Shown here: positions 1 to 64,000 of the stretch, piece by piece
Layout of the letters: each line of letters opens with the position of its first letter
How positions within the stretch are numbered: the stretch's first letter is position 1
Sequence record: NC_061445.1
Reading direction: 5' to 3' (one strand)
Length of the DNA: 64,000 bases
Made by a program: the position numbers and the translations under genes
The notes under the pieces: generated by a model
Database searches by the model: none
Told to the model about the DNA's origin: nothing
The model's input: only the letters and a program-made list of their open reading frames with translations

Positions 1-196
1 CAACCGTCACGTTAGCCAGAAGACTAATCGGGTACACTGAACCTGAACTCGGTGCGATATCCTTTTCTGTGGTGGCATCAGCAAACGTACCGCCAACAAC
101 ACGGAACGATAGCGTGTCAGTATGACTAGCGATAGTGATATCGTTTTGCCACGACTGAGCACCAGTAGCTGATACAACAGGAATCATTTCAGCCAT
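1..196 (-). CDS. Partial CDS running off the left edge; hypothetical, probably virion protein (MAEMIPVVSATGAQSWQNDITIASHTDT...)
   Basis: ATG at 196 with GAGGTG RBS; open frame to window edge (65 codons); absent from the ORF track because it is truncated. Confidence 0.75.
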   Translation of the reverse strand, partial: MAEMIPVVSATGAQSWQNDITIASHTDTLSFRVVGGTFADATTEKDIAPSSGSVYPISLLANVTV

Positions 197-220
197 TGTT
201 CACCTCACGATGCGGAAACT

Positions 221-245
221 AAAAAGGGCGCCCGAAGGCACCCTG
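221..245 (-). terminator. Rho-independent terminator
   Basis: Minus strand AGGGTGCC-TTCG-GGCGCCCT followed by TTTT, just after the stop of the 252-1430 gene. Confidence 0.8.
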
Positions 246-251
246 TGAGGA

Positions 252-1430
252 TTAGGCTCCGGCGCCTTCTGGGGCTTTATAGCCTTTCAGGAAGAAGATA
301 CGCATACCAGTGTTGTTCGGACTGTTAGCAGTCAGAGCTTTATAGGTACGCTTCTTCGGCGTGCTGCCGTCATCTTCCATTTCGTTGTACACCTGCACGT
401 CAATTTCGGTGCCGTTAGAAATAACGTCAGCAGACGCATAACCAACGATATCCATTTCGTACGGGTAGCTGTAACGCTGAGTGTTAAAGCCCGCAGGCAG
501 ACGGAAATCGAAGTGGTTATCTTCGGAGAACGGAACCATCTGATACGGGTTGATAACAGCAGAGCTATCAGCACTGTGTACGTGTGCTGGTGCTGGGATA
601 GTTGGCGCGTTCACGTCAGATTCACGCACGGTGAAGCGCATGATCTGGAATGAACCAGGGCTGTACGTTACTGGGCGCACTTCGATATCGTTGTTGATTG
701 AACCGCCACCGTTCACGCTGAACATACAGAACAGCGGAGCTTTGCCGTCAACGACAACAGTACCATCGGAGTTGATAGCACGTTGAACAACGAGCCACGC
801 AGCACGGCAACCATCAGAGTCACGACCTTCAACACCGATATGCAGAGCGAAGCCGTGGTCAGTGAAGGACAGGTGATACGTGAACGGAGTAGCTTCCGGG
901 TCAGCCCAAATCAGACTGTCTGGGTTAGTCTGACCTGCGGTGGCGGTGGTGGCGTTCGTTGGGTAAGCCATAGTACCACCGTAATAAACGGAGGTGTTTG
1001 GGCCCACGACACCACGATGATAGAAGCACACATCGTTATCGCCAGCAGCACCTTGGTTGCCAGTGAAACGCGCACCAATCTGACCAGCGTACTCAGGTAC
1101 ACCAGAAGCGTTGATAGCAGCAGAACCGGTCTTAGCAACAGTGCCTGTGTCAGAAATCTGCTCAGGTGCAGCACAGAACAGGTTAGTACGCTTCTCTGTA
1201 CCCTTCATCGCTAAACGCCAGCGTTGTTTACCAACACCAGTACCAGCCAGTGGGTCGATAGTAGCGGTAGCTTCTACGACGAACGACGCAAGGTCAGTCG
1301 TTGGCAGAGAGGACGCGATAGTTCCGTTGTAGCTCACCAGCTGGAAGCCGTTAGCGATCATGTCCTCAAGGATTGAACGCCACATCTTCAAGTTGCTGGT
1401 GAAACCAGATTTAACAATCAGTTTGTTCAT
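252..1430 (-). CDS. Putative virion structural protein (392 aa), paralog of the adjacent 328-aa gene
   Basis: Long ORF in structural cluster; shares blocks with 1450-2436 (TDHGxALHI, W.VVQR, PLF..FS..GGG, INP.Q.V, NTQRY.Y, D..GY.SADV, GMR). Confidence 0.7.
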   Translation of the reverse strand: MNKLIVKSGFTSNLKMWRSILEDMIANGFQLVSYNGTIASSLPTTDLASFVVEATATIDPLAGTGVGKQRWRLAMKGTEKRTNLFCAAPEQISDTGTVAKTGSAAINASGVPEYAGQIGARFTGNQGAAGDNDVCFYHRGVVGPNTSVYYGGTMAYPTNATTATAGQTNPDSLIWADPEATPFTYHLSFTDHGFALHIGVEGRDSDGCRAAWLVVQRAINSDGTVVVDGKAPLFCMFSVNGGGSINNDIEVRPVTYSPGSFQIMRFTVRESDVNAPTIPAPAHVHSADSSAVINPYQMVPFSEDNHFDFRLPAGFNTQRYSYPYEMDIVGYASADVISNGTEIDVQVYNEMEDDGSTPKKRTYKALTANSPNNTGMRIFFLKGYKAPEGAGA

Positions 1431-1449
1431 GAGTTGTTGTCCCCTTTAA

Positions 1450-2436
1450 TTAAGCCGCGTCGCCAGTGCCGATAGGAAGCATCAGACGCATACCACGGTT
1501 GTCTTTACCGTTAGCGTTCATGCCCAGGTATTTGGTTTTGTTCGTCGCTTTCAGAGGGTTCAACTGAACTTCTGAGCCAGCAGAGAGAACATCAGCAGAG
1601 GTGTAACCCAGCATGTCCAGTGTAGCGAAGTACACATAGCGCTGAGTGTTGATCATCTGCGGGAACAGAACGATAGCACGGTTGCCCTCTGCGATCATAA
1701 CCTGCTGGAGCGGGTTAATGATAGGTGCAGTGTCCGGAGTAGGCTGCACAGCAGACTTAGGCTCGGTAGCAGCGAAGATACCCTCTTCGATTACAGTGTA
1801 GCGCAGAGCAGCTTCTGGCTTGAGCGTATCAGGGTCGCCAGCAAGGCCGCCACCGCAAGAGAAGATAGCAAACAGCGGGCTATGATCGCCTGGGGTAGTA
1901 TCGCCAGCTTGTACGCCACGCTGAACAACGAACCAGCTAAACGCTGTACCTTTGTTGTCGAAACCTTCTGCGTTGATATGCAGAGCGATGCCGTGGTCGG
2001 TTGTGATGAAGTCATACGTCAGCGGGTAAGCAGACATATCAGCAGCAGCGTCCATCTTCCAGTCATTGACCAGATCGATGAAGAAGCCAGTCAGCAGACC
2101 GCCTTTAGACATACGGCCAACTTCTTCCGTTGCAGAGCGTTTCGCTGCGGAGTAGTCAGTGCTGTTTACCTGATTGTCAGGCAGCACGTTAACCGTCAAA
2201 GTTTTGTCTGAGTTGCTGGCAGACAGAATGATGCCCCACTTCTGGTTCTGATACAGAGGGTCAACAGAAGCAGAGGCCAGCAGATAGAAGGACTTAGCAG
2301 TCGGTCCTACGGTAGTTCCCGCTGCGCCATCGACGGCAACAAGCGAGAAGCCCGCAGTAATCATTCTGCTAACGAGGTCGCGGGTCAGTGCTTCAAGACC
2401 AACGAGCTTGGTAGCGTTTACACGTTGAATAGCCAT
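1450..2436 (-). CDS. Putative virion structural protein (328 aa), paralog of 252-1430
   Basis: Collinear motif sharing with the neighbouring gene; AAGGGG-type RBS context. Confidence 0.7.
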   Translation of the reverse strand: MAIQRVNATKLVGLEALTRDLVSRMITAGFSLVAVDGAAGTTVGPTAKSFYLLASASVDPLYQNQKWGIILSASNSDKTLTVNVLPDNQVNSTDYSAAKRSATEEVGRMSKGGLLTGFFIDLVNDWKMDAAADMSAYPLTYDFITTDHGIALHINAEGFDNKGTAFSWFVVQRGVQAGDTTPGDHSPLFAIFSCGGGLAGDPDTLKPEAALRYTVIEEGIFAATEPKSAVQPTPDTAPIINPLQQVMIAEGNRAIVLFPQMINTQRYVYFATLDMLGYTSADVLSAGSEVQLNPLKATNKTKYLGMNANGKDNRGMRLMLPIGTGDAA

Positions 2437-2443
2437 ATGGTTA

Positions 2444-3229
2444 TCACTCCATTACCAGATAGGTTACAGTGAGTTTCGGTTTCGACGGTGATGTACCGAT
2501 ATTCTTCATACGCCACGAAATAGTAGGCGTGTTGTCTCTGTTAGACAAGAAGCTGTATCGGCGCAGCTTACGGATGATTGGATTGCCTTCGCTATCCTCA
2601 TCAGTGAACACACCATCATCTTCGAGAAAATTAGCAGTGGAACGGAATATATACGGGTTTCTGTCATCGCGCAGTGAACTTTGATACGCGGTCAATTCCA
2701 CGTCAAAGGCATTGAGCGTAACTGAAAGCAGCATAACCGTTTTATTCATTGCCAGATCGAAGTCGAGTTGCTGGCCAGGGGTGATGTAGTTCTGGGCTTC
2801 GTACTCAACTGTCTTACGAACACCAGCCTGTTCATTACCACTCATATCAACCCAGAACATTGTACCGTTAGGACCAGACATGAGGGTCATACCCGCATAC
2901 TCAGGTTCAGGCACTTGCTTACTTGGGTCGAGGCCTACAATCGTCAGACCTGTCTCATCCACAGCAGTAACGAAAGGCGACTCGAATTTATATTCCGAGC
3001 CACCGAGTTTCGCTTCTTTCCACGTTACGTTGTCTTTACTGAGCTGGTAGATCTTGTCAGTCTCAGTAACGTAACACAACATCCCAGGCTTTTTGTTGCC
3101 TACAGACATTGCATCACGATCAGCCATAGTAGCAAGACAACGCATACCCCCTCGAAGATACTTGTCTTCAAGGAGGTATGGAAGTGCTGCGGATGCTGGC
3201 AACAGGAACGAAGTCATGTTAACCGGCAT
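2444..3229 (-). CDS. Putative tail-fibre-associated/virion protein (261 aa)
   Basis: N-terminal GG...RDA....KPGMLCYVTETDKIYQL..W segment of a type often seen in phage fibre proteins; position in the fibre cluster. Confidence 0.5.
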   Translation of the reverse strand: MPVNMTSFLLPASAALPYLLEDKYLRGGMRCLATMADRDAMSVGNKKPGMLCYVTETDKIYQLSKDNVTWKEAKLGGSEYKFESPFVTAVDETGLTIVGLDPSKQVPEPEYAGMTLMSGPNGTMFWVDMSGNEQAGVRKTVEYEAQNYITPGQQLDFDLAMNKTVMLLSVTLNAFDVELTAYQSSLRDDRNPYIFRSTANFLEDDGVFTDEDSEGNPIIRKLRRYSFLSNRDNTPTISWRMKNIGTSPSKPKLTVTYLVME

Positions 3230-3239
3230 CTCTTTCTCC

Positions 3240-6200
3240 TTACGCGATACCTGAACCAGGGTTGCTAGAACCGTAGGTCAGTTTAAACGTATAAGCCAGA
3301 CTATCAAACGGGAAGTCGTTACGATAGATAACGTAATCGACACCGTTGATCTGAACTTCGGCAGGACCAGCAAAGTTGAAGTCATCGAACTCCAACGCAC
3401 CATCCCATGAACCAGCAAAGCCCTGCACTGACTCAACGAAGTAACCATAGCCCAGAGACTTAGGCCACGCAACGTAGAAGAACACGTTGTTCGTTGACGT
3501 ACTGGTATTGCCCGGACAGTTCAGGAGCTGTTGACCGCTCGTGGTCAATGCAGTTTGCAGACCCTGCACGAACGCTGCATCATAACCGCTAACAGACTTG
3601 ATCTTAGTGTGAGAGCCGAAGCGAGCACCCAAGTCAGAGGACTGTTGTGGTTTGAGCGTAACGTCTTTCGTCGCAGTGACAGTCTTACCATTCTTAACGA
3701 AGGTAACAGTGATAGTCACCACAGCGTCAGCAGTAACAGCGTCAGACTTCAACGAGCCACCAGTAACGCTCAGGCCGGTTGCTGTACCAGACTTCACAGC
3801 CACTGCCCACGTTGTACCGCTGTCAGCAGTCACGTCAGGCGTAGTGCCGTCGGACAGTGTAGCAGTCGCAGTGTATGCAGTTGTAACGCCACCGATAACA
3901 GAAGCTGGACCAGTGATAGTCACAGAATCAGGCGTCGGAGGAGCTGGCGTGTTTGTCACAGTCAGCGTTGCAGTCTGAGACTGACCGCCAAACGATGCAG
4001 TACCAGTGATGATTGCGGTCTGCGTAGTGCTCACAGTGTTACCCACAATCGTGTTGTTGCCTGGGTACGTAAACGCTGTAGTCGAACCAGAGCTACGTGT
4101 GATAACAGGCGTCAGGTCTGTCGTCGTGTTGTCAGAGAACGTCAGGCGAAGAATGTACGTACCAGTCTCACCTTTGTTCACAGCAGTCGGACCAATCAGC
4201 TCACGTTTAGTGATGGTTGCAGCCTGATTGATAATCTGGATGACTTTCTCTGGTGCATACGTCTGACCATCAACAACCACAGCAGCCGCGCGAAGCGTAG
4301 CAGTCTGGTTCTGCGTGATGGAGTTCGGTGCGGAAGTCAGCTTCACGCGAGTTGAAGTTGAACCCACAGACAACGTAACGTAAGCAGCGCCCTGAGGCAG
4401 TGACCACGTAGGCAGAGAAGCGTATTCGTTCACAGCACCCGAAAGGCGAGTAACGCGGACGAAGTAGTCGCCAGACACAGTACCCTCAGTGATGGATGAG
4501 TCGCCGATAATCTCGACAGTGCTCACATCATCAGTAGGACCAACAACGGTGAACTGCACGTTACCTGTCTTAGAGACAGAGTTAACAGTAGCAGCAACGT
4601 TAAGCTGGAACGTCAGAGTACCGAAGAAACCGCTGAGTGCTTTCTTAGTGCGAATGCGCCAGCCGGTCGTGCCGCCAGCAACGATCTCAAAGTATTCTTG
4701 AGCCGCAGTTGACAGCGTATAGGACAGTTCACTGCTTGTACCCTCACGAGTAGTAGAGTCAGAGAACGTCAGGATGCTATGCAGGTCACGCGTCACACCG
4801 ACAGCAGTGCCGAAGTCGTACACAGGCGATGGCGCTTGTGGTTGAACAGACAGCAGACTTATAACGATGATGTTCTTAACCAGCACGGACTTCTGAGCGC
4901 TACGCCCGTCGTAAGTCGCACGAATCAGAACGGTTGTGTCCTGAGTCACTTCACCAGCAGACAAGATACCGGTTTGTGCGATGCTTGCGATTGCGCTACC
5001 CTGAATCACAGACCACGTAGGCGCAGACACTTGACGCTCTGAACTATCAGAAAGAATTTCCCACGCAGTGAATTGTGCAGTGGTGTTTTCGTTCATCGAG
5101 TCTTGACCACGAACTTCCAGCGATACCACAGTCGGCGGGTTGCCAACAATAGACACAGCCTGAGTTGTAGTCTTCGTGATACCGTTCTCGGTATACGATG
5201 CGTAGATCGTCACGCTGGTGGTAGCGATAGGCACTGCACCAACAATCAGCTCTGAGTTGCTGAACGTCGCGTACTGAGAAGCCTGCTGCAAACGGAAGTC
5301 GTTCGGACTAATCGTTGCAGTGTGACCGTCAGAGTAAGTAGCCAGCACGGTGTAAGGCGTGGTGGTATTCTCTTGTACGGACGTCGGGCCGATGATCTTA
5401 ATGCTCGACAGGTCAACGACAGGTACAACGTTTACGATAGTGATATCGAGCGTTGCAGTCTTCGTGATACCGTTCTCCGTGTACGTTGCAGACAGCTTCA
5501 CAGGAATGTCAGAAGACACTTTACCTGCGTTAACAGTCTTGTTCACGATGGTTACGATATCAACCCGGTCAGAGGTAAACGTTGCAGGGTCAACCAGCTT
5601 CGTTGTACCGTCAGAGTAAGTAGCAAGGAAGGTGTAGTTAGCACTTTCTTCACTGCGAATTGTGTTCGCACCCTGAATGGCCAGAGAGGACAGAGTAACA
5701 GCAACGTTCTCTTTGAGAATCGTCACGTTCTTGCTGCCGGTAACTGTCTGGTCTGCCGTGATGTACGTTGCAGTCAGAACGATCTGACGGTCCTGCGTTG
5801 TCTCTTTACGCGCAGTCACCACGTTACCACTCACAGTGGTGTACGTTGTAGGCACAGCAACGAAAGAGTTCGGCGTGATCATTTCAGTGTCGCCGTTAGA
5901 CCAAGTGATCTTGAACGTATACGACTCGCTGGTCTGAGATGCGATGGTAGCAGAACCCAGCACTTCAAGCAGCGTGATCAACTGAGCCTTAACAGTGACG
6001 TTCTTCGTCGCAGTAAAGGTCAGGCCGTTGTAGACGTAGGTGGCAGTCAGTTTAACCACAGTGTCTGTAGCAACTTTCTTACCGGTACCTTGCAGACCCA
6101 CGAGGTCAAGTGCGTTTGCGTTATCAACCACGAAGTTCGTAGGCATGATAGTCGCAACGTTACCAGACTTGTAACGCGCTGTCACAGTGTAGGTTTCTTT

Positions 6201-7250
6201 CTGCTTGAAGAACAGCGAACCAGTACCAACGATAGCGATAGACACCAGCTCGTCGTCAGGAATGAATGCGTTCTTAATCAGCAGGTCGTAGGTGGCAGTC
6301 ACCCAGTTACCGTACACAGGGTCACGCTTACGTGCAGTCACACGCAGCACAACGTCAGCAGCGAGGTCAGGCGCAGACACAGTACCGTCTTGCGTGATAG
6401 TCACACCGATAACGTTCTCTTCGATGGACCATTCAACACCACTCGGGTCGTGCTCAATGCTGTTTGACCATTCAGCGTCGATGTTCAGTTTGACGCTACT
6501 GTTATCCGACATGTAGCTGGCATTGCCCGGAAGGCTGATGCGCAGATTCATCAGGTGAGGAGATTCCCACTCGACGTTATCAGCAGAAGGCTTAACCCAC
6601 TTGCCGATATACTTGTTCGGGTTAGCAGGGTCCTGATCGACGATTGCCAGAACATACCCAGGCTGAGGTTCGTTTGAGCTTGCGACTTCAACGAATGCCA
6701 GAGTGTTCAGACGAATCATGGTACGCGCATAATCAGGGTGATCGTGATTAGTCGGGTAACGCGCATCGCTCATACGTGGGTCAGAGCTTGACACAGCGAT
6801 AGGCAGATCAGGGTTAGCAGGTTCTGTCTTCGTAACGATGCTACCAAGACGGCTGGTGGTCGCGTGTGCGATTTCCAGATCACCTACATCAATACCCAGG
6901 TCAGCAGCGTTCTCTACAACGCGACGGAAGAACTGCTTCTGGCTAAACAACTGCGCGTAGTCAGTCACGGTTACCCATGAGCCACGGTGGTTGCCGTCAG
7001 ACACAGCAGAGGTACGACGCAGCACATACTGGTACTGAGGGCTACCAGTGTTAGCGTCAATCCAAATCAGGTTGTACGGCTTTTCAGAAAACGATGGCTC
7101 AGTCATCGACACAACAACCTGATGCACTTCCGTTTGATCGTTCGCGTTAGGACGGAACAAGAAAGTGATAGGGTTGCGTGGCGTCAGACCGCGAGTACGA
7201 GCCAGACCGATATACTGTTTAGCAAAGCCGTCGATCGTGGTTACGCTCAT
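3240..7250 (-). CDS. Ig-like-repeat tail fibre / virion surface protein (1336 aa)
   Basis: About ten ~95-aa Thr/Val-rich beta repeats starting L.SI.I.G..S......YT..ATYSDG; shared N- and C-terminal domains with neighbours. Confidence 0.8.
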   Translation of the reverse strand: MSVTTIDGFAKQYIGLARTRGLTPRNPITFLFRPNANDQTEVHQVVVSMTEPSFSEKPYNLIWIDANTGSPQYQYVLRRTSAVSDGNHRGSWVTVTDYAQLFSQKQFFRRVVENAADLGIDVGDLEIAHATTSRLGSIVTKTEPANPDLPIAVSSSDPRMSDARYPTNHDHPDYARTMIRLNTLAFVEVASSNEPQPGYVLAIVDQDPANPNKYIGKWVKPSADNVEWESPHLMNLRISLPGNASYMSDNSSVKLNIDAEWSNSIEHDPSGVEWSIEENVIGVTITQDGTVSAPDLAADVVLRVTARKRDPVYGNWVTATYDLLIKNAFIPDDELVSIAIVGTGSLFFKQKETYTVTARYKSGNVATIMPTNFVVDNANALDLVGLQGTGKKVATDTVVKLTATYVYNGLTFTATKNVTVKAQLITLLEVLGSATIASQTSESYTFKITWSNGDTEMITPNSFVAVPTTYTTVSGNVVTARKETTQDRQIVLTATYITADQTVTGSKNVTILKENVAVTLSSLAIQGANTIRSEESANYTFLATYSDGTTKLVDPATFTSDRVDIVTIVNKTVNAGKVSSDIPVKLSATYTENGITKTATLDITIVNVVPVVDLSSIKIIGPTSVQENTTTPYTVLATYSDGHTATISPNDFRLQQASQYATFSNSELIVGAVPIATTSVTIYASYTENGITKTTTQAVSIVGNPPTVVSLEVRGQDSMNENTTAQFTAWEILSDSSERQVSAPTWSVIQGSAIASIAQTGILSAGEVTQDTTVLIRATYDGRSAQKSVLVKNIIVISLLSVQPQAPSPVYDFGTAVGVTRDLHSILTFSDSTTREGTSSELSYTLSTAAQEYFEIVAGGTTGWRIRTKKALSGFFGTLTFQLNVAATVNSVSKTGNVQFTVVGPTDDVSTVEIIGDSSITEGTVSGDYFVRVTRLSGAVNEYASLPTWSLPQGAAYVTLSVGSTSTRVKLTSAPNSITQNQTATLRAAAVVVDGQTYAPEKVIQIINQAATITKRELIGPTAVNKGETGTYILRLTFSDNTTTDLTPVITRSSGSTTAFTYPGNNTIVGNTVSTTQTAIITGTASFGGQSQTATLTVTNTPAPPTPDSVTITGPASVIGGVTTAYTATATLSDGTTPDVTADSGTTWAVAVKSGTATGLSVTGGSLKSDAVTADAVVTITVTFVKNGKTVTATKDVTLKPQQSSDLGARFGSHTKIKSVSGYDAAFVQGLQTALTTSGQQLLNCPGNTSTSTNNVFFYVAWPKSLGYGYFVESVQGFAGSWDGALEFDDFNFAGPAEVQINGVDYVIYRNDFPFDSLAYTFKLTYGSSNPGSGIA

Positions 7251-7879
7251 TCATTATTCTCCAGAATGTCGGTCGCAATCAGATGGCCGTAAGACGCTTT
7301 CACTGACGTATCGGCAATGAAGGTAGAACCATTGTCGCCTACATCTGCGTCCATGTTCACTTTGTCCTGCACAGTCTTCACTTCCACCAGAGGTTTCTCT
7401 GGGTGCATTTCATCGTGAGGCAGCGGGGTACGCTTGTCAGTGTTACGTGGGTCAGATACAGACACGAACGTAGGACGACCGACAGTAGCGGGTTCAGTAG
7501 TCAGGCGAGCGATACCATACGTGTCCATAGACGCATTAGGAATCTCGTCACCGCCACTGATATCCGATGGATCGTAATACTGAGGCGCCCAGAGTGAGTT
7601 GAAGTTCTTCACTTCTTCCCATGTATTCTGGAATCCACCAGCAGGTGTTTTAGACTTACGTGCAAGGAAACGTCGATAGTAAACGCTGTTCACTTCCATG
7701 CAAAGCCACACAACGTTCATCGGTAACACGACACCTTCTGGTTCAGCAGAGGCAACGATGAACGTACAACTGATGTTGAGTGTAGGGTTAATCTGACGGG
7801 TGATTTGGTCTTTCGACGTATCATCCATAAAACCCGTAACAGCCAACAGAGCAGCAGCGATATCATTCAGTGTAGTCAT
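7247..7879 (-). CDS. Virion protein (210 aa; start corrected to MTTLND), paralog of the fibre N-terminal domain
   Basis: ACGGAG RBS before ATG 7879; upstream gene stops at 7890; shares EP...P.N..W, W..V, A.....G......EP, S.SDPR..D.R.P..H. Confidence 0.7.
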   Translation of the reverse strand: MTTLNDIAAALLAVTGFMDDTSKDQITRQINPTLNISCTFIVASAEPEGVVLPMNVVWLCMEVNSVYYRRFLARKSKTPAGGFQNTWEEVKNFNSLWAPQYYDPSDISGGDEIPNASMDTYGIARLTTEPATVGRPTFVSVSDPRNTDKRTPLPHDEMHPEKPLVEVKTVQDKVNMDADVGDNGSTFIADTSVKASYGHLIATDILENNE

Positions 7880-7889
7880 AACCGCTCCG

Positions 7890-8528
7890 TTAATCAGCAG
7901 GTTGGCCGAGTTCAGATTCACGCACCTTACGCCATTGAAGCGTATTGTCTTCAAGTACCATTACCTGATTCACAGCAGGAACCAGCTGGTCTTTGATTGG
8001 TACGTGTTCTTCACCGTAGCTACCGTTGATAGAAATCATAGTAGCAGGCTTCTCAGCGTGGGTGTGGTCTTTTGGATCACGGTTGTTTGTCAGCGTTTCA
8101 TCGCCTTCCATCACAGCGCGAGATTCAGCTTCTGGATATGACAGATAGCCTACACCACGAGTGATTGCAGTTGCCAATGGAGGCAGCGCACGGTTGATGA
8201 TCTGCAAATCGTTCGGGTCATACGTCTGTTCTTCCATAGCATCGTCATAGAAGTACAGCGCAGTCCAAACATCTTTGTACGGGTCAGCCAGGTCTTTCGT
8301 TGTGCGCTTGAACGCAGTGCGGAAAGTAGGCGACTCAGGGTTGTAATCAATCCAGATCGCATTGACCGGAAGGACTACATAACGCGGAGCTGCATACGAG
8401 CAGTAGAACAACAGACCCAACTGCGAACCATCTTTGGGTAGACGGAACGTGATTGGGTTTTTGTTCTGCTGGTGGATATTCGTAATCAACTCAACGTTAC
8501 TGATGAACTGTTCAAGTTTCAGTTCCAT
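7890..8528 (-). CDS. Virion protein (212 aa), paralog of the fibre N-terminal domain
   Basis: Shares NPITF, LP.N.IWID.N..SP, AT....G, R.P..H.H.EKP motifs with 3240-7250 and 7247-7879. Confidence 0.7.
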   Translation of the reverse strand: MELKLEQFISNVELITNIHQQNKNPITFRLPKDGSQLGLLFYCSYAAPRYVVLPVNAIWIDYNPESPTFRTAFKRTTKDLADPYKDVWTALYFYDDAMEEQTYDPNDLQIINRALPPLATAITRGVGYLSYPEAESRAVMEGDETLTNNRDPKDHTHAEKPATMISINGSYGEEHVPIKDQLVPAVNQVMVLEDNTLQWRKVRESELGQPAD

Positions 8529-8558
8529 TGTGTTCTCCGTTTACCAGAAGCGGTGATT

Positions 8559-8566
8559 AAAATTAT
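8559..8566 (-). promoter_or_regulatory. Class-L (late-type) motif variant ATAATTTT
   Basis: 31 nt upstream of the 8528 start; overlaps the upstream stop codon. Confidence 0.4.
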
Positions 8567-9258
8567 ACAGGGTCGCCTGACTTAGGACTGGTAGAGCCGT
8601 ATTTAATACGGAATACATAGTCGAGACTATCGAACGGGAAGTCATTGCGATAGACAACATAATCAAAGCCACCGAGACTTACCTCCGCAGCGCCTTCAAA
8701 GTTGAAGTCGTTAAACTCCATAGCGCCGTCCCATGAGCCAGAGAACCCTTGAGCTGTCTCTTGGAAATATCCATAGAGTAAACGCTTAGGCCAGGCCACA
8801 TAGAAGAAGCGATTGTTATCAGACGTTGATTCGTTTGGAGGACAAGTGATAAGCTGAGGACTCGACTCACCGAGAACGGTTGTCAGAGAACGGAAGAAGG
8901 TATCGTTGTAGTCCTGTAGCGATAGCACTTTATCGTGTACGCCAAATCGAGGACCGTATTCACCGCTGAATGGCACAGACACACGCACCTTGTTCGACGT
9001 GGCATTCAATGTCGTGCTGACGTTGTACGCCTTAGCAACGAGATCGTGTTCACCTGTATCGAAAGGCAGAGTGAAGTCGAAGTATGCGCTGGTGCCAGTA
9101 GTCGGCATGTCAAGCGTCTTGAGTACCACACCCGCAGCGTTCTCAATCTGGAGTGTGCCACGCAAAGGCGGGTTATCCATAGCGACCAAGAAGCGCAGTT
9201 GTTTGCTACGCAGCGAGAAGCAGTATTCCAAGTTACCTTGAATAGACAAAGTAAGCAT
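8563..9258 (-). CDS. Virion protein (231 aa) whose C-terminal domain is homologous to the fibre C-terminal domain
   Basis: FFYVAWPK.L.YGYF.E..QGF.GSWDGA.EF.DFNF...AEV...G.DYV.YRNDFPFDSL is shared with the end of 3240-7250. Confidence 0.75.
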   Translation of the reverse strand: MLTLSIQGNLEYCFSLRSKQLRFLVAMDNPPLRGTLQIENAAGVVLKTLDMPTTGTSAYFDFTLPFDTGEHDLVAKAYNVSTTLNATSNKVRVSVPFSGEYGPRFGVHDKVLSLQDYNDTFFRSLTTVLGESSPQLITCPPNESTSDNNRFFYVAWPKRLLYGYFQETAQGFSGSWDGAMEFNDFNFEGAAEVSLGGFDYVVYRNDFPFDSLDYVFRIKYGSTSPKSGDPV

Positions 9259-9274
9259 AGAACCTCACAATACG

Positions 9275-9300
9275 AAAAGAGGAGGACCGAAGCCCTCCTC
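9275..9300 (-). terminator. Rho-independent terminator after tail sheath gene
   Basis: GAGGAGGGC-TTCG-GTCCTCCTC-TTTT. Confidence 0.85.
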
Positions 9301-9305
9301 ATTGA

Positions 9306-10982
9306 TTACTGACTCAGCGTTGTGGAGGTGCTGCCTGTCGGGTTGATGTTGAAGCGATAGATCAGACGCTTGGTTGTACGCGTCGGGTCCAGCACGATAT
9401 CCAGAATCAGATCGCCGTTAGCGATAGTCTGGTTCGTGTTGTTTGTATCGTCACACACTACGACATAGCCCTGAGAGCCAGAGCTACCACTGCGCAGACC
9501 GCGAGCCAGTTTGATTTCTTCGAGGAACTTCTCAACGATTCCTTTGAGGAAACCGCGAAGAATATCATCGTTCGGATCAAACAGGCCGACTTTGCACGTT
9601 CTCTGGCAGACTTCGAGGACGTAGCCTACCATACGCTGGATCTGAATCTGCTGGAATGCAGAGTTCATATTGTACTGAGTGCTCGCTTCCCACACAGCGT
9701 AACCGCCACCCATGATAGCAGGCAGTTTACGAATGTAGTTCACTTGCTCACGCGTCATCGCATCACGGTCATCCTGATCGTACTTCTGAGCGATCTCTAA
9801 GATGTTCAGTGGGCTTGACGCAGTAATACCAGCAGGTGCAAACCAGCTACCACGGTTGTTGTCCGTGTACGCAAACACAGCACAGATCTGACCTACACAC
9901 GCAGTCCACAGGTAGCGACCGGTATCTTCATCGAAGATTTTAATGTCAGGCGTATACAGTGCCATGTTGCTATCGTTGACGTTCAGAGTCTGACGACGGT
10001 AGCGAATCGCTTTCGACACAGACTGCTCGGCAGATGGAACGCCGCAGATAACGAAGCAGTTGATGTGCGGTGCAGCAGCAGCTTTCATACCACGATGCAC
10101 GATGTAATCCTGAGTAGGACTAATCAGCAACGTTACACGCACTTCTTCCGGGTCACCGAAGTATTCCTGATACGCAGCAGCGATCTGGTCGGAACCAACA
10201 ACGTCACCATCAGAGCCACCTTGGAAGAAGATGAAGTCAGACGTGAAGAAGTCAATATCCGTAGTGAAGTACGGGTTGCGAATGAAACGGAAGTTGGAGC
10301 TTTCGTTTTCCATCGCGTGATCGATACGATACTGACGCTCGAACTCATCGGCGTAATCGAACAGGCTGCACTGGTAAGAGTTTACCGGGTTGCTGCCAGC
10401 TTGATAGTTCTCGTATTCGTCGATATAGAACAGTTTCGTGTTATATGACTTACGGTCATCGAATGGGTCAAGGCCGCGTGGCGTAGCAGGACGAATCTGC
10501 AATGCCATTTGGTTGTTCCAGTCGCCTGGGTTTTCCAGAATAACGTAACCGAGGATGTTGTCGTTCAACGGGTCAGTAGGCAGGAAGCCCAGCTGATCAG
10601 GAGAATCAACACCAACAACGTCGCCGTTATCATCGGTGTAAGGGGTAATGCGCACTACTGGTTGTACAGCAGACGCGTCATCGACAGTAACCACACCGAC
10701 CGCGTATTTTGCGTTCTTAGTGATACGGACGTATTTGAGCTGATTGGTCTGTTCTGACACAGGCAGCGCAAGGTACAAGCCGAGGCCATACTTGGGATCT
10801 TTTGCTCCGAAGATGTTTTTCAAATCATCTTTATTACGCACATCAACACGCTGGTTAACAGGACCGCGACGCGCCTGACCAACAATGCCTACTACTGCCG
10901 TAGATAAAGACGTTGCACCAACGGAGAGATCCCGTTTGCCAGTATAAACACCAGCAGAGGAATGCGTTGAGTTAACGGGCAT
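9306..10982 (-). CDS. Contractile tail sheath protein (558 aa; start corrected to MPVNST)
   Basis: AAGGAG RBS before ATG 10982; N-terminal GVY/GIVGQARRGP, SWFAPAG, QRMVGYV, FDPNDDILR and GDLILDIVLDP motifs typical of sheath proteins. Confidence 0.88.
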   Translation of the reverse strand: MPVNSTHSSAGVYTGKRDLSVGATSLSTAVVGIVGQARRGPVNQRVDVRNKDDLKNIFGAKDPKYGLGLYLALPVSEQTNQLKYVRITKNAKYAVGVVTVDDASAVQPVVRITPYTDDNGDVVGVDSPDQLGFLPTDPLNDNILGYVILENPGDWNNQMALQIRPATPRGLDPFDDRKSYNTKLFYIDEYENYQAGSNPVNSYQCSLFDYADEFERQYRIDHAMENESSNFRFIRNPYFTTDIDFFTSDFIFFQGGSDGDVVGSDQIAAAYQEYFGDPEEVRVTLLISPTQDYIVHRGMKAAAAPHINCFVICGVPSAEQSVSKAIRYRRQTLNVNDSNMALYTPDIKIFDEDTGRYLWTACVGQICAVFAYTDNNRGSWFAPAGITASSPLNILEIAQKYDQDDRDAMTREQVNYIRKLPAIMGGGYAVWEASTQYNMNSAFQQIQIQRMVGYVLEVCQRTCKVGLFDPNDDILRGFLKGIVEKFLEEIKLARGLRSGSSGSQGYVVVCDDTNNTNQTIANGDLILDIVLDPTRTTKRLIYRFNINPTGSTSTTLSQ

Positions 10983-11008
10983 GATTTGTCTCCTTATATG
11001 ACTGTGTG

Positions 11009-11015
11009 AAATTAT
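11009..11015 (-). promoter_or_regulatory. Class-L motif variant ATAATTT upstream of tail sheath
   Basis: Intergenic, 27 nt upstream of ATG, between terminator and gene. Confidence 0.5.
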
Positions 11016-11036
11016 CGTATAAGCGACAAGAAATGC

Positions 11037-11063
11037 AAAAGGGGCAGCCGAAGCCACCCCTTT
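11037..11063 (-). terminator. Repeated-family terminator GGGGTGGC-TTCG-GCTGCCCC-TTTT
   Basis: Hairpin plus U-tract directly after the stop of the DHH gene. Confidence 0.85.
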
Positions 11064-11065
11064 GT

Positions 11066-12121
11066 TTAGCAATCACAACCCACTGAATCAAAATCAAGTT
11101 TCAGGCCAGGATAGAGTTCATTGAACTCCGACAGCGCAACGTTGAAACCAGCAGCGTTAACGTGACCGTCACCACCTTGTGCGCGAGCAATGGCGCGAGC
11201 ACTACCTGCATCACCATCTGAGTAACCACGAGAGCGACAGCTAACGTAAACACGATCTGGGTCACGATGACCTTTACGCACTAACAGCACTGTCTGGAAG
11301 TGATGGTAGTTTTCGTAGACGTATGTGCCTGTTTCAGACGCGATACCCTTGTCGCACGGAACAACAGCGTGTTTCACCGGAACCAGATGATTGGGTTCAG
11401 AGAAGTAGCTGTTATCTGCGATCATCTGGCGAATCTTTTCGTCACGGATTTCAATGTTCTTGAATCCCTGCTCGATGATTTCTTCAACATTACCAGTCAG
11501 GATGATCTTGTGTGCAGCGCGAACGGTAGGAGGCATTTCAGTGTAGATATGACCACACTTCTCAACCTCTTTGAATACCGTGTCAACGTAACCTTCGTAG
11601 AATGCGAACGCACGTTTGTTTGTGCGAATCCACAGGTCACGGTCAGACACCAGCTGGGCGATGCGAATGATGTTGTCAGTGCAAGCGTACTGGTGTTGCT
11701 GGAAGTCAGACACATGCGCCATGTACGCAAGCAACGCACCACTGCCACCAGCGGCAAACGTTAACTGACTCGGGCTGACGTCAAGGGCAGCACACTCTTT
11801 CGCGTACAGAGCAGCATCGCGGCAGTCATGGTGGTCAAGCACCTTGAAGTTACCGTGATAGCGACTGGTGAACAGTGCCATTTGACGCTCGGATAAAGAG
11901 AAGTCAACTACAACAACGCGTTTATACAGCGCATCTTTACCGCCTTCGAGTCCGGGGATGTCTTCGATTCGGACATAATCAGCGGTAACTATATCCCCTT
12001 GGTCTTGTGCATAGACGGCAGGGAGGAAGTGGATCGTATCGTTGGGATACGCAAGTGCTGTAATGGCAGCGGCGAAACTACCATCAGCACATCCTTGATG
12101 ATAAACAACAAGTGTAGTCAT
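11066..12121 (-). CDS. DHH/DHHA1-family phosphoesterase (351 aa)
   Basis: YHQGCADG, VVVDFS, LDHH, D.DLW and C-terminal GDGHVNAAGF motifs. Confidence 0.85.
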   Translation of the reverse strand: MTTLVVYHQGCADGSFAAAITALAYPNDTIHFLPAVYAQDQGDIVTADYVRIEDIPGLEGGKDALYKRVVVVDFSLSERQMALFTSRYHGNFKVLDHHDCRDAALYAKECAALDVSPSQLTFAAGGSGALLAYMAHVSDFQQHQYACTDNIIRIAQLVSDRDLWIRTNKRAFAFYEGYVDTVFKEVEKCGHIYTEMPPTVRAAHKIILTGNVEEIIEQGFKNIEIRDEKIRQMIADNSYFSEPNHLVPVKHAVVPCDKGIASETGTYVYENYHHFQTVLLVRKGHRDPDRVYVSCRSRGYSDGDAGSARAIARAQGGDGHVNAAGFNVALSEFNELYPGLKLDFDSVGCDC

Positions 12122-12123
12122 GA

Positions 12124-12993
12124 CTAAACCCAGTGGTTATTAGAATTGTTTCCAGATTGGGCACCACGCGCATGAGCGATCATTTGGCGTAGCCCCTCCA
12201 ACGTCTGCTCCAGAGTCACTCGGTAGTTCTCGTCGGCAACGGTCTCACCGTAATGGAAAGCCATAGTGAATAGCTGCCACTCGTTTGATTGGCGCAAGGC
12301 TTGCATCTTACGGTAGAGGTTTTCACGGCGCTCACGAGCACGTAACAGGCGCTGAATTAAATTAAGAGGTTCGTGAGATTTTGCACACAATTCGATATGA
12401 ATTAGGTCAAGACCTTCGTAGTCCAGACGAGCAACAGCCTGCTTTGCATTCAGGAACAACTCACGGCGGCGAAGCTGTTCATCGTCGGACAGATTGCGGC
12501 ATTTATCAGGATGCGTCATACGCGCGATTGCTTTGTAGATCGCCTTGCATTTACGAATAAGTTCAGCGCGGGACCAGCGTTCGTGCTCTGCCTGTGTATC
12601 GGCATCAGCTTCGTTATCACGCGTTTCGTGGTCAGTGTCTTCCTGCTCGAAGTTATCGTCCAGCAGCTTCTGCAAATCTTCCGCATTGGCCTTATCTTCA
12701 AGGTCATCGGACTCTGCCATGTTGATGAGCAACGCTTGCAGTTCTGCGTTAGCTCGCTCAATCTCCATGATTAGAGGTTTGTTGTTTTTGTTCAGCTTGT
12801 CAACGATTTTGGTAACACGCTCGCAGTCAGCACTGTAGCGCAGTTCAAGCGCCGCTACTTCTTCCAGGATTTCTTCGAGTGTCTCACCGCCCTCAGATTC
12901 AAGGGCTTCAAACTCGGCTTCTTCGTCAAATGCGACATCCGAGATGATCAGTGCGGTTTGTTGAGGGATAACCATCAACTGAGTATTTGTCAT
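12124..12993 (-). CDS. Coiled-coil protein with J-domain-like (HPD) module (289 aa)
   Basis: KAIYKAIARMTHPDK helix-HPD signature after an acidic coiled coil. Confidence 0.7.
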   Translation of the reverse strand: MTNTQLMVIPQQTALIISDVAFDEEAEFEALESEGGETLEEILEEVAALELRYSADCERVTKIVDKLNKNNKPLIMEIERANAELQALLINMAESDDLEDKANAEDLQKLLDDNFEQEDTDHETRDNEADADTQAEHERWSRAELIRKCKAIYKAIARMTHPDKCRNLSDDEQLRRRELFLNAKQAVARLDYEGLDLIHIELCAKSHEPLNLIQRLLRARERRENLYRKMQALRQSNEWQLFTMAFHYGETVADENYRVTLEQTLEGLRQMIAHARGAQSGNNSNNHWV

Positions 12994-13184
12994 GGGCGAG
13001 TCAGCTCCGAAAGTGGTTTAGCTACCAGCTCTGCAATGCGCTGCGGGCACTGTGGGTTGCGCTTCAAGTTCTTGTGCAACCAATGCAAGTTGTTACCTGA
13101 CGCAGACACCTCAGCACGGAAGCTAGGCAGTTTAAGTGCGTCACGATGTTCGGCCAACAGTGCATTCAGTTCATTCAGTAACAT
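12990..13184 (-). CDS. Hypothetical protein (64 aa)
   Basis: Fits the operon packing (4-nt overlap); AAGG RBS. Confidence 0.6.
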   Translation of the reverse strand: MLLNELNALLAEHRDALKLPSFRAEVSASGNNLHWLHKNLKRNPQCPQRIAELVAKPLSELTRP

Positions 13185-13193
13185 TGTTTTTCC

Positions 13194-13814
13194 TTAAAGA
13201 GAAGAAGTCATGAGTTCGAGAACGTTTGAAACTACATGCGCAGGACCGATTGAAATTCCAGTGTGCGCTTGCAGATGAATACGTTTGGTGAAAAGCTCTA
13301 ACGGGTCAGGACCGCCACCAGTAACTACGATGCGAGGTATCTTAGGGAACATCTCAAGGATATCACGCAGTCGTTCAATCTTATAGCTTGTGCTGTCCAT
13401 CGTTACGTTGGTCAACACTAACAATGACGGTCGCTTGCTTTTGAGTTGTTCGTAGTCGAAGCGATCACCATACAGCGTTACCCAGCGAGGCTTGAGTGCA
13501 GTTGCCTCGCTGTCCTCTACAGCAGCATTGAAGATATTCAGCGCTGCCATTTTCGCACGGTAGTCATTCGGAAAACTACTAATCACCGTAATGCGTGGGT
13601 CCATTGCGAATGGGTTTGTAATCATCTTGGCTAAGTGTTGAAGTTGTTTTGTCTTCGAGAACACTCGGCCTTTAAAGTAAGGAGACAGCGGCTTATAGTC
13701 CTGCGCTGCCTCTACTACGTCGAAGGTTTCACGTTTGCCAAACAGCAGCTGGGGGTCTACACCAAGCGTCTGCATTTGCTTTGCCGCAGCAGGTTCAAAA
13801 TCGAATGTTAACAC
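13194..13814 (-). CDS. Hypothetical protein (206 aa), alpha/beta fold, possibly a degenerate P-loop/loader-like domain
   Basis: GTG start with GGAGGG RBS; alternating strand/helix pattern (RITVISS, SLLVLTN, RIVVTGG); no intact Walker A. Confidence 0.55.
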   Translation of the reverse strand: MLTFDFEPAAAKQMQTLGVDPQLLFGKRETFDVVEAAQDYKPLSPYFKGRVFSKTKQLQHLAKMITNPFAMDPRITVISSFPNDYRAKMAALNIFNAAVEDSEATALKPRWVTLYGDRFDYEQLKSKRPSLLVLTNVTMDSTSYKIERLRDILEMFPKIPRIVVTGGGPDPLELFTKRIHLQAHTGISIGPAHVVSNVLELMTSSL

Positions 13815-13831
13815 AATACCCTCCGTTATTC

Positions 13832-14170
13832 TTATTGGGTATTTACAGAAGCCAGAACTTCTTGTACTACCTTAAATTTGACTTCCATGCGCTTAAAATC
13901 AGGCAAAGAGCGATGCCCATATCCTGGGTACAGTTCAGCGAATTTCGAATCGACAGATTGTGGGACGATCTCGGCCTGAATAGACTCAAACAAGACTACG
14001 TTCGGTAAATGGAGAACACCAGCAACGACAAAATCCTCAATCACAGGTTTAGCCTTAGAGTCGCGTTCGTAGCGCTTGCACATATTGTTCATGTGCGCTT
14101 CGATAGCATCGACAACTCTGCGAGCCAAAACATCTGGCAGATTAAGATCATAGACAGTCGAATATTGCAT
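13832..14170 (-). CDS. Hypothetical protein (112 aa)
   Basis: AGGAG RBS; operon packing. Confidence 0.7.
   Translation of the reverse strand: MQYSTVYDLNLPDVLARRVVDAIEAHMNNMCKRYERDSKAKPVIEDFVVAGVLHLPNVVLFESIQAEIVPQSVDSKFAELYPGYGHRSLPDFKRMEVKFKVVQEVLASVNTQ
13840..13848 (-). promoter_or_regulatory. Class-M motif CTGTAAATA
   Basis: Exact copy 26 nt upstream of the 13814 start. Confidence 0.6.
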
Positions 14171-14186
14171 GGTGTTCTCCTAGTTA

Positions 14187-14555
14187 TTACATCAGTGGCA
14201 TTTGCGGATCGACATACGTGTATTCAAACACGATGTTCCAACCAGATGCAGTTTGTTTGTTTTCGTGGAAGCGGAATCCATAGAACATCAGAATACCGCG
14301 ATGACCAGCAAGCGTAGGCTCGTACTCAGTGTAAGCTGTTTCGAGTTTCATCTTGGCTGCGATGCTTTCTGACCAGGCATCGAAATCGAACGGACCCTCA
14401 GGAACTTCCCAAGAGACTGTATGCTTAGGCCAGTGAGAGGCTTGCATGTCAGTGTCTTTAGAAATCCAGTCAAGGTGATTCAGGTCCATGTGATACGCGA
14501 CAGCGCGAGGGATGCCGTGCTCGGTCATGTAACGCTGCAATTGATCAAGACGCAT
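14187..14555 (-). CDS. Hypothetical protein (122 aa)
   Basis: AAGGA RBS; operon packing. Confidence 0.7.
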   Translation of the reverse strand: MRLDQLQRYMTEHGIPRAVAYHMDLNHLDWISKDTDMQASHWPKHTVSWEVPEGPFDFDAWSESIAAKMKLETAYTEYEPTLAGHRGILMFYGFRFHENKQTASGWNIVFEYTYVDPQMPLM

Positions 14556-14892
14556 TGCATGTTTCCTTAATGTTGCGTGGGAATGCAGTCACATTGATGA
14601 GCGTTGTGTCTGCTTGGTGTTCGTGCGGCATACTTTCATGCGACACAATCCAAACATTTGTCACTTCAAGTTTGTTGCGCAGTGCAAGCAACAGGTGAGA
14701 AGCAATCGAAATAGGATGGACATAGTTGGACACAGTGATAGAGACAGCAACTGCCTCAGCCTCATGTGTCTTTTCTTTTCCATCCCATAGTTCAACGCTC
14801 ATGGACTGACGGGCGGCCTCACTCTTTAGCGTGTCCATATCGAGAGTGTGGTGTAAACGCTCTTTCATTTTAAACTCCGTATAGTCTGACAA
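14545..14892 (-). CDS. Hypothetical protein (115 aa, TTG start uncertain)
   Basis: Fills the gap between neighbours; start codon uncertain. Confidence 0.55.
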   Translation of the reverse strand: MSDYTEFKMKERLHHTLDMDTLKSEAARQSMSVELWDGKEKTHEAEAVAVSITVSNYVHPISIASHLLLALRNKLEVTNVWIVSHESMPHEHQADTTLINVTAFPRNIKETCNAS

Positions 14893-14908
14893 AGAGACAG
14901 TCTATAAA

Positions 14909-15400
14909 TTAGAGAGCGAGACCCTTCAGGAGCAGACGGGCAGCAGCCGTGAACTGTTTCTTTTTCAGATCAGGCAACTTGTTGTAACGGTCGATGATGT
15001 CAGCAAGACCGATATCGTTTTCATCATCGATCACGTTTTCTTCATCGTCCACATAGCGACCTTCTTGACCAGCAACACCAGTATCACCCTTCTGCCAGTT
15101 AGCTTTAGTAACAGTCAACAGGAAGCTGCCACGGCATTCTTCTTTATGGCCGCCGATAGTGACAGGCAAACGAACCATAGTGTGAGTGAGGTCTGCAATG
15201 CGCTGCACAGCAACGCCATCAGGATAGGAGGCAAACACATTAGACAGATCGATATCTGCCATATTGCCCGGCGCAGGTGACTTAAGGACGAAATTCACAC
15301 GGAATGTTTCGCCGCCATTAACATCATACTGTCCGTCCATGAGGACTTTCTCATTAGCACGGAGCGTATTGACAACAACTGTCTGAACAGGATCAAACAT
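14909..15400 (-). CDS. Hypothetical protein (163 aa)
   Basis: GAGG RBS; operon packing. Confidence 0.7.
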   Translation of the reverse strand: MFDPVQTVVVNTLRANEKVLMDGQYDVNGGETFRVNFVLKSPAPGNMADIDLSNVFASYPDGVAVQRIADLTHTMVRLPVTIGGHKEECRGSFLLTVTKANWQKGDTGVAGQEGRYVDDEENVIDDENDIGLADIIDRYNKLPDLKKKQFTAAARLLLKGLAL

Positions 15401-15402
15401 GA

Positions 15403-15885
15403 TTACTTCCTCAGGTAGTCCGCCAGCATAGCAATGTGATTGCTAATCATTTTCTTCTGGTCAGGGGTGAGTTGACTGTACGGCGGCAGGTCAGGATAGA
15501 CGCCCTGCATAGCCAGATAGGTTGTCTGTATGTCTGCCTCTGGGCGCTTGCCGACACAGAACACACAGTCTTTGAATATATACGAAGGCGGGCAACCGAA
15601 TGGCGCTTCGATAACTTCAACCCTATCGCAAGACACGAGCATCAAGCAGTTACCGAAAGTTTTGATCACGTCTTTCAGCCCAACAACTTTCAGCTTCTCG
15701 TAAGTAGCATCAATCAAGCTGGTGGCTGCACCCTCGATAGAAACGTTAACTGTCACGTCAAGTGTTGCTGTAGCAGCACCAAGAACAGATTGGTTAACGA
15801 GGACGATGCCCTCCTCCGTGAGGGCACGACGCAGTATAGCTTCGAAGCCACTCTGCGGTTTAGGTTTTACTTCATGAAGATTCAT
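15403..15885 (-). CDS. Hypothetical protein (160 aa)
   Basis: TGATG coupling to the helicase stop. Confidence 0.7.
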   Translation of the reverse strand: MNLHEVKPKPQSGFEAILRRALTEEGIVLVNQSVLGAATATLDVTVNVSIEGAATSLIDATYEKLKVVGLKDVIKTFGNCLMLVSCDRVEVIEAPFGCPPSYIFKDCVFCVGKRPEADIQTTYLAMQGVYPDLPPYSQLTPDQKKMISNHIAMLADYLRK

Positions 15886-17486
15886 CAGAATCGCCTCATG
15901 CCTAAGTTAGAAGGCTGGCCTTTGACTTTCGCTTCCGGTTCGAAGTAGTCAGGCAGCTCACTATCAAGCGCCTCACTTCTCGACACAACTCCCATCCAGT
16001 CACGCAGTTTCTTCGGTGTACGCTTCGCTTTCGCATACCCGAACTTCCAGCACATCTTGAGAACGGAACGAGCACACTGCATCGAGCGATCCATCTTCGG
16101 ATCAATGAACATACGAATAACAGGTGTGCGCTTGTTTTCCATCGGCGTCAGAATACGACACGATTCCTGTTTCCAGTTCGGTTCGTTATTCATCGGCATG
16201 ATGTAGTACAGCGTGTCCCACTTAGGAACGTTCAGGCCGCGCTGCATCAGCTTGCGCATACCCACAACGCAGCGTATCTTACCTGCTCGCGCTGCATCAA
16301 TGATAGGCTTACGCTTCTTCGCTTCTTTCGCACCGCCAAGGAACACAGCAGCAACTTCATCCATGTAATGCTCATTGATACGCTGCACAAGACGTCTGGC
16401 CTGATCAGTGAACATGATTGGGATTGCGATACTTCGACCAGCATCGAGGTCTTTGATAATCCATTCAAAGATCTTATCGTTACGGTCTGGATGGTTCGCA
16501 AGGAACTTACAGAATCGCACCCAACCACTTTTGTTGTTATAGTTCGCTTTCGACTGCACTCGGTTCGAAGTCTTATGCAACGTTACTTTCGGCACAAGCT
16601 CCTCAACGAACGCTTCGGCAATCACAGGCCCGAAGATAGATTCAATCAGGTAGTGACGACCGTCTTTACGCTTCGGTGTTGCAGTCAGACCAAAACGATA
16701 CTTCATTTTGAGCGATGCCAGTACGCGGCTATAACAGCTTGCGTTACCAGCATGACACTCATCGACGAACAGCGTACCGTAGTTCTCGTTCAGCAACTTG
16801 AGTCGCTTCTTCGAGTTCTTACTGTCAGAGATCAGAGACTGATAGGTCACGAGGATAATCTGGAAGTTTTTATAATCGTCCAGAGTCTTCGGGAACCCGT
16901 ACAGCTTCTTACCGTGCTTCTCTTCCAGCTCAGGCAAGTTCGTCATCGCTTCGATAGTCTCTAAGAAACCATCAAGGAAGTCTTTCTGGTCTGCCATAAT
17001 GACAGTGCGGAAACCAGAGTGACATGCACCAGCAGTACCGATAACAGTCTTACCAGAACGAGGCGGTGCTTTGAATACACCACACAGTTCGCCGAACATC
17101 TTCTCGAACGGTTCTTCCTGATACTCACGCAGCTTACCAGTGAACTTCACTTTATAATCATACGGCACACGGCTCGTACCGTTGACGAACTTCACTTCTT
17201 TCAGGCTTAGCCCTGCTGTCTTTTCGAAGCGGTGCATCTCACCATACGGGATTGACACATAACGCTTACCCTTAATCTCAGAGTATTTGGCCAGCACGGT
17301 TATATCAAGCAGACCGCCCTTAGAACATTGACGACATTCTTCGGACGGTCGTATAGAACGATACTCACAGTTCTTGCACACGGCATTTTCGAACTCATAG
17401 TGAGTCATCTTCTTGATGATGTTGTCAGCGTCTACAACCTTAACTGGAATGTGCAGACGGCTATCGACCAATACTTTGGCAGTCAC
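15885..17486 (-). CDS. SF2 DNA helicase, UvsW-like (533 aa)
   Basis: APPRSGKT (I), FVDECH (II), GLTATP (III), QRGLNVP (V); N-terminal CxxC...CxxC. Confidence 0.88.
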   Translation of the reverse strand: MTAKVLVDSRLHIPVKVVDADNIIKKMTHYEFENAVCKNCEYRSIRPSEECRQCSKGGLLDITVLAKYSEIKGKRYVSIPYGEMHRFEKTAGLSLKEVKFVNGTSRVPYDYKVKFTGKLREYQEEPFEKMFGELCGVFKAPPRSGKTVIGTAGACHSGFRTVIMADQKDFLDGFLETIEAMTNLPELEEKHGKKLYGFPKTLDDYKNFQIILVTYQSLISDSKNSKKRLKLLNENYGTLFVDECHAGNASCYSRVLASLKMKYRFGLTATPKRKDGRHYLIESIFGPVIAEAFVEELVPKVTLHKTSNRVQSKANYNNKSGWVRFCKFLANHPDRNDKIFEWIIKDLDAGRSIAIPIMFTDQARRLVQRINEHYMDEVAAVFLGGAKEAKKRKPIIDAARAGKIRCVVGMRKLMQRGLNVPKWDTLYYIMPMNNEPNWKQESCRILTPMENKRTPVIRMFIDPKMDRSMQCARSVLKMCWKFGYAKAKRTPKKLRDWMGVVSRSEALDSELPDYFEPEAKVKGQPSNLGMRRF

Positions 17487-17488
17487 AT

Positions 17489-18034
17489 CTATTTCCTTGA
17501 GTTCGGGAGACCGTATTCACGCTGATTGATAAGGCTCATCGTATCAACGAGTGCGCGGTAAGCAAACCCACACTTGTCAATGTCCTTGATATACAGGTCA
17601 AGCTCTTCCTTGAGCATCCCCAGCTGATCAGCGTAACGATAATACTCGGCCATAATGTTTCTGACACAGCGCTCACGTTCTTTCGCAGCGCCGACGGCTT
17701 TCAGATCTTTCGCATACGTGACCGAGGCGTAGTCCTGAAATCTCTCCAGCATATCATTTAACAGTTTTGAGGCTGTATGGATGTGCGTCAGGATCTCAGT
17801 CATACGGCTTCGGTACGATTGATCTTGAATTATCGACTCTGCAACCTTGTTCAGAGAGTTAGGGTCAGAGACATTGAGCGTTCTGACCTTACGCATCTTG
17901 AACAGCTTACGCGCTTCATCCTGCAACTCTGCCAAAGGCTGCTGGAAGATATCGTTGGTCTTATAGATATCGCGTAGCTTTTTGTAGCGCTTGTCGTTCT
18001 TGACCTTTAATCGGATTCGCTTTAGGTCGTCCAT
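17489..18034 (-). CDS. All-helical protein (181 aa), possible UvsY-like recombination mediator
   Basis: Adjacent to the UvsW-like helicase; C-terminal LYIKDIDKCGFAYRALVD resembles the UvsY C-terminus as I recall it. Confidence 0.4.
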   Translation of the reverse strand: MDDLKRIRLKVKNDKRYKKLRDIYKTNDIFQQPLAELQDEARKLFKMRKVRTLNVSDPNSLNKVAESIIQDQSYRSRMTEILTHIHTASKLLNDMLERFQDYASVTYAKDLKAVGAAKERERCVRNIMAEYYRYADQLGMLKEELDLYIKDIDKCGFAYRALVDTMSLINQREYGLPNSRK

Positions 18035-18468
18035 TAATCACCTTTATCAGTTACAAGCAGAGGGCTATCTGGCGTCTTGTTTGGCATTGCAAAGAAACTG
18101 CCGTGGTTGTCTTGATAGATCAACAGACCGCCAGAAGGACCTTCAATAGGGCAGGTGAAGTTGAATAACTTTTCGAGTGGCGGCATATAGCCTACAGACA
18201 CATCGTTAAACGTACACCACTTCGCGGAGATTTCAAGCAACGAACCAACGACTGTATCGGCAAGACGCAGATACGATTGCTTGAAGTGATAGCCGTGTTC
18301 GATTGGTGCGACGCTATCAATCTCAAGCGAGTCACCATACACAGCTTTATAAATCAGACAGAAACGACGACGCCCACGCGGGGCATTAGGTATTTCATAC
18401 AGTACATCATGTATGAGTGATGAAACGTCCCCAACGAGGACGTTTTTCTTTACTACCAGATCGATCAT
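18034..18468 (-). CDS. Hypothetical protein (144 aa)
   Basis: Translationally coupled to neighbours. Confidence 0.65.
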   Translation of the reverse strand: MIDLVVKKNVLVGDVSSLIHDVLYEIPNAPRGRRRFCLIYKAVYGDSLEIDSVAPIEHGYHFKQSYLRLADTVVGSLLEISAKWCTFNDVSVGYMPPLEKLFNFTCPIEGPSGGLLIYQDNHGSFFAMPNKTPDSPLLVTDKGD

Positions 18469-19643
18469 GCTGGCAGGTAACCGAAGTACAACAGCGTGTA
18501 GCCTTCGAACTTGTAGTTCAGACTAAACGCGTTCAGGCTATTGATGCTGCTACCGTGGAAGCCCATGTTGTGGCGTTCTTCACGACCGATGTTACGCAGC
18601 AACTCACGGAAGATACGCATGTCGAGAGAAGTAGTGAACTCTTTCTCAATCGGCTTCGCAAGTTTCAAGCTGTCTTGAACAGAACCGCTATCGTTGCCAA
18701 ACTTGAGTCGGAACTCCTGCTTCTTGATATGCAGCTTCGCGTTCGTGTTACCCTTCTTCTCGATCAGTGTCGAGATGTTAGCGAACGGTGCAGACAGATC
18801 GCCTTTAACAACACAACCCAACAGCGGCTTACCGAGTTGCGCAATCATGTTGTCCATGTAGCGATAGTCTTCGTCACTTGCCTGAATAGGCGGCAGCGTC
18901 AGAACGAACGATTCAGCTTCGGCAGCGAATGAACTGCTATCAACGTGGAACGTTACCTTCTCTTCACCGCAGAAGCGATACACGAGGTCGAACATCTCGC
19001 CGGTCATACTGAAACGGAACGGCTGCACTTTCTTTTTCAAGTCAGCACGATAACGAGAAGACGTCCAGTGTCCAGGGCTAACGAGGCTCAGACTTGAACC
19101 ATCGCAGATAACACGACACATCACGGTCTGGCCTGTGATTGTATCTTTCAGACGCGTCATCTTAACGCCCTGAGTCATCGCGTCGATTACTTCGCGTGTC
19201 ATCTCATGACCGCCGCTCAAGTGGTGACGCAGACCCTGTTCAACCATTGGGATTTGCTCGGCAGATACAGGGCGCAGTTTAACTTCGGACTTGTACTTGC
19301 CTTTCTGCTCGCTGATATGCAGCATCTTACCGTCGAACTCAACGTTCAGCTCTTTACGCTTGCTGATCAGGCCACCGAGTTGAATTGGGTCGATGTTCAT
19401 AATCGTATCTTCATCGGCAACTGCACCGGGAACGAGATACGCAACGAACGTATCAGGTGTACGACCGAGAATGAACACGTCGCCCTTATAGGTGACTAAC
19501 AGGTGGATGTGCGTCAGCTTGTCGTCCGACTCGGAGAAACGAGTTACGCTATCCACGCGTTTGAGAATGTCCGACAGGAAAGTACCGTTCAACGTGATAT
19601 TGCATTTCTTAGCGGGGTTCTTCGGTAATCGACAAGTCTTCAT
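18465..19643 (-). CDS. Putative sliding clamp, DnaN/beta-clamp-like (392 aa)
   Basis: Size and threefold beta-alpha pattern; N-terminal ITLNGTFLSDILKRVDSV...THIHLLV resembles the DnaN start; lies next to the DNA polymerase. Confidence 0.55.
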   Translation of the reverse strand: MKTCRLPKNPAKKCNITLNGTFLSDILKRVDSVTRFSESDDKLTHIHLLVTYKGDVFILGRTPDTFVAYLVPGAVADEDTIMNIDPIQLGGLISKRKELNVEFDGKMLHISEQKGKYKSEVKLRPVSAEQIPMVEQGLRHHLSGGHEMTREVIDAMTQGVKMTRLKDTITGQTVMCRVICDGSSLSLVSPGHWTSSRYRADLKKKVQPFRFSMTGEMFDLVYRFCGEEKVTFHVDSSSFAAEAESFVLTLPPIQASDEDYRYMDNMIAQLGKPLLGCVVKGDLSAPFANISTLIEKKGNTNAKLHIKKQEFRLKFGNDSGSVQDSLKLAKPIEKEFTTSLDMRIFRELLRNIGREERHNMGFHGSSINSLNAFSLNYKFEGYTLLYFGYLPA

Positions 19644-19902
19644 CTCTATCCTCTAAAACAAATTGTAGTGTGCCCTGTATATTTACAGCATTCAGGCGCT
19701 TACCTGTCTGTGCAATCAGGCCATTCAACACGCCGATAAGATCAGCGCTGTAGCAGTTCTCAGCAATCTTGTGGACGTACATATCGTCAGGCACATCGCC
19801 TGGGTTAAGCTGCCAAGCAGTACGCAAGGCAGCTCCCATGAAGGCCGGACGCTCCACCAGATGCTTGTTCAAAAACGAACATACATCTTCGGCAGTTATC
19901 AT
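19609..19902 (-). CDS. Hypothetical protein (97 aa)
   Basis: ATGA overlap with the polymerase stop. Confidence 0.6.
   Translation of the reverse strand: MITAEDVCSFLNKHLVERPAFMGAALRTAWQLNPGDVPDDMYVHKIAENCYSADLIGVLNGLIAQTGKRLNAVNIQGTLQFVLEDRDEDLSITEEPR
19680..19688 (-). promoter_or_regulatory. Class-M motif CTGTAAATA
   Basis: Exact copy 37 nt upstream of the clamp-like gene. Confidence 0.6.
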
Positions 19903-22900
19903 TTCTTCGTAATCCCCTTGAGCGCCAGTTTGAGCATCGACTTGCTGATTTTGATTTTCTTCTGAGGTGCAGCGCCACCAGCAGCGGCTGCCGCTTTCTT
20001 CGCTTTCTCCTCAGCTTCATACTTCTCGAACGTTTTAGTGTTCTCAGGAAGTTCAGCAAGCCACTCTTTGATGTTCTTCTTGTCTTTGTTGGTAAGAGGA
20101 TTGACTTTGTCCATAGAACGAATTTTGATATCGTTCGCCCAAAGCTGTTTCTTCATCCACTCAGACATAAGATGGTACTGGTCTTCCATGATAGAGTCCA
20201 GCGTCTTATCGACGTCGAGGTCTGTCTCACCGAGTTCATCACGTTTAATCTCAAGGCCATCTTTGATGATCTTCTTGAGCTGCACGTAAGAGAAGTTCCA
20301 GCTCTGCACATCTTTCTCGGACGCGCCGATTTCAAAGTCGATTTCAGGCACGGACGTGAACTCAAACCCTGCATGACGTTTCTGTACGACTTCGACCACT
20401 GCGCTGGTCATCGCACGTTCGATCATATCGAGCGCAAGGAAGATCCATTTGTAATCGCAGTCAACGGTCAAGGAGTCGTGTACCGATACGTTCATGTCGA
20501 AGTCTGGGTACTCGCCATTTGCTTTGAAGTATTCGTACTTCATGCGGTCAAGAATACGAATCGCACTCATCATCAGGTCAGAACCAAAACCCTGAACTGG
20601 ACTGTTTACCGCGCGACGATCACACGCAGCATGAACCATGTTGGCTTCTTTGTGTGACTCAGGCAGCATCAAGCCCCAGAGATGACGACGACGACCAACA
20701 GGCGATTCAACAAAGAAGTTCTCATGTGCAAACTTCTTAATCTTGTCGAACCACTTCAAGCCAACAGGGAATCGCGTAAGGAACTTGCCTTTGATTTCTG
20801 CAATCTCAGACACTTCACGACCTGTAGACTTCGCAAGACCTTTATCACCCTGCTGATAAATCAAGCCGAAGATAACTGTCTTAACCGCGTTACGTACGGA
20901 CTTGGTTACGTCCATTACGTTTGGAATGCCGAAGAAGTATGCGGCGTTGATTTTGTGAACGTCACCCTCTGCTTCGACGCGGTGTTCGATCCACGGGTCA
21001 GGCACTGTACGATAGCGATGACGCAACGCACGACCCTGTTCGAATACGTCTGCAACACCCTGGTCACCAGAGATGATTGACCAACCACGAACTTCGTGCG
21101 CTGAGTAGTCGACCTTGATAAGCAGGCGATTCTTACGCGCAATCAGAATACGTTTGATCAGTTTACCCATCTCACTACGCGACGGTACCTGTTGCAAGTT
21201 CGGGTCAGACGCAGAAGTACGACCCGTTACAACGCCGAGATAACCGTACGTTGGTCGAATAGATCTGTCGTGTTTGAAGTCTTCTGACTCGCCCCAGAGT
21301 TTAAGCAGACTGTTAACGTAGGCGTTCTTGAGCTTGTACGCTTTTCCGAGCTTCGAGTAGAGAGCAACAAGCGGTATATCTGCATACGCCGCTTGGAAGT
21401 CTTTGTCGAGCTTGCCCGTCTTCTTACCGTTCTCACGTAACTGCTCCCCTTCTTTCAGAGGCTTGAGTTTCATCACATCGAAGAACAGGATTTGTTTATG
21501 CTCCGACTTCGACATATCGAACTTGGTGACCTCGACTTTGCCCATAAGACCCATCTTAGGAACATTGTCGTCTTTGCAGATCATCTTGTTCGCAGCCTTA
21601 ACTTCAGGGCTGTTCATGAACTCACGCTCTACGTTTCGAATCTCCTCGTTGATTGGAGAGTTAGGAAGGTTGAGCTTAAACAGGTAGTCGATATCAGCGC
21701 CAGCACCTGTTGTCTCAAGTATCGAGAACGCATGAATCTGGTCTGAGATTTGCTCACTGACCATAGACTCATACTTACCGTACTTGATATCGTTCGCTCG
21801 AAGCATCTGCTTCTCTGCAATGCGGAACGGCACAATAACGTCGAGGCCAGCATACTCTTGCACGTTTTCATCAAGGTCAACGTCTGCAATCGTCGCTCGC
21901 ATCTCTTTACCGAACGATACTTCGTGATACACGGTACAACCGAACTGCATCGTCAGGTTCGCCAAGTTGTAGTAACCGTTACCGGTGACGTTCAACAACG
22001 ACTTGGCGTTTTCATCAAAGGCAAACTCACCCGCCTGAATATCCCAAACGTTTGCTGCGTAACTACGAATGCCGAAGTTAGAGCGCATTACGTTCAGGTC
22101 GAACTTCGCGTTGGTATAGATTTGATACTTGTTCGTGTTCTCCTCAAAGAAGTCACGGAACAGTTCTTTCACCTTACGCAGTTCTTTCGGACTGAATGGG
22201 CTGTCTCTGTGATAGACAGGTATGACATACGCTTTCTTACCGTTGTCCGATAACTGCACCGTCAGAATCTTGTTCTTGATACGGTTCAGGTTCTCGGTTT
22301 CGGTATCGACTGCAACCTTCTTGGAACGCTTCATACGCTTCAAGATTTTCTCAAGCTGCTTGACCTTCGTTACATACACGAGGTCCCAGTTACGCTTCTT
22401 ACCGCACGTAACTTCGTCGATCTTATAGCGCATTCCCTTGTTCAGCCACGGCAACATCCAACGTGCCATGTAACCCAGAGTGTACGATGAACCTGCAATG
22501 TGCATCGGGTTCAACACTGTGTGGTAGCTGACGTTCGGTAGATGAATGAAGCTGTGCTTCTTCCCATCGAACTTTAACTTCGTTGGGATTTCAACACCGT
22601 ACCAGTGCTCGTAGTGCTCTTTCGAGAACTGGATCTTCTCGTTGTTCAACGCTTTGAACGGCGCTTTACCAAACGTCAGGACGTAATCAGGTTTATAGTC
22701 TACGATGATTTCTCGCAGACGATTGGCGAACGCGGCATCAGCATCTTCCTTGAACTGCTCACCCTTGTCATACGTCTTGAACATGTTATACGAGATAACA
22801 AGGAAGCTCCAGTCATCGAGAGTAGTCTTTGTCGGGAAGACGTCCTCAAGATACTGCATCTGGTTCAAGAACAACTCACCTTCTGTCGAGGTAAAGATTC

Positions 22901-23072
22901 TACCACTACGCAGGTCTTCTGTCGGCATATGATCAAGGACGAGTAGCGCTTTACCGCCTTTAGCGCTTTTGCTTACGCTTTTTAATAATCGAACACCGTC
23001 ATAGGTCTGCATGTCTGCAAACTGCTCTGGCGGGTCGAAGTCGAGTGAAATAAACTTGGGTTTGTTCACCAT
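19899..23072 (-). CDS. polA: Family A DNA polymerase with N-terminal UDG-like domain and 3'-5' exonuclease (1057 aa)
   Basis: Exo: VAVDTETE, NAKFD, YAGLD. Pol: TGRTSASDPNLQQVP, DYSAHEVR, KTVIFGLIY, NSPVQG, VHDS. The first ~210 aa have UDG-family-4-like spacing (KPDYVLTFGKAPF). Confidence 0.93.
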   Translation of the reverse strand: MVNKPKFISLDFDPPEQFADMQTYDGVRLLKSVSKSAKGGKALLVLDHMPTEDLRSGRIFTSTEGELFLNQMQYLEDVFPTKTTLDDWSFLVISYNMFKTYDKGEQFKEDADAAFANRLREIIVDYKPDYVLTFGKAPFKALNNEKIQFSKEHYEHWYGVEIPTKLKFDGKKHSFIHLPNVSYHTVLNPMHIAGSSYTLGYMARWMLPWLNKGMRYKIDEVTCGKKRNWDLVYVTKVKQLEKILKRMKRSKKVAVDTETENLNRIKNKILTVQLSDNGKKAYVIPVYHRDSPFSPKELRKVKELFRDFFEENTNKYQIYTNAKFDLNVMRSNFGIRSYAANVWDIQAGEFAFDENAKSLLNVTGNGYYNLANLTMQFGCTVYHEVSFGKEMRATIADVDLDENVQEYAGLDVIVPFRIAEKQMLRANDIKYGKYESMVSEQISDQIHAFSILETTGAGADIDYLFKLNLPNSPINEEIRNVEREFMNSPEVKAANKMICKDDNVPKMGLMGKVEVTKFDMSKSEHKQILFFDVMKLKPLKEGEQLRENGKKTGKLDKDFQAAYADIPLVALYSKLGKAYKLKNAYVNSLLKLWGESEDFKHDRSIRPTYGYLGVVTGRTSASDPNLQQVPSRSEMGKLIKRILIARKNRLLIKVDYSAHEVRGWSIISGDQGVADVFEQGRALRHRYRTVPDPWIEHRVEAEGDVHKINAAYFFGIPNVMDVTKSVRNAVKTVIFGLIYQQGDKGLAKSTGREVSEIAEIKGKFLTRFPVGLKWFDKIKKFAHENFFVESPVGRRRHLWGLMLPESHKEANMVHAACDRRAVNSPVQGFGSDLMMSAIRILDRMKYEYFKANGEYPDFDMNVSVHDSLTVDCDYKWIFLALDMIERAMTSAVVEVVQKRHAGFEFTSVPEIDFEIGASEKDVQSWNFSYVQLKKIIKDGLEIKRDELGETDLDVDKTLDSIMEDQYHLMSEWMKKQLWANDIKIRSMDKVNPLTNKDKKNIKEWLAELPENTKTFEKYEAEEKAKKAAAAAGGAAPQKKIKISKSMLKLALKGITKK

Positions 23073-23107
23073 CTAGTCCTATCAGTGCGTCACATATTGA
23101 TGGCTGT

Positions 23108-23116
23108 TATTTACAG
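23108..23116 (-). promoter_or_regulatory. Class-M motif CTGTAAATA
   Basis: Intergenic, 36 nt upstream of the polymerase, just downstream of a terminator. Confidence 0.7.
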
Positions 23117-23128
23117 ATTCCGAAAAGC

Positions 23129-23155
23129 AAAAAGGGCAGCCGAAGCCACCCTTTT
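23129..23155 (-). terminator. Repeated-family terminator GGGTGGC-TTCG-GCTGCCC-TTTTT
   Basis: Hairpin plus U-tract after the 23165 stop. Confidence 0.85.
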
Positions 23156-23164
23156 GGATTAAAT

Positions 23165-24187
23165 TTACAGAGCTTTAACGGCGTCGTAGAACGCTGCGTA
23201 AGCATCGCTGTAGAGCGTAAAGTTGCCCAGCTGTTTGAATGCAGATTTAGGCAGATCGCTTGGAGCACCAGCAGTCGGATTGTACTTCGCAACAGTGAAT
23301 GCGCCACGGCCACGAGCTTGCTTAATCTCACCAATCATTCCACCGGACGGACCAAGAACAATACCAATCTTCTTGGTTTCGCTCATGACGAAGATACAAT
23401 CTTCTTCCCCGCCCATATTGGCAACAGAAGCAGTTACGCTCTTATTAGGTGCAGGCAGCTTCATCAGCTTGAATAGAGCCTTGACGTTTTCACCTTCTCC
23501 GCCACGCATGAGGGCATTGTAGAGATTGTCATAGGACTCAGAGCGAGCCTGATTACGCGCAACAGTCTTAGCGCCAGGAGTGCCGCCAGTCTGTTTCTGA
23601 TTCGGACTTTGCGTCCACGTCAGACCTTCATCCAGGCAGTTCTGGCCGGTCATCGCTTCCTGAATGATCACACGCTTGTCTTTGCCTGTCTCAATATTCT
23701 TATCAGCTTCGGCCTTAGTTTTGTACGGGCCTTTGATGATAGTGTCGTTGGCGTGACGAGTGTGATCGACAACGTACCACTTGTTGCGTTCGATCTTACC
23801 GTTCGCATCTACCGTTTTAGCACTTACCGGACGTGACGTTTTAGCAGGAGCGTCTTGTCGAATAGCTACAGGCTTGATCTTGATTGCACGAAGACCGTTG
23901 ATTGTAGCCACCAGCGTTTTGGCTTTGTACAGGTTCTTCATCGCAGTGACAAGATTCTTGCCTGCAGCTTTCTTGGCCAGTGCGGTAGTAGCATCGGCAT
24001 CGTTCAGCAGGTCGAGAACAGCGGCCAGCTTTGCAGTGTCCAGCTCTTTGATCTTAACCAGCTCATCGATCTTCTTAACGATAAGTTTTGCGTTCTTACC
24101 GAAGAGAATCTCGGCATTAGCCAGTTGCTTTTTGTTAGCAGCGGAGATTGATACCACCGTGCCTGAATCAAGGGTAATGTCGAACAT
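23165..24187 (-). CDS. Basic Lys/Ala-rich putative internal virion protein (340 aa)
   Basis: High K/A content; N-terminal VVSISA motif. Confidence 0.6.
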   Translation of the reverse strand: MFDITLDSGTVVSISAANKKQLANAEILFGKNAKLIVKKIDELVKIKELDTAKLAAVLDLLNDADATTALAKKAAGKNLVTAMKNLYKAKTLVATINGLRAIKIKPVAIRQDAPAKTSRPVSAKTVDANGKIERNKWYVVDHTRHANDTIIKGPYKTKAEADKNIETGKDKRVIIQEAMTGQNCLDEGLTWTQSPNQKQTGGTPGAKTVARNQARSESYDNLYNALMRGGEGENVKALFKLMKLPAPNKSVTASVANMGGEEDCIFVMSETKKIGIVLGPSGGMIGEIKQARGRGAFTVAKYNPTAGAPSDLPKSAFKQLGNFTLYSDAYAAFYDAVKAL

Positions 24188-24196
24188 TGTCGTTCC

Positions 24197-24742
24197 TTAT
24201 CGTTTCTTGGTCCAGTTGTTCTGCGGCTTAGGCTGCTCGACAGTCTCAGGCGAAGTGTTCTCCTCAGAGATTTCTTCTTCCTCGTCTTCGTCTTCAACCT
24301 CATCAGCCGCAGGCTCAGGAGCCTGATTGGTATTGAGTACGGACGCTGCGATAGGTGCTTGTGCTACAGTGTTTACAGTAGCGACAGGTTCAGCAGCAGC
24401 CGCTTCACGCGCTTTGGCGACTTCACCAACAGCGTGTTCGTGCACCTTATCAGTAGTAAGCAGAGCGCCTTTCTCTTTTAAAATAGCATCTGCTTTCTCT
24501 TGATCCCACTGGTCCCACAGGATATCAAGACCCTTGAATGCGTAGTTCATGCCTTTCGGCAGCTTGCCACGGCCATTGAAAGGCAGACCGTTTGAAGGAG
24601 TAGCTGGCTCGAACTCGTCCATCATCTCCCACTTACGTTTTGCTTCAATGCACTTCGGTCCCCACACACCGTCACACTGACCGTCGTACAGACCGAGCAG
24701 AGTCATGATGACTTGGAGCTTCTGATAGAATTTGTTCAGCAT
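24197..24742 (-). CDS. Peptidoglycan-binding-domain protein (181 aa) with acidic low-complexity tail
   Basis: LLGLYDGQCDGVWGPKCIEA matches the PG_binding_1 G.Y.G..DG.WGP pattern. Confidence 0.6.
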   Translation of the reverse strand: MLNKFYQKLQVIMTLLGLYDGQCDGVWGPKCIEAKRKWEMMDEFEPATPSNGLPFNGRGKLPKGMNYAFKGLDILWDQWDQEKADAILKEKGALLTTDKVHEHAVGEVAKAREAAAAEPVATVNTVAQAPIAASVLNTNQAPEPAADEVEDEDEEEEISEENTSPETVEQPKPQNNWTKKR

Positions 24743-24758
24743 AGCGAGTCCTCTTACG

Positions 24759-24780
24759 AAAGGAGGGGCCGAAGCCCCTT
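24759..24780 (-). terminator. UUCG hairpin with weak U-tract after the SNF2 gene
   Basis: AGGGGC-TTCG-GCCCCT then CCTTT. Confidence 0.5.
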
Positions 24781-24785
24781 ACCTT

Positions 24786-27700
24786 TTAGACTGATTTGTT
24801 TTTCGACATGGTGAGTTTCAGCTTGTCGAGCGCAGTGGTCACACGTTTGATATTCGTGATTGTGTAGCCAGCTTTCACGATCTTGTTGATGCGTGATTTC
24901 GCAGTAGCGACATTCTTCACGAACCCAATCCACATACCCGGCGCCTGGTCGAACGTACCGAACTTACGAGTGTTCGGAATCTTCGTGCCAACAAAGCGTT
25001 TCATTTTCGGGTTGGTCTTGAGGTCAAACATGATACGCAGTCGATCTTCCATAACCATTGGGTATGCCTTGATGTGGTTCTTATCAGAGGCAGACTTATG
25101 CTTAACGAGGAAGAACTTCGGCAACTGCTCTTGACCCTTCGTGGCCAGCTTAACGTTGAAGCCCATGCGCGGCGTTGACTCGTCGAAGAAGTCCAGAACA
25201 AACTCCAGACGCTTCTCGGACATACGGTCGAACGACAGCTTTTTCTTGACCTCGATGAAGTCAAGCAGTGCTTCGAAGTCAGCGTAGTAGGCGCAGTCGT
25301 AATAGACGTAATCGCCGAACTCCACGAAGTCGAACTCTTTGAGCGCCTTAGCATCAGGGTCAGTTGCATCAGCGTACAGAGCAACGAATCCGTTGTACAC
25401 TGTAGGCGTCAGCTCCAGAGCCATGTCACTACCAGTCGCCTCTGCCACGGCTTTCGCTCCAGGCTTCATGCGAGTAGTTGTGTTTGCCAGAGGCGGCAGG
25501 TCAGCGGCCTTACGACGGCGAACTTTCTTGGCAGCTTCTTCAACACCTTCGTTGATTGGCTTACCTTCTTCCTTGTTCTGCTTACGCTGGGCAACACGCG
25601 CAGCTTTACGCGCTTGCGCTTCGACCTTCTTCTCAGTCTCTTTGGTATCTGCTGTCTGCGTTTCGTCGAGAACGGTGTCTTCAACTTCAACACGGTTCGC
25701 TTCGGCATTAGCACGTTTGCGGTCTTTCTCATTCGCCCACGGCTTACGCTGTTCGAAGAAACGTTTCAGGTCAGCTTTATCCACCTTCGTTGCGATGTGA
25801 ACTTTCGTCGCAGGAATAGAGACAGTCTCACCAGTTCCGGCCAGACGTACACGCACAGTGCTGATTGGACTATCTGCACGGAGCTTACCGTCAACCATAC
25901 GAGCAGTGACAGACACGATCAGACCGTTACCGTATTCAGTAACTACTGGCGCACGATTCAGAGAGTCTTTCAGATTCTCACCGCTTGCGAAGTTGCGGTT
26001 ACGTGCCCAATCCAGAATACGCTCCAGACCCCAGCCATGACGATCAGGAATCTTCTGGTTCGCTACGAACGGAGTCTGCTCCATCACGCGGAAGTCATTC
26101 AGAGCAGGCGTAGACGGCAGCGCTTGCATTGCTGCAACCGTTGTGCGACGCATCTCTTGGAACTCCTGCGATTCGATTTCGTTCAGATCACGTTTCGCCA
26201 AGAAGTACGGCTCGAAGTCTTTCATCGTGTTGTTATCAAGCAGGAGCGATGGGCTCATCTTGATCGGGTCCAGCTTATACTGGTCGAGTGCTTCGTAACG
26301 CTTGTTGCCCTTCTCATCGAAGCGAGTCTTCTCAAGCGTCTTCCACATCAGACGAGCGACCTTACCAACTTCCAAGGTCTTATTCGTCATTACCCAGTCG
26401 ATGAAGACAACTTCACGAGCCATGTCGCCTGGCTTACCGTTCTCGTCCAGCTTCGCAGCAGCAACGTCAGGACGGAAGATACGCGCAGTAGACTGATCGT
26501 ATGTGCCCGGTGACCACGGAGTATCGCAGCGGATGATACGGCTACCCATCTGCATGTTGTGGCCTTCGGAGATCGCTTGTTCGTTCGCAATCAGAATCTG
26601 AACGTTCGGGTCAGTTTTGAATGCGTCGAGGTTAGCGTCTTTGTTCTGGCCGAGCTTACCGACTTCACCATGATACACTACAGCGACTTTCTTATAGTTC
26701 GCTGGCAGCGCATTGTAGATCGCGTTTGCAGCACGGACGTAGCGCGTGAACACAATCAGTTTGCCCTGCACTTCCGGCTTCCAGTAGTCTGGATCATCCG
26801 GCGGCGGAGTCATTGAAGGCGGCAGGTCTTGACGCTGGAACTCTTCGGACTGCTTACGCGCCAGATACTTCTGTCCGTTGTAGACAGCGATATCCAATTC
26901 ACGAGGCTGCACACCCGGTTTCCATTCGAAGATCTGTTGCTCTTTAACCATAATGTCACGTTCAGGTTGCACTTCGAAGTGCTTCTTGATACGGTCGATA
27001 ATGGTCAGCACTTTGGCCGAAACGAAGTTGTTAACGCCAGCAGCTTCAAACGTCAGACGAGCAACGTCATCACCCATTGGGTCAGTCAGCATCATCTCCA
27101 TACGCTGGAAGTACATGTTCAGGTCTGCGTTGCCCGCAAGCAGTGCGCCTAAATCATCGCCTTCTTCGATATCATCTTCGTCTATATCGGTCGCGTTCTC
27201 GTTGTCACCGCCACCAGTTTCATCGTCCTCGTCATCAGATGACTTAGACTTCTTGGCGTTTCGTGCGGCTTCGTCGAGTTTCTCCAGCACTTCTGCGTAC
27301 ATTGCGTTGTACACTTCTTGGTGCAGAGCAGAGTTCGGAACTGACGGGTCATCGATCTCAACCTGAATGAAGGTATCAATCGGGTTCGGCAGCATGAACG
27401 CCCAGTGCTTACGCTTGAACGAGATGAACGCTGTATGGTTTGCCATACGTGAGTGCGCACGACGAATCATTTCGATATCGTCTTTCGCGCCGTCATACGC
27501 AACATCCAGTGAGTCACCGAACATCGCAGGCGTCATCAGTGCAGCCTGACCAACGATATCACGCACACGGTCAGTTACCAGCGTACCAGTAGCGATACGA
27601 GCATAGCGAACAGACGGAGCAGTGAAGACCGCTTTGGTGTTGAAGTGAACCTGAGAGCCAGCCTGACCGCCAGAGAAGTTCTTCACTTTGTGAGACTCAT

Positions 27701-30632
27701 CGAGCAGCACGTAGCTGAAACGGAAGCGGTTAACGAACTCTACAGCACCACGCACACGAACACGCACACCGCCGATATCAACGTTGAACGTACCAGTTTG
27801 CAGGAAGCTCAGACCGACGATATAGATCGTGTTACGAGGAGCCTGAGAGATCACATCATACATGCGCTCCTCGCCCCAGGTGTTCACAGTGTCAGCAGTG
27901 ATTGGCACTGCGTTCCAACCGTCAACGATCTTATGCAGGTCGTCACACCAGTTCGCTACGAGGTTCGACGGACAGATGATCAGAGGACGAATAGTCTCTT
28001 CACCCAAGTCGTCAAGCTCTTTGATGAGAGCAGCGATATCGGACAGACCGATAATCGTCTTACCACCACCAGGCGCGATAAAGATTGTGGCAAAGCGTGG
28101 ACGACGACGGAGCGTCTTGTGCGCTTCAACCTGATGCGGCAGTAACGCTGCACCGTCTTTCAGGCCAGGGATACGGATATCGTCAATCGTGATACCGCTA
28201 TCTGGTTTCAGTCGCTCAATCTCATTCTCGGCCGATTCGAAAATCTCAAGAGACTTAGGAATCACATCGCTGTACATCGTAGCGAACGGCAGGATGATTT
28301 GTTGCAGACGTCCAGACCCAGGCGCTTGGTCGCTGTCAATCAGAGAGCTAAACAGCTTCTTACGATCAGCAGTCACCAGAGAGTTTGCCATTTCACGATA
28401 GAGCGCACCACCGAAGTAGTTGTTCAGTCGTGCCATGTCAGACAGCTTGGACTTCTCACCCATCACGAAGTAGTGCGTGTGGTTAGGCAGAGACTCGGTC
28501 GCAGCAGTGATGCTACCCATCTCATTCAGAGAAGTCATGATCAGGTTCGAACCACGCAGACCAGCAGCGTCATTCAGCACACGAAGCATGATGCGCAGCA
28601 TAGTCAGAGCAGGGCGCTCGTTCGACATATCAGGCACAGAGAAGTCGTTGCCGATCAGGTTCTCATACAGACCATTGTCCATAGAGCTTTCAGACAGGGA
28701 AGCATTCTCTGCATCCATGCCGACAGCTTTACGTGCGTTCTCTACCAGAGTTTTCAGATCAGGAACTTGTTTGCTCTTGAGCATAAACTCGTAGGTCTGA
28801 CACGTCTGGGCGATGATGTTAACCAGCTCAGGCAGATTAGAGCCTTCTGGGGAGTTGAACTTGATTGTGGATTCGCTCACACTCTCAACCAACTTGCCAC
28901 TGCCGGACTCTACCTTAGCAGCTTCGACCATCGTATCGAACGAGGTACGATACAGCGCCATACCGCCAGATGCCTGATTGTGATAGATGTTGCCAATCAC
29001 GTTCGACACAGAACGGAAGTTAGGTGCTTCACCCGGCTCTGCGAAGTCGTAACCCAGAGCATCTGCTACGTCCAGCGAAGTCGGTGCTTTCATACCAACA
29101 GTACGCGTTTCGTTAACAGACAGGCCACCGCCGTTTGACGTGTTAACCACCAGCGCAAAGTCAGGGTCGATGCCGATACACACATCACTGAAACGCGTCA
29201 GTGATTTAGCTTTCGCCTGCACTTCACGGTCGTAATCGAGATTACCGTTCTGGATAGCGAACATGTTGGTACGCAGGGTATCATGCTCGGTAGACAGCGG
29301 GATGCCTTTTTCGAACAGGTCTTCAAGCACACCGTTCAGGCTAGTCTCGTATGTCTTAACCATGTCAACGTCGATATCTTCACGACGAGGCAGCACAGCC
29401 ATAGTGCCGTTCGGCATGATGGTCATACCGTGCTCATCGGCCACAACATCGTTCACCACGTAGTTGAATTTCTCACGCAGCTTTTTCAGCTCAGGCAGAG
29501 AAGTGGCAGACGTGACGTAGCGCGGGATACGAGCAGCACGAGTGATACCGGTACGAGTAGAGTTAGCAACACGGAAGTAATAGCTCGCCCAACCCTGGAA
29601 CCAACGATACAGACACATGGTCTGAGTCGCAGCGCCCTGAGAGATGTACTCAACCATTTCTTTCTCGAAGTTAACGATCAGACCACCTTCGACGCGGACG
29701 TCAGTGGCAAGCGCTACTTCATTGAAATCAACAGGAGTGTCGTGGCTGATCTTCATCGCTTGAATCTTGCGGTCGATCATCGCTTTGCCCGGAATCGAGC
29801 GAATGCCGATGGTCATGAAGTCGCCCAGACCGTCTACTACCTGCTTGTCGAGATTGCGGAACAGGTCGATATCCAGATTGTGCATCGACGGGTGGATAGA
29901 GCGCAGTGCTGCGTTGTACACAGTCCAGTCTTTATCGAGTGGGATGCGAACCATCTTGGTATCGAACACGTTGCTGTTATTGCGCTCAACGCCGAAGATA
30001 TCTTTGTACATGGTCTTCGCCATGCGAATCGCGGCTTGTGCAATATCAGCGCTGTACGTTTGCAGGTTAGCGCGTTCGAACGTACCATCGTTGTCAACAC
30101 GAGGACGGTCGCTACCCTGATTGTTCAGGATGTTGAAGTTACCGTTTGAAGCCAGCGGGCTAGTCGGGCACGGAGTACCAGACATGATGATATCTTTACC
30201 GCCAGGGAAACGTGTGGAGTTTTCGACGATAGCGCCAGAAGATGCAGACAGATGCTCAGCCAGCGAGGACTTAATCTCACGCGTTAGCTTGCTATCGTTC
30301 AACATCACATTGATCTTCAACGTCGCGGCTTCGATGTTGTTCTTGATACGCTTGGTGAAGTCGTCAGGAGAGACTTCCAGCATGTCTTCGAACTCAGCAC
30401 CGTTAGTCACGATGTAGTTGATCAGGTCGAATGCGGCATAGATTCGAGCGACGGTAGATGCGGTGAACACTGCAAGGGTTTCGTAGTTGCGACGAGACTT
30501 CCCTGTAGCGTACATCTTCGACATTTTACCATCGAACTCGGGGGGCAACGGACGGATAGCAAGCGCCTGACTAAAGCTGTCGGCAATTTGCTGCGTCGCG
30601 GTGGCTGACGTACTGATCACTTGATTCATCAT
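24786..30632 (-). CDS. Giant SNF2-family helicase/ATPase (1948 aa)
   Basis: LLPHQ, APGGGKT, LIICPSNLVANW, LDESHKVKN, ATGT, SEGHNMQ, PWSP..YDQSTARIFR; ~800-aa unassigned N-terminus and ~450-aa C-terminus. Confidence 0.85.
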   Translation of the reverse strand: MMNQVISTSATATQQIADSFSQALAIRPLPPEFDGKMSKMYATGKSRRNYETLAVFTASTVARIYAAFDLINYIVTNGAEFEDMLEVSPDDFTKRIKNNIEAATLKINVMLNDSKLTREIKSSLAEHLSASSGAIVENSTRFPGGKDIIMSGTPCPTSPLASNGNFNILNNQGSDRPRVDNDGTFERANLQTYSADIAQAAIRMAKTMYKDIFGVERNNSNVFDTKMVRIPLDKDWTVYNAALRSIHPSMHNLDIDLFRNLDKQVVDGLGDFMTIGIRSIPGKAMIDRKIQAMKISHDTPVDFNEVALATDVRVEGGLIVNFEKEMVEYISQGAATQTMCLYRWFQGWASYYFRVANSTRTGITRAARIPRYVTSATSLPELKKLREKFNYVVNDVVADEHGMTIMPNGTMAVLPRREDIDVDMVKTYETSLNGVLEDLFEKGIPLSTEHDTLRTNMFAIQNGNLDYDREVQAKAKSLTRFSDVCIGIDPDFALVVNTSNGGGLSVNETRTVGMKAPTSLDVADALGYDFAEPGEAPNFRSVSNVIGNIYHNQASGGMALYRTSFDTMVEAAKVESGSGKLVESVSESTIKFNSPEGSNLPELVNIIAQTCQTYEFMLKSKQVPDLKTLVENARKAVGMDAENASLSESSMDNGLYENLIGNDFSVPDMSNERPALTMLRIMLRVLNDAAGLRGSNLIMTSLNEMGSITAATESLPNHTHYFVMGEKSKLSDMARLNNYFGGALYREMANSLVTADRKKLFSSLIDSDQAPGSGRLQQIILPFATMYSDVIPKSLEIFESAENEIERLKPDSGITIDDIRIPGLKDGAALLPHQVEAHKTLRRRPRFATIFIAPGGGKTIIGLSDIAALIKELDDLGEETIRPLIICPSNLVANWCDDLHKIVDGWNAVPITADTVNTWGEERMYDVISQAPRNTIYIVGLSFLQTGTFNVDIGGVRVRVRGAVEFVNRFRFSYVLLDESHKVKNFSGGQAGSQVHFNTKAVFTAPSVRYARIATGTLVTDRVRDIVGQAALMTPAMFGDSLDVAYDGAKDDIEMIRRAHSRMANHTAFISFKRKHWAFMLPNPIDTFIQVEIDDPSVPNSALHQEVYNAMYAEVLEKLDEAARNAKKSKSSDDEDDETGGGDNENATDIDEDDIEEGDDLGALLAGNADLNMYFQRMEMMLTDPMGDDVARLTFEAAGVNNFVSAKVLTIIDRIKKHFEVQPERDIMVKEQQIFEWKPGVQPRELDIAVYNGQKYLARKQSEEFQRQDLPPSMTPPPDDPDYWKPEVQGKLIVFTRYVRAANAIYNALPANYKKVAVVYHGEVGKLGQNKDANLDAFKTDPNVQILIANEQAISEGHNMQMGSRIIRCDTPWSPGTYDQSTARIFRPDVAAAKLDENGKPGDMAREVVFIDWVMTNKTLEVGKVARLMWKTLEKTRFDEKGNKRYEALDQYKLDPIKMSPSLLLDNNTMKDFEPYFLAKRDLNEIESQEFQEMRRTTVAAMQALPSTPALNDFRVMEQTPFVANQKIPDRHGWGLERILDWARNRNFASGENLKDSLNRAPVVTEYGNGLIVSVTARMVDGKLRADSPISTVRVRLAGTGETVSIPATKVHIATKVDKADLKRFFEQRKPWANEKDRKRANAEANRVEVEDTVLDETQTADTKETEKKVEAQARKAARVAQRKQNKEEGKPINEGVEEAAKKVRRRKAADLPPLANTTTRMKPGAKAVAEATGSDMALELTPTVYNGFVALYADATDPDAKALKEFDFVEFGDYVYYDCAYYADFEALLDFIEVKKKLSFDRMSEKRLEFVLDFFDESTPRMGFNVKLATKGQEQLPKFFLVKHKSASDKNHIKAYPMVMEDRLRIMFDLKTNPKMKRFVGTKIPNTRKFGTFDQAPGMWIGFVKNVATAKSRINKIVKAGYTITNIKRVTTALDKLKLTMSKNKSV

Positions 30633-31123
30633 TCACCCGATTTAATGTAGTTGTCAATCACGGACTGCCACACCGTTGGAACTGGTAGGCGACGGTCCGC
30701 AGCGATATCTGAAAGCACGACAGCCAGCGCATAAGCGCGAAGCGGAGCGAGACCCTCAAACTTATCACGCGTAAACACAGACATGAGTTGGTCATTAGTC
30801 AGTGTCTGGTATTGCGCACGATACTCTGAAAGGTACTGGCCATACTTGCCGTCGTCAACTGGCGTAGTGTCCGGAATGCTCTGGACATACAGCAGCGCTT
30901 TCCCAAGTGCATCCATAATCAGAAGCAAATCTGCTTGATCATACGGAGTGATATCAGGCACGTTGGAGCGACCCATCAATTCGAGAACTGATTGAGGCAA
31001 CTGGATAGGCTCTCGTTCAGCCGAGAGGGACTTCATTACACCACCAGCAGCTCCTGCGTATGACTTATCGCTACACGCAAGTTCCGACAGTAGAGTATGA
31101 AGACGCGTGTTTACGTCATTCAC
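30629..31123 (-). CDS. Hypothetical protein (164 aa)
   Basis: GTG start with AGGAG RBS; ATGA overlap with SNF2. Confidence 0.65.
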   Translation of the reverse strand: MNDVNTRLHTLLSELACSDKSYAGAAGGVMKSLSAEREPIQLPQSVLELMGRSNVPDITPYDQADLLLIMDALGKALLYVQSIPDTTPVDDGKYGQYLSEYRAQYQTLTNDQLMSVFTRDKFEGLAPLRAYALAVVLSDIAADRRLPVPTVWQSVIDNYIKSGE

Positions 31124-31133
31124 GGTTCTTCTC

Positions 31134-31916
31134 CTAAATAAAAATGCTCTTGACCAGAGTGTTCAGTTTCTTTTCCACCGCATGACGTTTATACGTGGTC
31201 AGGAAACAACACAGCCTGCGTGATTGAATGTGCAGTGCAATCGCATTGCCCCGAACGCGCATACAGTCAACACCAAGATCAATACTCCACGGATGCCACG
31301 CACGAGGCGCAAGCATACCCTGCTGAATTGTCGGATAAGTGTCCGGCACAACAGGTAGAGGAGACTTTTCCAATTTCTTGGTCAAATTATCAGTTTTGAA
31401 CAACGCTTTAGGCTGTTTGTTCGAAAACCAGTAAGGAACCTGCTTATGCAGTATCTCGCCAACTTTCGGTATACCACCGCGAGTTGTTTGAGGCACATAC
31501 ACGAGGTAGATATCGATCGTGGTATTGAGACAGTTAGCGACACGGTTGTAGTCGCTGTTTGTGCGCGACTGCACATCAGCCAGACGGAACTTATTGCTGA
31601 ACTCAATACGTTGCAGCCACTGCTTGAGGTCATTTTGTTGAATCTTCAACAATGCTTTCGCCTGATCGATAGAGTGCAACGTAACAGGCGGAATATGACG
31701 CAGCAGGAACTTAGTGCTTGTGCGAGACAGCGACGAGATGAACCCTTCGACTACTCGCTCCATGCCTAGAGGCTGAGGCAGTGAGTGAAACAGATCAACC
31801 GCAGTCTGCGTCGAAATGAATGCACCCCATGCTTCGATATACTCTGGGTCAACGCAATCAGGGAAGTTGCGAAGGTCCAGCCCTACATCTGAGCCATAAC
31901 GTTTCAAACGACTCAC
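31134..31916 (-). CDS. Hypothetical protein (260 aa)
   Basis: GGAGG RBS, GTG start overlapping the HNH stop. Confidence 0.7.
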   Translation of the reverse strand: MSRLKRYGSDVGLDLRNFPDCVDPEYIEAWGAFISTQTAVDLFHSLPQPLGMERVVEGFISSLSRTSTKFLLRHIPPVTLHSIDQAKALLKIQQNDLKQWLQRIEFSNKFRLADVQSRTNSDYNRVANCLNTTIDIYLVYVPQTTRGGIPKVGEILHKQVPYWFSNKQPKALFKTDNLTKKLEKSPLPVVPDTYPTIQQGMLAPRAWHPWSIDLGVDCMRVRGNAIALHIQSRRLCCFLTTYKRHAVEKKLNTLVKSIFI

Positions 31917-32278
31917 CGTTTACCTCCATGAAGCAATCGAGAGCCACGACGGTTGTTACTGCCTATCTGGTTGTTGTCGCATGAATAACACAACAGTTCA
32001 AGATTGTGCTTCATGTTCGAACCGCCTTTGGCGTGTCCAACTTTGTGGTTGAGAATAAGCTGGGCAGTAGGTACGCCACAGCGTTCGCAGAATTGACCAC
32101 GCTCGTCGATGATACTCATCTTGAGTCGAGTCCAGTCTGCTCTGTCCATACGAACGTGAGTACCTGCGCGAGCACGTTCAAAGCCTGTAACACCAGCAAG
32201 ACGTTGTGACGTGGACATGCTTCTGCCACGACCACCCATAGTTCTCGCTGCAATACCACCCTTAGGTCTGTATGCCAT
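31913..32278 (-). CDS. HNH endonuclease (121 aa) with Arg/Gly-rich termini
   Basis: CERCG...NHKVGHAKGGSN..HNLELLCYSCDN. Confidence 0.8.
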   Translation of the reverse strand: MAYRPKGGIAARTMGGRGRSMSTSQRLAGVTGFERARAGTHVRMDRADWTRLKMSIIDERGQFCERCGVPTAQLILNHKVGHAKGGSNMKHNLELLCYSCDNNQIGSNNRRGSRLLHGGKR

Positions 32279-32300
32279 GTCAATCTCCTAAATACAATGT

Positions 32301-32309
32301 TATTTACAG
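32301..32309 (-). promoter_or_regulatory. Class-M motif CTGTAAATA
   Basis: Intergenic, 23 nt upstream of the HNH gene. Confidence 0.65.
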
Positions 32310-32311
32310 AC

Positions 32312-33133
32312 TTAGGCGCTCGCACTGAATATCTGAACCGTCTTTGACAGACTGGCTTGATAGGATTGCTCTATGTCTTTCGCCGCGTTACGAACGATCT
32401 GGGTCACCTGATTCTGAGCACCAGCAATCATCTCAATAGGCAGATTCTTCTTGTTCCATGCGTTGAGCTTGTGGAACACGTCTACGAGGATTGTACCGGC
32501 AGACTCTGCGAATGGTGCAAGCACTTCGACGTTGAGTATCTCACCCAGCTGGCCAACGTCACGCAGCGCACGAAGGTCAGCAATGATCTCACGCATCTGG
32601 TTATACAGTTGCATGAGCGCGTAAATATCACGGCTCTGTTTGCCCGCTTTGTATTGCTTCTCGCAGATACGTGCCATATCCTGACACTGAGTAAACATGG
32701 TCATGTACTCTTGAATCTGCGCATTCTCTTGTTTGATAACGTCAGGGATTTCGTCCATCGCTTCGATGAACTGACCTTCGAGAACGGCAACATCGGTGCT
32801 CAAACTCTTTTTGTCTTTCTTCTTTTTCTTCTTGAGAGTATCAACCGCATTCTCTTTTTTCTTTTTCTTCTTCACCTTTTCAGGCTTAGGTTCGTTAAGA
32901 GACTGCATTGCCTTTTGTGACGCTGCGATATCCGAATAGAACGACTCGGGATCAATGTGTTTCGGCAGCTCGTCATTAACAGAGTCAGACTTCTTTTTCT
33001 TTTTGACCTTAACGCCTTTGCTAACTGTTTTAGCTTTCTTGACGGTGGTCTTAGCTTTAACTTTTGCTTTGCTCTTTTTCTTTGCAGGAGCTTGTGCAAA
33101 AGAGCCAATGTCATCCAAGCTTATGGCCGCCAT
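32312..33133 (-). CDS. Hypothetical protein (273 aa), Lys-rich N-half and helical C-half
   Basis: Several poly-K tracts; GAGG RBS. Confidence 0.7.
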   Translation of the reverse strand: MAAISLDDIGSFAQAPAKKKSKAKVKAKTTVKKAKTVSKGVKVKKKKKSDSVNDELPKHIDPESFYSDIAASQKAMQSLNEPKPEKVKKKKKKENAVDTLKKKKKKDKKSLSTDVAVLEGQFIEAMDEIPDVIKQENAQIQEYMTMFTQCQDMARICEKQYKAGKQSRDIYALMQLYNQMREIIADLRALRDVGQLGEILNVEVLAPFAESAGTILVDVFHKLNAWNKKNLPIEMIAGAQNQVTQIVRNAAKDIEQSYQASLSKTVQIFSASA

Positions 33134-33155
33134 ATGAAAATCCTCAGTAGAAACG

Positions 33156-33183
33156 AAAAAGGGAACCCCGCGAGGCTCCCTTT
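33156..33183 (-). terminator. Rho-independent terminator
   Basis: AAAGGGAGCC-TCGC-GGGGTTCCCTTTTT hairpin after the 33193 stop. Confidence 0.7.
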
Positions 33184-33192
33184 AGGGTTTGT

Positions 33193-33999
33193 TTAGAAGC
33201 TATGACCTTTGATGATCGTTGCCAGCTTGTCGTAGTATTCAGGGCTGTAGCGGAATACTTGTTTGTAGTAGTCCAGCAGCTTAGGAACGTCTACTCCAGC
33301 GGCAGCAGATACTGAATCAACCTGAGGGAAGTGCTTGTCGTCCAGCTCATCGCCAGACAGCACAGCTACCATGCTCATGGAGCTGATTTGCTCTTCCTGA
33401 CCCTGCTCGTCAACAACGAGGAAGGTGTTGTCGTCAGTCACGGCAGCAGCAACGAAACCAACTTTCAGTTCACCGCTGTTTGACACGAAGCTAATCATGT
33501 CGCCACCAGCAGCGCCCGCCAGTACGGCATTGTGACGTGCGATAGTCGCAGCCAGTTCAGGCATAGAAGTCTGAATGTTTGTAGCAGACGCGCCGGACAC
33601 GGAACGAATCATGTTGATCAGTTCAGAGTTATCGTTCGCATCGCTTTCGCGTACCAGAACATCTTCACCGCTTTCGCTGCGGCGAATAGCCCACATGCGC
33701 TCTGACTTGTCCATGTACATGTTCTTGGACAGCGCCTGGAACTCGTCACCCATCTGCGACACAGGAACGATATCCTGCATACGGTGCATGACAGTACGGA
33801 TGAAGCTGGTGGTTTTACCCGCGTCCAGAACAGTAGCAGCGCCAGCAACAGGAACGTATTCACGATTGCAGGAAGCGCTCACAACAGCACCGAAGTTGTC
33901 GGCAATGTTCTCGCCGTGAGCGTGTGTAACTTGCACGATGGCCACGCTCTGGTTGTCGTTGAGCTGGTCAATCTGTTTGATGAAAGCCTTCATTGTCAT
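33193..33999 (-). CDS. Putative virion protein (268 aa)
   Basis: AGGAG RBS; CTAATTT motif upstream; several internal S-x-S-A/G sites. Confidence 0.6.
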   Translation of the reverse strand: MTMKAFIKQIDQLNDNQSVAIVQVTHAHGENIADNFGAVVSASCNREYVPVAGAATVLDAGKTTSFIRTVMHRMQDIVPVSQMGDEFQALSKNMYMDKSERMWAIRRSESGEDVLVRESDANDNSELINMIRSVSGASATNIQTSMPELAATIARHNAVLAGAAGGDMISFVSNSGELKVGFVAAAVTDDNTFLVVDEQGQEEQISSMSMVAVLSGDELDDKHFPQVDSVSAAAGVDVPKLLDYYKQVFRYSPEYYDKLATIIKGHSF

Positions 34000-34022
34000 C
34001 TCCTGAATGTTTCGACAATATG

Positions 34023-34029
34023 AAATTAG
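34023..34029 (-). promoter_or_regulatory. Class-L motif CTAATTT
   Basis: Intergenic, 24 nt upstream of 33999. Confidence 0.55.
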
Positions 34030-34040
34030 TAAACTTAGGG

Positions 34041-35204
34041 TTAGCCAGTCACGCGATAACGCGCATTGACCCAGATACTACGGTTACCAACAGTAGCCCA
34101 TTTGGTTGTTGGGCTATTTGTGATGCCGAGCTTGCCAAGTGCGCGAGCACCGTCAATCGCACCAGCACCCTGAGAACCATCACCGTCGTTGATTCCGGCT
34201 TTAGACAGTTTGTTCTTCAAGTTCGTAACAGGACCTTGAATCTGTGTTTCGAGTCGACCTAAAGCAGACTCAATAGCAGGCGTACGGTCCATGTTTAAGT
34301 TGACGACTTGACCTGTGAAGTCAAACGCCATTTGCCCTTCTGCTTGAAGTTGTGCAGACAGCGCATAATAGCAGCTACAGGTAATCCAGCCGTCTAAGAT
34401 TGTGCCCTGCATGTTCGTACCGTTAAAGCCGGTGACACGCGGACCAATCATATTGAACAGCGCAAGGCCACGATACAGATAACCAACAAGGTCAGCCTGA
34501 GTGTATTCAAGCTCAGGGATAACGTTGTATGCTCTCGCTTTGTTGATGTGGTCTTCAACCATCGACGCTGCAATGAGAACTTGCGGCGTGATTGCCCACA
34601 ACTTAAACGTGAACATCTTGGTTGTCTTACGTGTCGCCGAAGTGTAATGCACGATCAAGCTAATCGGCTCAAGGCGACGAGTAGCAACCCATACAGGAAC
34701 TTGGAACACGCAGGTCTTTGCGCGGTTCACAATCATCTTCACACCAGCATCGCCGGAGTCGATATCAGATGCAACGATTTGGTTGTTGAGTGCGAGTTGG
34801 AATTTCAGCTTATCGCCACGCGTGTCGAAGTGAAACGGCAACGTTATCTCAAACGTTTCGTTATCCCCAAACAGCGTAACGATATCAGTCACACGGTTTT
34901 CAGTCAGTGGCTCAACGATGAGTTCCTGACGCGACTGCATGACACCTTCTTCCGACTCGTACCGCCATGTGACTACAAGACGTTTATCGTCCACCAGCCC
35001 CATGTTAGGAACAGCAACGTCAGCAGTCCACGAGCCGGGAATCTCACCCGGCGTAGCGACCACTTGAGCCAGCACTGATTTATCATCAGGGTCAATGAGG
35101 CTTACGACAGGCCCCATATCATCTGACTGCGGATAGACTGGCTGGTCGAGGTCATTAAAGAATGTTTCCTCAATGACCAACACATTACCTTCTGTTGTGC
35201 GCAT
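34041..35204 (-). CDS. Putative head-tail/neck structural protein (start corrected to MRTTEG, 387 aa)
   Basis: Ig-like beta N-half; C-half (ELEYTQADLVGYL...F.FTGQ..N...DR) is reminiscent of neck adaptors; weak assignment. Confidence 0.45.
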   Translation of the reverse strand: MRTTEGNVLVIEETFFNDLDQPVYPQSDDMGPVVSLIDPDDKSVLAQVVATPGEIPGSWTADVAVPNMGLVDDKRLVVTWRYESEEGVMQSRQELIVEPLTENRVTDIVTLFGDNETFEITLPFHFDTRGDKLKFQLALNNQIVASDIDSGDAGVKMIVNRAKTCVFQVPVWVATRRLEPISLIVHYTSATRKTTKMFTFKLWAITPQVLIAASMVEDHINKARAYNVIPELEYTQADLVGYLYRGLALFNMIGPRVTGFNGTNMQGTILDGWITCSCYYALSAQLQAEGQMAFDFTGQVVNLNMDRTPAIESALGRLETQIQGPVTNLKNKLSKAGINDGDGSQGAGAIDGARALGKLGITNSPTTKWATVGNRSIWVNARYRVTG

Positions 35205-35205
35205 A

Positions 35206-36312
35206 TCAGTCCGCCTTAGTGAGTCCCAGATACTCAATCAGATTGCGTAGCTGGTCGTTATACCCACCTTCGATTAGCGCTCGTGCCATTGCAACGTGGT
35301 TCGAGTTCGCAGTGCGCACTACCTTAGCCTGATACTCAGGAACGTTCTGCATGTTCTGGCTCAGGTTGTAGAAGTAACTGCGCACGAAGTTGGTTCGCTC
35401 CACGTTACTCGCTTCCATATCGCTTGTGTCCTGTGTAGGAGTCAGCAGCAGATAGAGAGCAGCAAGCAGTTCAGGACTTTGGTCAACGACAGGCGAGGCA
35501 AGCGAAGCAGCAATCTTCGTCATGCCTTTAGCAATGAAGTCAACCACAGTCTTCTCAATGTACGCTGTCCCCGCCTTGCCAACATTCGGCAGATACAGAT
35601 TAGGCAGGATATAGATACAGAAGTACAGAGGGAAATCTTTACGCATCACATCGGTGATGAGCATCTCGGAGTAATCTTTCCAGATGTTCAGGTTGAAGTG
35701 CCACTCATCGTAAGGCACAGTGCGCATCAGGTTAGATACCGTCAGGTCGCGCACCAGATTCGCCTGCGATGCAAGATCGCGAGCGCTCTGAGAAGGGCCG
35801 AGAGTAGAACTCGACACCAGTTGAACGTAGTTGCGAGTGACAGCACCCACAGTGTTATACACAACGTTCAACATCTCTACCCCGTTACCGTTGAGTCCGA
35901 AGATAACAGAACGAGGCAGGCCGATTGTGATGTACTCGTTATTATTGTCAACGCCCCACAAGCGCCAGTAACGCCCGCGACCAAGCTGAGTCATAGGCTG
36001 CGGGAGAATACGATTAGCGCGAGGTTTCAGGCAGAACGTGAAGCAGATACCGCTATCAATCATGATCACTGAATCATCAGGACGATTCGAGTAACCCATC
36101 GACATATCGTTATCCGTCGAGTACACGTTCACCAGAGTGAAGTTCAGAGACTTGGTGAAAGGCATCTGAGCTTCAATCAAATAGGCGAGGACTTGACGAA
36201 CGATAGTATCAAGCACATACGGACTAGCAGAACGCATTTGTTGCGGACGGTATTGCCCGCTGAATGTGTTCTCTTTGAATGTGCGATCTACCTTGAAGTG
36301 CGTCAACGCCAT
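35206..36312 (-). CDS. Hypothetical protein (368 aa), likely structural
   Basis: TAATG coupling within the late operon. Confidence 0.65.
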   Translation of the reverse strand: MALTHFKVDRTFKENTFSGQYRPQQMRSASPYVLDTIVRQVLAYLIEAQMPFTKSLNFTLVNVYSTDNDMSMGYSNRPDDSVIMIDSGICFTFCLKPRANRILPQPMTQLGRGRYWRLWGVDNNNEYITIGLPRSVIFGLNGNGVEMLNVVYNTVGAVTRNYVQLVSSSTLGPSQSARDLASQANLVRDLTVSNLMRTVPYDEWHFNLNIWKDYSEMLITDVMRKDFPLYFCIYILPNLYLPNVGKAGTAYIEKTVVDFIAKGMTKIAASLASPVVDQSPELLAALYLLLTPTQDTSDMEASNVERTNFVRSYFYNLSQNMQNVPEYQAKVVRTANSNHVAMARALIEGGYNDQLRNLIEYLGLTKAD

Positions 36313-37595
36313 TACTTAACCGATTGCTTGAGCAGTCGTTTCTGCGCAGGGCTGAGACCCATGACTTCGGCAATGTCGTCGATTTTCTTCAACGTCAGTA
36401 CGCCTTTCGCAGTGCCGCCGCTACCGGTCAGGGAGACCTTAACGAACTCACGTCCGCTACGACCATTGACCATCTGGTGAACGATGCTGTTCTTACCGCC
36501 GCGGCCAGCACGAAGCGCAGTCGATGCCATGCCCAGGATTTCGGTAACAGCTTCTTTCTTCTCGGTAGGGCTGAGGCCCGGAGCAAGACGAACATACAGG
36601 CTGTCATTCTGGACACGCACGTTGTCGAAGATTTCTTTCTTACGACCGCGAATGGTGTGCTGTGCATTACCCAGCTGAGTGGTGTCACGCAGGTTCTGAG
36701 TAGAGCGGTTGATTGGCTTACGCTCACTGTAGTTCAGGAAGCCGTCGAGAGCCATCAGGTGGTTGATGGTACGCTTCATCTCAGGAGCAGTTTTAATCTG
36801 ACGACCCATAGGGAAGCTGCCCGGAACTTTCTCGTCAACGAGTGACGTCAGGAAGTTCTCACTGATACCGCTTGCCACTGCGATAGTGGTAGACAGCACC
36901 AGAGCATAGTTCGGGTAGTGCAGACCATCAGAGTTTACGAAGTTGTCGATAAACACATAGGTCTGGAAGCAGATAGGGTCGGTGCCTGACGCGATGAATG
37001 TACGAGTACGAATCTTCGAATAGTCTTCTTTATTCAGAATCTTCGACAGGTAGTTAGCGATAGTCGCAGCCAGCTTGGTGTGTTCTTTCGGAGCGCCGTT
37101 CTTAACGTCGATGCTCATCAGTTTAACCAATTTGGTCTGCTGGTCTTTCGCTTGCGTGATGACGTTCAGCAGGGACTTTGCAGCAGTGCTCTGATCTTTA
37201 AATGCGCTGAAAGTCTTGCTGCTAAGAATCTGATAGGCGACAGACAGTTCACCAATTGCTTGTGACAGTTGGCTAACCTGCTGGTTATACTGCGCCTTGT
37301 TCTTAACGTCAGTGATATCAATCTTCGACAGGTCGATTACCTGATTCAGGTCGATAGCTTTTGCCTGTTTGCCTTTGATTGAACCTTCAATATCAGACAG
37401 TTCAATCGCTTTGGCACTCATCGACAGGAGTTTTTTCGGGATGACGACAGACGTGGCTTGTGCGATAACTTTATCGAGTACGTTGCGGAACTCTTTCGCT
37501 GTACGCGCACCGCGTAGGGCAGTCATGTTCCCAGAGCTATAGTCAACAGATGCGCTGATACTGCTAACTTCATTGTTTTTGGCAGTCTTAGCCAT
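36312..37595 (-). CDS. Putative internal virion protein (start MAKTAK, 427 aa)
   Basis: GAGG RBS spacing favours ATG 37595; N-terminal VSSISA; CTAATTT upstream. Confidence 0.65.
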   Translation of the reverse strand: MAKTAKNNEVSSISASVDYSSGNMTALRGARTAKEFRNVLDKVIAQATSVVIPKKLLSMSAKAIELSDIEGSIKGKQAKAIDLNQVIDLSKIDITDVKNKAQYNQQVSQLSQAIGELSVAYQILSSKTFSAFKDQSTAAKSLLNVITQAKDQQTKLVKLMSIDVKNGAPKEHTKLAATIANYLSKILNKEDYSKIRTRTFIASGTDPICFQTYVFIDNFVNSDGLHYPNYALVLSTTIAVASGISENFLTSLVDEKVPGSFPMGRQIKTAPEMKRTINHLMALDGFLNYSERKPINRSTQNLRDTTQLGNAQHTIRGRKKEIFDNVRVQNDSLYVRLAPGLSPTEKKEAVTEILGMASTALRAGRGGKNSIVHQMVNGRSGREFVKVSLTGSGGTAKGVLTLKKIDDIAEVMGLSPAQKRLLKQSVK

Positions 37596-37633
37596 GATCA
37601 TCCTCTACTGGGTCTAGTAATCATATCGAATAA

Positions 37634-37640
37634 AAATTAG
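37634..37640 (-). promoter_or_regulatory. Class-L motif CTAATTT
   Basis: Intergenic, cGCTAATTTTT, ~35 nt upstream of the start. Confidence 0.6.
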
Positions 37641-37707
37641 CGACTAAGGGCTGATTTGTCCGATATAGTGTTCGCATAGACTTTACAAATTTCAGGCGCA
37701 TGAATGC

Positions 37708-37737
37708 AAAAAGGGGCAGCCGAAGCCACCCCTTTTT
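37708..37737 (-). terminator. Repeated-family terminator GGGGTGGC-TTCG-GCTGCCCC-TTTTT
   Basis: Downstream of the histone-like gene. Confidence 0.85.
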
Positions 37738-37769
37738 GTTTCGTAGTAGTGTCGAATCGACCAGGCCGA

Positions 37770-38420
37770 TTAAACTTCTACTTTACCTTTTTTCTTGGTC
37801 TTCGCAGCTTTACGCGCGCCGGCTTTCTGAGCAGCAGTGCCTTTATGAGTTACGGCTTTTTGCGTAGTCTCTTTGCCTTTTTTCAGGCGTGGCATTGGTT
37901 TCAGTTTTGGCTTCTTCAGGGTAACAGCTTTAGGCTGTACTTTTGGAGTTACCAGTTTGCCGTTCTTGATCGCAGGCTTACGAGCTTTACGCGCGGCCAG
38001 ACGAGCTTTCTGTTTCGCGATCAGGTTGCTGTAACCAGCTTTCTGTTTCGCGGCCAGGTTGGAACGAGCGATTGCCTGACGTTTCAGCAGCAGCTTGCGG
38101 ATCTGAGCCTGGGATTTCTGAGTGGTTTTCAGACCGGCCTGGTATTTAGCCAGACGCTCTTTCAGGCGCTGTTCGATGCTTTTGCCTTTCGCTTTCTTAG
38201 CCTGCTTGCGCAGGTGAGTAGCACGTTCGTTGTCGAACTTTTTCTCAGAAGCGGTACGCGCTGGCTTTTTAGCTTTAGCGGCCTTAGGTGCTTTGGTCGC
38301 TTTAGGCGCCTTAGCAGCTTTCGGTGCTTTTGCTTTTTTAGCTTTAGGCGCTTTCGCAGCCGCAGGCTTTTTGGTCATCTTTGGATCTTTGGTGCTTTTC
38401 AGTTTGCGTTTTACGGCCAT
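37770..38420 (-). CDS. Histone H1-like Lys/Ala-rich DNA-binding protein (216 aa)
   Basis: KAPKA repeats; extremely basic composition; GAGG RBS. Confidence 0.75.
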   Translation of the reverse strand: MAVKRKLKSTKDPKMTKKPAAAKAPKAKKAKAPKAAKAPKATKAPKAAKAKKPARTASEKKFDNERATHLRKQAKKAKGKSIEQRLKERLAKYQAGLKTTQKSQAQIRKLLLKRQAIARSNLAAKQKAGYSNLIAKQKARLAARKARKPAIKNGKLVTPKVQPKAVTLKKPKLKPMPRLKKGKETTQKAVTHKGTAAQKAGARKAAKTKKKGKVEV

Positions 38421-38489
38421 GATTATATCCTCAAGTTACAATTGAACTTTCGTCCTGTAGGACATTAAGTTTTTGAAATCAGCATGTAA

Positions 38490-38496
38490 AAATTAG
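38490..38496 (-). promoter_or_regulatory. Class-L motif CTAATTT
   Basis: Intergenic, 70 nt upstream of the histone-like gene. Confidence 0.55.
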
Positions 38497-38539
38497 TATA
38501 ATCCCTGAGACTTTTATCAGGAAATTTCCTAAATCTTTT

Positions 38540-39619
38540 TTACATAGCAGTATACCCTATTTCAGATAACACCGCGTCAAGTTCCTTGCGAGCGCGAACC
38601 CGCAAGGACTTTTTAATTCCCGAAGCCTTTAGGTAATCCTTAAGGCCATCGCGTGGGTCAATATCCGCGAGCGTTAACTCACTAACATCAACTGTATCTA
38701 TATTATCGAGATCGACGCGTTTATTCGTGGAATTTAATTGGGAAATATTAGGGACACGAGTACGAATATCTGCTGGGATTGACACGGTATCTTTGACGAT
38801 AACACGGTATCGAATCGCAGGGTTTACCACAAGGCGAGACCAGTCTTTCTGATTTTCAATTGCAACGGTTTCTAATCTAAACCCAGGCTTGCTGTCAACG
38901 AACTTCCGTTGAACCACCAGCTCACCTTTCTTGTAGAAGGCGCGAATGTGGATGAACCCTTTAGGCAGCGCTTCACCAAACGTTTTCTGGTAAGGTGAAC
39001 CACAATACTCAAAGCGCTTCTTCTCAAGTACCTGAGCAAGGTGGATGTGACCACTAATCGTATAGTCACGCGGGTCTACCTTGATATCCTGTTTCGCTTT
39101 AAGCGGACGACCGTTATCACCAAGCGCACCAATAGCTTCAACGTGACAGAAGTTCAGACACGGCTTCTTGTGCTTGATACTCTCACGCGCAGGGTGTGGC
39201 AGGAAGTTTACGATAACGCCATCAATCTCTACCTGCTCAGGTCTGAGGTAGATGTGCAGCGACTTGAGGAAGTCCCACTCACAGAACGTCTTAATCAAGT
39301 CCATGCTGGTGGACGTCATATCCGCCCAGTCGTGGTTGCCACCACAGTACCAAGTGTCGATAACACCTTCGTACTTGAGGAAGAACTGCATCAGCTTGCG
39401 CTTCGTGTCATCTTCCATGCGGAACTTATCAGTAATGTCGCCCGGAACAAAGATGTGACGAATACCGTGCTCTAACGCGTACTGATAGATACGGTTGAGC
39501 GTTTCGAGTTGGCGGTCAATGTGATCAGTAGGGAAGTGATTCGACAACCCTTCGAGATGCCAGTCGGACGTTACCAGTGCTTCCAACATCTCTGCTACTT
39601 TCTTCTTCTTTTTCATCAC
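38540..39619 (-). CDS. sbcD: SbcD/Mre11 (T4 gp47-like) nuclease (359 aa; alternative start 39589)
   Basis: TSDWH, PGDITD, GGNHD, CHV, SGHIH, YCGSPYQ..FGE metallophosphoesterase motifs. Confidence 0.9.
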   Translation of the reverse strand: MMKKKKKVAEMLEALVTSDWHLEGLSNHFPTDHIDRQLETLNRIYQYALEHGIRHIFVPGDITDKFRMEDDTKRKLMQFFLKYEGVIDTWYCGGNHDWADMTSTSMDLIKTFCEWDFLKSLHIYLRPEQVEIDGVIVNFLPHPARESIKHKKPCLNFCHVEAIGALGDNGRPLKAKQDIKVDPRDYTISGHIHLAQVLEKKRFEYCGSPYQKTFGEALPKGFIHIRAFYKKGELVVQRKFVDSKPGFRLETVAIENQKDWSRLVVNPAIRYRVIVKDTVSIPADIRTRVPNISQLNSTNKRVDLDNIDTVDVSELTLADIDPRDGLKDYLKASGIKKSLRVRARKELDAVLSEIGYTAM

Positions 39620-39645
39620 TACAATCCACAGGTTTCTTTGTAGGC

Positions 39646-39654
39646 TATTTACAG
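39646..39654 (-). promoter_or_regulatory. Class-M motif CTGTAAATA
   Basis: Intergenic, 27 nt upstream of sbcD, downstream of a terminator. Confidence 0.7.
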
Positions 39655-39693
39655 ATCATAGGTGACTGTAAGGTAGGTTTGTGATCAGAAATG

Positions 39694-39720
39694 AAAAGAG
39701 GCAGCCGAAGCCACCTCTTT
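39694..39720 (-). terminator. Repeated-family terminator GAGGTGGC-TTCG-GCTGCCTC-TTTT
   Basis: After the 39724 stop; compensatory A-T pair relative to other copies. Confidence 0.85.
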
Positions 39721-39723
39721 GAT

Positions 39724-41610
39724 TTACTTCATTGCCGCAAGACGTTTACGGCGCGCTTTGGCTTCTTCGCGCATGTAGACGACTTCTTCCTTTGCTTGGG
39801 CAAGAGCAAGTTCAAGCGCACGATCACAAATGGCCTCAATGACCTGCTCAGGCGTTTCAGTGGTCTGCACGATCAGGTTGCCGCTACGTGAAAGCATCTC
39901 AGCATTAGGATAGAGTTCCTCTCTAGCCTGTCCGATACACAGTTCGTCGTCAATATCAATACGGTAGATCAGTGTGTGAATCTCCGTCTTCTTGAACTTG
40001 TGTTCCTTACGCTCAAGCATAGCACGTAACTTAGAACGGAAATCTCGGCGTGGGTCAATCGCCACATACTTCCAACCGTCGAATACTTTCTTCGCACACT
40101 CGTAGTAACGATCGTCCACACTGTTCTTGTTGCGCTCAAGACTCACAAGAGTCGCAGCAGGACAGAACGGTGACATGTTGGCGAGTGAACCTATAGCAGG
40201 TGCAAGCACATACTCAGCGCGGTAACTATCGCCAAGTTCGTATTCTTCATCAACATACTTGGTCTGCACGTCACCTGTATTGATACGAGATGCGTTGTAC
40301 CAGAATGCGCTCTCAGGGTTGTTGGTGTATTTGACGAACGACCAAATCTGAGACAGAGCAGCAGGGTACGACCAATTGTGAAGACTGTCTTCTCGGTTGC
40401 TGTAGAAGTCTACGTCACCCAGATTCGCATCAAGGAAGTTCTGACGTCTATCACGCGGTAACTTGTCGATGAAGATAGCCATAGCTCTAGGTCTACTGGA
40501 CATCTTCTCCCACAGCATGAGCGTAGTTGGATCGTCAACACCAAGAGTACCGAAGACGATATCAATGAAGTCACCGAACTCTCGATAGTGTTTGTTGACT
40601 AACAGCTCGGTAGCGCTGCGCACATAGAACTTAGGCTGACCCCACTTCTCACGCGCAAGCGTGACTGCAATGCTCGGGTAGCGCTCGATATAGCTCAGGG
40701 CAACGTCTTCCGCTTCTTTGTTCTTCGTAGTAGTCAGGCGTTTGATGAACGCGTTAACATCACCATGCAGCATCGGGCTTTCGAGGTCATAGTCAAACTC
40801 TTCCCAGCGACGATCAGGATAGAGCTTGCTACTCAGTTCGTACATGCCCTTGCGTTCGGTAGTTGCAATGAACGGATTGATGTGTTCGTCCAACCACTCT
40901 TGCAGCACATGGACAAAAGGCATCTTAGAGTCAGGATAGGCGAACTCCACCAGATACAGAGCATTCACTTTCTCAGACCCGACAAACTTATCAGCAGCTT
41001 TCACCTTTGTGCGTTCGAAGTAAGGCTTGGCAAGACAGCGACCGATAGGCTTGTTAATGTTCTTGTCAGCAGGGTCAATCAGGTACGCAATCAGAGTACC
41101 ACCAGCAATATCCTGTTTGACATACTTCTTGTTCGAACCTGTCTTCACGTTCATGCAGCTAACCCATCCACGGTCTGTGGACATGCCCGCAATATCATAC
41201 GGGTGCATCGAGATGCAGATGAGTTGGCGGTTGCGCGTAGCATTCACAATAGACTTGCGATTCGGATCAGAGTCGAACATCTTTTTCAGTTCGGCATTCT
41301 TCGAAAGCACACGGCCGATTTTAACGATACGACCATGAGAGTCTTTCGCAGTACCTGTCAGGTAATCGACAAGCACCATATCTTTTTCCATCAAAGCGTC
41401 TACGATCTGAATTGGAGGCTTGACGTTCTGCGCAACGTTTTTGATCACGTTGTCGCTCTTTGCGTCGATGTAGATACGCATGGCCTTGTGGCCTTTCTTG
41501 CCGCTAATCTTTTCGAAAAGACTAAGCAACGTGGGATTTGGTTTCCATCCCTTTCTATACTTACGATAGATAGAAGGAGGTAACGCAGAGAGACTTACTT
41601 GAATTTCCAT
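39724..41610 (-). CDS. Hypothetical protein (628 aa) with N-terminal MEIQVSLS; putative internal virion protein
   Basis: Shared N-terminal peptide; ACGCTAATTTT upstream. Confidence 0.7.
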   Translation of the reverse strand: MEIQVSLSALPPSIYRKYRKGWKPNPTLLSLFEKISGKKGHKAMRIYIDAKSDNVIKNVAQNVKPPIQIVDALMEKDMVLVDYLTGTAKDSHGRIVKIGRVLSKNAELKKMFDSDPNRKSIVNATRNRQLICISMHPYDIAGMSTDRGWVSCMNVKTGSNKKYVKQDIAGGTLIAYLIDPADKNINKPIGRCLAKPYFERTKVKAADKFVGSEKVNALYLVEFAYPDSKMPFVHVLQEWLDEHINPFIATTERKGMYELSSKLYPDRRWEEFDYDLESPMLHGDVNAFIKRLTTTKNKEAEDVALSYIERYPSIAVTLAREKWGQPKFYVRSATELLVNKHYREFGDFIDIVFGTLGVDDPTTLMLWEKMSSRPRAMAIFIDKLPRDRRQNFLDANLGDVDFYSNREDSLHNWSYPAALSQIWSFVKYTNNPESAFWYNASRINTGDVQTKYVDEEYELGDSYRAEYVLAPAIGSLANMSPFCPAATLVSLERNKNSVDDRYYECAKKVFDGWKYVAIDPRRDFRSKLRAMLERKEHKFKKTEIHTLIYRIDIDDELCIGQAREELYPNAEMLSRSGNLIVQTTETPEQVIEAICDRALELALAQAKEEVVYMREEAKARRKRLAAMK

Positions 41611-41640
41611 TAGCGTTTCTCAGTGTTCGAATGGTGCAAA

Positions 41641-41647
41641 AAATTAG
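41641..41647 (-). promoter_or_regulatory. Class-L motif (ACG)CTAATTT(T)
   Basis: Intergenic, 31 nt upstream of 41610. Confidence 0.6.
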
Positions 41648-41669
41648 CGTAGAAATGACAAACGCCCCG

Positions 41670-42179
41670 TTAGGAGCGTCTATTGAATTTGAGCCAGTCA
41701 TTCCACCAGTAGGCAACAGGCTTGTTTTGTTTGAGTGCGTAGTCGATGCAGTTCTGCGTACCAGAAGGAGCACCGCAGCACAGGGAGATCAATCTGTCTG
41801 TCTCATCGACCATGTAGTGATTTCGTTTGTTCAGAGCAAATCCTGCTTGACCATCCATGTGCTCCCAATCTTCTTTCGAAGTGACTATGCGCACCTCATG
41901 ACTTTTGTTGAGCAGACCATCAAGTTCAAACACGCTACTGATTGTCCATCTGGAATTGAACCCAGGATAAGGCAGACATGAAACAACTTTGTGGCCTAGG
42001 TCGATTGCAGCAGTCGCTACTGCCATATCGAAACCTAGAGCACACCCCACATAGATGATAGCATCGTCCTCTATCGCAAGGACTTTTCTACGAGCGAACG
42101 TATAGAGGCGGCGTTTCGCCTCAGGGCTAAAGCCTCCAAGATACTGAGGACGATGGCCAGTGAAGGATATCTTTTCCAT
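41670..42179 (-). CDS. SLOG-superfamily protein, YspA/DUF1273-like (169 aa)
   Basis: ISFTGHRP, GCALGFD, LPYPG, RNHYMVD, SGTQNCIDYA. Confidence 0.85.
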   Translation of the reverse strand: MEKISFTGHRPQYLGGFSPEAKRRLYTFARRKVLAIEDDAIIYVGCALGFDMAVATAAIDLGHKVVSCLPYPGFNSRWTISSVFELDGLLNKSHEVRIVTSKEDWEHMDGQAGFALNKRNHYMVDETDRLISLCCGAPSGTQNCIDYALKQNKPVAYWWNDWLKFNRRS

Positions 42180-42185
42180 GTAGGG

Positions 42186-42194
42186 TATTTACAG
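42186..42194 (-). promoter_or_regulatory. Class-M motif CTGTAAATA
   Basis: Only 6 nt separate it from the SLOG ATG; no RBS. Confidence 0.6.
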
Positions 42195-42219
42195 AAGCAC
42201 TTCCCTGTGCGTGGTCTGC

Positions 42220-42585
42220 TTAGACGACTACTTCAAGCTGGTGGTCACCTGAGTTCCACACCATCTCACGAATGTTGCGTGGCATGATGATGCAGCCGCT
42301 TGATGCAGTGCCTGGCGCTTTAATGCTGTCACCATGCATCTGGAATGCAGAGCGACCGAACATCACGTTGTCAGCAGCAGGAGTCAAGTCCATTGCGTAT
42401 GGTCCTGTCTTTGCGCTGGTGCGTGGTGCGTTCAACGTATAGTGACCGACAGGCAGTGGTCCCATGCCAACAACTGCTTGCGACTCGTGCTTGTTCTTGT
42501 GCTGGCCTTTACCTGCATAGCCGGTAGCGACAACTTTACCTGCTGCGTTATACAGGCGGCCTGTAGTTTGCTCATATTTCCACAT
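42220..42585 (-). CDS. Tlde1/DUF2778-like L,D-transpeptidase-fold protein (start corrected to MWKYEQ, 121 aa)
   Basis: GGAG RBS; W.Y.Q.TG.L, GY.G.G, GPLP.G.Y, GRS.F..HGDS.....ASSGC. Confidence 0.85.
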   Translation of the reverse strand: MWKYEQTTGRLYNAAGKVVATGYAGKGQHKNKHESQAVVGMGPLPVGHYTLNAPRTSAKTGPYAMDLTPAADNVMFGRSAFQMHGDSIKAPGTASSGCIIMPRNIREMVWNSGDHQLEVVV

Positions 42586-42610
42586 AGGTACTCCAATATG
42601 TGTATAATGG

Positions 42611-42641
42611 AAAAAGGGCCTACACCTTTCGATGCAAGCCC
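42611..42641 (-). terminator. Rho-independent terminator
   Basis: GGGCTTGCATC-GAAA-GGTGTAGGCCC-TTTTT with G:U pairs on the minus strand. Confidence 0.75.
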
Positions 42642-42646
42642 CAGTA

Positions 42647-42784
42647 TTAGACGATGATCGTCTTAACAACGTTACGGTTCTTCTTTGGGTCGAACCACAC
42701 TTCTTCAATAATCTTGCCCATGCCAAAGTTTATCATCTGCACAGTGCGTCGGCTGACGAGTTGCAGACGTTTAGACTGGAACAT
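42647..42784 (-). CDS. Small hypothetical protein (45 aa, MFQSKRLQLVSRRTVQMINFGMGKIIEEVWFDPKKNRNVVKTIIV), not in ORF track
   Basis: GGAG RBS; fills the space exactly between the 42787 stop and the terminator. Confidence 0.65.
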   Translation of the reverse strand: MFQSKRLQLVSRRTVQMINFGMGKIIEEVWFDPKKNRNVVKTIIV

Positions 42785-42786
42785 GA

Positions 42787-43296
42787 TTACTCCTTAATCA
42801 TTTTGACACGCGTGTGGTCGAAGATACCAAACGTTGGTACGTCATGGTGTTCGCCCTCGTTACCCTTGATCGAGTCATATCCCGCGAGACGCAGAATCTT
42901 ACTGATCTCAGTGTATTCATCCCACCACATATACACACGCTTGTGCATACCTTCTGGGATTACTTTTGCCAACGTGTCTAATCGTTTGACAAGGGTCATC
43001 GCCTCATCTTTGCCCACCAGCTTTAACTGAAAGGCTTCCATGATGAGTTGCTTCACTCGTCTATGAATCTCAGCGAACTTTACTTCCGTCCACAGAGAAC
43101 GGAATTTCAGGCTAGCGTACCTGCCTGGGTCCGCATGAAATCGGTAGAGTCTCCCACCTTCTGCATACTTCTCAGCATACGCACGATCTGGTGTTACCCA
43201 AGTCATGTGTTGCTTCTTAGCATGATCGTCAGACCAATCTTCGGCCAGACCGCGATAGTAGATGGTGGGAGAACTCAGACTGACAAAGATCTGCAT
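42787..43296 (-). CDS. ADP-ribosyltransferase-fold-like protein (169 aa) with N-terminal MQIFVSLS
   Basis: IYYRGL, WVTPDRAYAEKYA, GRLYRF, AGYDSIKG, FGIFDHTRVK resemble the ART-PolyVal pattern. Confidence 0.5.
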   Translation of the reverse strand: MQIFVSLSSPTIYYRGLAEDWSDDHAKKQHMTWVTPDRAYAEKYAEGGRLYRFHADPGRYASLKFRSLWTEVKFAEIHRRVKQLIMEAFQLKLVGKDEAMTLVKRLDTLAKVIPEGMHKRVYMWWDEYTEISKILRLAGYDSIKGNEGEHHDVPTFGIFDHTRVKMIKE

Positions 43297-44318
43297 TACG
43301 CGTTATACTGAGTCAGGGGCTTAGGCTTACGCGCTACACGCTTAGTCTTTGCCTCAGGGATTTTCAGATCACGCAACTGCTGTTCGATCTTGTCAACAGT
43401 TGTACCATTACGTTTAGCCATATCAGGCGTAATGCTACCAGCCATAAGCTGACCAGGATTGTCTAAAACGATCTTGCTACCGACACGTCGGAAGTTCCAG
43501 TTATCACGCGCCCACTTCGCACTAAACTGAGTAGTGGTGGCATGTTTGAACACATCCTTAAAAGACTTGTCTACAATAGCAGAGACCGTTTTAGGCTTTT
43601 TTCCGGTAAGCATCTCCTCTCGCTGTTTCTTCAACGCTTTCTTCTTAGCAGGGGAGTACGCGCCTGTGATAGCGTTTTTGTTTTTAGGGAAGAGCTTGGC
43701 TTTCTCACGCTCAATCTGCGCCTTAGTGACAGTCTTTTTCTTCTGACCGGGTTTCACTTTACGATCAGAAGGAGAGCTGCCAGTACCACCAGCCATTTTC
43801 TCCGCCTTAACAAACTTAGGCTTGAACATACCGCGCTTACCGGTGACACCAAACTCAGTCAGCTTGATCGCACGAACGGCTTTCAATGCTTTGGCAAGAC
43901 CTGGGCCTGACAGCACAAGGTCAGATGCAGACAGAGGAAGATTCAAACCACCCAGGTGATGTTTCTTAGCGTGGGCATTTGCTTCTTTGATCAGAGCTTT
44001 CGCCTGCTTAATGTCAGCAGAAGATTTTGCTTTTTCTGTTTTGTAGGTTTCACGCAGAGCAGTCTTACGTGGTCCTTTAGGTGTCTGGCCAGCTTTGGTG
44101 AAAGCAGTAGCTGCTTTAATGCGAGCAGACATACCGCTAATAGCCGCAGTCTTGGCTTTCTTCAAAAGGCCAACAACAGCTTGCAGTTCAGGCTTGGACT
44201 CGGTCGCTACAACCAGAGTAGTAGCCCCGCCAACACGCGCAACTTTGTACGCCTGCGGTTTAATACGCGCAGACTCAGACAGAAGATTGTCTGCGAGATT
44301 GATTTTAATTAGTGCCAT
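43296..44318 (-). CDS. Basic Lys/Ala-rich putative internal virion protein (start corrected to MALIKI, 340 aa)
   Basis: GAGG RBS; K/A-rich; N-terminal LLSESA. Confidence 0.65.
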   Translation of the reverse strand: MALIKINLADNLLSESARIKPQAYKVARVGGATTLVVATESKPELQAVVGLLKKAKTAAISGMSARIKAATAFTKAGQTPKGPRKTALRETYKTEKAKSSADIKQAKALIKEANAHAKKHHLGGLNLPLSASDLVLSGPGLAKALKAVRAIKLTEFGVTGKRGMFKPKFVKAEKMAGGTGSSPSDRKVKPGQKKKTVTKAQIEREKAKLFPKNKNAITGAYSPAKKKALKKQREEMLTGKKPKTVSAIVDKSFKDVFKHATTTQFSAKWARDNWNFRRVGSKIVLDNPGQLMAGSITPDMAKRNGTTVDKIEQQLRDLKIPEAKTKRVARKPKPLTQYNA

Positions 44319-44329
44319 TTTTGAGTTCC

Positions 44330-44935
44330 TCAAATCAAGGCATGACCGGGAAGGTCGAAGTTTTTACCTGCGGCATAATCACCAAGCGCCTGATACAGCG
44401 AGTTACGCAGCATCTGACCGATGATATCTGAGTTGTGTGCTGACGGGTCCTTGAAAGCAACCTCGATCGCATCAGTGCGCGGATTAACTACGGCATAACG
44501 CAGAGGACAAATCGTCTGCACTTTACACCAAGTGTCCACACGATCTTGTAGTTCAGGCGTCATCTGAATTTTGAAGTCAGACAACTGAAACACAAGACTC
44601 TGAATAGGCGGAGGAGCCGATAAGGAGATGAACTTACCGTTAGCGTTCAGTCTCTCCATAGCCATAGCCGCGTCGTAGATCGACTGATAACCTTCACTGA
44701 CAGTAGTGAGGCCACTCAGTTTAAAGCTATGCGTTGTCAATCCTTTGCGAATCAACTTGGCGATTTTGAGTTCGTAATCACCAGAATCATCTCGCATGAA
44801 AGTGACGAACGCGTAGAAGGCGAAGCCATCGTCTTCACGTAAAAGTCTGTGATCTAATACGCGAAAGCCCACGACACTTTGCAGTGCCTGGGCTGTGATT
44901 TGCGTCGCCTTAGAAAGGGAAACGTAGATTTCCAT
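44330..44935 (-). CDS. Hypothetical protein (201 aa) with N-terminal MEIYVSLS
   Basis: Shared N-terminal peptide; internal FISLSA; TAATG coupling. Confidence 0.7.
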   Translation of the reverse strand: MEIYVSLSKATQITAQALQSVVGFRVLDHRLLREDDGFAFYAFVTFMRDDSGDYELKIAKLIRKGLTTHSFKLSGLTTVSEGYQSIYDAAMAMERLNANGKFISLSAPPPIQSLVFQLSDFKIQMTPELQDRVDTWCKVQTICPLRYAVVNPRTDAIEVAFKDPSAHNSDIIGQMLRNSLYQALGDYAAGKNFDLPGHALI

Positions 44936-45270
44936 TAACGCAGACGAGCGAGAGCCTTTTTAGCTTCTGCCAGAGAAGGCTGAATATCACCTTCATCGTC
45001 GAACTCACCTTCGTAGCGCAGATCGATGCCTGTCACGTTGAAGCCTTCGTCTTCGTCTTTGGTGATGATGCCGAAGCGAGCAGTGTCACCGTTAACGCCG
45101 ATAAAGCGCATGTCGAGAATGTCGTTCGGACCGCTCAGGTCAGACGGCATACCGTCGTCGATGATTGCGAACAGTGCTTTCTTGTCCAGACCCTTAAAGA
45201 AAGCAGCCAGTGCAGGTGCAGCAGATTGGGATTTAACAGCATCGTTCAGTTTCAGTTTGATCAGAGACAT
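44935..45270 (-). CDS. Hypothetical protein (111 aa), putative virion protein
   Basis: GGAG RBS; N-terminal VKSQSA. Confidence 0.65.
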   Translation of the reverse strand: MSLIKLKLNDAVKSQSAAPALAAFFKGLDKKALFAIIDDGMPSDLSGPNDILDMRFIGVNGDTARFGIITKDEDEGFNVTGIDLRYEGEFDDEGDIQPSLAEAKKALARLR

Positions 45271-45272
45271 GG

Positions 45273-45845
45273 TCAGTTTACTCCAACTTGTTTAGTGATT
45301 GTGATAACACGCTGGTACCAACCATAAATGTTATCTTCCTGAGTTTCGTCTGCCTTGGCGATGTTCTTCAACTTCGCAATACGACAGCCATTATAGGCAT
45401 AAGCCAGAACTTTGATATCACGCACTTTGCAGTACGCAGCAAGAGCAGCGAGCGTCTTCGGTCCAACATTTGCAGCAGGTGCAAAGTCAGGGTAGAGCCT
45501 GCCGCGACCGTTGAGAATATTCAACTGGTCTTGCAATTCAGCGATTGCTGCTGGTGGCCCTGAGTTAACGGCGTAGTCAAACACCCACAGTGCCAGCTCC
45601 TGAGAAAACTTGGCGATCTCATCGCACTTGCAGAAGTCCCAGAAGTTCTTGCTGTAGATAGCGTAAGCGATCTCATACGGCAAGTTTTGCATATCGCCAG
45701 TGTAACCGTAAGCGCGAGCATTCTTTTGAGTAACGCCCCAACGAGTCGGACCACCACGGTCTGCTGATCGATTCGTATAGGTAGAGCCGCCCTCACGGTC
45801 AATCACTTCGGCAATAGCGTTCTTACGAAACGTTAATGCGTCCAT
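45273..45845 (-). CDS. Glycoside hydrolase family 108 lysozyme with C-terminal PG-binding domain (190 aa); putative endolysin
   Basis: REGG...N..ADRGGPTRWGVT, FD.AVNSG, GPKTL.A, GW..RV motifs. Confidence 0.9.
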   Translation of the reverse strand: MDALTFRKNAIAEVIDREGGSTYTNRSADRGGPTRWGVTQKNARAYGYTGDMQNLPYEIAYAIYSKNFWDFCKCDEIAKFSQELALWVFDYAVNSGPPAAIAELQDQLNILNGRGRLYPDFAPAANVGPKTLAALAAYCKVRDIKVLAYAYNGCRIAKLKNIAKADETQEDNIYGWYQRVITITKQVGVN

Positions 45846-45871
45846 AATAGATTCCTCTTTTAGACGAACTA

Positions 45872-45878
45872 AAATTAG
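45872..45878 (-). promoter_or_regulatory. Class-L motif (ACG)CTAATTT(T)
   Basis: 27 nt upstream of the lysozyme. Confidence 0.6.
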
Positions 45879-45880
45879 CG

Positions 45881-46756
45881 TTAAACGGTTAACTTTTTAT
45901 ACTTAAAGCTGATCTTAGGTTGAGTGCCCGGATCAGCAGAGACAGGAACAAAATCATCACTAGACAGACTGATAAATGCCTTTAGTGCAGCGTGATAGCA
46001 AAATGCCTTGTCGAGAATAACTGATTCGTCTGCGAGATCTGCCTGACGTTGATACATGCGAGCATCAGTAGTCGATGCAGCGGAGAGCGCAGGCGTACCG
46101 TAACCGCTGTTAGCCACAACACCAGCACTGACAGCAGCTTGCAGCAGTTTAAACTCGGTAGATATTGAGGCACTTGTAGGTATCGCTATGGTTTTATCAC
46201 AGGCCGAAACGTTCGTGGTAATCGAAGCAGTGTATGTAAACTGATTACCCTGATCGTGAACATAACGAAAACCTATATTGACTGTACCAGACTGACCGTA
46301 AGGACAGTTAGTACCTGCAAGCTGCACAGGAGGAAGGACAATTGTCGGGTCAGTCAAGTCTGCCATGCTCTTAACGCCGTACGTCAGGAACAGGGTTGTG
46401 TTGATACCGACACCCATACCATAACTTTGTTCTTCGGCGAATGTAGTTAGGCCCGAGATAGTCCCAGCACCTGAGTATGACACGATATCAGTCGTTGCTT
46501 CGATGAGAGCAGATCTAAGTCGTGTGTACTTTAGAGGGCAGAAGTAATAGCGCCCAGCTTTGCGCCCACGAACAGTATTACAAAAGCCATTAAAGCCTAA
46601 AACGCTACGAGCACGTTTCGCCAAGAGGTTGGCATCTGTAAGGTTGGTTGCAGATACGGTTGGTTCTTCTCGACTGTCAAACAAGAATACATTTGGGTGA
46701 GCATCAGTCGGTCCTGATAGTCCAGAAAAAGATGATATATACTGCATGGTTTCCAC
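45881..46756 (-). CDS. Hypothetical protein (291 aa), possibly structural
   Basis: GAGG RBS; ATAATTT variant upstream. Confidence 0.65.
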   Translation of the reverse strand: METMQYISSFSGLSGPTDAHPNVFLFDSREEPTVSATNLTDANLLAKRARSVLGFNGFCNTVRGRKAGRYYFCPLKYTRLRSALIEATTDIVSYSGAGTISGLTTFAEEQSYGMGVGINTTLFLTYGVKSMADLTDPTIVLPPVQLAGTNCPYGQSGTVNIGFRYVHDQGNQFTYTASITTNVSACDKTIAIPTSASISTEFKLLQAAVSAGVVANSGYGTPALSAASTTDARMYQRQADLADESVILDKAFCYHAALKAFISLSSDDFVPVSADPGTQPKISFKYKKLTV

Positions 46757-46795
46757 CTCAGAATATTGAGTAAAGGTGCTACGTACTTGACATAA

Positions 46796-46802
46796 AAATT
46801 AT
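46796..46802 (-). promoter_or_regulatory. Class-L motif variant ATAATTT
   Basis: Intergenic, 40 nt upstream of 46756, downstream of a terminator. Confidence 0.45.
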
Positions 46803-46815
46803 CTGTAGGAACGAC

Positions 46816-46835
46816 AAAAGGGGCCGAAGCCCCTT
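46816..46835 (-). terminator. Rho-independent terminator
   Basis: AAGGGGC-TTCG-GCCCC-TTTT overlapping the 46834 stop. Confidence 0.8.
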
Positions 46836-47151
46836 AGAATGTCCAACGTGTCAACCAAACGATCACTACAGGCCAGATGCCTATATGAGCCAAATAAGCA
46901 AAGCGCATCAGCTTACCTTTGATGTACTTACCGATAACGATCTCATTCAATGCTCCGTACACGCCAGCAAAAGCAGAGAACAACAGAACGAGAAATGCAA
47001 TCTGGTCTGTACTCATTTCAAAGATGCGATAGCCTGCTACGACGAATACCACACAGGAGAAACCGAGAGTCCCGTAGATAGACGATGAGGAAGCGTTCGG
47101 CTTGAACACGATATCGTACAGGCCAAAGCTCAACAGAATCGACAGCAGCAT
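46834..47151 (-). CDS. Small membrane protein (105 aa, 3-4 predicted TM helices)
   Basis: Four hydrophobic stretches; TAATG coupling supports start 47151. Confidence 0.65.
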   Translation of the reverse strand: MLLSILLSFGLYDIVFKPNASSSSIYGTLGFSCVVFVVAGYRIFEMSTDQIAFLVLLFSAFAGVYGALNEIVIGKYIKGKLMRFAYLAHIGIWPVVIVWLTRWTF

Positions 47152-47468
47152 TAACGCTTGGTAATCGGCTGACATGCGCACTCCACATCTTCTACACTGA
47201 TAGGTTTCTTGCGGCGCATATCAAGTGCGAGTTGTGCCTTACGTCCGATACGTGCCATAGACTCAAGGTCTTCGTCAGAGTAACCGCTCATGCTTTCTGT
47301 GACGATAGCCATCTTTGTCATCTGGCTAGGAGTCAGATCGTACTGGTCGATGCCGTCAACAAGACCAACACCGAACCCTGCAATCTTGTTCCAGACGTCA
47401 GGCACGTTGTCATCGACTTTAACCATCAACGTTCCGTGACGCGCTACATCGTGAATATTACGAGTCAT
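47151..47468 (-). CDS. Hypothetical protein (start corrected to MTRNIH, 105 aa)
   Basis: GGGAG RBS before ATG 47468. Confidence 0.65.
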   Translation of the reverse strand: MTRNIHDVARHGTLMVKVDDNVPDVWNKIAGFGVGLVDGIDQYDLTPSQMTKMAIVTESMSGYSDEDLESMARIGRKAQLALDMRRKKPISVEDVECACQPITKR

Positions 47469-47469
47469 A

Positions 47470-48189
47470 CTAAACTCCCTGATTGGCGAGATAAGTATCG
47501 GTGATGTTCGAGGTCTTCTCAACGTTACCGCGAATATAACCAATTTCGAATACCTGAACGTTGTGTTTGACAACAGCTTCACCCACTGTCTCACACGTAC
47601 CGTTATTCAGATCAATAAACGCCTGACACAAACGGTCTGCGACAGGCTTGGCTAAGATCTTCATCAGCGTATGCTTCTGCACTGCGGACAGTTTGATTGG
47701 CAGTGCGTCAATCTCACGCTCGATGTTCTTCTTACCGCCATCATAAATCCAACGACAGATGGTTGCAGTCAAAGGCTTCTGGTGAGTCTTCGACGGCAAC
47801 GTATAGATGTAGGTCATCAGTCGGTAGAACAGGCTGCCGTCAATCGCACGACGTTTGAGATCGTCCAGATACTTGCCAACAGGTTGCAGCTTGGCTTTCT
47901 GTGGAACCATCTCGTCGAGTTTGAGATCAACGTCGAGGCCGTAGCGCTTCAACGTTTCACTGTGACCAAACACGTAGACGATATGATCAGGCATGTCACG
48001 AATCGCAACAGCGTTACGCGAATACTCACGCGAGCCAACAACGAAAATGTACTTACGATATTTCTTCGAAGGATCAAGCGTACCACCAGCAGGAACAAAC
48101 GTCACGCGGTCAGCATGTCCTTTCTTTTTAAGCCAGCCCATGACTTGCTCTGGGCTTTGGCGTGTTACAGCGATTACAGGCATTGTCAC
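47470..48189 (-). CDS. Hypothetical protein (239 aa)
   Basis: Operon packing downstream of sbcC. Confidence 0.7.
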   Translation of the reverse strand: MTMPVIAVTRQSPEQVMGWLKKKGHADRVTFVPAGGTLDPSKKYRKYIFVVGSREYSRNAVAIRDMPDHIVYVFGHSETLKRYGLDVDLKLDEMVPQKAKLQPVGKYLDDLKRRAIDGSLFYRLMTYIYTLPSKTHQKPLTATICRWIYDGGKKNIEREIDALPIKLSAVQKHTLMKILAKPVADRLCQAFIDLNNGTCETVGEAVVKHNVQVFEIGYIRGNVEKTSNITDTYLANQGV

Positions 48190-48509
48190 TCCACCGTATC
48201 GAGAAGTTGTGATGTGAACTCACGCAGGCGCGCTTCGAGAAACTTACCAGTCTCTGGATGACAGATGAGCTGGTCGTTTTTCAGATAGACACGATTCGAC
48301 GGTCTAAGCACTTTGCGCTTTTTAGGATTCATGCGCAGCGCTTGATGCACCGGTGTTGCGTAGAAGTCTTCTTCGACTTCATCCATGCAGTTCACATTGA
48401 ACACCACTTCGTACTTCGCAAACAAATGCAGGTTACGCGTGATAGTGCCCATGTCTATTGGTACGCTGTGCTTCTCATGATCGCGATTAAGCTGTCCGAA
48501 GATCATCAC
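48186..48509 (-). CDS. Hypothetical protein (107 aa)
   Basis: Overlaps sbcC stop; AAGG RBS. Confidence 0.65.
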   Translation of the reverse strand: MMIFGQLNRDHEKHSVPIDMGTITRNLHLFAKYEVVFNVNCMDEVEEDFYATPVHQALRMNPKKRKVLRPSNRVYLKNDQLICHPETGKFLEARLREFTSQLLDTVE

Positions 48510-50836
48510 ATCACCTTACGTGTTAATACGGACGTGCCGTTCTTCTTGGTCACTGTCCATTGATTATCTGAGAAGTGCTCGACACCGTTAGGCGTTATCC
48601 AGTAAACGTTCGGGATAATCTGCTTGAGTATCGGCAGGAAGTTATTGACGATGTGCTCACTTACTGCTGGGCTGCAACTGTTATCAGGTTCGTCCAGAAC
48701 GATGAAGTTAGTACGACGACCAGCTGGTATGAACGGCATGATCGCAACAGCAAACAACAGGCGGAAGCAGTTAGTCTCTGCGCCACTCATGATTGCAATG
48801 TCTGTGGTCTTCTTAGAAGTCACACGCGTAACAGTCGCACCAACACCCTGCTTGGTAGTAAACAGTTGGAAGCGCATAGGCTCAGGGAACACAAGGCCGC
48901 TGTACTCATTCAGCTTCGCTTCAATCTGCTGCAATCGACCTTCAACTGCTTTCAGCTTGAGTGCGTTGTTGCTGTATGCTTTGTACAGGACTTCGAATAC
49001 CTTACGCTTATCGATCATCGGCTGGAGCTTGGCCAACTTGGTACGCAGTTCACGCAGCGTTTCCTCGTAGTGCTCATGCTCCTGAATACGCATCTGAATG
49101 CCCTGAGCTTTGCGGTCTTTCTTCTCGATATCCGTGATGAGTTTGTTGAGTTCCTTCTCAATCTTTTTGTATCGACCATCGAGAACGTAGAACGGGTCTT
49201 CAGGTTCGCCTACAGCTTTCAGTGCAGAAGTCAGGTCTTTCAGAATCTCAAGATCCTTGATACGGTTCTTGATCGTCTTACGCGCTTTCTTCGGCTGCTT
49301 AACCGCTTTAGGTTTCTTGAGAGCGTCACGCTTCGCCACCAGCTTCTCGTACTTCTTAGCGGCCTCGAATTGTTCTTCCATCGTATCGAGTTTCTTCCCG
49401 ATAGACTTCAACTGCTTCTCAAGTTCTTTGCGGTCATGCTTAGGCTTCTTCACCTTGTTGTCTTTCAACGCGGTGAGTTCTGCATTCAGCTTGTGGTAGT
49501 CAATCGCTTCGATACACTCATCAATGATTGCCTGAGCTTTCGTTGCAGCGCGTGACATAGCTTTCAGGTCAACGTCTTGTCCGCAGGTAGGGCAAGAGTT
49601 ACCGTCATGGTCGTGCTCCTCAAACGCACGATACGCCTGAACTATCGCTTTGGATTCTGCTCGGGCATCTTGTGCCTCTTCCTGAGTTCGTTTAGGAGCT
49701 TTGAGCTTAGACAGCTTTTTACTGAGCTTGTCAACTGCTTCTCGCCAGTCGTCGTATTCTTCTTGTTGCTCATCAACTTTCTCCAACAGCTCCTGCAGGC
49801 TTTCTTCTTCCTTGACCAAAGCGCTGTGCTTCTTACGCAGCTTTTTGTTGTCGAGGTCAGCAACATCGCCGAGAGCTTTGATTTTCTTTTTGACCGATGC
49901 GAGTTCTGCTTCGTATTCTTCGAGGTCAGACACGTACTCATCGTAACGGTCAAACTCCACCAGCATACCACGAAGGTTATTCAGTTCACCTTTCGGATCG
50001 TCAGACTCAATGCCGAGCGTATCGAGCTGGTGCTTGAGCTTTTCGTACTTACGCGCAGACGAACGAGCAGAGCCGAGATCAATCAACTCTTCACCTAAAC
50101 GGTTACGGCGTTTCTTCAACTTGTCCGACTGTTCGATGATGGCTGCAAGCGTATTCTTTTCCTGAGCGTGAATGTCCAGCGCGTTCTGTTTACGCTGCGT
50201 CACGTCAAGCATATCAGCCAAGCCTTTAGATTCTGTCTCTGCTTCTTTCGCAAGGTCCAGTTTCTTTTTCAGCGCGATACGGATGTTATCGAACACATCA
50301 AGGCCGAATAGGTTTGTCAGATACTTGAGTCGATCAGCAGGTGACGAACGCTGGAACGGATGTTCAATCTGCGACTGAATGTAGCAGTAGCTATAGAACT
50401 CCTCACGCGTTAATGGCCAGTGCTTAGTCACCCAAGAACGTGCAACGTCCTGACGATCTACTTTCTGGTCTTCACCGTTGTAGTAAACTTTGTACTTGGT
50501 CTTCGTCTGCACGATGCGAACGATGCCACCAAGAGGTGAGTGCCACGACAGGTCAATCGAGCTATCCTTGCCGAGCATGTTACCCTTGTCTTTCTTTTTC
50601 AGAGCAAGCGGGTCTGCTTCATACAGCAATGTTGGGATAGCACCGAACAGGAGGCTTTTGCCTACACCATTCGTGTTGTCTTTGACGTTTGGACTATCGA
50701 GGTTCTTACCACAAATAGTTGCGAAGCCTTCACTGTCCAGTGTGTCGATATCAAGCTCTTTGTACACGCCAACATCGCGGAGATGAATCTCTTTCAGGCC
50801 GATGCCGTGGTTATGTTTCTGCTTCGCTTTGCCCAT
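48506..50836 (-). CDS. sbcC: SbcC/Rad50 (T4 gp46-like) ABC ATPase (776 aa)
   Basis: Walker A GKN...NGVGKS, long coiled coil with CPTCGQ zinc hook, MSGAE signature, VLDEPD Walker B. Confidence 0.92.
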   Translation of the reverse strand: MGKAKQKHNHGIGLKEIHLRDVGVYKELDIDTLDSEGFATICGKNLDSPNVKDNTNGVGKSLLFGAIPTLLYEADPLALKKKDKGNMLGKDSSIDLSWHSPLGGIVRIVQTKTKYKVYYNGEDQKVDRQDVARSWVTKHWPLTREEFYSYCYIQSQIEHPFQRSSPADRLKYLTNLFGLDVFDNIRIALKKKLDLAKEAETESKGLADMLDVTQRKQNALDIHAQEKNTLAAIIEQSDKLKKRRNRLGEELIDLGSARSSARKYEKLKHQLDTLGIESDDPKGELNNLRGMLVEFDRYDEYVSDLEEYEAELASVKKKIKALGDVADLDNKKLRKKHSALVKEEESLQELLEKVDEQQEEYDDWREAVDKLSKKLSKLKAPKRTQEEAQDARAESKAIVQAYRAFEEHDHDGNSCPTCGQDVDLKAMSRAATKAQAIIDECIEAIDYHKLNAELTALKDNKVKKPKHDRKELEKQLKSIGKKLDTMEEQFEAAKKYEKLVAKRDALKKPKAVKQPKKARKTIKNRIKDLEILKDLTSALKAVGEPEDPFYVLDGRYKKIEKELNKLITDIEKKDRKAQGIQMRIQEHEHYEETLRELRTKLAKLQPMIDKRKVFEVLYKAYSNNALKLKAVEGRLQQIEAKLNEYSGLVFPEPMRFQLFTTKQGVGATVTRVTSKKTTDIAIMSGAETNCFRLLFAVAIMPFIPAGRRTNFIVLDEPDNSCSPAVSEHIVNNFLPILKQIIPNVYWITPNGVEHFSDNQWTVTKKNGTSVLTRKVM

Positions 50837-51024
50837 TAGATGTACTCGCAGGTCTGTTCTTGAATCAGGCCTTTACCGTGAGTCTGTTCGAACACTTCGA
50901 TCTCATCATCGGTATAAGGCTCACCTGCTTCTGCGATAACGTCATACGAAATTGATTCGTCACGCGTATCTGACACAACAGGTTTGATGAGTCGCCACAG
51001 AGGTAATGCAGTTTTAGTAGTCAT
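50836..51024 (-). CDS. Hypothetical protein (62 aa)
   Basis: TAATG coupling on both sides. Confidence 0.6.
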   Translation of the reverse strand: MTTKTALPLWRLIKPVVSDTRDESISYDVIAEAGEPYTDDEIEVFEQTHGKGLIQEQTCEYI

Positions 51025-51233
51025 TAGTGAAATACCTTCTGGCGTTCAACCCAAAGATCAGCAGCACGATACACCTTACGCAGTTCTTCCAGCTTTGCTT
51101 CTGGAACAGGTGTTGGTGAAGAGAAGATGCACTGCGGTGTCTTCTCCTCTTTGCCTGTTACTGGATTGATATCGGTATCGTGACGCATTACGTTCCAGCA
51201 CCCGTTAGTGCGGATATTGATAGTCTGTTCCAC
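51024..51233 (-). CDS. Hypothetical protein (69 aa)
   Basis: GTG start, AGGT RBS; class-M motif upstream. Confidence 0.6.
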   Translation of the reverse strand: MEQTINIRTNGCWNVMRHDTDINPVTGKEEKTPQCIFSSPTPVPEAKLEELRKVYRAADLWVERQKVFH

Positions 51234-51269
51234 TGCAATGTACCTATATTTGGTCTAAATGATATATGC

Positions 51270-51278
51270 TATTTACAG
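51270..51278 (-). promoter_or_regulatory. Class-M motif CTGTAAATA
   Basis: Intergenic; heads the operon containing sbcC. Confidence 0.7.
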
Positions 51279-51296
51279 TTTTAAGGTGTATAGACG

Positions 51297-51328
51297 AAAA
51301 GAAGGGCCACCCTTAGGCAGCCCCTTCG
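51297..51328 (-). terminator. Rho-independent terminator
   Basis: GGGGCTGCC-TAAG-GGTGGCCC-TTCTTTT overlapping the 51313 stop. Confidence 0.65.
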
Positions 51329-51831
51329 TACACTTTGCGTTTGCCACCGTCCATGTAGTGGTCTGCATAGAACGGACCGCTAACACCTTTGAGGCCTAGT
51401 TTATTTTTAAGGGTATTCTTACGCGCGAACACATACTTCAAATGCTCGTTGCGTTTTCTTCTGCGCTCTGGCGACCAACCCTTCATCTCGTTTTCAATCT
51501 TACGCACTGAGGCATCGAGAGAAACGAGGTTCTGATAATCGTTGGTTGCTTTGCTGCACGATGAGAATACCTTACGCACACCGTTGTCGAGATAGTGGTC
51601 TTCGTAGAAAGGACCGCTAACATCGTCTAAGCCTATTCGACGTCTAAGCTGACGGTGCAGACGCTTCGGCCACACCAGCTCGTCATCAATCAGGTAGATT
51701 ACTGCGGGCATTGCTTCGCGCTGATCGTTAAGCAGAGAATTGATCTTCGCGTCGATGCGACACAACTCTTTGTAGTCGTCATGAGGCGAAGGACATTGCG
51801 CTTTGGATAAATCGACAGTGAGTTCCATCAA
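51313..51831 (-). CDS. Hypothetical protein (172 aa) with internal duplication; N-terminus MELTVDLSK
   Basis: GLDDVSGPFYEDHYLDNGVRKVF / GLKGVSGPFYADHYMDGGKRKVY repeat. Confidence 0.7.
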   Translation of the reverse strand: MMELTVDLSKAQCPSPHDDYKELCRIDAKINSLLNDQREAMPAVIYLIDDELVWPKRLHRQLRRRIGLDDVSGPFYEDHYLDNGVRKVFSSCSKATNDYQNLVSLDASVRKIENEMKGWSPERRRKRNEHLKYVFARKNTLKNKLGLKGVSGPFYADHYMDGGKRKVYEGAA

Positions 51832-52274
51832 TACCTCCGAGGCTTTTTAGGCTTCTTGATAGCTGACTTAGGTCGCTTGATACGTTGCAGTGCCTTACGC
51901 GCTTCGACAATCTGCTTGGCGACAGTAGCACGACGCTCTTTGATTTGCGCAGTGTCCTGTTCAGTACCTTTCAGTTTATCAAGACGGTTCCACTCTTTGA
52001 CCAAGCGATCAACTACAGCAGCACGGGAAACGCGTTGCTGATTGACACGCACAATGTCCTGCTGGGTCTTAACTGAGTTGCGCGTAGCATTGACTTCATC
52101 ACGCGCTGACGTTACGCCTTTGGTATCGCCCTCAGATTGCTTGTCGTTGAGTTTCTTACGAGCAACAGCAGCACGGCGTTGTGCTCCCTTGAGATCGTCT
52201 TTCGAGTTCTCTAAGGAAACTTTTGTGTCTTCAAGTGGGCTGGTGCGCACACTCAAACTAACTTGAATTTCCAT
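51828..52274 (-). CDS. Basic coiled-coil protein (start corrected to MEIQVSLS, 148 aa)
   Basis: GGAG RBS; the extension in the ORF track runs through a terminator. Confidence 0.7.
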   Translation of the reverse strand: MEIQVSLSVRTSPLEDTKVSLENSKDDLKGAQRRAAVARKKLNDKQSEGDTKGVTSARDEVNATRNSVKTQQDIVRVNQQRVSRAAVVDRLVKEWNRLDKLKGTEQDTAQIKERRATVAKQIVEARKALQRIKRPKSAIKKPKKPRRY

Positions 52275-52290
52275 GACGGCTCCAGAAATG

Positions 52291-52317
52291 AAAAAGGGCA
52301 GCCGAAGCCACCCTTTT
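52291..52317 (-). terminator. Repeated-family terminator GGGTGGC-TTCG-GCTGCCC-TTTTT
   Basis: Identical core to the 23129 copy; lies only 17 nt upstream of the next ATG. Confidence 0.75.
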
Positions 52318-52404
52318 GTAGATGGCGCGCTATGCACCCGACTGTTAAGTCTACTACGATTATTTTACCTCGCAGTAGTGGGCGAGGAGATTAGGATCAC
52401 CTCC

Positions 52405-52941
52405 TCATGCTGATTGAAGATCGAGAAGTTCCTCGTCTTCGATATCAGCGGCAGACCACGAACGAAGCACGGAAGCATTGCCGCGATTGCCTGTCAACAT
52501 CATTTTGATTGACGGCTTAGCATCGCGCTCTGCATAGTGATCGATAAGAGCTTTCTCTGTACCGAACCACAGAATGGAGTGACCACCTTTAGGGCAGATT
52601 AAGAACTGCGCCGGACGCTGAGGTACGTTCAACGTCATGTAGAAATCGCCAGCACCTGTAGGGCCCATCATAGGCATAGGCTTCATGACAGCCATGAAGT
52701 CGTTAGCATCTTTCAGACGCTTATCGCCGAGCAACCACAGTGCGCCTTCTTCACCTTCACGCACGGCAGACAATGTGCCTTTACGAGTAGTGATAGATCC
52801 GAATGTGTCTTGATCGAAGCGGGCCAGACCAAAGATAAGTGATGCAAGTTTCTTCAGGTCAGGGGTCGTGCATGGGCTGTCAATTTTCGCCATGCCCTCA
52901 GACCCAAGTGTAATCTTCGAGAGTGAAACAAAGATTTCCAT
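52405..52941 (-). CDS. Hypothetical protein (178 aa) with N-terminal MEIFVSLS
   Basis: Shared N-terminal peptide; ACGCTAATTTT upstream. Confidence 0.7.
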   Translation of the reverse strand: MEIFVSLSKITLGSEGMAKIDSPCTTPDLKKLASLIFGLARFDQDTFGSITTRKGTLSAVREGEEGALWLLGDKRLKDANDFMAVMKPMPMMGPTGAGDFYMTLNVPQRPAQFLICPKGGHSILWFGTEKALIDHYAERDAKPSIKMMLTGNRGNASVLRSWSAADIEDEELLDLQSA

Positions 52942-52977
52942 TGTTTGTCTTCCAGCGCTATTGTGAATTGTAGTCTA

Positions 52978-52984
52978 AAATTAG
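52978..52984 (-). promoter_or_regulatory. Class-L motif (ACG)CTAATTT(T)
   Basis: Intergenic, 37 nt upstream of 52941. Confidence 0.6.
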
Positions 52985-53008
52985 CGTCCCATCAGACATT
53001 TCTGAAAT

Positions 53009-53040
53009 AAAAATGGGCAGCTAAATAGCCACCCATTTTT
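53009..53040 (-). terminator. Repeated-family terminator with altered loop: ATGGGTGGC-TATTTA-GCTGCCCAT-TTTT
   Basis: Same stem as the UUCG family; follows the dnaX stop. Confidence 0.8.
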
Positions 53041-53047
53041 CACTTAT

Positions 53048-54322
53048 TTACTTTTTCTTCTTTTTCTTTTTAGGCTTTTCGTCTTCATCGTCGTTGCCTA
53101 AATCAACCACCAGCTTGCCGCTATAGATATCAGACATGGTTCTGGTGATGCAGGTTTCGAGCATGATATCTGCCGGTACAGAAGTTGAGTTGAATGCAAC
53201 CTCTGCGTCGGCTAATGCTGATTGCAGATACACCAGACTGACCAGATTGACTTTGATGTTGTCTTTCTTGGTCATGTTCATGAACATCTTGAGGCCAGCA
53301 GACTGCCACTTGTTCGTCTCGGCGTAATGCCCCAGCACACCGTGAATAATCCAACGAGCTTTCGCTACGATGCCGCGCGGGTTGTTTGCTTCACGCAGGA
53401 ACTGAATCACACCAATCAGGTCCATCGAGAGATAAGCACCAATCGTCTGAACCGCTTTCGCTTCCATGTCGATTTCTGGATCAGCAGCAGCGAGTTCGGC
53501 AACGAGGTTCTTATCGAAGTCTTCGCCACCTTTAACAGACGAGTAGATGTTTTGCAGCATGGTGATTGCACCACGCATCTGACCACCAGCATACTCTGCA
53601 ACCTGATGCAGTGCCGCTTCTGCTTTATCACGAGCCTTGTCTTTCTTCGGCAGGATATCCAGCTTGCCGCTAATCTCTACCAGACGTTTGTGAATCACGT
53701 CAGTAGGAATAGGTCTGATTGGCAATTGGGTCATGCGACTGATCATGGTGTTCTTCATCTTCTCAGGGTTCGTCGTTACGAAGATGAAGACAACGTGCGC
53801 TGGTGGCTGTTCGGTAATCTTGAGTAGCTTAGATTCAGCAGCACTGGACATGAGGTGCGATTCATCGAAGATGAAGATGCGGCGTTTGAACATCGGGCTT
53901 AACGGTGCACTGTCCACGATCTTCTGTGAGCCGTCAACTTTACCTGCATCGCCACCCATGTCAAACTCTTGCACGTCCATGTGTGAACCCAAGTCCATCA
54001 GTTCACACGAACGACATTTACCACACGCGTTGAACGTGTCGCAGTTGATGTACTTCGCCACCAGACGTGCGAACGTTGTTTTACCGCTGCCGAGGTGGCC
54101 GGTGATAATCATCGTTGACGGAATCGTCTTCGACTTCTGCCAGCCTTTCATGATCTTGACGATGTGGTCTTGGCCAACATAGTCTTCGATACGCTTCGGT
54201 CGGAACTGGTCTGCGAAGTTAACTGTGGTTAGCTCTACAGACTCGGAAGAACCGCTTTTCTTCTTCGACGGTTTCCCATCGTCAAAGCTACGCTTCTTCT
54301 TTTTCTTTTCTTCTTTAGCCAT
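53048..54322 (-). CDS. dnaX: Clamp-loader subunit, DnaX (gamma/tau)-like AAA+ ATPase (424 aa)
   Basis: FRPKRIEDYVGQDHIV, GHLGSGKTTFARL, C....CGKCRSC zinc module, IFDESHLM, ISRM (SRC-like), GQMRGAI. Confidence 0.88.
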   Translation of the reverse strand: MAKEEKKKKKRSFDDGKPSKKKSGSSESVELTTVNFADQFRPKRIEDYVGQDHIVKIMKGWQKSKTIPSTMIITGHLGSGKTTFARLVAKYINCDTFNACGKCRSCELMDLGSHMDVQEFDMGGDAGKVDGSQKIVDSAPLSPMFKRRIFIFDESHLMSSAAESKLLKITEQPPAHVVFIFVTTNPEKMKNTMISRMTQLPIRPIPTDVIHKRLVEISGKLDILPKKDKARDKAEAALHQVAEYAGGQMRGAITMLQNIYSSVKGGEDFDKNLVAELAAADPEIDMEAKAVQTIGAYLSMDLIGVIQFLREANNPRGIVAKARWIIHGVLGHYAETNKWQSAGLKMFMNMTKKDNIKVNLVSLVYLQSALADAEVAFNSTSVPADIMLETCITRTMSDIYSGKLVVDLGNDDEDEKPKKKKKKK

Positions 54323-54358
54323 TGTACTTTGCCCTTTAGTCTAATGCGTTACATCAGG

Positions 54359-54367
54359 TATTTACAG
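54359..54367 (-). promoter_or_regulatory. Class-M motif CTGTAAATA
   Basis: Intergenic, 37 nt upstream of dnaX. Confidence 0.7.
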
Positions 54368-54376
54368 ATTTTAGAC

Positions 54377-54412
54377 AAAAAGAAAGGACCACATCCAAAA
54401 TGGAGGGTCCTT
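54377..54412 (-). terminator. Rho-independent terminator
   Basis: AAGGACC...TCCA-TTT-TGGA...GGTCCTT followed by TCTTTTT. Confidence 0.65.
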
Positions 54413-54465
54413 ATGGTGTTACAATAAGTTTGGGATGGTAACGCATCGGCAGTGGGCGCTGTCGA

Positions 54466-54663
54466 TTAGGCAAAGCACATTTCCCAGCGCGGTACAACGC
54501 GGAAGAAGTGCTTAAAGTTGGACGGTGGATTCTTCTTGATTGACTCAAGTTTCTGTTCCACTACGTCATAATCTTTTATGCCACTCTCAACGGTGTGAGT
54601 GGTGAACGTACCGTCAGCCTGAATCAAATCGGCGACAACACGGTAGCTTGGTCTACGAAGCAT
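54466..54663 (-). CDS. Hypothetical protein (65 aa)
   Basis: AGGAG RBS; CTGTAAACA variant at 54703-54711. Confidence 0.65.
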   Translation of the reverse strand: MLRRPSYRVVADLIQADGTFTTHTVESGIKDYDVVEQKLESIKKNPPSNFKHFFRVVPRWEMCFA

Positions 54664-54757
54664 CTATTCTCCTGTGCTAAAATTTCTCGTTCTTCTGAAT
54701 TATGTTTACAGTTTACCGCGAGTAGTCACATAAGAATAAAGTCAGACAAATCTTAAA

Positions 54758-55087
54758 ACTCCAATAGGCTCTCAGTAGAAAACTTATTGGAGTCCACCCT
54801 GACAAGATGACGGTCCTGTCAAGGTTTTCTCCCCGTGCTATTCAATGCACCAGCACGGTAGCGCTCGCGGTCTTACGCCCTTTGTGGCAGCGAACATTTC
54901 GGCAGGTAGCGTGGTTCGCAGCCCTAGGCAGCCGCTTTCGGCCATTAGCGATAACGCGGTGTTACGCTACTTGGCCTAGGGTGACTCTGGGCCGAGTCTG
55001 TACAAAAAAGAGTTCGGCCTATCCCCAAATTCGGCAAAAGAAATAAGCCGAACTAAACAGTCAGCGCAAACTCCGTATGCACTGTTT
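54758..55087 (-). ncRNA. Candidate structured non-coding RNA (~330 nt), family not recognised
   Basis: Gene-free gap with seven consecutive stems, several with minus-strand G:U pairs; CTAATTT motif just upstream; last stem followed by TTTT. Confidence 0.6.
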
Positions 55088-55098
55088 TGTACTGTCAT

Positions 55099-55105
55099 AA
55101 ATTAG
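55099..55105 (-). promoter_or_regulatory. Class-L motif CTAATTT heading the candidate ncRNA
   Basis: Between the HAD gene stop and the first hairpin; no RBS-bearing ORF follows. Confidence 0.55.
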
Positions 55106-55132
55106 AAACATCCTGTAATATTCAGACAATTC

Positions 55133-55720
55133 TTAGTTCAACATTGGCGTTAGATTTTCTAAGAAGTGTTTGCGATCAAACGACGAAATTCTGTGAGGGT
55201 GATCGACGTGCATGTTCCAGCCTTTGTTGAACAGCAGGATATTGCGCGGCAACGATACGACCGTACCGACACGGGTGAACGAATCACGCACGGCAGTTAC
55301 CGGATTGTCATCGACGAGAATCCAAGTACCTTCACCGTAAAGCTCGTTCAGGAAATCAATCTTGTTCGGATGCTCACGGCTATCGAGGCAGTGAATGTGA
55401 TCGAACAATGAGAGATGCTTGGACAGAGACTTGCGTGTGTAGCGTTCACCTTTTTCGTGATAGCCACGATGCGTACAAATGCCAGCACTGAATCCATCAC
55501 GCACCAGCATCGCTACTGTCTGGATGAAGTAGTCACGCATGTTGGCTTTGAGCATGAAGCTACCATCAGCCAGCATATCGACAAACGGTTGCTTGCCGTT
55601 CTCTGGAGTGATGTACGTGTCGGTGCCTGGGTAGATTCCGAAGTTCATCAGATAACACAACATGAAATTGTGGGTATCGAATGCTGTGTCATCCATGTCA
55701 AAGAAAATGTGTTTGATCAT
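55133..55720 (-). CDS. HAD-superfamily phosphatase / nucleotidase-like (195 aa)
   Basis: IFFDMDDT (motif I), ICTHRG (II), K..F, LVDDNP (IV). Confidence 0.8.
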   Translation of the reverse strand: MIKHIFFDMDDTAFDTHNFMLCYLMNFGIYPGTDTYITPENGKQPFVDMLADGSFMLKANMRDYFIQTVAMLVRDGFSAGICTHRGYHEKGERYTRKSLSKHLSLFDHIHCLDSREHPNKIDFLNELYGEGTWILVDDNPVTAVRDSFTRVGTVVSLPRNILLFNKGWNMHVDHPHRISSFDRKHFLENLTPMLN

Positions 55721-56052
55721 TAATGCCTCGTGCTATTGCACACAAAAGGAATGTTGTTGATATGTCCGAGATTCAGATCGCGGTTACAGTATTGCAGGCG
55801 CATCTCGTCTGCGTTGGCGACAGCCATAATCTCATCGAAGGGATCGATGCGGAACACAGGCCACTCAAGCAGCTCGGTGTTGCTATCATCCGTTTCATCA
55901 ATGAAGTAGGCACCAAGCATCCACTTAGTGCCTACGCTGTCTTGTACGAGGTGACCGATGATGCACTCTCCGTCCTGAACCACAAGATGAAGAGGATGAT
56001 CTAAGCAAAGTTCTTCCTCGTCAAAATCAAAATGGAAATCATCATCGTTCAT
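55720..56052 (-). CDS. Acidic hypothetical protein (110 aa)
   Basis: Operon packing; TAATG coupling. Confidence 0.65.
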   Translation of the reverse strand: MNDDDFHFDFDEEELCLDHPLHLVVQDGECIIGHLVQDSVGTKWMLGAYFIDETDDSNTELLEWPVFRIDPFDEIMAVANADEMRLQYCNRDLNLGHINNIPFVCNSTRH

Positions 56053-56054
56053 AA

Positions 56055-56627
56055 CTATGCCCTCAGATCAACCAAAATAGATGCAGCCAAATCTCGGAGC
56101 ATATCACGACCAAGAGAAGTATACATCGTTTGTGCTACGACTATGCGCTCTAAGAACAGGCGAGAACTGATAACGTCCTGACCTGTCTTCTGGCGAACGA
56201 ACTCGATGATTGAAGATGGCGGTTGAATGAGGAATGTGAGTATCTCTGCGTCATGCAATACGTTGCCCATCTCAGTAACAGGTTGCATCTCTGTTTCCTG
56301 ATCAAGGATGTATGCGATGACTCGATCCTCATTACCTATATTGCGGTGTAACTTAAAGAACTTTCTAACAGCACTCACGGTGTGCATAAAATCGTATTCC
56401 GGAGAAGTCGGCATACGAAGAAAGAGGGAAGCGAGCAACAGATTTATTTCTAACTGTGGGCCTTGCTCAATGTTCAACATGGCGTGAGAGGTAAGCACGA
56501 CATGCAGCGAGAAGTCACGAGTGTAGAGCGGGTGAGAGGTCGCTGTCTGATCAAAGTAGTCAAGGGCGCGATACAACCCTTGACGCTTCAACAGGTGCTC
56601 TGCTTTGATACGATTGAGGCGGTGCAT
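56055..56627 (-). CDS. Hypothetical protein (190 aa)
   Basis: Helical; faint degenerate HD-like pattern (LHDAEIL). Confidence 0.65.
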   Translation of the reverse strand: MHRLNRIKAEHLLKRQGLYRALDYFDQTATSHPLYTRDFSLHVVLTSHAMLNIEQGPQLEINLLLASLFLRMPTSPEYDFMHTVSAVRKFFKLHRNIGNEDRVIAYILDQETEMQPVTEMGNVLHDAEILTFLIQPPSSIIEFVRQKTGQDVISSRLFLERIVVAQTMYTSLGRDMLRDLAASILVDLRA

Positions 56628-57601
56628 TACTCTGCGCCACGAATCTCTTTCAGGCTGTTCTTGATTGCCTTACGCAATGTCTTGCCTGTGTCAATGCCGT
56701 CGATGTGACGAGCGAACACATTGGCAAACAGCGTAGTCGGGTTTTTCATGATCGCTTTATCGAGGTCAGGACGACCCTCAGCAATCTGCATTTCCCCAGG
56801 CCACAGTTCAGCAACAGCAGCGCTATCGTTCGCAGCAATCAGCTCCAGCTCTCGGACCGAGATACTGTTTTGGCGAGCGATGTTGCGGAAGATAACATCG
56901 ACGAATGGCAGCAGGTCTTCGGACACAACGTTCTTCACGTCTTTCGCGTCACCAGCTCGTTGGAAATCTTCAAGCAGACCTTCAAGATGCGTTTGCGTGA
57001 TCTTCTGGACGTTACGCAGTTTCTTAAACAGCATCATCCATCTGACCTTGCGCTTCGAACTCAGGAGATGAGTCCAGACGCTTTCACCGAGTGCAATCAT
57101 CAGTCGGTTATAAACGTCAACGCTAACGCAGTCACGATCAACAAAGACCGTGATCTCGTCTTGCCATTCGTCTTTCTTAAACTTGCTGCGGAACGCGTGT
57201 GTCTTCGAACCTGACTGCTGGACAAAGTTGATACGCGCACAACGACGCAGCGCCTCTTGCAGATGATACTTCGCAACGATCTTCGGAAGTTTCTTTAGAC
57301 CGATGCGACAGGCTTTAGCCACTTCTGCTTCACGCCCATAGAGCGAGAGTCGAGGCAGTCCACCGATAACAGGCATTGATGCGTACGGTCTGACTGTCAC
57401 ACCACACACTGACATTCCCGGCTCAGGGTCTGATCCAAGAATTGCGAGCACGTCACCAGCTTTGGGGCTGAACTTAATTGTCTCAGGGTCTGACGAACCG
57501 AGAGTGTTAGCGAGAATGCCAACAGTGTTTCCGGTTGCCAGAACGAGATGGTTTTTATTTCCCTGCCTTACGACAAGGTAATCATTTTCACTGTGTTTCA
57601 T
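56627..57601 (-). CDS. Hypothetical protein (324 aa)
   Basis: Long ORF, TAATG coupling. Confidence 0.7.
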   Translation of the reverse strand: MKHSENDYLVVRQGNKNHLVLATGNTVGILANTLGSSDPETIKFSPKAGDVLAILGSDPEPGMSVCGVTVRPYASMPVIGGLPRLSLYGREAEVAKACRIGLKKLPKIVAKYHLQEALRRCARINFVQQSGSKTHAFRSKFKKDEWQDEITVFVDRDCVSVDVYNRLMIALGESVWTHLLSSKRKVRWMMLFKKLRNVQKITQTHLEGLLEDFQRAGDAKDVKNVVSEDLLPFVDVIFRNIARQNSISVRELELIAANDSAAVAELWPGEMQIAEGRPDLDKAIMKNPTTLFANVFARHIDGIDTGKTLRKAIKNSLKEIRGAE

Positions 57602-57607
57602 AACGGC

Positions 57608-58126
57608 CTATTCTGCAATTGGTTCAGAGTAATGAACATGAACTTCCGCAGTACGTTCACGACGAATGCGACCGAAGGTTTGCTCAGTAGTAGCTGGTGC
57701 CCAATTCATGGACGCCTCTACTGACACAAGCACCTGCTCATCCCACATGTCACCGTCTTCGAGATAGTCGGCAATCATGTTCAACGCAACAGGACGGTCG
57801 AGACCCAGATGCGCAAGATCAGCGATAACGAGTCTTGGCTTGGTACCGTCTTTCATTTCGTCGAGTTCGTATTGCAACTCGGACAGGGTACTGACTTGTC
57901 GAGCATCTGCGCCCGTCATGCCTTTGTACTCATCTTGTCCGAAATAAGCAATATCAAAATCAGGAATGTCGGTATGCGACAAAAAGAAATGAGGTGCGTC
58001 CACCAGAATAGAAGGTGAGGCGCACATCTGGAGCAAACCCATATACGGATGTTTAGTCTCATGGGCAGCTACCGAACAAGACGTCCCAGCAAGAGATTGA
58101 CAAATGCTGTGTGCGAGATTATTCAT
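57608..58126 (-). CDS. Hypothetical protein (172 aa)
   Basis: GAGG RBS. Confidence 0.65.
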   Translation of the reverse strand: MNNLAHSICQSLAGTSCSVAAHETKHPYMGLLQMCASPSILVDAPHFFLSHTDIPDFDIAYFGQDEYKGMTGADARQVSTLSELQYELDEMKDGTKPRLVIADLAHLGLDRPVALNMIADYLEDGDMWDEQVLVSVEASMNWAPATTEQTFGRIRRERTAEVHVHYSEPIAE

Positions 58127-58164
58127 AGTAACCTCAATTCTCAGGAGTAGGTTATCGCAGCGAG

Positions 58165-58824
58165 CTACGAGGAGAAGTGTATGAACATTTGAACAGGTCG
58201 CGCATACGGATTATGGATAGTGCGGAGCAGTTGCTCGAAATGCACATCACGGCCACGCAGGTAATTGCAGTTATCGAAAATGATCAAACTGTACGGCTGT
58301 GTGTTCTTCACAACGTATCGCTTGTCTGTGGCGAGCCGAGGCTTTATCTCAAAGCTCTCTTTGATCTGCTGGCACATGCGACCATAACCAGAGCTATCGC
58401 TGTAGACGAACGCATCGCACTTAGTGGGGCGAACATCAAACAGATCAGGCTCTCTCGTACCGATATACAGGCATCTGGCTTCTGGGTTCTTTTCCATGAA
58501 GTCCATGAGCAGCCACTGCGCAAAAACAGTAGCGCCGCTGCGTTGAGGCAGATGGAAACCAACAGTGTTGTAATCACGGAGGATTTCGTATGACACTTCT
58601 ACCTTTGAAGCAGCCTCAGCGATTTGCTCTGCTGTCGGTATGACACGGCGTCGGGCGTACTCTTCGGCTGAGATTTTACCAAACGCGTAGTCGTCATCAA
58701 CTTCGGAATTAAGTTTGTAGTTAGCGCTGGCGAGAGCAGAATGCTGGACGGAATCGAATGCGCGTTTACGCACGGACTCGACTAACGTGAGCATTGCTTG
58801 CTGTTCGGCATTAAGTTCAAACAT
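58165..58824 (-). CDS. Hypothetical protein (219 aa) with degenerate P-loop-like motifs
   Basis: FHLPQRSGAT (Walker A-like, K to A) and SLIIFDN (Walker B-like). Confidence 0.55.
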   Translation of the reverse strand: MFELNAEQQAMLTLVESVRKRAFDSVQHSALASANYKLNSEVDDDYAFGKISAEEYARRRVIPTAEQIAEAASKVEVSYEILRDYNTVGFHLPQRSGATVFAQWLLMDFMEKNPEARCLYIGTREPDLFDVRPTKCDAFVYSDSSGYGRMCQQIKESFEIKPRLATDKRYVVKNTQPYSLIIFDNCNYLRGRDVHFEQLLRTIHNPYARPVQMFIHFSS

Positions 58825-58833
58825 AATGGTTCC

Positions 58834-59046
58834 TTATTTATCAGGGGTTGGTGGAGACGGTCTTTTCACCATGCTCGTTTTATCGACATAGTGAAAACCA
58901 AAGGCATTCGCCTTGTACTGCTGACGCGCTTTGTTATCGCGGTGCTTTTTCAAATTAGCCTCACGATCCATATCGTCAAAGATACCCGTTCGACGATGGT
59001 ACTTAAAATCAGGGTGTACTGAGATATGTTTGACGATAGCGGTCAT
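58834..59046 (-). CDS. Hypothetical protein (70 aa)
   Basis: GAGG RBS. Confidence 0.6.
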   Translation of the reverse strand: MTAIVKHISVHPDFKYHRRTGIFDDMDREANLKKHRDNKARQQYKANAFGFHYVDKTSMVKRPSPPTPDK

Positions 59047-59057
59047 AGGTTATTCCT

Positions 59058-59555
59058 CTATACGGGTTTGAGTTTCAGATGCGCCCACGGAAAATCTGCT
59101 TTCTCCAGCAACTCGTTTGCAGTTCCCATCTCGGCGAATTTGTCAAACACATGACCGTACATCGCAGCGAACTCGGCATTCTCCAAGTCTGCTTGCCAAT
59201 CATCATTATCGGTCACATGCTTCTGCCAGATCTCATCGTGCAACTTAGAGAAGGCTTCGACACGCTTAGGGTAAAGCAGCGAAAACAGGTCACGGGCGAA
59301 ACAGATTTTATACTTGTCCTCAGAAGCAAGTTTCTGCAAAGAGGTCAATGGGTATTTACAGTCAAAAGCAGACAGCACCTCGCTATACTGACGAAACAGA
59401 CGCTTATTCTTTACAGCAATCAATTCCATCGGGCAGTCTTTGATTAGACGCATCACCAACTTCTTGGAGCGCAGTTCAGGCCATTCAGATGGAGGCAACA
59501 CAGCGCTTTGGGACAACTTAAACTCAAGTCGAAACAGAACTTCAATAGGGCTCAT
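59058..59555 (-). CDS. Hypothetical protein (165 aa)
   Basis: ATGA overlap with the upstream gene. Confidence 0.65.
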   Translation of the reverse strand: MSPIEVLFRLEFKLSQSAVLPPSEWPELRSKKLVMRLIKDCPMELIAVKNKRLFRQYSEVLSAFDCKYPLTSLQKLASEDKYKICFARDLFSLLYPKRVEAFSKLHDEIWQKHVTDNDDWQADLENAEFAAMYGHVFDKFAEMGTANELLEKADFPWAHLKLKPV

Positions 59556-61129
59556 TCTGCGTCCTCTAAATATGTGATATGGTCAGAGAATGGTTTTTGA
59601 ATAAACAGTGCTTCGTCATAATGAATCTCACCATTGACCGTATCAATCAACGCACCATCGTGCTCCAGCGAGTAAATACATTTGACCTGCGTGTCGTCCA
59701 CAAGAAGTTTCATCAGCCTGTACGATTCAATGCCTGAGAAAATATGATTGAGGATTTTTCGTTTCCTGCGTTCATTGATTTTCAATTTCTTGAGATCATA
59801 TTTAACACCAGACTGACAAGCAAGGGTTCGCTCTCCGAATTTCGTTTCACGTATGCGCTCGATATAAATATCAGTTAACGCAGACAGCGCGACAGACAAC
59901 GGGATTGAATCGTTATTCCACTTTCGGATAAAATCGAAAGTCTGCTTTGTCTCCATAAGCCTACGCAATTGAGCAAACACTCTACCGCGCATTGAATAAG
60001 ACAACTGACCCATTGAGAAGATCGTCGCATAGAAACAAATCTTCGTTTCTGCTTTCGGTAGATTGTTGCGATGAGCAATATCGTCAACGGAAGTCACGCC
60101 TTCAAGGAACGAACATGCGATGCCATTAACTCGAAGCTCCTCAAGTAAAATGTTGAGCTGGCTGCTGGACATATCCCAGTTGGTTCCTATAGCACTGCAC
60201 ATCTGTTTGAGTTCCGATGGGAACGATTGGAAGCCACCACCCTTCTCAAACAAACGACCTCCAATCTTTGCTAGCCGATACACAGGCATATAGCGAATAA
60301 TCAGCGGAGACTCCTGAACTATCTGCACAGGCCCGCTAAGTATTGACTGGAGAGATGCAAGGACATGATGATACTGCCCTTGTGCCCGCTGCGACTTCAT
60401 GTATGACCGTTGTTCGAGATAAGTTAGAATGGGATCAATTCGAATCTCATTCGGAGCCAACTTAGCAAGAACGGCCGTGTATAACTTTTTAGCCTCTCTG
60501 TCCCTGTTTGAGCATAACGCTTTGAGATCATGTCGTGGCCACTTGAATGGTTTTTTCACAGCAACATCTAACATGTCTTTTATCGTTTGCCCGTGCTGCT
60601 CGTTTACCAAGCGCAAAGGACTATACAGACGAGTAACCTTCAAAAGGTCATCGCCCGTCTTAGGCTTCTCAGGGTACATGCACTCTAACACTTCGGCCCT
60701 TATGCGGAAGCGACGACACACTCCAGGTTTGCCCTTCTTGAAGATATGTCGTTTATGTTCGAAGACGTTATCGAGTAACCATTCTAGTGCTCGACTAAAA
60801 TGTTTCTCTGTCTTAGCAAACTTAGGCGCTACTGGTCCCCAACACTGCGAATTTACTCCGAATACCATCGGCAGAACTTTTCGCCCGAACTTAGAGGGGA
60901 ACGGTGTCCAAACCTCTCCGAACTTAGCGTTTCTCTGCTGGCTCTTAACAGGCGTATACAGCGATAGCTGCAACACATGCCAAAAGAACAGATTAATCTG
61001 TTTTCGGTATTCAGCTTCATGTTTCTTCGGCCCATCGTACGGACAGGCGAATACTATGTTATTCTGAACCCACTTGATAGGAAACATCTCCTGGTACGTG
61101 GGATTCTTCACCAAATACGGAGAAGCCAT
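59552..61129 (-). CDS. Compact family-A-polymerase-fold protein (525 aa) lacking an exonuclease domain
   Basis: GGRLFEKGGGFQSFP, NWDMSSSQLNIL, KICFYATIF, NHIFSGIE, LEHDGALI occur in Pol A motif order. Confidence 0.55.
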   Translation of the reverse strand: MASPYLVKNPTYQEMFPIKWVQNNIVFACPYDGPKKHEAEYRKQINLFFWHVLQLSLYTPVKSQQRNAKFGEVWTPFPSKFGRKVLPMVFGVNSQCWGPVAPKFAKTEKHFSRALEWLLDNVFEHKRHIFKKGKPGVCRRFRIRAEVLECMYPEKPKTGDDLLKVTRLYSPLRLVNEQHGQTIKDMLDVAVKKPFKWPRHDLKALCSNRDREAKKLYTAVLAKLAPNEIRIDPILTYLEQRSYMKSQRAQGQYHHVLASLQSILSGPVQIVQESPLIIRYMPVYRLAKIGGRLFEKGGGFQSFPSELKQMCSAIGTNWDMSSSQLNILLEELRVNGIACSFLEGVTSVDDIAHRNNLPKAETKICFYATIFSMGQLSYSMRGRVFAQLRRLMETKQTFDFIRKWNNDSIPLSVALSALTDIYIERIRETKFGERTLACQSGVKYDLKKLKINERRKRKILNHIFSGIESYRLMKLLVDDTQVKCIYSLEHDGALIDTVNGEIHYDEALFIQKPFSDHITYLEDAE

Positions 61130-61162
61130 TGCATACTCCAGAAAAAGTGCTTCTTGCTCTTA

Positions 61163-61171
61163 TTTTTACAG
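61163..61171 (-). promoter_or_regulatory. Class-M motif variant CTGTAAAAA
   Basis: 34 nt upstream of the Pol-A-like gene. Confidence 0.45.
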
Positions 61172-61199
61172 TTTTTGGTGCTTTTCGATCTTTTTCTTG

Positions 61200-61480
61200 T
61201 TTTAGGTACAAAACAGAGTCACATCTTAACCCTCACTTCAACACCCCTACCTAAACCTCATGCGGACAAGCGAACCTCAGCCGCCCGCCAGCCGACAAGC
61301 TAATCAACTGGCTTCGCTAGGACAGCTAACAAGCTAGGGCTAAATAGCTGGCTAGATAGGCTTATATTCATCATAGATGCTAGGGCTTTAATGGGTATCT
61401 AAGTGCTAAAAATGAGCCAAGCGCGGATAGTCGTATGACGCTCGCTACGCATGTGAAATCAGCCGTAGACAGCTTAAAAG
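61200..61480. repeat. Non-coding tract with clustered GCTA/AGCT short repeats and a C-rich run; candidate origin
   Basis: About eight GCTA in ~61299-61409, preceded by a G-free C/A-rich run; within a ~490-nt gene-free gap. Confidence 0.45.
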
Positions 61481-61623
61481 CGAAAAATCACCTAACTGAT
61501 TTCGGTCAAAAATACCATGTAACTTTTTTCGAAAATCGCACTCGAAACTGTACGAATCGTGAGATTTTTCTGAAAATAGAGGAAAAACCCGAATAAAATC
61601 AAGGACTTTTCCCCCTTTTTCAG

Positions 61624-62283
61624 TTACTTTTTCTGCGAAACACGCTTCCCGAGCTTGACGCCGATTTGAGTCATGATGCGTTTGACAGTCTCCCCGTCGT
61701 GTTCAGCCATTGCACTCGCTAAACGTTCGCCCTGTTCACGCGATAGCTCTGGCATAATCATTTTCAGCATCTGTGAGCGCATCTTAGCTGATTTAGAGCG
61801 TCCTTTCGAGACAGACACGCCTTCATTCACCTTGAGCGCATTGCTAATCGCTTTCTGCACACGACGATCACCGAAGATATCGCCGAATACGTCACCGAAC
61901 AGGTCTTTGAACGATAGACCACCGCTCATAATGTCGTTTTTCGTGAAACGCACAGGCTGTCCGAGAGCGTTTGTCTTCGTGCAGTGCGTGGATTCAACTT
62001 CGTTCGTTGTGCGTCCACCAGCACGGAAGTTCTCGTCAGGACGTGACGCTTTGCCCTCTGCGCCTGGCTTCGTGTTGCCATTACGCAGATCTGCATCACC
62101 TTCAACAGCTTTATCCGGGTCGAACATGTCGTCCGCTTTTGCGCTTTGATTCGCATCAAACGGAATCTTACCTGTCAGCTTGTTTGGATCTGGCCAACTG
62201 TCCGGGATATCAGACGCAGGTTGTGGTTTGTTCGTCATATCACCGTTAGCTTCGCTGCTCAAGCTGATCTTAATACGTGCCAT
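61624..62283 (-). CDS. Hypothetical protein (219 aa), N-terminus MARIKISLSS; putative internal virion/scaffold protein
   Basis: AGGAG RBS; ISLSS motif; disordered N-half. Confidence 0.7.
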   Translation of the reverse strand: MARIKISLSSEANGDMTNKPQPASDIPDSWPDPNKLTGKIPFDANQSAKADDMFDPDKAVEGDADLRNGNTKPGAEGKASRPDENFRAGGRTTNEVESTHCTKTNALGQPVRFTKNDIMSGGLSFKDLFGDVFGDIFGDRRVQKAISNALKVNEGVSVSKGRSKSAKMRSQMLKMIMPELSREQGERLASAMAEHDGETVKRIMTQIGVKLGKRVSQKK

Positions 62284-62294
62284 TGTCTTTTCTC

Positions 62295-63404
62295 CTATCG
62301 GATCTTAAAGCCATTGAAAATGTTGTACGCAACTTCTTTGCGCTGTACGGGACGCGTGGTACACACCCATTCCCATTGTTCGTTTCGTGCTGTGCGCTTC
62401 TTAGGCGCTTCCATAACTTTCAGCACATAGTTTTTGAACGGCAGAACGAGAATGTCTTCTGGTTCTAACGGACCTGATCGAGCGGGCAGCACGACCGTGA
62501 TGTTACCAACAGTCAGCTCCTGATCGTAGTTCAACACGTTCGCTTCTTCGCTGATGTTGCCCTTAACAGGAGGCACACCCAAATCGAAGACGAGCGTACA
62601 ATGCGTGAATGCCTCAACGCCTTTCACGCGCAGCGTAACGTGTTTGCCGCGCCACGGTTCAAGGTTCGCTGCTGTTAGTTCGACTTCAACGCCGTTCAGC
62701 ACAAGCATAGGGCGTGGAAACGCAGGTAGCATTGATTCGTTCAGACGTACCGAATATGTCGCCTGAGTAAAGTATTTTGGGATAAGCTGATCGAAATCCA
62801 CGTAACTGTCTTTGCGCTGCTGTCTGAAAGTTGCAGGGCTGGTGGATTGATCGAGCGTGTAGCCTGATGCGTTTTGAATGTGATGGTGAGTCACCACGTT
62901 GTAGATATAGCCTGTGCTAATAAACCCAGGCACAACGCCCTGCCGATAGCAGATGCCGCAGTTCGCAACGTTACCACCATCCCACTTGACGTCGAACTCT
63001 TCGCCTGTGTCGATACCCATCAGGTCGGCAGCGTCCATTGCAGCGTTCATACCGTCGTCGATATCATCGAGGGTAACTACTTGGCGTCCACCACCAAACA
63101 TACCTTTCGAGACAGTGCCGATCTTAACGCCGCCGTCCATAGAACTGGATTCGCGTCCGAGTGATTTGAGCGCACCGTCTTGGTTATCGAAGATATCGTT
63201 TTCAACTTTGTTGCAGCTACAGGTGAGGCCCATCTTCGCCTTTTTAAAGATGACGATATCGGTGGCGTCCACCTCAAGGGCCTGTTCGACTTTCGACTTC
63301 ACAACCTCTTGGATTGAGTTCAGGCGTTTCTGCACTCGCTCCGTTTCGTAGGTTTTGTGCCTGTCGTATTTATTTCGCTGTTTTCCGCGTTCGATCCAGC
63401 TCAT
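62295..63404 (-). CDS. Putative head-completion/neck protein (369 aa) with CxC and CxxC motifs
   Basis: GAGGAG RBS; TCSCNK and CGICYRQG; beta-rich C-terminus (TVVLP...EDILV); CTAATTT upstream; weak assignment. Confidence 0.45.
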   Translation of the reverse strand: MSWIERGKQRNKYDRHKTYETERVQKRLNSIQEVVKSKVEQALEVDATDIVIFKKAKMGLTCSCNKVENDIFDNQDGALKSLGRESSSMDGGVKIGTVSKGMFGGGRQVVTLDDIDDGMNAAMDAADLMGIDTGEEFDVKWDGGNVANCGICYRQGVVPGFISTGYIYNVVTHHHIQNASGYTLDQSTSPATFRQQRKDSYVDFDQLIPKYFTQATYSVRLNESMLPAFPRPMLVLNGVEVELTAANLEPWRGKHVTLRVKGVEAFTHCTLVFDLGVPPVKGNISEEANVLNYDQELTVGNITVVLPARSGPLEPEDILVLPFKNYVLKVMEAPKKRTARNEQWEWVCTTRPVQRKEVAYNIFNGFKIR

Positions 63405-63426
63405 AATCTTCTCCTCTGTGTGGTTG

Positions 63427-63433
63427 AAATTAG
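63427..63433 (-). promoter_or_regulatory. Class-L motif CTAATTT
   Basis: 23 nt upstream of 63404 in the divergent intergenic region. Confidence 0.55.
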
Positions 63434-63460
63434 TGACTAAAAATTTCTACCTTCGACCTA

Positions 63461-63467
63461 GTAAATA
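63461..63467 (+). promoter_or_regulatory. Class-M motif core GTAAATA on the plus strand
   Basis: 36 nt upstream of the only plus-strand gene. Confidence 0.55.
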
Positions 63468-63502
63468 CTTATTTATACGCATGTCAAGACACGGAGCCTT
63501 TT

Positions 63503-64000
63503 ATGCGTATTCTCTCAGGCGACCCGGGCAAGGTTAACTTCGCGTTGTCTGTTCAAGAGTTTAAGGACAAACGCATTACCGTGCTGGGTACGCGGATGTT
63601 TCAACATCCTATCCAGAACCTGCATTACGATATGCGCCAACCAGTCAAAGAGTTCATGAAAGAGCTTGAAGACATTTGGAAGCGCTATGGACCGTTCGAT
63701 GCAATGTGCTTTGAACGTTTTCAGTCACGCGGATTAGGCGGCAACACCATTGAAGCAATCAGTCTCATGCTAGGTGTTATCTCGCTGTTCGCGCTGAAAA
63801 AGAATTGTCCAATTGATTTGATTACGGCTAGTCAGTGGAAGAACGCGTTTAACCGCTCGATGGATCTCAAGGGGTACTACGCGCAGCACAATCTGACTTC
63901 GAAAAAGAGTCGTAAAGCAATTCACGAATTTGATGCCAGCCTTATCGGCGTCTACACCTTCTACCGTCACTCAGGAATCAAACCATTTGCTGGCTTCCAT
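63503..64000 (+). CDS. ruvC: RuvC-like Holliday junction resolvase (partial, runs off the right edge)
   Basis: ACGGAG RBS; MRILSGDPG, CFERF, ITASQWK, HEFDA acidic RNase H-fold motifs; 166 open codons; absent from the ORF track. Confidence 0.8.
   Translation, partial: MRILSGDPGKVNFALSVQEFKDKRITVLGTRMFQHPIQNLHYDMRQPVKEFMKELEDIWKRYGPFDAMCFERFQSRGLGGNTIEAISLMLGVISLFALKKNCPIDLITASQWKNAFNRSMDLKGYYAQHNLTSKKSRKAIHEFDASLIGVYTFYRHSGIKPFAGFH

Follow-up and report, generated by a model that had tools for sequence, protein, structure and literature searches.

A strand-oriented, promoter-like signal ahead of replication and recombination genes of the jumbo Erwinia phage pEa_SNUABM_3

RESULTS

The 9-mer CTGTAAATA is a real strand-oriented, promoter-like signal ahead of replication and recombination genes of pEa_SNUABM_3, a jumbo (giant) fire-blight phage. 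The window, a stretch of 64,000 nucleotides, covers bases 124001 to 188000 of the phage genome (NC_061445.1; 266 kb, Alexandravirus). The motif itself is not new, as the sequence already bears the label "putative middle/late promoter," a computational annotation, in the GenBank record of phage Lu11 (JQ768459.1). Because the box is thus annotated in a related phage, the finding is solid but largely expected, and its value therefore lies in its extension and in a testable sigma assignment.

All nine exact minus-strand copies that an earlier note on this DNA had listed are found in the window, versus 0.36 expected from shuffled sequences, which never reach nine. The genome-wide check proposed there also supports enrichment: with 30 copies versus 1.05 expected, CTGTAAATA is the most over-represented 9-mer of pEa_SNUABM_3. 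Sixteen of these copies lie on the plus strand and 14 on the minus strand, and every one is co-oriented with its local gene block (30/30), which is the genuine orientation control. Over the whole genome, 19 of the 30 copies are located 6 to 51 nt upstream of annotated starts (P ~3e-22); three copies inside genes and five with the next start 77 to 102 nt away count against a promoter explanation. A hairpin followed by a T-run precedes 8/30 copies (background, ~10%), and some intergenic gaps hold copies in tandem (254556 and 254613; 88221 and 88018).

Eight of the nine window copies lie, as had been reported, less than 40 nt upstream of an annotated start (Table 1). The gene calls made from the sequence mostly hold: this is the case for the family A polymerase with its exonuclease (gp175; Pfam DNA_pol_A, E 2e-52), the clamp (gp173; PHROG 947 "processivity factor," E 1e-38), the HNH protein (gp181; Pfam HNH), the SLOG/YpsA protein, and the clamp loader (gp209; Pfam DNA_pol3_delta2, E 6e-26), but the SbcD-like phosphoesterase gp188 is a weak match (Pfam Metallophos_2, E 2e-5, under the curated cut-off). 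The genes after the gp181 box continue with gp180, gp179, and gp178, a 1,948-aa helicase, and gp164 (206 aa, annotated "DNA polymerase") gave no match in a Pfam search. A GC-rich hairpin and T-run directly precede the gp175 box, a strong hairpin and T-run directly precede that of gp205, and the gp209 box is likewise preceded by a hairpin and T-run. A Shine-Dalgarno sequence was looked for at the gp190 start, and none was found; the gp190 mRNA is probably leaderless, an arrangement kept in two genera. The ninth copy, inside gp218, is of doubtful function: the exact copies listed for AD1 include none at the equivalent site, and about one chance copy of CTGTAAATA is expected per pEa_SNUABM_3 genome.

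Table 1. Exact boxes, variant boxes, and the RuvC-like site (window coordinates), with the state of the orthologous sites
Site	Position	Strand	Placement	Orthologous sites
CTGTAAATA, gp164	13840..13848	-	25 nt upstream of GTG start 13814	exact in Yoloswag and fHe-Yen9-02; variant in JA29
CTGTAAATA, gp173 (DNA polymerase processivity clamp)	19680..19688	-	36 nt upstream of start 19643	exact at identical offset in Yoloswag and fHe-Yen9-02
CTGTAAATA, gp175 (family A DNA polymerase, 3'-5' exonuclease)	23108..23116	-	35 nt upstream of start 23072	exact in Yoloswag, fHe-Yen9-02, JA29, and Lu11; CTGTAAATG in PaBG
CTGTAAATA, gp181 (HNH)	32301..32309	-	22 nt upstream of start 32278	exact in Yoloswag and fHe-Yen9-02
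CTGTAAATA, gp188 (SbcD-like metallophosphoesterase)	39646..39654	-	29 nt upstream of start 39616	exact in Yoloswag, fHe-Yen9-02, and Lu11
CTGTAAATA, gp190 (SLOG/YpsA family)	42186..42194	-	ATG 42179 just 6 nt past box	ATG 7 nt past exact box in Yoloswag; normal leaders in fHe-Yen9-02 and JA29
CTGTAAATA, gp205 + gp204 + gp203 (776 aa)	51270..51278	-	36 nt upstream of start 51233	
CTGTAAATA, gp209 (clamp loader)	54359..54367	-	36 nt upstream of start 54322	exact in Yoloswag and fHe-Yen9-02; variants in JA29 and Lu11
CTGTAAATA, within gp218	59353..59361	-	next start 306 nt off	
CTGTAAACA variant, gp210 (65 aa)	54703..54711	-	39 nt upstream of start 54663	CTGTAAATA in Yoloswag; CTGTAAAGA in fHe-Yen9-02
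CTGTAAAAA variant, gp219 (525 aa)	61163..61171	-	33 nt upstream of start 61129	CTGTAAAGA in fHe-Yen9-02; CTGTAAAT variant in JA29
TAGTAAATA, RuvC-like gp223	63459..63467	+	ahead of gp223, without CTG	TTATTTATA block instead in Yoloswag, fHe-Yen9-02, and JA29, a few bases downstream of this position

The variants said to precede the gene starting at 54663 and the 525-aa, Pol-A-like gene are both present. What had been claimed for the RuvC-like gene does not stand: it is not the sole plus-strand gene, gp220 (61435-61596) being on the same strand, and the GTAAATA ahead of it (63461-63467) makes a poor built-in orientation control because the site reads TAGTAAATA and its GTAAATA has no counterpart in Yoloswag, fHe-Yen9-02, or JA29. 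This site probably falls outside the CTGTAAATA class.

Yoloswag, fHe-Yen9-02, JA29, and Lu11 carry the box at orthologous positions despite divergence of the surrounding DNA. In two to four other genera, it still stands ahead of the genes for PolA, the clamp, ligase, the SbcD-like protein, the clamp loader, gp229, and the sigma. Among phages with a sigma family of the gp243 type, exact copies number 33 in Lu11, 29 in Yoloswag, 28 in AD1, 24 in fHe-Yen9-02, 19 in JA29, 18 in HRDY3, 18 in PhiXhv-12, and 8 in GR7B, and CTGTAAATA ranks top or second among 9-mers in Yoloswag and Lu11. PaBG and Sen-NF also encode a gp243-type sigma, yet the former has no exact copy and the latter almost none, which counts against the explanation that we favor below; a degenerate form, aaaCTGTAAA, follows terminators in PaBG. 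Judged by its core, placement, and orthology, the pEa_SNUABM_3 box appears to belong to the CTGTAAATA class of Lu11, PaBG, and Alexandravirus ("Lupandier"). The 16-mers annotated in Lu11 start with CTGTAAATA, as in pEa_SNUABM_3, and lie co-oriented with genes ahead of replication and recombination functions (their label being a prediction), and both sigma-like proteins, gp243 and gp338, have homologues in Lu11. Unlike pEa_SNUABM_3, however, Lu11 shows a conserved GTA downstream of the box (CTGTAAATA..aaGTA), and its sigma is just 36% identical to gp243.

The full box is aAAT-CTGTAAATA, AAAT being the only sequence conserved directly upstream. The remark that no sigma70 -35 box is shared was borne out, information content being ~0 from -30 to -9 relative to CTGTAAATA, and the fixed-spacing -35 of a canonical sigma70 promoter (-35 TTGACA, 17-bp spacer, -10 TATAAT) is missing. 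TAAATA ends in A, the base following the box is not conserved, and no register of CTGTAAATA gives both the A at -11 and the T at -7 of a sigma70 -10 element. Start codons 6, 22, and 25 nt away leave room only for a transcription start just past the box; these short distances, including the SLOG leaderless arrangement, would fit a -10-like element with a start ~7 nt downstream. Metagenome and metatranscriptome contigs, the only such material from relatives, reveal no transcription starts.

Two further motif classes occur in the genome. CTAATTT, which we regard as the putative promoter class of late genes, heads structural (virion) and lysis genes, whereas the CTGTAAATA gene set is dominated by replication and recombination. 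An extended -10 class, TGnTAyAAT, has 12 plus-strand copies at 209 to 262 kb, in what is presumably the early region. Enrichment, co-orientation, placement, post-terminator sites, cross-genus conservation, and gene content all support the earlier proposal of a phage-specific class distinct from CTAATTT.

DISCUSSION

From our results, CTGTAAATA is likely to be the core of a promoter class specific to the phage, acting as a single -10-like block. We infer its promoter nature, transcription start site, "middle" timing, and reading factor in the following model. Host core RNA polymerase, carrying a phage-encoded sigma-like factor for which gp243 and gp338 are candidates, would bind the box without -35 contact, melt the DNA at the TAAATA part, and start transcription ~6 to 8 nt past the last A of the box. 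The class would drive genes of replication, recombination, and nucleotide metabolism (clamp, PolA, clamp loader, SbcD-like, ligase, SSB, and gp243), the presumed middle genes, and would stand between the host-type extended -10 class (presumed early) and the CTAATTT class (structural, lysis). The lack of a T at -7 in TAAATA, a base normally needed by sigma70-type region 2, counts against this model.

That same base bears on the proposal that the host sigma70 holoenzyme reads the box as an unusual extended -10-like promoter (TG plus TAAATA) with no phage sigma, perhaps helped by a phage factor that disables -35 recognition. In its favor, the box has TG beside a TA-rich hexamer and no -35, and in Thermus phage P23-45 a modified host holoenzyme is known to use extended -10 promoters that lack a -35. 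However, the TG is one base nearer the hexamer than in TGnTATAAT, the hexamer has A where the -7 T is near-invariant, and this reading leaves no targets for the two conserved sigma-like genes of the phage. Moreover, the separate TGnTAyAAT class of the same genome already fits the sigma70 extended -10 well, and the host-type class therefore looks different from CTGTAAATA. We regard a sigma70 reading as improbable.

It is very unlikely that the box is a site for a phage DNA-binding regulator, either an activator like that of the T4 MotA box or a repressor, with the core promoter elsewhere. A short, oriented, highly conserved box ahead of one functional gene set is what such a regulator might use, and TAnnnT is somewhat enriched 8 to 14 nt downstream (7/30 versus a 7% background); yet no -10-like element occurs at a fixed downstream offset, and the start distances of 6, 22, and 25 nt leave no room for a -10, a start, and a leader. 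For the same reasons we rejected the T4 middle promoter (MotA box at -30 plus sigma70 -10) as a model: at the expected 11 to 13 bp downstream, as elsewhere, TAnnnT has no preferred offset, with at most 3/30 copies at any one. Least probable of all is that the motif works at the RNA level (CUGUAAAUA), where it would direct the processing of polycistronic transcripts or control their translation, possibly through cutting that makes short or leaderless 5' ends. Strict strand specificity and a position upstream of starts would fit this equally well, as would the 6- to 7-nt spacing ahead of the SLOG gene ATG, but strong intrinsic terminators directly precede several copies and should let little transcript through from upstream, and the variable box-to-start distance, the tandem intergenic copies, and the conserved adjoining upstream A-tract also argue against it.

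The promoter reading that we prefer has parallels in other phages. The T4 late promoter, TATAAATA, has gp55 as its reader, together with gp33 and the sliding clamp. It is a single 8-bp A/T-rich -10 block without a -35; TGTAAATA in the box agrees with it at 7/8 positions and likewise shows no -35, and T4 uses a phage sigma without region 4, a likeness if the putative reader here is of that kind. In contrast to T4, a CTG is required upstream, neither the G at position 2 nor the C before it varies, and the genes concerned serve mainly replication and recombination rather than late (virion, lysis) functions. The Bacillus phage SPO1 has a cascade of host sigma, then gp28, then gp33/34 (PMC13401047). 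Like SPO1-type large lytic phages, pEa_SNUABM_3 has three putative promoter classes and encodes two sigma-like proteins, and a putative promoter of the class before it precedes one of the sigma genes. The promoters of SPO1 have two parts (-35 plus -10), however, whereas both phage-specific classes here are single blocks. The TGTA of the box is one base from GTC, the -10 core of the Escherichia coli ECF factor sigmaE (PMC6648896), a resemblance to be taken as a lead only, since CTGTAAATA lacks the -35 on which ECF promoters depend (GGAACTT for sigmaE).

As for the reader, pEa_SNUABM_3 lacks an RNA polymerase of its own, with no beta gene in the genome, and two sigma-like proteins, gp243 and gp338, are conserved across the eight genomes searched. 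gp243 (genome 199450-200487) matches PHROG 17569 "RNA polymerase sigma factor" (E 1e-157), and a profile of 11 homologues matches RpoD regions 1.2 to 2.4 in the PDB (E 1e-5), although Pfam Sigma70_r2 alone matches weakly (E 0.05); the protein thus appears to have a sigma-70 family region 2 (core binding, -10 melting). The PDB profile match ends at region 2.4, short of the -35-reading helix-turn-helix of region 4, Pfam regions 3 and 4 gave no match at E up to 10, and the single-sequence fold (pLDDT 43) is too poor to judge region 4. gp338, an unannotated protein, is predicted to combine an additional N-terminal domain with sigma2 and sigma4 parts folded as in ECF factors; its modeled residues 146 to 379 resemble domains 2 and 4 of ECF sigmas (Z 10.2 against Mycobacterium tuberculosis sigmaH).

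CTGTAAATA is the only box upstream of the gp243 gene, in four genera, and the gp335-339 operon has both CTGTAAATA and an early-type promoter upstream, in three genera. Because of these arrangements and the gp338 fold, we tentatively propose, at somewhat less than even confidence, a three-step cascade in which the annotated sigma, gp243, is not the reader of CTGTAAATA. Host sigma70 would fire the extended -10 early promoters, one of them upstream of the gp338 operon; gp338 would then read CTGTAAATA and so activate the gene for the gp243 sigma along with those of replication; and gp243, lacking region 4, would finally read CTAATTT, whose TAATTT core fits the T-12, A-11, T-7 rule of sigma70-type region 2.

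These jumbo phages serve in fire-blight phage cocktails, yet almost every gene they carry is labeled hypothetical. A dependable promoter map could divide the genome into early, middle, and late units and give timing hints for genes without known function. The clade also offers a compact natural system, in which three putative single-block or extended -10 classes and two very divergent sigma-like proteins would act on the well-studied enterobacterial polymerase, and it may be of use for asking how a minimal sigma reads a -35-less promoter. Such a map would also flag unannotated transcription units; for example, two tandem CTGTAAATA boxes precede a 1.3-kb stretch without an ORF.

Results

The stretch comprises positions 124001-188000 of record NC_061445.1/MZ443770.1, the 266,175-bp genome of the Alexandravirus pEa_SNUABM_3 (host, Erwinia amylovora), and nearly all genes of the window lie on its minus strand. 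The earlier note had reported nine exact minus-strand copies of the 9-mer CTGTAAATA, a candidate middle promoter that we call the box. All nine are present, against 0.36 expected, and dinucleotide shuffles never reached this number. Genome-wide, the enrichment persists: the box occurs 30 times (plus strand, 16; minus strand, 14), with 1.05 copies expected under an order-3 Markov model, and no other 9-mer is over-represented as strongly. Chance is excluded as the source of this pattern. Since T precedes 33 of the 41 GTAAATA heptamers in the genome and CT precedes 30, the selected unit is the full 9-mer.

All 30 copies are co-oriented with the surrounding genes of the RefSeq gene table (chance, ~1e-9), and 19 of them precede an annotated start codon by 6 to 51 nt, where ~0.9 would be expected (P ~3e-22). 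The commonest distance to the start is ~36 nt; it is 6 nt for gp190, 22 nt for gp181, and 25 nt for gp164. Of the rest, five copies precede a start by 77 to 102 nt, three lie at the head of stretches without an annotated gene, and three are located inside long genes. The earlier count of eight copies upstream of genes in the window holds, the copy at 59353 being internal. The genome-wide orientation test replaces the built-in control that had been proposed at the plus-strand RuvC-like gene, which fails in comparison with the orthologues. Upstream of that gene, a TTATTTATA block is common to the orthologues of the related jumbo phages Yoloswag, fHe-Yen9-02, and JA29; it fits neither the box nor the CTAATTT class (see below).

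Box-headed genes of the window encode the processivity clamp, PolA with an exonuclease, the clamp loader, an HNH protein followed by a 1948-aa helicase, an SbcD-like phosphoesterase, and a SLOG protein. Outside the window, they include the genes for the NAD-dependent ligase, the sigma factor gp243, and, behind a variant box, the SSB.

Positions of the sequence elements and genes discussed in the text
Feature	Numbering	Position	Strand
CTGTAAATA, exact copies	window	13840, 19680, 23108, 32301, 39646, 42186, 51270, 54359, 59353	minus
gp190 box and start region	window	42179-42194	minus
cgCTAATTT boxes (others elsewhere in the genome)	window	14906, 34023, 37634, 41641, 45872, 52978, 63427	minus
TTATTTATA block	window	63468-63480	plus
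Third-class -10 parts (examples)	genome	209082, 213542, 219396, 228594, 232014, 237042, 241452, 243713, 244833, 257553, 261639	plus
gp243	genome	199450-200487	
gp338	genome	264588-265727	
ORF-free stretch	genome	86708-88017	minus
Tandem boxes before the ORF-free stretch	genome	88221, 88018	

In an alignment of the 30 copies, the only conservation outside the box is AAAT directly upstream, giving the unit aAAT-CTGTAAATA; the -35 position is not conserved, in line with the earlier note, to which no shared -35 box was evident. The eighth position of the box tolerates change. The variants CTGTAAACA, CTGTAAAGA, and CTGTAAAAA carry the same A-rich lead and lie 23 to 39 nt before genes that include, among others, those for SSB, ParB, gp210, and gp219; the last two bear out the variants claimed before the gene at 54663 and the Pol-A-like gene. 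A hairpin with a T-run precedes eight copies of the box (crude background, ~10%), and five of these eight are convincing terminators, among them the ones ahead of the PolA, gp205, and clamp-loader genes. No TAnnnT was found at a fixed distance downstream of the box in the 30 copies. In gp190 (SLOG/YpsA family), the ATG comes 6 nt after the box and lacks a Shine-Dalgarno sequence, which points to a probable leaderless mRNA. The Yoloswag orthologue has the same layout with 7 nt, and those of fHe-Yen9-02 and JA29 have ordinary leaders.

The box also recurs in related phages. Fourteen box-headed genes have orthologues in Yoloswag, fHe-Yen9-02, JA29, Lu11, or PaBG. Most of these orthologues are likewise preceded by the box, exact or with one base changed, in intergenic sequence that otherwise differs. 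The clearest case is the PolA gene, where a terminator is followed by aaaCTGTAAATA in five phages and by aaaCTGTAAATG in PaBG. Among phages with a gp243-type sigma factor, exact copies number 33 in Lu11, 29 in Yoloswag, 28 in AD1, 24 in fHe-Yen9-02, 19 in JA29, 18 in both HRDY3 and Xanthomonas phage PhiXhv-12, 8 in Vibrio phage GR7B, 5 in Peetri, 1 in the 108-kb record of Sen-NF, and 0 in PaBG, compared with 0 to 5 for a reversed control word. PaBG, however, holds about ten aaaCTGTAAAnn sites after terminators, 25 to 40 nt before start codons (shorter form, aaaCTGTAAA). These sites make CTGTAAA the clade-wide core, with a lineage-dependent TA extension; judged by them, PaBG is not truly devoid of the class. 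In a crude test, the presence of a Shine-Dalgarno sequence and a start codon within 60 nt downstream of the motif was significant in eight of eight genomes.

As the earlier note had it, the box class is distinct from CTAATTT, being a separate motif with a differing downstream gene set. Most genes behind cgCTAATTT boxes serve the virion or lysis, and several are of unknown function; the boxes lie 22 to 46 nt upstream of genes including that of the endolysin gp197 and a run of functionally unassigned genes. They too form a single block, without a -35 element. In each of the six genomes analyzed, these two motifs rank first among upstream-enriched 7-mers, the second taking the form GTAATTT or TAATTTA in Lu11 and PaBG. 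This clade-conserved CTAATTT class most likely corresponds to late promoters. A third class, on the plus strand beyond the window (genome 209-262 kb), comprises 12 copies, all with a 5' hairpin after them. It consists of a conserved GCAAAtaaCTGGaCAAAAT block and, 24 to 32 nt further, TGnTAyAAT, a good sigma70 extended -10; these are probably early promoters. The GCAAAtaaCTGGaCAAAAT block was rejected as their -35 element, being too far upstream. Over the whole genome, 19 canonical -35/-10 sigma70 matches were counted at up to two mismatches, fewer than the 34 to 49 of shuffled genomes.

Discussion

Placement, the absent -35 element, and clade-wide conservation support the phage-specific promoter class that had been put forward, and argue for the box as a clade-wide, -35-less promoter element of replication and recombination genes. 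The short start distances, the lack of a downstream TAnnnT, and the gp190 layout fit a box that would itself be a -10-like element, with transcription starting ~7 nt after it and a gp190 mRNA that lacks a leader. A T4 MotA-type upstream activator box misfits the 6-, 22-, and 25-nt start distances, the gp190 layout, and the missing fixed TAnnnT. The box is also unlikely to be the binding site of another regulator, since start codons are too near and no -10 element lies downstream. That host sigma70 alone reads it seems improbable in a genome whose separate class fits sigma70 better. A signal acting at the RNA level is hard to reconcile with boxes that directly follow terminators, as several do, and with their varying spacing to starts, and we regard it as unlikely as well.

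A class of this kind is already predicted in the relative Lu11, whose GenBank record (JQ768459.1) contains features labeled "regulatory / promoter / putative middle/late promoter." Of three such features examined, two begin with CTGTAAATA (e.g., CTGTAAATACATAGTA) and the third with CTGTAAATG; the class has thus been recognized computationally since 2012. Our literature search found no experimental mapping of this promoter class, no mention of the motif in any phage context, and no transcription mapping for the phage group of pEa_SNUABM_3. Public runs matching the stretch are metagenome or metatranscriptome contigs; on window 19001-25000, they are short fragments, 85 to 95% similar, which come from relatives and carry no usable ends or start information. 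Metagenome runs from soil and food contain close relatives of this segment (at least half of the sampled words), and more distant ones are present in wastewater (including metatranscriptomes), compost, tobacco, retting, and fermentation samples.

Two divergent sigma-like proteins are candidate readers of the box. The phage genome encodes no RNA polymerase beta-subunit domain, and the host core enzyme must therefore be used. Scanning the genome directly with the sigma models PF04542, TIGR02937, and PF04546 gave no matches. The gp243 sigma factor (345 aa) was located through its RefSeq annotation and PHROGs (PHROG 17569, E 1e-157). Its profile matches RpoD regions 1.2-2.4 in the PDB (E 1e-5), with the WW and Y melting residues aligned; regions 3 and 4 are undetectable in domain and PDB profile searches, and a single-sequence fold is unusable (pLDDT 43). 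The second protein, gp338 (379 aa, unannotated), is orthologous to PaBG gene 112, for which a sigma-like nature was suspected in the PaBG paper (PMC7412058). Sequence searches with gp338 gave no Pfam match and no PDB profile match, and hhalign against the gp243 family gave a probability of 1.6%; its link to sigma factors thus comes only through fold comparison. In its AlphaFold model (pLDDT 82), residues 146-379 align with the sigma2 and sigma4 domains of ECF sigma factors, behind an extra N-terminal domain of ~145 aa. Sigma factors make up most of the structure matches listed, M. tuberculosis sigmaH giving a Z of 10.2, and the sigma2 part alone superposes at 2.5 to 2.9 Å over ~82 residues. 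This is suggestive of a sigma-like protein, the Z value of an all-helical model not being proof.

Both proteins are found in eight of eight genomes examined, and both motif classes in six of six analyzed for both. Presence and absence thus do not discriminate between pairings; nor does the -35 element, which neither class has. In four genera, the region upstream of gp243 has only the box or a variant, and the Lu11 orthologue belongs to a run of genes behind two annotated boxes. In pEa_SNUABM_3, Yoloswag, and fHe-Yen9-02, the box and an early-type promoter both lie in the gap ahead of the gp335-339 operon, to which gp338 belongs. In a possible cascade, host sigma70 would drive early genes, gp338 among them; gp338 would then read the box and switch on middle genes, including gp243; and gp243 would in turn read CTAATTT and switch on late genes. 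Such an order avoids a chicken-and-egg problem. Weaker hints are that TAATTT, unlike TAAATA, obeys the T-12, A-11, T-7 rule of sigma70-type region 2, and that the box includes a TGTA differing by a single base from the "GTC" -10 core of E. coli sigmaE (PMC6648896). Two points count against this order: an ECF-like sigma factor should require a -35 element, and none exists, and the natural partner of any single-block promoter is a sigma factor lacking region 4. On balance, gp338 is our tentative choice as the reader, at somewhat under even chances; gp243 is a possible reader that ranks closely behind it, and the remaining probability falls to something other than these two proteins.

Two other features of the genome were observed. 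A 1.3-kb stretch lacks ORFs longer than 72 codons as well as tRNA and Rfam matches; it starts directly after two tandem boxes and ends at a CTAATTT box. It is kept at 71 to 79% identity in Alexandraviruses, and its sense strand gives folding z-scores down to ~-3 in some windows. The same place in Yoloswag, JA29, and fHe-Yen9-02 is an ORF-poor gap of 1.4 to 2.2 kb, also with a box at its head. With ~8 copies expected, the genome contains 96 copies of the E. coli Chi octamer GCTGGTGG (44 plus, 52 minus), 28 of them in the window; 66 of the 96 are co-oriented with genes, and the octamer is over-represented in Yoloswag too. This excess may reflect protection against host RecBCD or an effect of codon usage.

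Follow-up and report, generated by a model that had tools for sequence, protein, structure and literature searches.

In phage T4, IPI, IPII and IPIII are internal proteins that carry at the N-terminus the capsid targeting sequence (CTS) MKTYQEFIAE, after which they are cleaved by the prohead protease gp21 (Mullaney & Black 1996; PMC8442874). The proteases of the jumbo phages phiKZ (gp175) and SPN3US (gp245) cut propeptides at the motifs S/A/G-x-E and A-x-E (PMC10052503, PMC5694885). Many head and ejection proteins of these two phages lose N-terminal propeptides at such a three-residue motif; these propeptides commonly measure from tens to hundreds of residues, and the protease processes itself. 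The herpesvirus maturational protease assemblin, with the consensus (V/L/I)-x-A↓S (the arrow marks, here and below, a known or predicted cut), cuts both the scaffold and itself. In HK97 it is the C-terminus of the protease that targets the enzyme, and cargo leaders are not known there.

We analyzed a window of 64,000 nucleotides, which corresponds to bases 124001-188000 of Erwinia phage pEa_SNUABM_3 (Alexandravirus, a 266-kb jumbo phage). A literature search returned no published cleavage sites for PaBG, Lu11, Y3, Alexandra or RSL1, and no virion mass-spectrometric or N-terminal sequencing data on pEa_SNUABM_3 or its close relatives; N-terminal sequencing of virion proteins is reportedly contained in a Virology paper on RSL1. 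A sequence-only reading of this DNA had proposed that an S-x-S signature near the N-termini of many putative virion proteins is a prohead-protease site. Our analysis suggests that the signature is probably the recognition and cut site of a prohead serine protease, gp145, and that the leaders ending in it load cargo into the head. Judged from sequence, these leaders would be cleavable, T4-CTS-like elements of small-x-small specificity, with Ser or Ala at P1 and P3. As with the CTS, a peptide of ~8-10 residues stands at the extreme N-terminus of otherwise unrelated proteins, and its end matches the putative motif of the resident head protease, which also occurs in the major capsid protein (MCP) and the scaffold. 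Unlike the CTS, the peptide reads M-E-I-x-V-S-L-S and has Ser or Ala, not Glu, at P1; more proteins are tagged, very large ones included (a 1948-aa helicase); there is a second, longer class of leader; and gp145 shows no detectable relation to gp21 in its sequence. The small P3 residue is shared with phiKZ and SPN3US, whereas P1 is Glu there and Ser or Ala here, and a uniform octapeptide replaces their longer propeptides.

The S-x-S motif is enriched at N-termini in the part of the window between 23165 and 62283, where it falls inside residues 1-19 of 14 of the 47 proteins. Shuffling each protein internally gives an expectation of 3.0 +/- 1.6 (z 7.1), and none of 500 shuffles reached 14, although S-x-S alone is a short, low-information motif and about three of these 14 matches are expected by chance. 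In the remaining genome the corresponding figure is 34 of 296 proteins (19.9 expected). The extended form [VILFM]-x-S-x-S-[AS] occurs 46 times genome-wide against 16.4 expected (z 7.6), and Glu-type sites show no such excess over the genome (S-x-E, z -0.5; A-x-E, z -4.2).

The leader M-[EQ]-[ILM]-x-V-[SD]-L-S starts eight proteins of the 266-kb genome, and a looser form of the pattern is found at 12 of 343 N-termini, with 3 matches among 2024 Met residues inside proteins (p 2e-8). The window copies given below are on the minus strand. The five xVSLS proteins named in the sequence-only reading, with starts at 41610, 43296, 44935, 52274 and 52941, were recovered. They are gp189 (MEIQVSLS at 41587..41610, with the cut predicted at S8↓A9; gene 39724-41610, 628 aa); gp193 (MQIFVSLS at 43273..43296; gene 42787-43296, 169 aa), whose Alexandra orthologue has (M)QVFVSLS; gp195 (MEIYVSLS at 44912..44935; gene 44330-44935, 201 aa), with MEIFVSLA in Alexandra; the very basic gp207 (MEIQVSLS at 52251..52274; gene 51828-52274, 148 aa), whose orthologues start MKILISLS in Alexandra, MEILISLS in Yoloswag and MQVLISLS in JA29; and gp208 (MEIFVSLS at 52918..52941; gene 52405-52941, 178 aa), with an identical leader in Alexandra. 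A sixth, variant octapeptide, MELTVDLS, with Asp at P3, starts gp206 (51805..51828; gene 51313-51828, 171 aa) and has the same sequence in Alexandra. These genes are clustered at 39.7-45.3 kb and 51.3-52.9 kb. Outside the window, the Nudix hydrolase gp122 has a full leader, MMIKVSLS↓A. Two further leader-bearing genes, gp233 and gp242, are on the plus strand next to genes whose annotations are sigma factor, SSB and UvsX-like recombinase, a location that is unexpected for head genes and counts against a packaging leader. Pfam and PHROGs gave almost no informative match for the tagged proteins.

A second group of minus-strand genes carries longer N-terminal leaders. The leader of the Lys-rich gp194, MALIKINLADNLLSES (44271..44318; gene 43296-44318, 340 aa), has its predicted cut at S16↓A17, and the Alexandra paralogues start MALIKISLGDSVLSES↓A and MALIKINLAGAVESVS↓A. 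In gp196 (gene 44935-45270, 111 aa) the long leader MSLIKLKLNDAVKSQS (45223..45270) is likewise followed by Ala, and the Alexandra counterpart has MCLIKLNLDEAVKSTS↓A. The leader of gp221, MARIKISLS↓S (62257..62283; gene 61624-62283, 219 aa), fits the N-terminal tag pattern. The S-x-S↓A of gp176 (MFDITLDSGTVVSIS↓A, 24143..24187; gene 23165-24187, 340 aa) persists in three other phages, as VVSIS↓A in Alexandra, VASTS↓A in Yoloswag and VDSVS↓A in JA29, and the leader MMNQVISTS↓A of the SNF2 helicase gp178 (30606..30632; gene 24786-30632, 1948 aa) shares a conserved [IF]-S-T-S↓ with its counterparts, four phages in all, while the flanking residues vary. The site of gp186 (MAKTAKNNEVSSIS↓A, 37554..37595; gene 36312-37595, 427 aa) is conserved in Alexandra and reads NSIS↓T in Yoloswag; because JA29 has AQLS↓A, the S-x-S is kept in only three of the four phages. 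These six N-termini (gp176, gp178, gp186, gp194, gp196 and gp221) had all been listed before and were confirmed at their start coordinates and strand. Absent from that list was a candidate 34-residue propeptide of gp179 ending in VMKSLS↓A (31022..31123, minus strand; gene 30629-31123), where relatives have S-x-S in the same place (Alexandra ESIS↓E, Yoloswag QSIS↓A, JA29 ESVS↓A). A weaker candidate is the N-terminus of gp218, MSPIEVLFRLEFKLSQS↓A (59505..59555, minus strand; gene 59058-59555).

Presence in virions is documented for PaBG homologues alone, namely the giant helicase and gp083. PaBG gp202 is homologous to the helicase gp178 (E 1.5e-22) and starts MGSLFTLNSLS↓AA; it corresponds to a 221-kDa virion band, and gp083 is a virion protein (PMC7412058; Table 1 for gp083). 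The latter starts MLIKINLLEAVA↓A, a leader of the form MLIKINL...AVA↓A, and gives a weak local match to gp176 (E 0.002). We rejected gp083 as an orthologue of gp194, as the match is limited to the LIKINL leader.

The S-x-S entries of the sequence-only reading are unequal in credibility. Its three internal copies are all present, at residue 104 of gp195, 260 of gp198 and 227 of gp183. In gp195 the second S-x-S, FISLS↓A, is replaced by YMSQS↓S in the Alexandra orthologue. The gene for gp183 (33193..33993, minus strand; PaBG homologue gp197) encodes six internal S-x-S, among them VVSAS (39), IRSVS↓G (131) and VDSVS↓A (227), and small-x-small is kept at sites 39 and 131 in Alexandra, Yoloswag and JA29. 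We discarded the gp198 copy, FISLS↓S, as a real site; it is unconserved in orthologues and paralogues and probably due to chance. That replication enzymes lack the N-terminal motif holds roughly, except that GSSES occurs in dnaX (residues 24-28) and KSVSKS in polA (31-36), each probably by chance.

The motif also marks proteins of the capsid itself. In the MCP, gp141, the sequence ELVHSVS↓S ends at residue 68 of 365 (19%), at the junction of the propeptide (delta-domain), and the phage G capsid structure 6wkk aligns with gp141 from about residue 72 onward. The PaBG MCP is shortened by ~20% on maturation (PMC7412058). In the scaffold-like gp143, S-x-S occurs 23 times where 8.4 would be expected (z 5.4), with four [ED]FDSES repeats among the copies. 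For Lu11, PaBG and HRDY3 the scaffolds show enrichment in A-x-A (z 3.8-4.7) but not in S-x-S, and VATA↓S, IATA↓S and APSA↓R are found as MCP linkers; in Lu11, which like PaBG is a Pseudomonas phage, 11 clustered genes begin with MKIQLAVA or a close variant. No scaffold homologue is enriched in hydrophobic-x-E. Among 51 IMG/VR head modules, scaffold type equals MCP-linker type in 33 of the 34 typable loci. The MCP tree holds only ~2 independent S/A switches of scaffold type, and a phylogenetically corrected covariation test is without power because two contrasts can never make a sign test significant; the S-to-A change is thus a concerted change at multiple sites, for which we claim no statistical co-evolution. 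PaBG itself is mixed, with an A-x-A scaffold yet S-L-S on the helicase, which implies that either residue is tolerated and not that the sites strictly co-evolve. These data support the earlier proposal of a non-Glu, Ser-based prohead-protease site, together with the motif at the protease N-terminus and the gp189 junction described below, though the specificity would be small-x-small and not for Ser as such. As the motif is found on the capsid protein, on the scaffold and on the head protease too, it is very probably both a cut site and an address label for loading into the head.

Conservation takes in the whole octapeptide, in which every other residue (positions 3, 5 and 7) is hydrophobic, and is more than S-x-S needs. 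This would suit a genuine signal that is never removed, such as a peptide docking to scaffold, portal, a chaperone or another machine and kept on the mature protein; the true protease sites would then be the S-x-S of MCP and scaffold, and the likeness of the leaders to them would reflect a beta-strand-like pattern only. We consider such an uncut peptide unlikely in view of the gp189 family. Among 120 homologues of gp189, the conserved body (motif AL.PS.YR, or more broadly [AK]L..S.[YA][RK]) begins exactly after the leader in 113, and the leaders end in [S/A]-x-S in 62 (57 of exactly 8 aa), in hydrophobic-x-E in 40 and in L-[LI]-A in 9. Some of the homologues thus carry T4-like leaders (MITFKDFLEE↓, MKIFEILSE↓) at the identical junction, so that the slot is filled by the form of the CTS, which in T4 is cleaved (PMC8442874). 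Phage RsoM2USA has an E-type leader and encodes a T4 gp21-type protease (PMC8504454). At the level of sequence, the leader types appear interchangeable on this one cargo family. The last and third-last leader residues, moreover, change from Ser to Ala where scaffold and MCP sites are A-type: leaders of the gp151 family have S-x-S at S-type loci and A-x-A or S-x-A at A-type loci. A second leader-swap family (gp193, Lu11 gp211 and Atu_ph07 gp381) was dropped, as BLASTP did not support homology (E 0.17); the three have an [IV]Y[YH][RH]G start in common.

The candidate head protease is gp145 (record positions 112041-112820, outside the window). Its AF2 model (pLDDT 86) shows a predicted prohead serine protease fold; it has 98 BFVD matches with E <= 1e-3, and many of these bear the names prohead serine protease, COG3740 or XkdF. 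Among PDB structures the best fold matches, weak at E 0.03, are T4 gp21 (prob 0.84) and the KSHV protease, with EBV also high. In 48 homologues H124 and S181, candidates for the catalytic His and Ser, are invariant, and a Cys/His zinc-ribbon insert follows the putative catalytic Ser. Family membership is resolved by predicted fold, with sequence methods negative: the 48 members match neither Pfam (S77/S78/U35) nor NCBIfam, and nothing came from a PDB profile search or from hhalign against T4 gp21; PHROG 18299, 'head maturation protease', is the one assignment made by sequence. A search of the pEa_SNUABM_3 genome found no T4 gp21 homologue. The best annotated BFVD matches relate gp145 to HK97-type prohead serine proteases (COG3740 / MEROPS S78, XkdF), as does the gene order of protease, scaffold and MCP; it differs from that type in the zinc-ribbon insert and in having no Pfam or NCBIfam match. 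With assemblin it shares a related predicted fold (KSHV, EBV), a small P1 and an upstream hydrophobic residue, whereas assemblin is a eukaryotic-virus enzyme with a hydrophobic P3 and without an N-terminal cargo leader system; the nine gp189 homologues with L-[LI]-A↓ leaders are nearer to the assemblin rule than is the Erwinia phage.

The missing sequence-family assignment of gp145 leaves some room for another enzyme. The metallopeptidase gp144 (SprT/KMPT-N-type, with an HExxH motif and a KMPT-N domain) sits between the protease and scaffold genes, and the PaBG counterpart of the 'peptidase' gp214 (56627-57601) is annotated as a Zn-metalloprotease; a host protease could also be considered. We regard all of these as improbable, for gp144 is absent from the Lu11 and RSL1 head modules, whereas the gp145 family gene is found just upstream of scaffold and MCP in pEa_SNUABM_3, Lu11, RSL1 and the 51 IMG/VR loci in which scaffold and MCP were identified. 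The modeled fold and the invariant His124 and Ser181 also favor gp145, and members of its family retain [S/A]-x-[S/A]↓F at the N-terminus, as expected of a head protease that processes itself.

The clustering of the genes resembles tandem paralogues and S-x-S is low in information, and hence the signature might have no common function and reflect paralogy, a translation-initiation or DNA element, or Ser-rich composition. This is very unlikely. In an all-against-all BLASTP, the octapeptide-bearing proteins (109 to 628 aa) showed no similarity past residues 1-11, and we rejected the xVSLS proteins as paralogues. A nucleotide-level element was rejected as well: both the AGY and TCN families are used for leader Ser, Leu and Val codons vary synonymously, and the start regions of the leader genes have no conserved DNA, the upstream DNA being unrelated; selection therefore acts on the peptide. 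Composition would not account for the control motifs S-x-E, S-x-T, T-x-S, S-x-x-S and SS, none of which is enriched genome-wide, nor for the recurrence of the motif in MCP, scaffold and protease and its covariation across lineages. Sec-type signal peptides are scarcely credible, for although signal peptidase I needs small residues at -1 and -3 and the Lu11 leaders have A-x-A, leaders of 8-17 residues without a 10-15-residue hydrophobic core, and mostly without a basic n-region, do not fit, and the motif also lies within the cytoplasmic MCP, scaffold and protease.

Returning to the protease-site reading, we infer leader cleavage, gp145 as the enzyme and the leader as a head-targeting element, and propose the following scheme. 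The gp145 protease would prefer small residues at P1 and P3, namely Ser in this phage and Ala in its Pseudomonas relatives; P4 or P5 would be hydrophobic, and P1' would usually be Ala, Ser or Lys. In one context, the sites would lie at the MCP delta-domain junction, many times in the acidic scaffold and at the protease N-terminus, and their cutting would drive capsid maturation. In the other, the site would end a short N-terminal leader that each genome attaches to a dozen or more unrelated proteins; this leader has 8 residues (M-E-I-x-V-S-L-S) or 9-17 (for example M-x-L-I-K-I-x-L...S-x-S). Like the CTS of T4, it may recruit cargo to the assembling prohead core and then be clipped, and the mature cargo would remain in the head and later be ejected with the DNA. 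Predicted cargo includes the 215-kDa SNF2 helicase, the Nudix hydrolase, and basic and acidic proteins without assigned function.

Prohead proteases trigger CBASS immunity by cutting bait loops with a T4-type L-P-E motif (PMC12991175), and a lineage whose protease specificity differs bears on who senses whom in such bait sensing. It is conceivable, though we hold it somewhat short of probable, that the octapeptide serves as a transferable capsid 'zip code' under which cargo is loaded, trimmed and injected, the arsenal can be read out, leader and protease are swapped as a unit and bait sensing is altered. If so, any protein gaining M-E-I-x-V-S-L-S (MKIQLAVA in the Lu11 lineage) would enter the prohead, be trimmed there and be injected along with the DNA, and a scan of N-termini would therefore reveal the full, fast-turning-over injected arsenal of the PaBG/Lu11/Alexandra jumbo phages. 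Leader and protease specificity (S, A or E) would be swapped together as cargo genes cross phage lineages. The small-x-small specificity would alter which of the host's protease-sensing immune baits detect these phages. The gp189 family, with three leader types on one cargo domain, is a clean natural experiment on the joint evolution of targeting peptide and protease specificity. On the main reading, the rule would be the first cleavage rule and packaging signal for a large and little-studied group of jumbo phages (PaBG, Lu11, Alexandra, Yoloswag, the Dickeya JA phages and many metagenomic relatives), several of which serve as biocontrol agents against fire blight, and the short, defined leader may offer a practical means of bringing foreign proteins into large capsids, for which the T4 CTS has already been used. 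A genome sequence would then yield a forecast of the head-borne proteins that enter first, here the 215-kDa SNF2 helicase, the Nudix hydrolase and some ten functionally unassigned proteins, and this predicted cargo would be a shortlist for early host-takeover and anti-defence factors.

The genome of the Erwinia phage pEa_SNUABM_3 (NC_061445.1, genus Alexandravirus) comprises 266,175 bp; the window matches it with 100% identity, and the minus strand carries nearly all genes of the window, whose coordinates are those of the record minus 124,000. The phage belongs to the PaBG/Lu11 jumbo myovirus group, as do Alexandra, Yoloswag, Y3, and the Dickeya AD1 and JA phages (PMC7412058). A sequence-only reading had suggested that S-x-S near the N-termini of putative virion proteins (window 23165-62283) is a prohead-protease cleavage site, and all of the peptides it quoted are found at the start codons it assigned to them. 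We judged the motif against the whole genome (∼340 proteins), including the head-assembly genes beyond the window. The enrichment is borne out: of the 47 proteins in that region, 14 have S-x-S in their first 19 residues, against 3.0 ± 1.6 expected (z 7.1), a count reached by none of 500 within-protein shuffles. The remaining genome shows a weaker enrichment (34 of 296 against 19.9 expected), and S-x-A is also enriched at N-termini (z 3.7). Genome-wide, S-x-S is observed 448 times against 364 expected (z 4.9) and the extended form [VILFM]-x-S-x-S-[AS] 46 times against 16.4 (z 7.6). None of six control motifs is enriched genome-wide, namely S-x-E (295 observed, 303 expected, z -0.5), A-x-E (336, 414, z -4.2), S-x-T (361, 346, z 0.9), T-x-S (374, 342, z 1.8), S-x-x-S (361, 362, z -0.05), and SS (385, 366, z 1.1), so the signal is not one of Ser clustering, composition, or a Glu-type motif.

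The most regular form of the motif is an N-terminal octapeptide. Searched in six frames with M-[EQ]-[IL]-x-V-[SD]-L-S, the whole genome yields seven matches, all of them true N-termini; six lie in the window (gp189, gp193, gp195, gp206, gp207, and gp208), and the seventh is gp233. Two further leaders belong to gp242 (MEMLVSLS) and to the Nudix hydrolase gp122 (MMIKVSLS). The leader-bearing proteins span 109 to 628 residues and range from very basic to very acidic, and an all-against-all BLASTP finds no similarity among them past residues 1-11; judged by these comparisons, the xVSLS proteins have a leader in common, not a fold. Both Ser positions are encoded by AGY as well as TCN, Leu by CTC, CTG, CTT, TTA, or TTG, and Val by GTA, GTC, or GTT, and the DNA upstream of the leader genes is unrelated from gene to gene, which together indicate that the leader is conserved at the peptide level. 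A looser pattern, which takes in the MALIKINL, MSLIKLKL, and MARIKISLS proteins of the sequence-only reading, occurs at 12 of 343 N-termini versus 3 of 2024 internal Met positions (p 2e-8). In the octapeptide leader, hydrophobic residues occupy positions 3, 5, and 7, and polar or small residues occupy positions 2, 6, and 8.

Several of these proteins have features of their own. The products gp233 (record 194795-195298) and gp242 (199075-199404) are extremely acidic and of low complexity, the former with the leader MEIYVSLS, and their genes lie on the plus strand near genes with sigma factor, SSB, and UvsX-like recombinase annotations, away from the head genes. The leader-bearing gp206 (window 51313-51828) contains an internal duplication (GLDDVSGPFYEDHYLDNGVRKVF / GLKGVSGPFYADHYMDGGKRKVY), and its orthologue in Alexandra has only 94 aa. 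In gp182 (window 32312-33133), an N-terminus M-[AP]-A-I-S-L-D-D, which the four Erwinia and Dickeya phages all keep and which runs into a Lys-rich stretch, resembles the leader pattern without a subsequent S-x-S, the next small-x-small candidate being S-F-A or Q-S-A; its sequence makes it a possible third variant of the leader.

The fate of the leader on a single domain can be followed in gp189 (window 39724-41610), whose N-terminal domain (∼270 aa, residues ∼9-270) has homologues in distant jumbo phages. The motif HPYD[IV]AGMST.RGW.SCM is almost invariant, variable C-terminal parts are fused to the domain, and the domain is found widely across jumbo phages and metagenomes (144 matches, E ≤ 1e-5), occurs in three tandem copies in Lu11 and two in JA29, and matches no Pfam family. 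With an arrow marking the predicted cut, the leader reads MEI.VSLS↓ALPPS.YR in the Erwinia and Dickeya phages, M[KR]IQLA[VT]A↓AV... in Lu11, MKTFKQFLNTLME↓ALPLS in Ralstonia RsoM2USA, and MQYTDLIE↓ALKPSEYR in Agrobacterium Atu_ph07. We surveyed this junction in 120 database homologues with the conserved body [AK]L..S.[YA][RK]. The leader ends in [S/A]-x-S in 62 of the 120, with a length of exactly eight residues in 57 of these 62; it ends in hydrophobic-x-E in 40 (e.g., MITFKDFLEE↓ and MKIFEILSE↓) and in L-[LI]-A in 9. The T4 capsid targeting sequence (CTS) ends in I-A-E, which is the gp21 motif in its hydrophobic-x-E form. The E-type leaders are like this CTS, MKTYQEFIAE, which in T4 directly precedes the cleavage point of the internal proteins (PMC8442874). 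A single cargo domain thus appears to carry, in each lineage, a short leader with end residues that fit the resident head protease, and the predicted junction in pEa_SNUABM_3 gp189 is S8↓A9. No other single line of evidence speaks as strongly as this leader swapping for the octapeptide being a removable, CTS-type leader.

Two neighbors of gp189 also deserve mention. The 121-aa gp191 (window 42220-42585) is a Tlde1 domain protein (PF10908, E 3e-15) encoded within the leader-gene cluster, near the endolysin; it has no leader itself, and its conserved counterparts in Alexandra, Yoloswag, and JA29 bear the annotation DUF2778. In an antibacterial effector of type VI secretion, Tlde1 is the domain that resembles L,D-transpeptidases. 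The product gp190 (window 41670-42179), annotated "GTP-binding domain", matches YpsA SLOG (PF06908, E 1.6e-5), slightly below the gathering score.

The motif also recurs in the head-assembly proteins. In the capsid protein (MCP) gp141, ELVHSVS↓S ends at residue 68 of 365, that is, at 19% of the length, and the alignment with phage G gp27 (6wkk), the only solved relative, begins at about residue 72. The PaBG capsid protein reportedly loses ∼20% of its mass on maturation (PMC7412058). The acidic 679-residue gp143 contains 23 S-x-S versus 8.4 expected (z 5.4), including four [ED]FDSES repeats, and from its sequence looks like the head scaffold. Its gene (18779-20818 of the fetched genome segment L005, record 108779-110818) is annotated "ATPase" in RefSeq and PHROGs, which is probably wrong; the protein has two N-terminal Cys4 zinc-ribbon-like segments and a ∼150-residue Asp/Glu repeat region interspersed with [ED]FDSES, and the conservation of its helical C-terminal part extends from PaBG to RSL1. 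The putative protease gp145 begins MDQSIRSES↓FD, and the position keeps [S/A]-x-[S/A]↓F across ∼60 relatives, the pattern expected for a candidate autoprocessing site. A separate protein, the Lys/Ala-rich, histone-like gp187 (window 37770-38420; KAPKAKKAKAPKAAKAPK...), adjoins the SbcD-like nuclease gene and has no S-x-S leader. Its counterpart by gene order is PaBG gp191, a virion protein present in several gel bands, and gp187 may be an internal DNA-binding head protein.

In related lineages, the motif changes in concert. The scaffold homologues of Lu11, PaBG, and HRDY3 show A-x-A enrichment (z 3.8-4.7) but no S-x-S enrichment, and the linkers of their capsid proteins are QVATA↓S, QIATA↓S, and RAPSA↓R. 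Lu11 has an 11-gene tandem block with starts such as MKIQLAVA, MKIQLALA, and MRIQLAVA, and the N-terminus MLIKINLLEAVA↓A of the PaBG virion protein gp083 (PMC7412058, Table 1) is the A-type counterpart of MALIKINLADNLLSES↓A in gp194. We then used the protease family as the query to collect 80 head modules from IMG/VR, of which 51 loci have both scaffold and MCP. These scaffolds fall into two classes, enriched in S-x-S (z 4.5-6.6) or in A-x-A (z 3.4-6.3), and the MCP linker motif matches the scaffold type in 33 of 34 typable loci, although the type switches only about twice on the MCP tree, which leaves a phylogenetically corrected test powerless. The gp151-family leaders are M[IV]LS[VE]S↓A, LLSLS↓A, and FLSQS↓A in S-type loci and MNIAIA↓A, MIIAIA↓A, MNLALA↓A, and MFFVSLA↓A in A-type loci; the N-terminus of the decoration-like gp142, taken as a control in these loci, has no such motif. 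The comparison demonstrates that, among predicted sites, dozens per genome shift together between the two types. The PaBG helicase retains S-L-S, which suggests that the enzyme tolerates either small residue. The proposed Ser-based, non-Glu specificity is supported in its second half by the lack of S-x-E and A-x-E enrichment but is too narrow in its first. Because Ala can stand for Ser, the motif does not depend on the Ser hydroxyl, which rules out S-x-S as a phosphorylation or O-glycosylation site.

The remaining sites persist in the orthologues from Alexandra, Yoloswag, and JA29 while the flanks drift. The match of gp178 to SNF2/Helicase_C was confirmed, and its orthologues in all three keep [IF]-S-T-S↓; its PaBG homologue, gp202, is a 221-kDa virion band (PMC7412058). 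The gp176 family has S-I-S↓A, S-T-S↓A, or S-V-S↓A in the three phages, gp186 orthologues have S-I-S↓[AT] except for AQLS↓A in JA29, and the gp194 and gp196 families keep S-x-S↓A. A conserved S-x-S that the sequence-only reading had missed closes a 34-residue N-terminal segment of gp179. Of the internal copies it had listed, that in gp195 is S-x-S in Alexandra too, but that in gp198 is not conserved. The gp198 family (window 45881-46747) consists of ∼290-aa proteins starting MQY[IL], with conserved N-terminal ∼60 residues and "...D[FY]...PGT..." end and a hypervariable middle. With one copy in pEa_SNUABM_3, two in Yoloswag, and four in Alexandra (11817-12701, 16385-17236, 17652-18518, and 19056-19925 of its segment L008), it looks like a diversifying paralogue family.

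The candidate enzyme is gp145 (L005 22041-22820), which matches PHROG 18299, "head maturation protease". Sequence searches with gp145 give no Pfam, NCBIfam, or PDB match, hhalign detects no similarity to T4 gp21, and the genome contains no gp21 homologue. An AlphaFold2 model built from 48 homologues (pLDDT 86, pTM 0.83) has T4 gp21 (5jbl; prob 0.84, E 0.03, TM 0.49 on target) and KSHV protease as its top PDB fold matches. Against BFVD, the model gives 98 matches at E ≤ 1e-3, including phage G gp19; many of them carry the annotation XkdF, prohead serine protease, or COG3740 head maturation protease. The 48 homologues all keep His124 and Ser181. Directly after the putative catalytic Ser181, residues ∼185-210 hold a conserved zinc-ribbon-like Cys/His cluster (C191, C194, C206, and H208); to our knowledge, this insert is unique among prohead proteases. 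The family is kept upstream of scaffold and MCP in Lu11, RSL1, and the 51 IMG/VR loci. The adjacent metallopeptidase gp144 (L005 20897-22039, record 110897-112039; KMPT-N/SprT-like, HELAH motif, PF20294, E 1.5e-26), which sits between the head protease and scaffold genes in Alexandra-like phages, is not in the head module of Lu11 or RSL1.

In the literature searched, we found no description of an S-x-S motif or leader in the PaBG/Lu11/Alexandra group; for PaBG, processing is noted only as occurring (PMC7412058). We propose that gp145 is a prohead serine protease that would bind its substrate as an extended strand, with a small residue at P1 and P3, a hydrophobic residue at P4 or P5, and, in many cases, Ala at P1′. 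It would trim the MCP delta domain, cut up the scaffold and process itself, and take off the N-terminal leaders from cargo brought into the prohead core, the leader possibly being both a targeting element and an extended recognition site. The analysis shows the motif enrichment, the selection acting on the peptide, the joint occurrence in leaders and head proteins, the concerted change between lineages, the leader swapping, and the protease fold; from these we infer that the sites are cut, that gp145 cuts them, and that the leader targets its cargo. In contrast to the x-x-Glu sites of T4, phiKZ, and SPN3US, the predicted sites of pEa_SNUABM_3 are small-x-small and the leader sequences are different; gp145 has no recognizable sequence relation to gp21, and the best fold matches of its model are prohead serine proteases of the HK97/COG3740 type. 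The architecture is nevertheless the same as that of the T4 CTS and the phiKZ and SPN3US propeptide systems, and the reading of the pEa_SNUABM_3 octapeptides as removable leaders is well supported computationally.

Follow-up and report, generated by a model that had tools for sequence, protein, structure and literature searches.

A short N-terminal peptide on unrelated proteins of Erwinia jumbo phage pEa_SNUABM_3 and its relatives: a putative virion address

Tagged genes of pEa_SNUABM_3 and their promoters

The window analyzed here is a stretch of 64,000 nucleotides from the Erwinia jumbo phage pEa_SNUABM_3 (Alexandravirus). Six of its genes, and ten in the whole genome, begin with the octapeptide M-[EQK]-[ILV]-x-[VI]-S-L-S, and a sister form of this tag (MALIKINL / MARIKISLS) is located at the start of a further three to four genes of the phage. 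The tagged genes of the window all lie on the minus strand. gp189 (628 aa, 39724..41610) carries MEIQVSLS in codons 41587-41610. gp193 (169 aa, 42787..43296) starts with MQIFVSLS, and its start is overlapped by the stop codon of gp194 (340 aa, 43296..44318), a very basic protein of low complexity with the sister-form tag MALIKINL. gp195 (201 aa, 44330..44935; MEIYVSLS) is arranged in the same way with gp196 (111 aa, 44935..45270), whose sister-form tag is MSLIKLKL and whose stop overlaps the gp195 start. They are followed by gp206 (171 aa, 51313..51828; MELTVDLS), the basic, coiled-coil-like gp207 (148 aa, 51828..52274; MEIQVSLS), gp208 (178 aa, 52405..52941; MEIFVSLS) and gp221 (219 aa, 61624..62283), which has the hybrid tag MARIKISLS. 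Outside the window the tag is found in gp233 (MEIYVSLS), gp242 (MEMLVSLS), the NUDIX protein gp122 (MMIKVSLS) and gp151 (MILSVSAS), and gp250 bears the sister form. High charge and low complexity characterize the products of gp194, gp207, gp233 and gp242.

The five strict copies that a sequence-only reading of this DNA had placed at minus-strand starts 41610, 43296, 44935, 52274 and 52941 are all present, as is MARIKISLS at 62283; the count of five tagged proteins was correct as far as it went, but too low for the genome with its sister-form genes. MELTVDLS is also present, but starts at the ATG at 51828; the position first assigned to it, 51831, holds a TTG further upstream. The tag already has a practical use, in that it corrects the start codons called in deposited genomes.

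A promoter-like motif, [GA]CTAATTT, is located 30-37 nt upstream of tagged operons, of the endolysin gene and of structural operons, and is kept across five genera. On the minus strand of the window, GCTAATTT at 41641..41648 ends 30 nt upstream of the gp189 start and is kept in Alexandra and Yoloswag; the copy at 45872..45879 lies upstream of the endolysin gene gp197 and heads the co-directional run gp197-gp196-gp195-gp194-gp193; and that at 52978..52985 ends 36 nt upstream of the gp208 start. The variant ACTAATTT (63427..63434, minus strand) is positioned upstream of gp222 and heads the gp222-gp221 pair. ACGCTAATTTT, described earlier as directly preceding two of the tagged genes, ends 30-36 nt upstream of the ATG and so is not adjacent. 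The GCTAATTT class is termed late solely from the genes downstream of the motif. Replication genes have a distinct motif, CTGTAAATA, found upstream of the clamp-loader gene gp209 (54359..54367, minus strand), with further copies at 39646-39654 (gp188), 42186-42194 (gp190) and 51270-51278 (gp205). gp233 and gp242 are placed among replication-side genes, with no exact promoter motif upstream.

A portable peptide on diverse cargo

The strict pattern occurs six times in the window and in none of 300 shuffles. Among ORFs of at least 80 aa in the whole genome, a looser pattern is found at 10 of 648 first-Met positions and at 0 of 1915 later-Met positions (Fisher p = 1e-6). A chance origin is excluded, and the octapeptide is confined to protein starts. 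Similarity ends right after the motif, as first reported: when 12 of the proteins are compared by BLASTP without their first nine residues, no match falls below E = 0.7. The tag is selected as amino acids and not as nucleotides. Its valine is written with four codons, its leucine with five, and both serine positions draw on the TCN and AGY families, while pairwise identity is only 0.34 at codon position 3, against 0.63 and 0.73 at positions 1 and 2.

Scanning the genome and its relatives with the pattern, the check proposed at the outset, returns more tagged genes both outside the window and in other phages. The tag is present in Yoloswag, in JA11 and in many metagenomic jumbo-phage contigs, and is not private to Alexandravirus. 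The orthologues of gp207 start with MKILISLS, MEIMVSLS, MEILISLS or MQVLISLS. In JA11 the positional orthologue of gp194 has the canonical form MKVILSLS and the gp196 orthologue starts with MIVEIDLS; in Yoloswag the counterpart of gp221 starts with MKLKINLS and the gp208 orthologue has no tag. A single lineage-specific consensus runs throughout all cargo of a genome: MEIxVSLS in Alexandravirus, MKILISLS on seven consecutive genes of a metagenomic contig (L026), and MKIQLAVA on 14 adjacent genes of Lu11. Such concerted, lineage-specific drift is expected from one common reader, and the tag is very probably a portable recognition peptide read by a single partner.

The tag is followed by a variable linker of 5-21 residues and then by the cargo domain, and is an add-on to that domain. 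In the tagged NUDIX orthologues (SNUABM_3, Yoloswag, JA11, metagenomic) it lies at the extreme N-terminus and 13-29 residues precede the conserved core, whereas PaBG-like orthologues have no tag and begin directly at the core. In tagged NUDIX, ART-PolyVal and Acb1 proteins, the Pfam domain begins between residues 21 and 33. Tagged cargo includes ART-PolyVal (E = 1e-30 and 2e-27), Acb1 (anti-CBASS), NUDIX, SprT-like and KMPT-N peptidase domains, with a single domain in each protein that has a Pfam match, except for the KMPT-N plus SprT combination in relatives of gp151. Domains of the NUDIX, ART-PolyVal, Acb1 and peptidase types are also fused into packaged or injected polyvalent proteins (PMC5512222). 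The structural module of Tunturi_5 encodes a 1362-aa fusion protein that includes ART-PolyVal and is annotated "MutT/NUDIX hydrolase." The repertoire of ART-PolyVal, metallopeptidase, 2H and NUDIX domains in a virion-gene context is of the polyvalent type.

Downstream of the tag there is no T4-like cleavage site: neither a Glu nor any other protease site is conserved at a fixed distance, the NUDIX linkers vary in length and content, and that of Yoloswag has no Glu at all. The initial proposal of a portable tag on diverse anti-host cargo holds in that the tag is portable, amino-acid-selected and attached to unrelated, largely anti-host proteins; the virion as its destination is supported indirectly, and two parts of the T4 analogy find no support, namely a conserved protease site after the tag and a tag on the two gp189 relatives known from virions.

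The "ART-like" label given to the 169-aa gp193 is not confirmed. The protein has no Pfam match at E<=0.1 and no PDB sequence match, the quality of its AF2 model is too low to search for similar folds, and hhalign returns a probability of 1.6-1.7% against the ART-PolyVal proteins (PF18760) of contig L026. Against the tagged, ART-PolyVal-like Lu11_0205 it reaches only 20%, over residues 1-45, where YYRG is aligned with YYHG. gp193 is possibly a diverged ART-PolyVal-like protein.

Destination of the tagged proteins

The evidence from virions comes from the gp189 family. The N-terminal domain of gp189 (~270 aa) defines a very large family in jumbo phages, with 2048 representatives at E<=1e-3; of the best 150, 63 start with the tag. 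The AF2 model of gp189 (pLDDT 92.6) shows residues 1-11 as a free, unpacked coil. Two relatives, identified in part by a fold match, are abundant virion proteins by mass spectrometry: Atu_ph07 gp394 (18 peptides, 41% coverage) and RsoM2USA ORF132 (76.6 kDa), one of ~10 Coomassie-visible virion bands. Both have an alternative N-terminus without the tag, which is therefore not required for packaging them. The gp189-type domain also occurs inside a 1844-aa protein with ART-PolyVal at its start.

That the tag marks proteins for the virion is the best explanation, and we consider it somewhat more likely than not. It draws on the match between the cargo domains and known packaged or injected proteins, on the virion location of gp189 relatives in two other jumbo phages, and on the promoter motif common to tagged and structural genes. 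The tag (M, polar, I/L/V, any, V/I, S, L, S) would form a short amphipathic, strand-like peptide, joined to the cargo domain by a linker that is probably flexible and varies in length and sequence. A common partner, probably phage-encoded or self-complementary, would read it and collect about a dozen otherwise unrelated proteins, made late alongside the virion parts. We infer the prohead interior as their most likely destination; from there they would ride the virion, be ejected with the DNA into the next cell and act ahead of any phage gene expression. Possible actions include ADP-ribosylation, destruction of nucleotide immune signals, NUDIX hydrolysis, metallopeptidase action and, for the highly charged members, DNA coating.

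The same destination could be reached without a separate receptor if strand-like tags zip to one another, bundling all tagged proteins into one body, possibly a condensate or an inner-body-like bolus that enters the head through a gp189-family carrier. The packaging of gp189 relatives that have no tag fits this arrangement, as do the tag that gp189 has in common with the remaining cargo in tag-bearing lineages, the alternating hydrophobic pattern, the concerted drift within genomes and the charged, low-complexity members. However, eight residues make a weak zipper and a single receptor explains the drift equally well, and co-assembly is considered unlikely.

In the classic AAA+ substrate, a short peptide at one terminus is joined to the protein by a flexible linker. 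The tagged proteins have a similar layout, some of them are potentially toxic enzymes, and the head module encodes a 679-aa ATPase (PHROGs annotation, no Pfam match). The tag might then be recognized by a host (ClpXP, ClpAP, Lon) or phage AAA+ machine or protease, serving not as a virion address but as a degron or unfolding handle through which the effectors are kept short-lived. We consider this distinctly unlikely. Phages of related hosts do not share one consensus, and neither do Pseudomonas phages (Lu11 is tagged, PaBG is not), so that a phage-side reader fits better than a conserved host protease. This reading also fails to account for the family-level virion evidence and for the structural-type promoter.

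A little less probable still is that the tag sends proteins elsewhere: to the baseplate or the lumen of the tail, to the cell envelope, or to a factory for replication or assembly in the cytoplasm. PAAR and spike genes are present in this phage, a myovirus, an 83-aa tagged gene of Yoloswag lies within the tail module, the tagged NUDIX gene adjoins baseplate genes in several lineages, and N-terminal leaders of contractile injection system cargo offer a parallel. Those leaders are ~50 residues long, far longer than the tag; the tag is also devoid of signal-peptide character, and most tagged genes lie outside tail modules. Finally, a nucleotide-level translation-initiation or mRNA element, named from the start as the alternative that could overturn the proposal, or a functionless relic of shared ancestry, is effectively refuted by the scrambling of synonymous codons and by retention of the tag, beside changing linkers, in diverged NUDIX orthologues (58.8% identity in Yoloswag, 50.7% in JA phages), and the tagged NUDIX, ART, 2H/Acb1 and SprT domains are of clearly independent origin, even though a TAATG overlap with the upstream stop codon in three tagged genes suggests coupled translation.

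If the virion address is true, the injected proteomes of hundreds of jumbo phages represented by metagenomes alone would be readable from a simple N-terminal pattern. It would flag new counter-defense candidates, among them several tagged proteins without a known domain and an enzyme of the Acb1 type, which destroys CBASS signals. Effectors fused elsewhere into giant polyvalent proteins could be delivered as separate tagged units, and the tag would offer a short handle for putting chosen proteins into large capsids. A broader claim is that the tag belongs to a general protein-loading system, not described before, in a large clade of mostly uncultured jumbo phages, and that this system works unlike the scaffold-bound T4 capsid targeting sequence (CTS). 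We regard it as doubtful; candidate mechanisms are self-complementary tags that zip together on a carrier of the gp189 family, or threading by a head-module ATPase. A scan for the tag of each lineage would then read out its entire injected counter-defense arsenal (ART, Acb1, NUDIX, peptidases and many unknowns).

Comparison with known loading systems

Encapsulin cargo is docked inside an HK97-fold shell by C-terminal cargo-loading peptides, for which the shell protein has a defined binding pocket. The tag resembles them as a short peptide of hydrophobic and small residues on a flexible linker, attached to diverse cargo, but is strictly N-terminal. In the Dar antirestriction system of phage P1, the N-terminal region of DarB directs the protein into the head (PMC9024508), so that both systems would have an N-terminal determinant for loading counter-defense proteins into the capsid. 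However, the P1 determinant is a longer region without a short multi-cargo consensus, and incorporation is ordered and helper-protein-dependent.

The polyvalent proteins of phages and conjugative elements, for which delivery with DNA is proposed (Iyer et al., 2017; PMC5512222), share with the tagged set the ART-PolyVal, SprT-type metallopeptidase with KMPT-N, 2H phosphoesterase (Acb1), NUDIX and gp189-type domains, and delivery with DNA is proposed here too. By contrast, they hold two to fifteen conflict-related domains per polypeptide, a range outside which the tagged proteins with a Pfam domain fall, apart from the gp151 relatives. The tagged set consists of separate small proteins with a tag each and not of giant polypeptides fused to MuF or portal domains.

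A close parallel is the T4 CTS, which IPI, IPII and IPIII, the internal proteins of that phage, carry (Mullaney and Black; reviewed in PMC9958956 and PMC9026906). In both phages a short N-terminal peptide, portable in principle, is common to several otherwise unrelated proteins, and the cargo includes anti-host proteins and charged, DNA-associated ones. The T4 genes are late, and the tagged genes are predicted to be. However, the T4 tag is cut off at a prohead-protease site (hydrophobic-x-Glu) that marks its end, whereas the strand-like I-x-V-S-L-S consensus is unrelated in style and leads into a variable linker. It is also carried by 10-14 proteins per genome, for putative packaging, and many lineages of jumbo phages have it in a variant of their own.

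Occurrence of the tag and its arrangement on the protein

The genome of the Erwinia jumbo phage pEa_SNUABM_3 (genus Alexandravirus; NC_061445 / MZ443770, 266,175 bp; 100% identical to the window; record coordinates equal window coordinates plus 124,000) encodes an N-terminal octapeptide, M-E/Q-I-x-V-S-L-S, on otherwise unrelated proteins. Each copy of this tag listed by the sequence-only reading lies at a minus-strand start codon, the ATG of MELTVDLS being at 51828 rather than at 51831 as first given. When the whole record is scanned in six frames, the pattern M[EQ][IL]x[VI][SD]LS matches seven times, always at an annotated start: in gp189, gp193, gp195, gp206, gp207 and gp208 within the window, and in gp233 outside it. 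Near variants begin gp242 (MEMLVSLS) and the NUDIX hydrolase gp122 (MMIKVSLS), and a looser pattern adds gp151 (MILSVSAS). The genome-wide scan suggested by the earlier reading therefore finds the tag beyond the window as well (gp233, gp242, gp122 and gp151). The strict pattern, present six times in the window, is found in none of 300 shuffles, and the loose pattern occurs at 10 of 648 first-Met vs. 0 of 1915 later-Met positions (p = 1e-6). Similarity had been said to stop right after the motif, and the proteins without their first nine residues indeed share none (best pairwise E-value 0.7). Together, these three results exclude chance.

A sister form, M-[AST]-[LRV]-I-[KR]-[IL]-[NS]-[LI], starts gp194 and gp196 and, shortened, gp250, and gp221 (MARIKISLS) is intermediate between the two. 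Since the positional orthologues of gp194 and gp196 in phage JA11 have the canonical form (MKVILSLS and MIVEIDLS), both forms are treated as one tag.

The tag is an add-on, followed by a linker and then by the cargo domain. The NUDIX domain of gp122 spans residues 21–141 (Pfam), and in tagged NUDIX orthologues the tag occupies the extreme N-terminus, 13–29 residues ahead of the conserved core: MMIKVSLS-AKLPSEKKPRK-QSG in pEa_SNUABM_3, MEIIVSLS-ARDKSHLQPRI-QSG in Yoloswag and MKVFLTLD-EGDGRKPRK-QSG in JA11. Metagenomic relatives start with MEITVSLAS, MEIAVAS or MRISISS and then have about 20 variable residues, and in PaBG-like orthologues (MRTRKSSG), which lack the tag, the core begins at once. 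For ART-PolyVal and Acb1 proteins that carry the tag, the Pfam domain begins at residue 21–33. In the AlphaFold model of gp189, a 628-aa protein (39724–41610, minus strand), residues 1–11 are an unpacked coil, with pLDDT below 50 for residues 1–4 (96 homologues; overall pLDDT 92.6, pTM 0.82).

The tag is also a useful marker for start sites. Judged by it, the deposited start of AD1 gp191 (L008, 8773–9372) is 46 codons too short and that of the Yoloswag NUDIX gene (L020, 20001) 4 codons too short; Yoloswag gp225 (L025, 41079) has a TTG start, and its deposited start is at odds with the tag.

Distribution among phages

Orthologues in Alexandra, AD1, Y3 and eleven IMG/VR relatives keep the tag. 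Yoloswag has nine tagged proteins, including a new 545-aa cargo, and its gp208 orthologue has lost the tag; JA11 has twelve, among them a clear ART-PolyVal (E = 2e-27). In PaBG and NCTB the tag is apparently absent. Searches with gp208 and gp193 return close Alexandravirus relatives only and hence are uninformative on portability. The gp189 family, collected by an exhaustive profile-free search, comprises 2048 cluster representatives, from metagenomic contigs of 172–354 kb, Lu11, RsoM2USA, HRDY3, Atu_ph07 and two 640-kb uncultured phages. Among the best 150 relatives, 63 start with the tag (consensus M-[KE]-[IL]-x-[IV]-S-L-S-A) and the others have a different N-terminus.

One distant metagenomic contig, of 265 kb (L026), encodes seven tagged genes in succession: MQILVSTS, MERLLVSLS on a SprT-like protein, MKILISLS, MKIQISLS and MKILISLA, each of these last two on an ART-PolyVal protein, and a pair of gp189-family proteins. 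Another distant contig, of 172 kb (L028), has four, including MKIFVSLS on an Acb1 anti-CBASS enzyme. In Lu11 a lineage-specific version, MKIQLAVA, is present on 14 adjacent genes; three gp189-family proteins are encoded among them, as are one topoisomerase-I-like and one ART-PolyVal-like protein. More distant aquatic contigs carry degenerate forms. A single consensus shared by all cargo of a genome, with different consensuses in different lineages, is concerted drift, the mark of tags that co-evolve with one reader or stay compatible with one another. A literature search found no description of the tag in the searchable literature.

Promoter-like motifs and neighbouring genes

Two promoter-like motifs, both short, conserved and placed 30–50 nt ahead of genes, divide the genes. 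Of the first, GCTAATTT, there are 15 exact copies, and ten or eleven lie on the coding strand 32–50 nt ahead of a start. Operons beside the portal have it, as do a sheath-like gene, the endolysin and the operons of the connector and of PAAR/baseplate; it also lies upstream of gp189, gp208, gp123-gp122, gp151 and gp250. The endolysin copy heads the gp197-gp193 run, and a variant, ACTAATTT, heads gp222-gp221. Because they have this motif in common, the tagged genes fall in the same regulatory class as virion and lysis genes, a class that is presumably late. The second motif, CTGTAAATA, has 38 copies in the whole record, about 35–50 nt upstream of genes such as those for the clamp loader, SSB, sigma factor, ligase and recombination; the window copies are at 39646–39654, 42186–42194, 51270–51278 and 54359–54367 (minus strand). 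In the Lu11 record the depositors marked this motif as a middle/late promoter. Both assignments are kept in Alexandra, AD1, Y3, Yoloswag and JA11 (five genera) despite differing flanks.

Between operons, at 39695–39720, 51302–51325, 52292–52317, 42615–42642 and 46818–46835 (minus strand), lie strong hairpins that resemble terminators and have loops of four bases, TTCG in three of the five. Two of the five are followed by the same TCATTTCTG, and one, between gp208 and gp207, has no promoter motif after it.

Several neighbours are of separate interest. Untagged among the tagged genes, gp191 (42220–42585, minus strand; 121 aa) has a Tlde1 domain (E = 3e-15), which belongs to an L,D-transpeptidase-like type VI effector family. 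For gp190 (41670–42179, minus strand), which is annotated “GTP-binding domain” and has CTGTAAATA ahead of it, the best Pfam match is to the YspA SLOG family, at an E-value of 1.6e-5 that does not reach the curated cut-off. Within gp206 (51313–51828, minus strand) a stretch of about 23 residues occurs twice, as GLDDVSGPFYEDHYLDNGVRKVF and GLKGVSGPFYADHYMDGGKRKVY; several relatives have orthologues of just 94 aa, which corresponds to one repeat unit fewer. Finally, gp198 (45881–46747) and genes in Alexandra (L007, 4287–7827) form a paralogous family of about 285 aa, in which all members start with MQY (MQYISSF, MQYCCAQ, MQYIAAP, MQYLSSF); the copy number differs among relatives, and the genes are interleaved with tagged ones.

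Cargo, destination and known systems

The named cargo domains are ART-PolyVal, a SprT-type metallopeptidase with KMPT-N, the 2H-family Acb1 and NUDIX. The same set is fused into polyvalent proteins, which have been argued to be packaged and injected with the DNA (Iyer et al., PMC5512222). Tunturi_5 has ART-PolyVal within a protein of 1362 aa, whose gene stands between those for the head-tail connector and the tail and whose annotation is “MutT/NUDIX hydrolase”; a crAss-like phage has this ART domain under a gene whose annotated product is a putative RNA-polymerase subunit; and an 1844-aa protein with ART-PolyVal at its start contains a gp189-type domain. Among the tagged proteins of low complexity, gp194 and gp207 are extremely basic and gp233 and gp242 extremely acidic, and extreme charge with low complexity is typical of internal head proteins. 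These three proteins and the extreme-charge cargo tie the tagged proteins to the polyvalent set. Outside the window, gp144 (record 110897–112039; KMPT-N and HExxH) directly adjoins the prohead protease gene, and gp151 (record 118152–119999) combines KMPT-N with its tag-like start and GCTAATTT.

Most cargo has no function assigned by Pfam or PHROGs, and PDB sequence searches with gp193 and gp189 give no match. For gp193 the alignment is shallow and the resulting AF2 model too poor for use (pLDDT 55.8). Foldseek finds no significant PDB match for the gp189 model, and in BFVD uncharacterised phage proteins only. The N-terminal domain of the gp189 family has an invariant signature, S-x-H-P-Y-D ... 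S-x-x-R-x-W-x-S-C.

For Alexandravirus, Y3, Yoloswag, JA and AD1 a literature search brought up no virion proteome; that of PaBG consists of 14 bands only. In two other phages, however, relatives of gp189 are abundant virion proteins. In Atu_ph07 virions the gp189 relative gp394 is represented by 18 peptides (41% coverage), the portal by 20 (43%; PMC6102473, Table S5), and Foldseek confirms the relationship (E = 1.5e-14). In RsoM2USA, ORF132 is one of about 10 Coomassie-visible bands of purified virions, at 76.64 kDa (PMC8504454); its computed mass is 76,624 Da. Packaging of the gp189 family is supported; as the cause of packaging the tag is not supported by these relatives, since both have the untagged type of N-terminus.

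Very probably the tag is a recognition peptide that is portable and has a single partner as its common reader. Its destination is somewhat more likely the virion than not, which is the best-supported reading. The tagged proteins would be produced late and collected by means of the tag; the prohead would then enclose them, and the particle would bring them to the next host. Candidate ways of reading the tag are docking on shell or scaffold, threading by a head-module ATPase (the idea of a BCS1-like translocase, gp143, which is annotated “ATPase” and has no Pfam match) and a zipper of tags with one another on a gp189 carrier. A clamp-binding motif was dropped, as position 4 varies and there is no terminal aromatic residue. 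The rivals to a virion address are a tag that directs its proteins to another destination and a tag that serves as a degron. Conservation of a nucleotide element, which the earlier reading had named as fatal to its proposal, is effectively refuted: across nine paralogous tags Val uses all 4 codons, Leu 5 and both Ser positions the TCN and AGY families, and identity between pairs of tags is 0.63 at the first, 0.73 at the second and 0.34 at the third codon position, so selection acts on the peptide and not on an mRNA element.

The T4-type model proposed for the tag holds as regards a short N-terminal tag on several unrelated proteins, but not as regards the protease site: none closes the tag, and Glu is too common for a signal in the post-tag search. 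The tag would act in the manner of the T4 capsid targeting sequence and of the N-terminal determinant of P1 DarB, and its proteins share the cargo repertoire of polyvalent proteins. It is a member of none of these families, from which it differs in motif, linker architecture, lack of a cleavage site, cargo number and wide, lineage-specific distribution.
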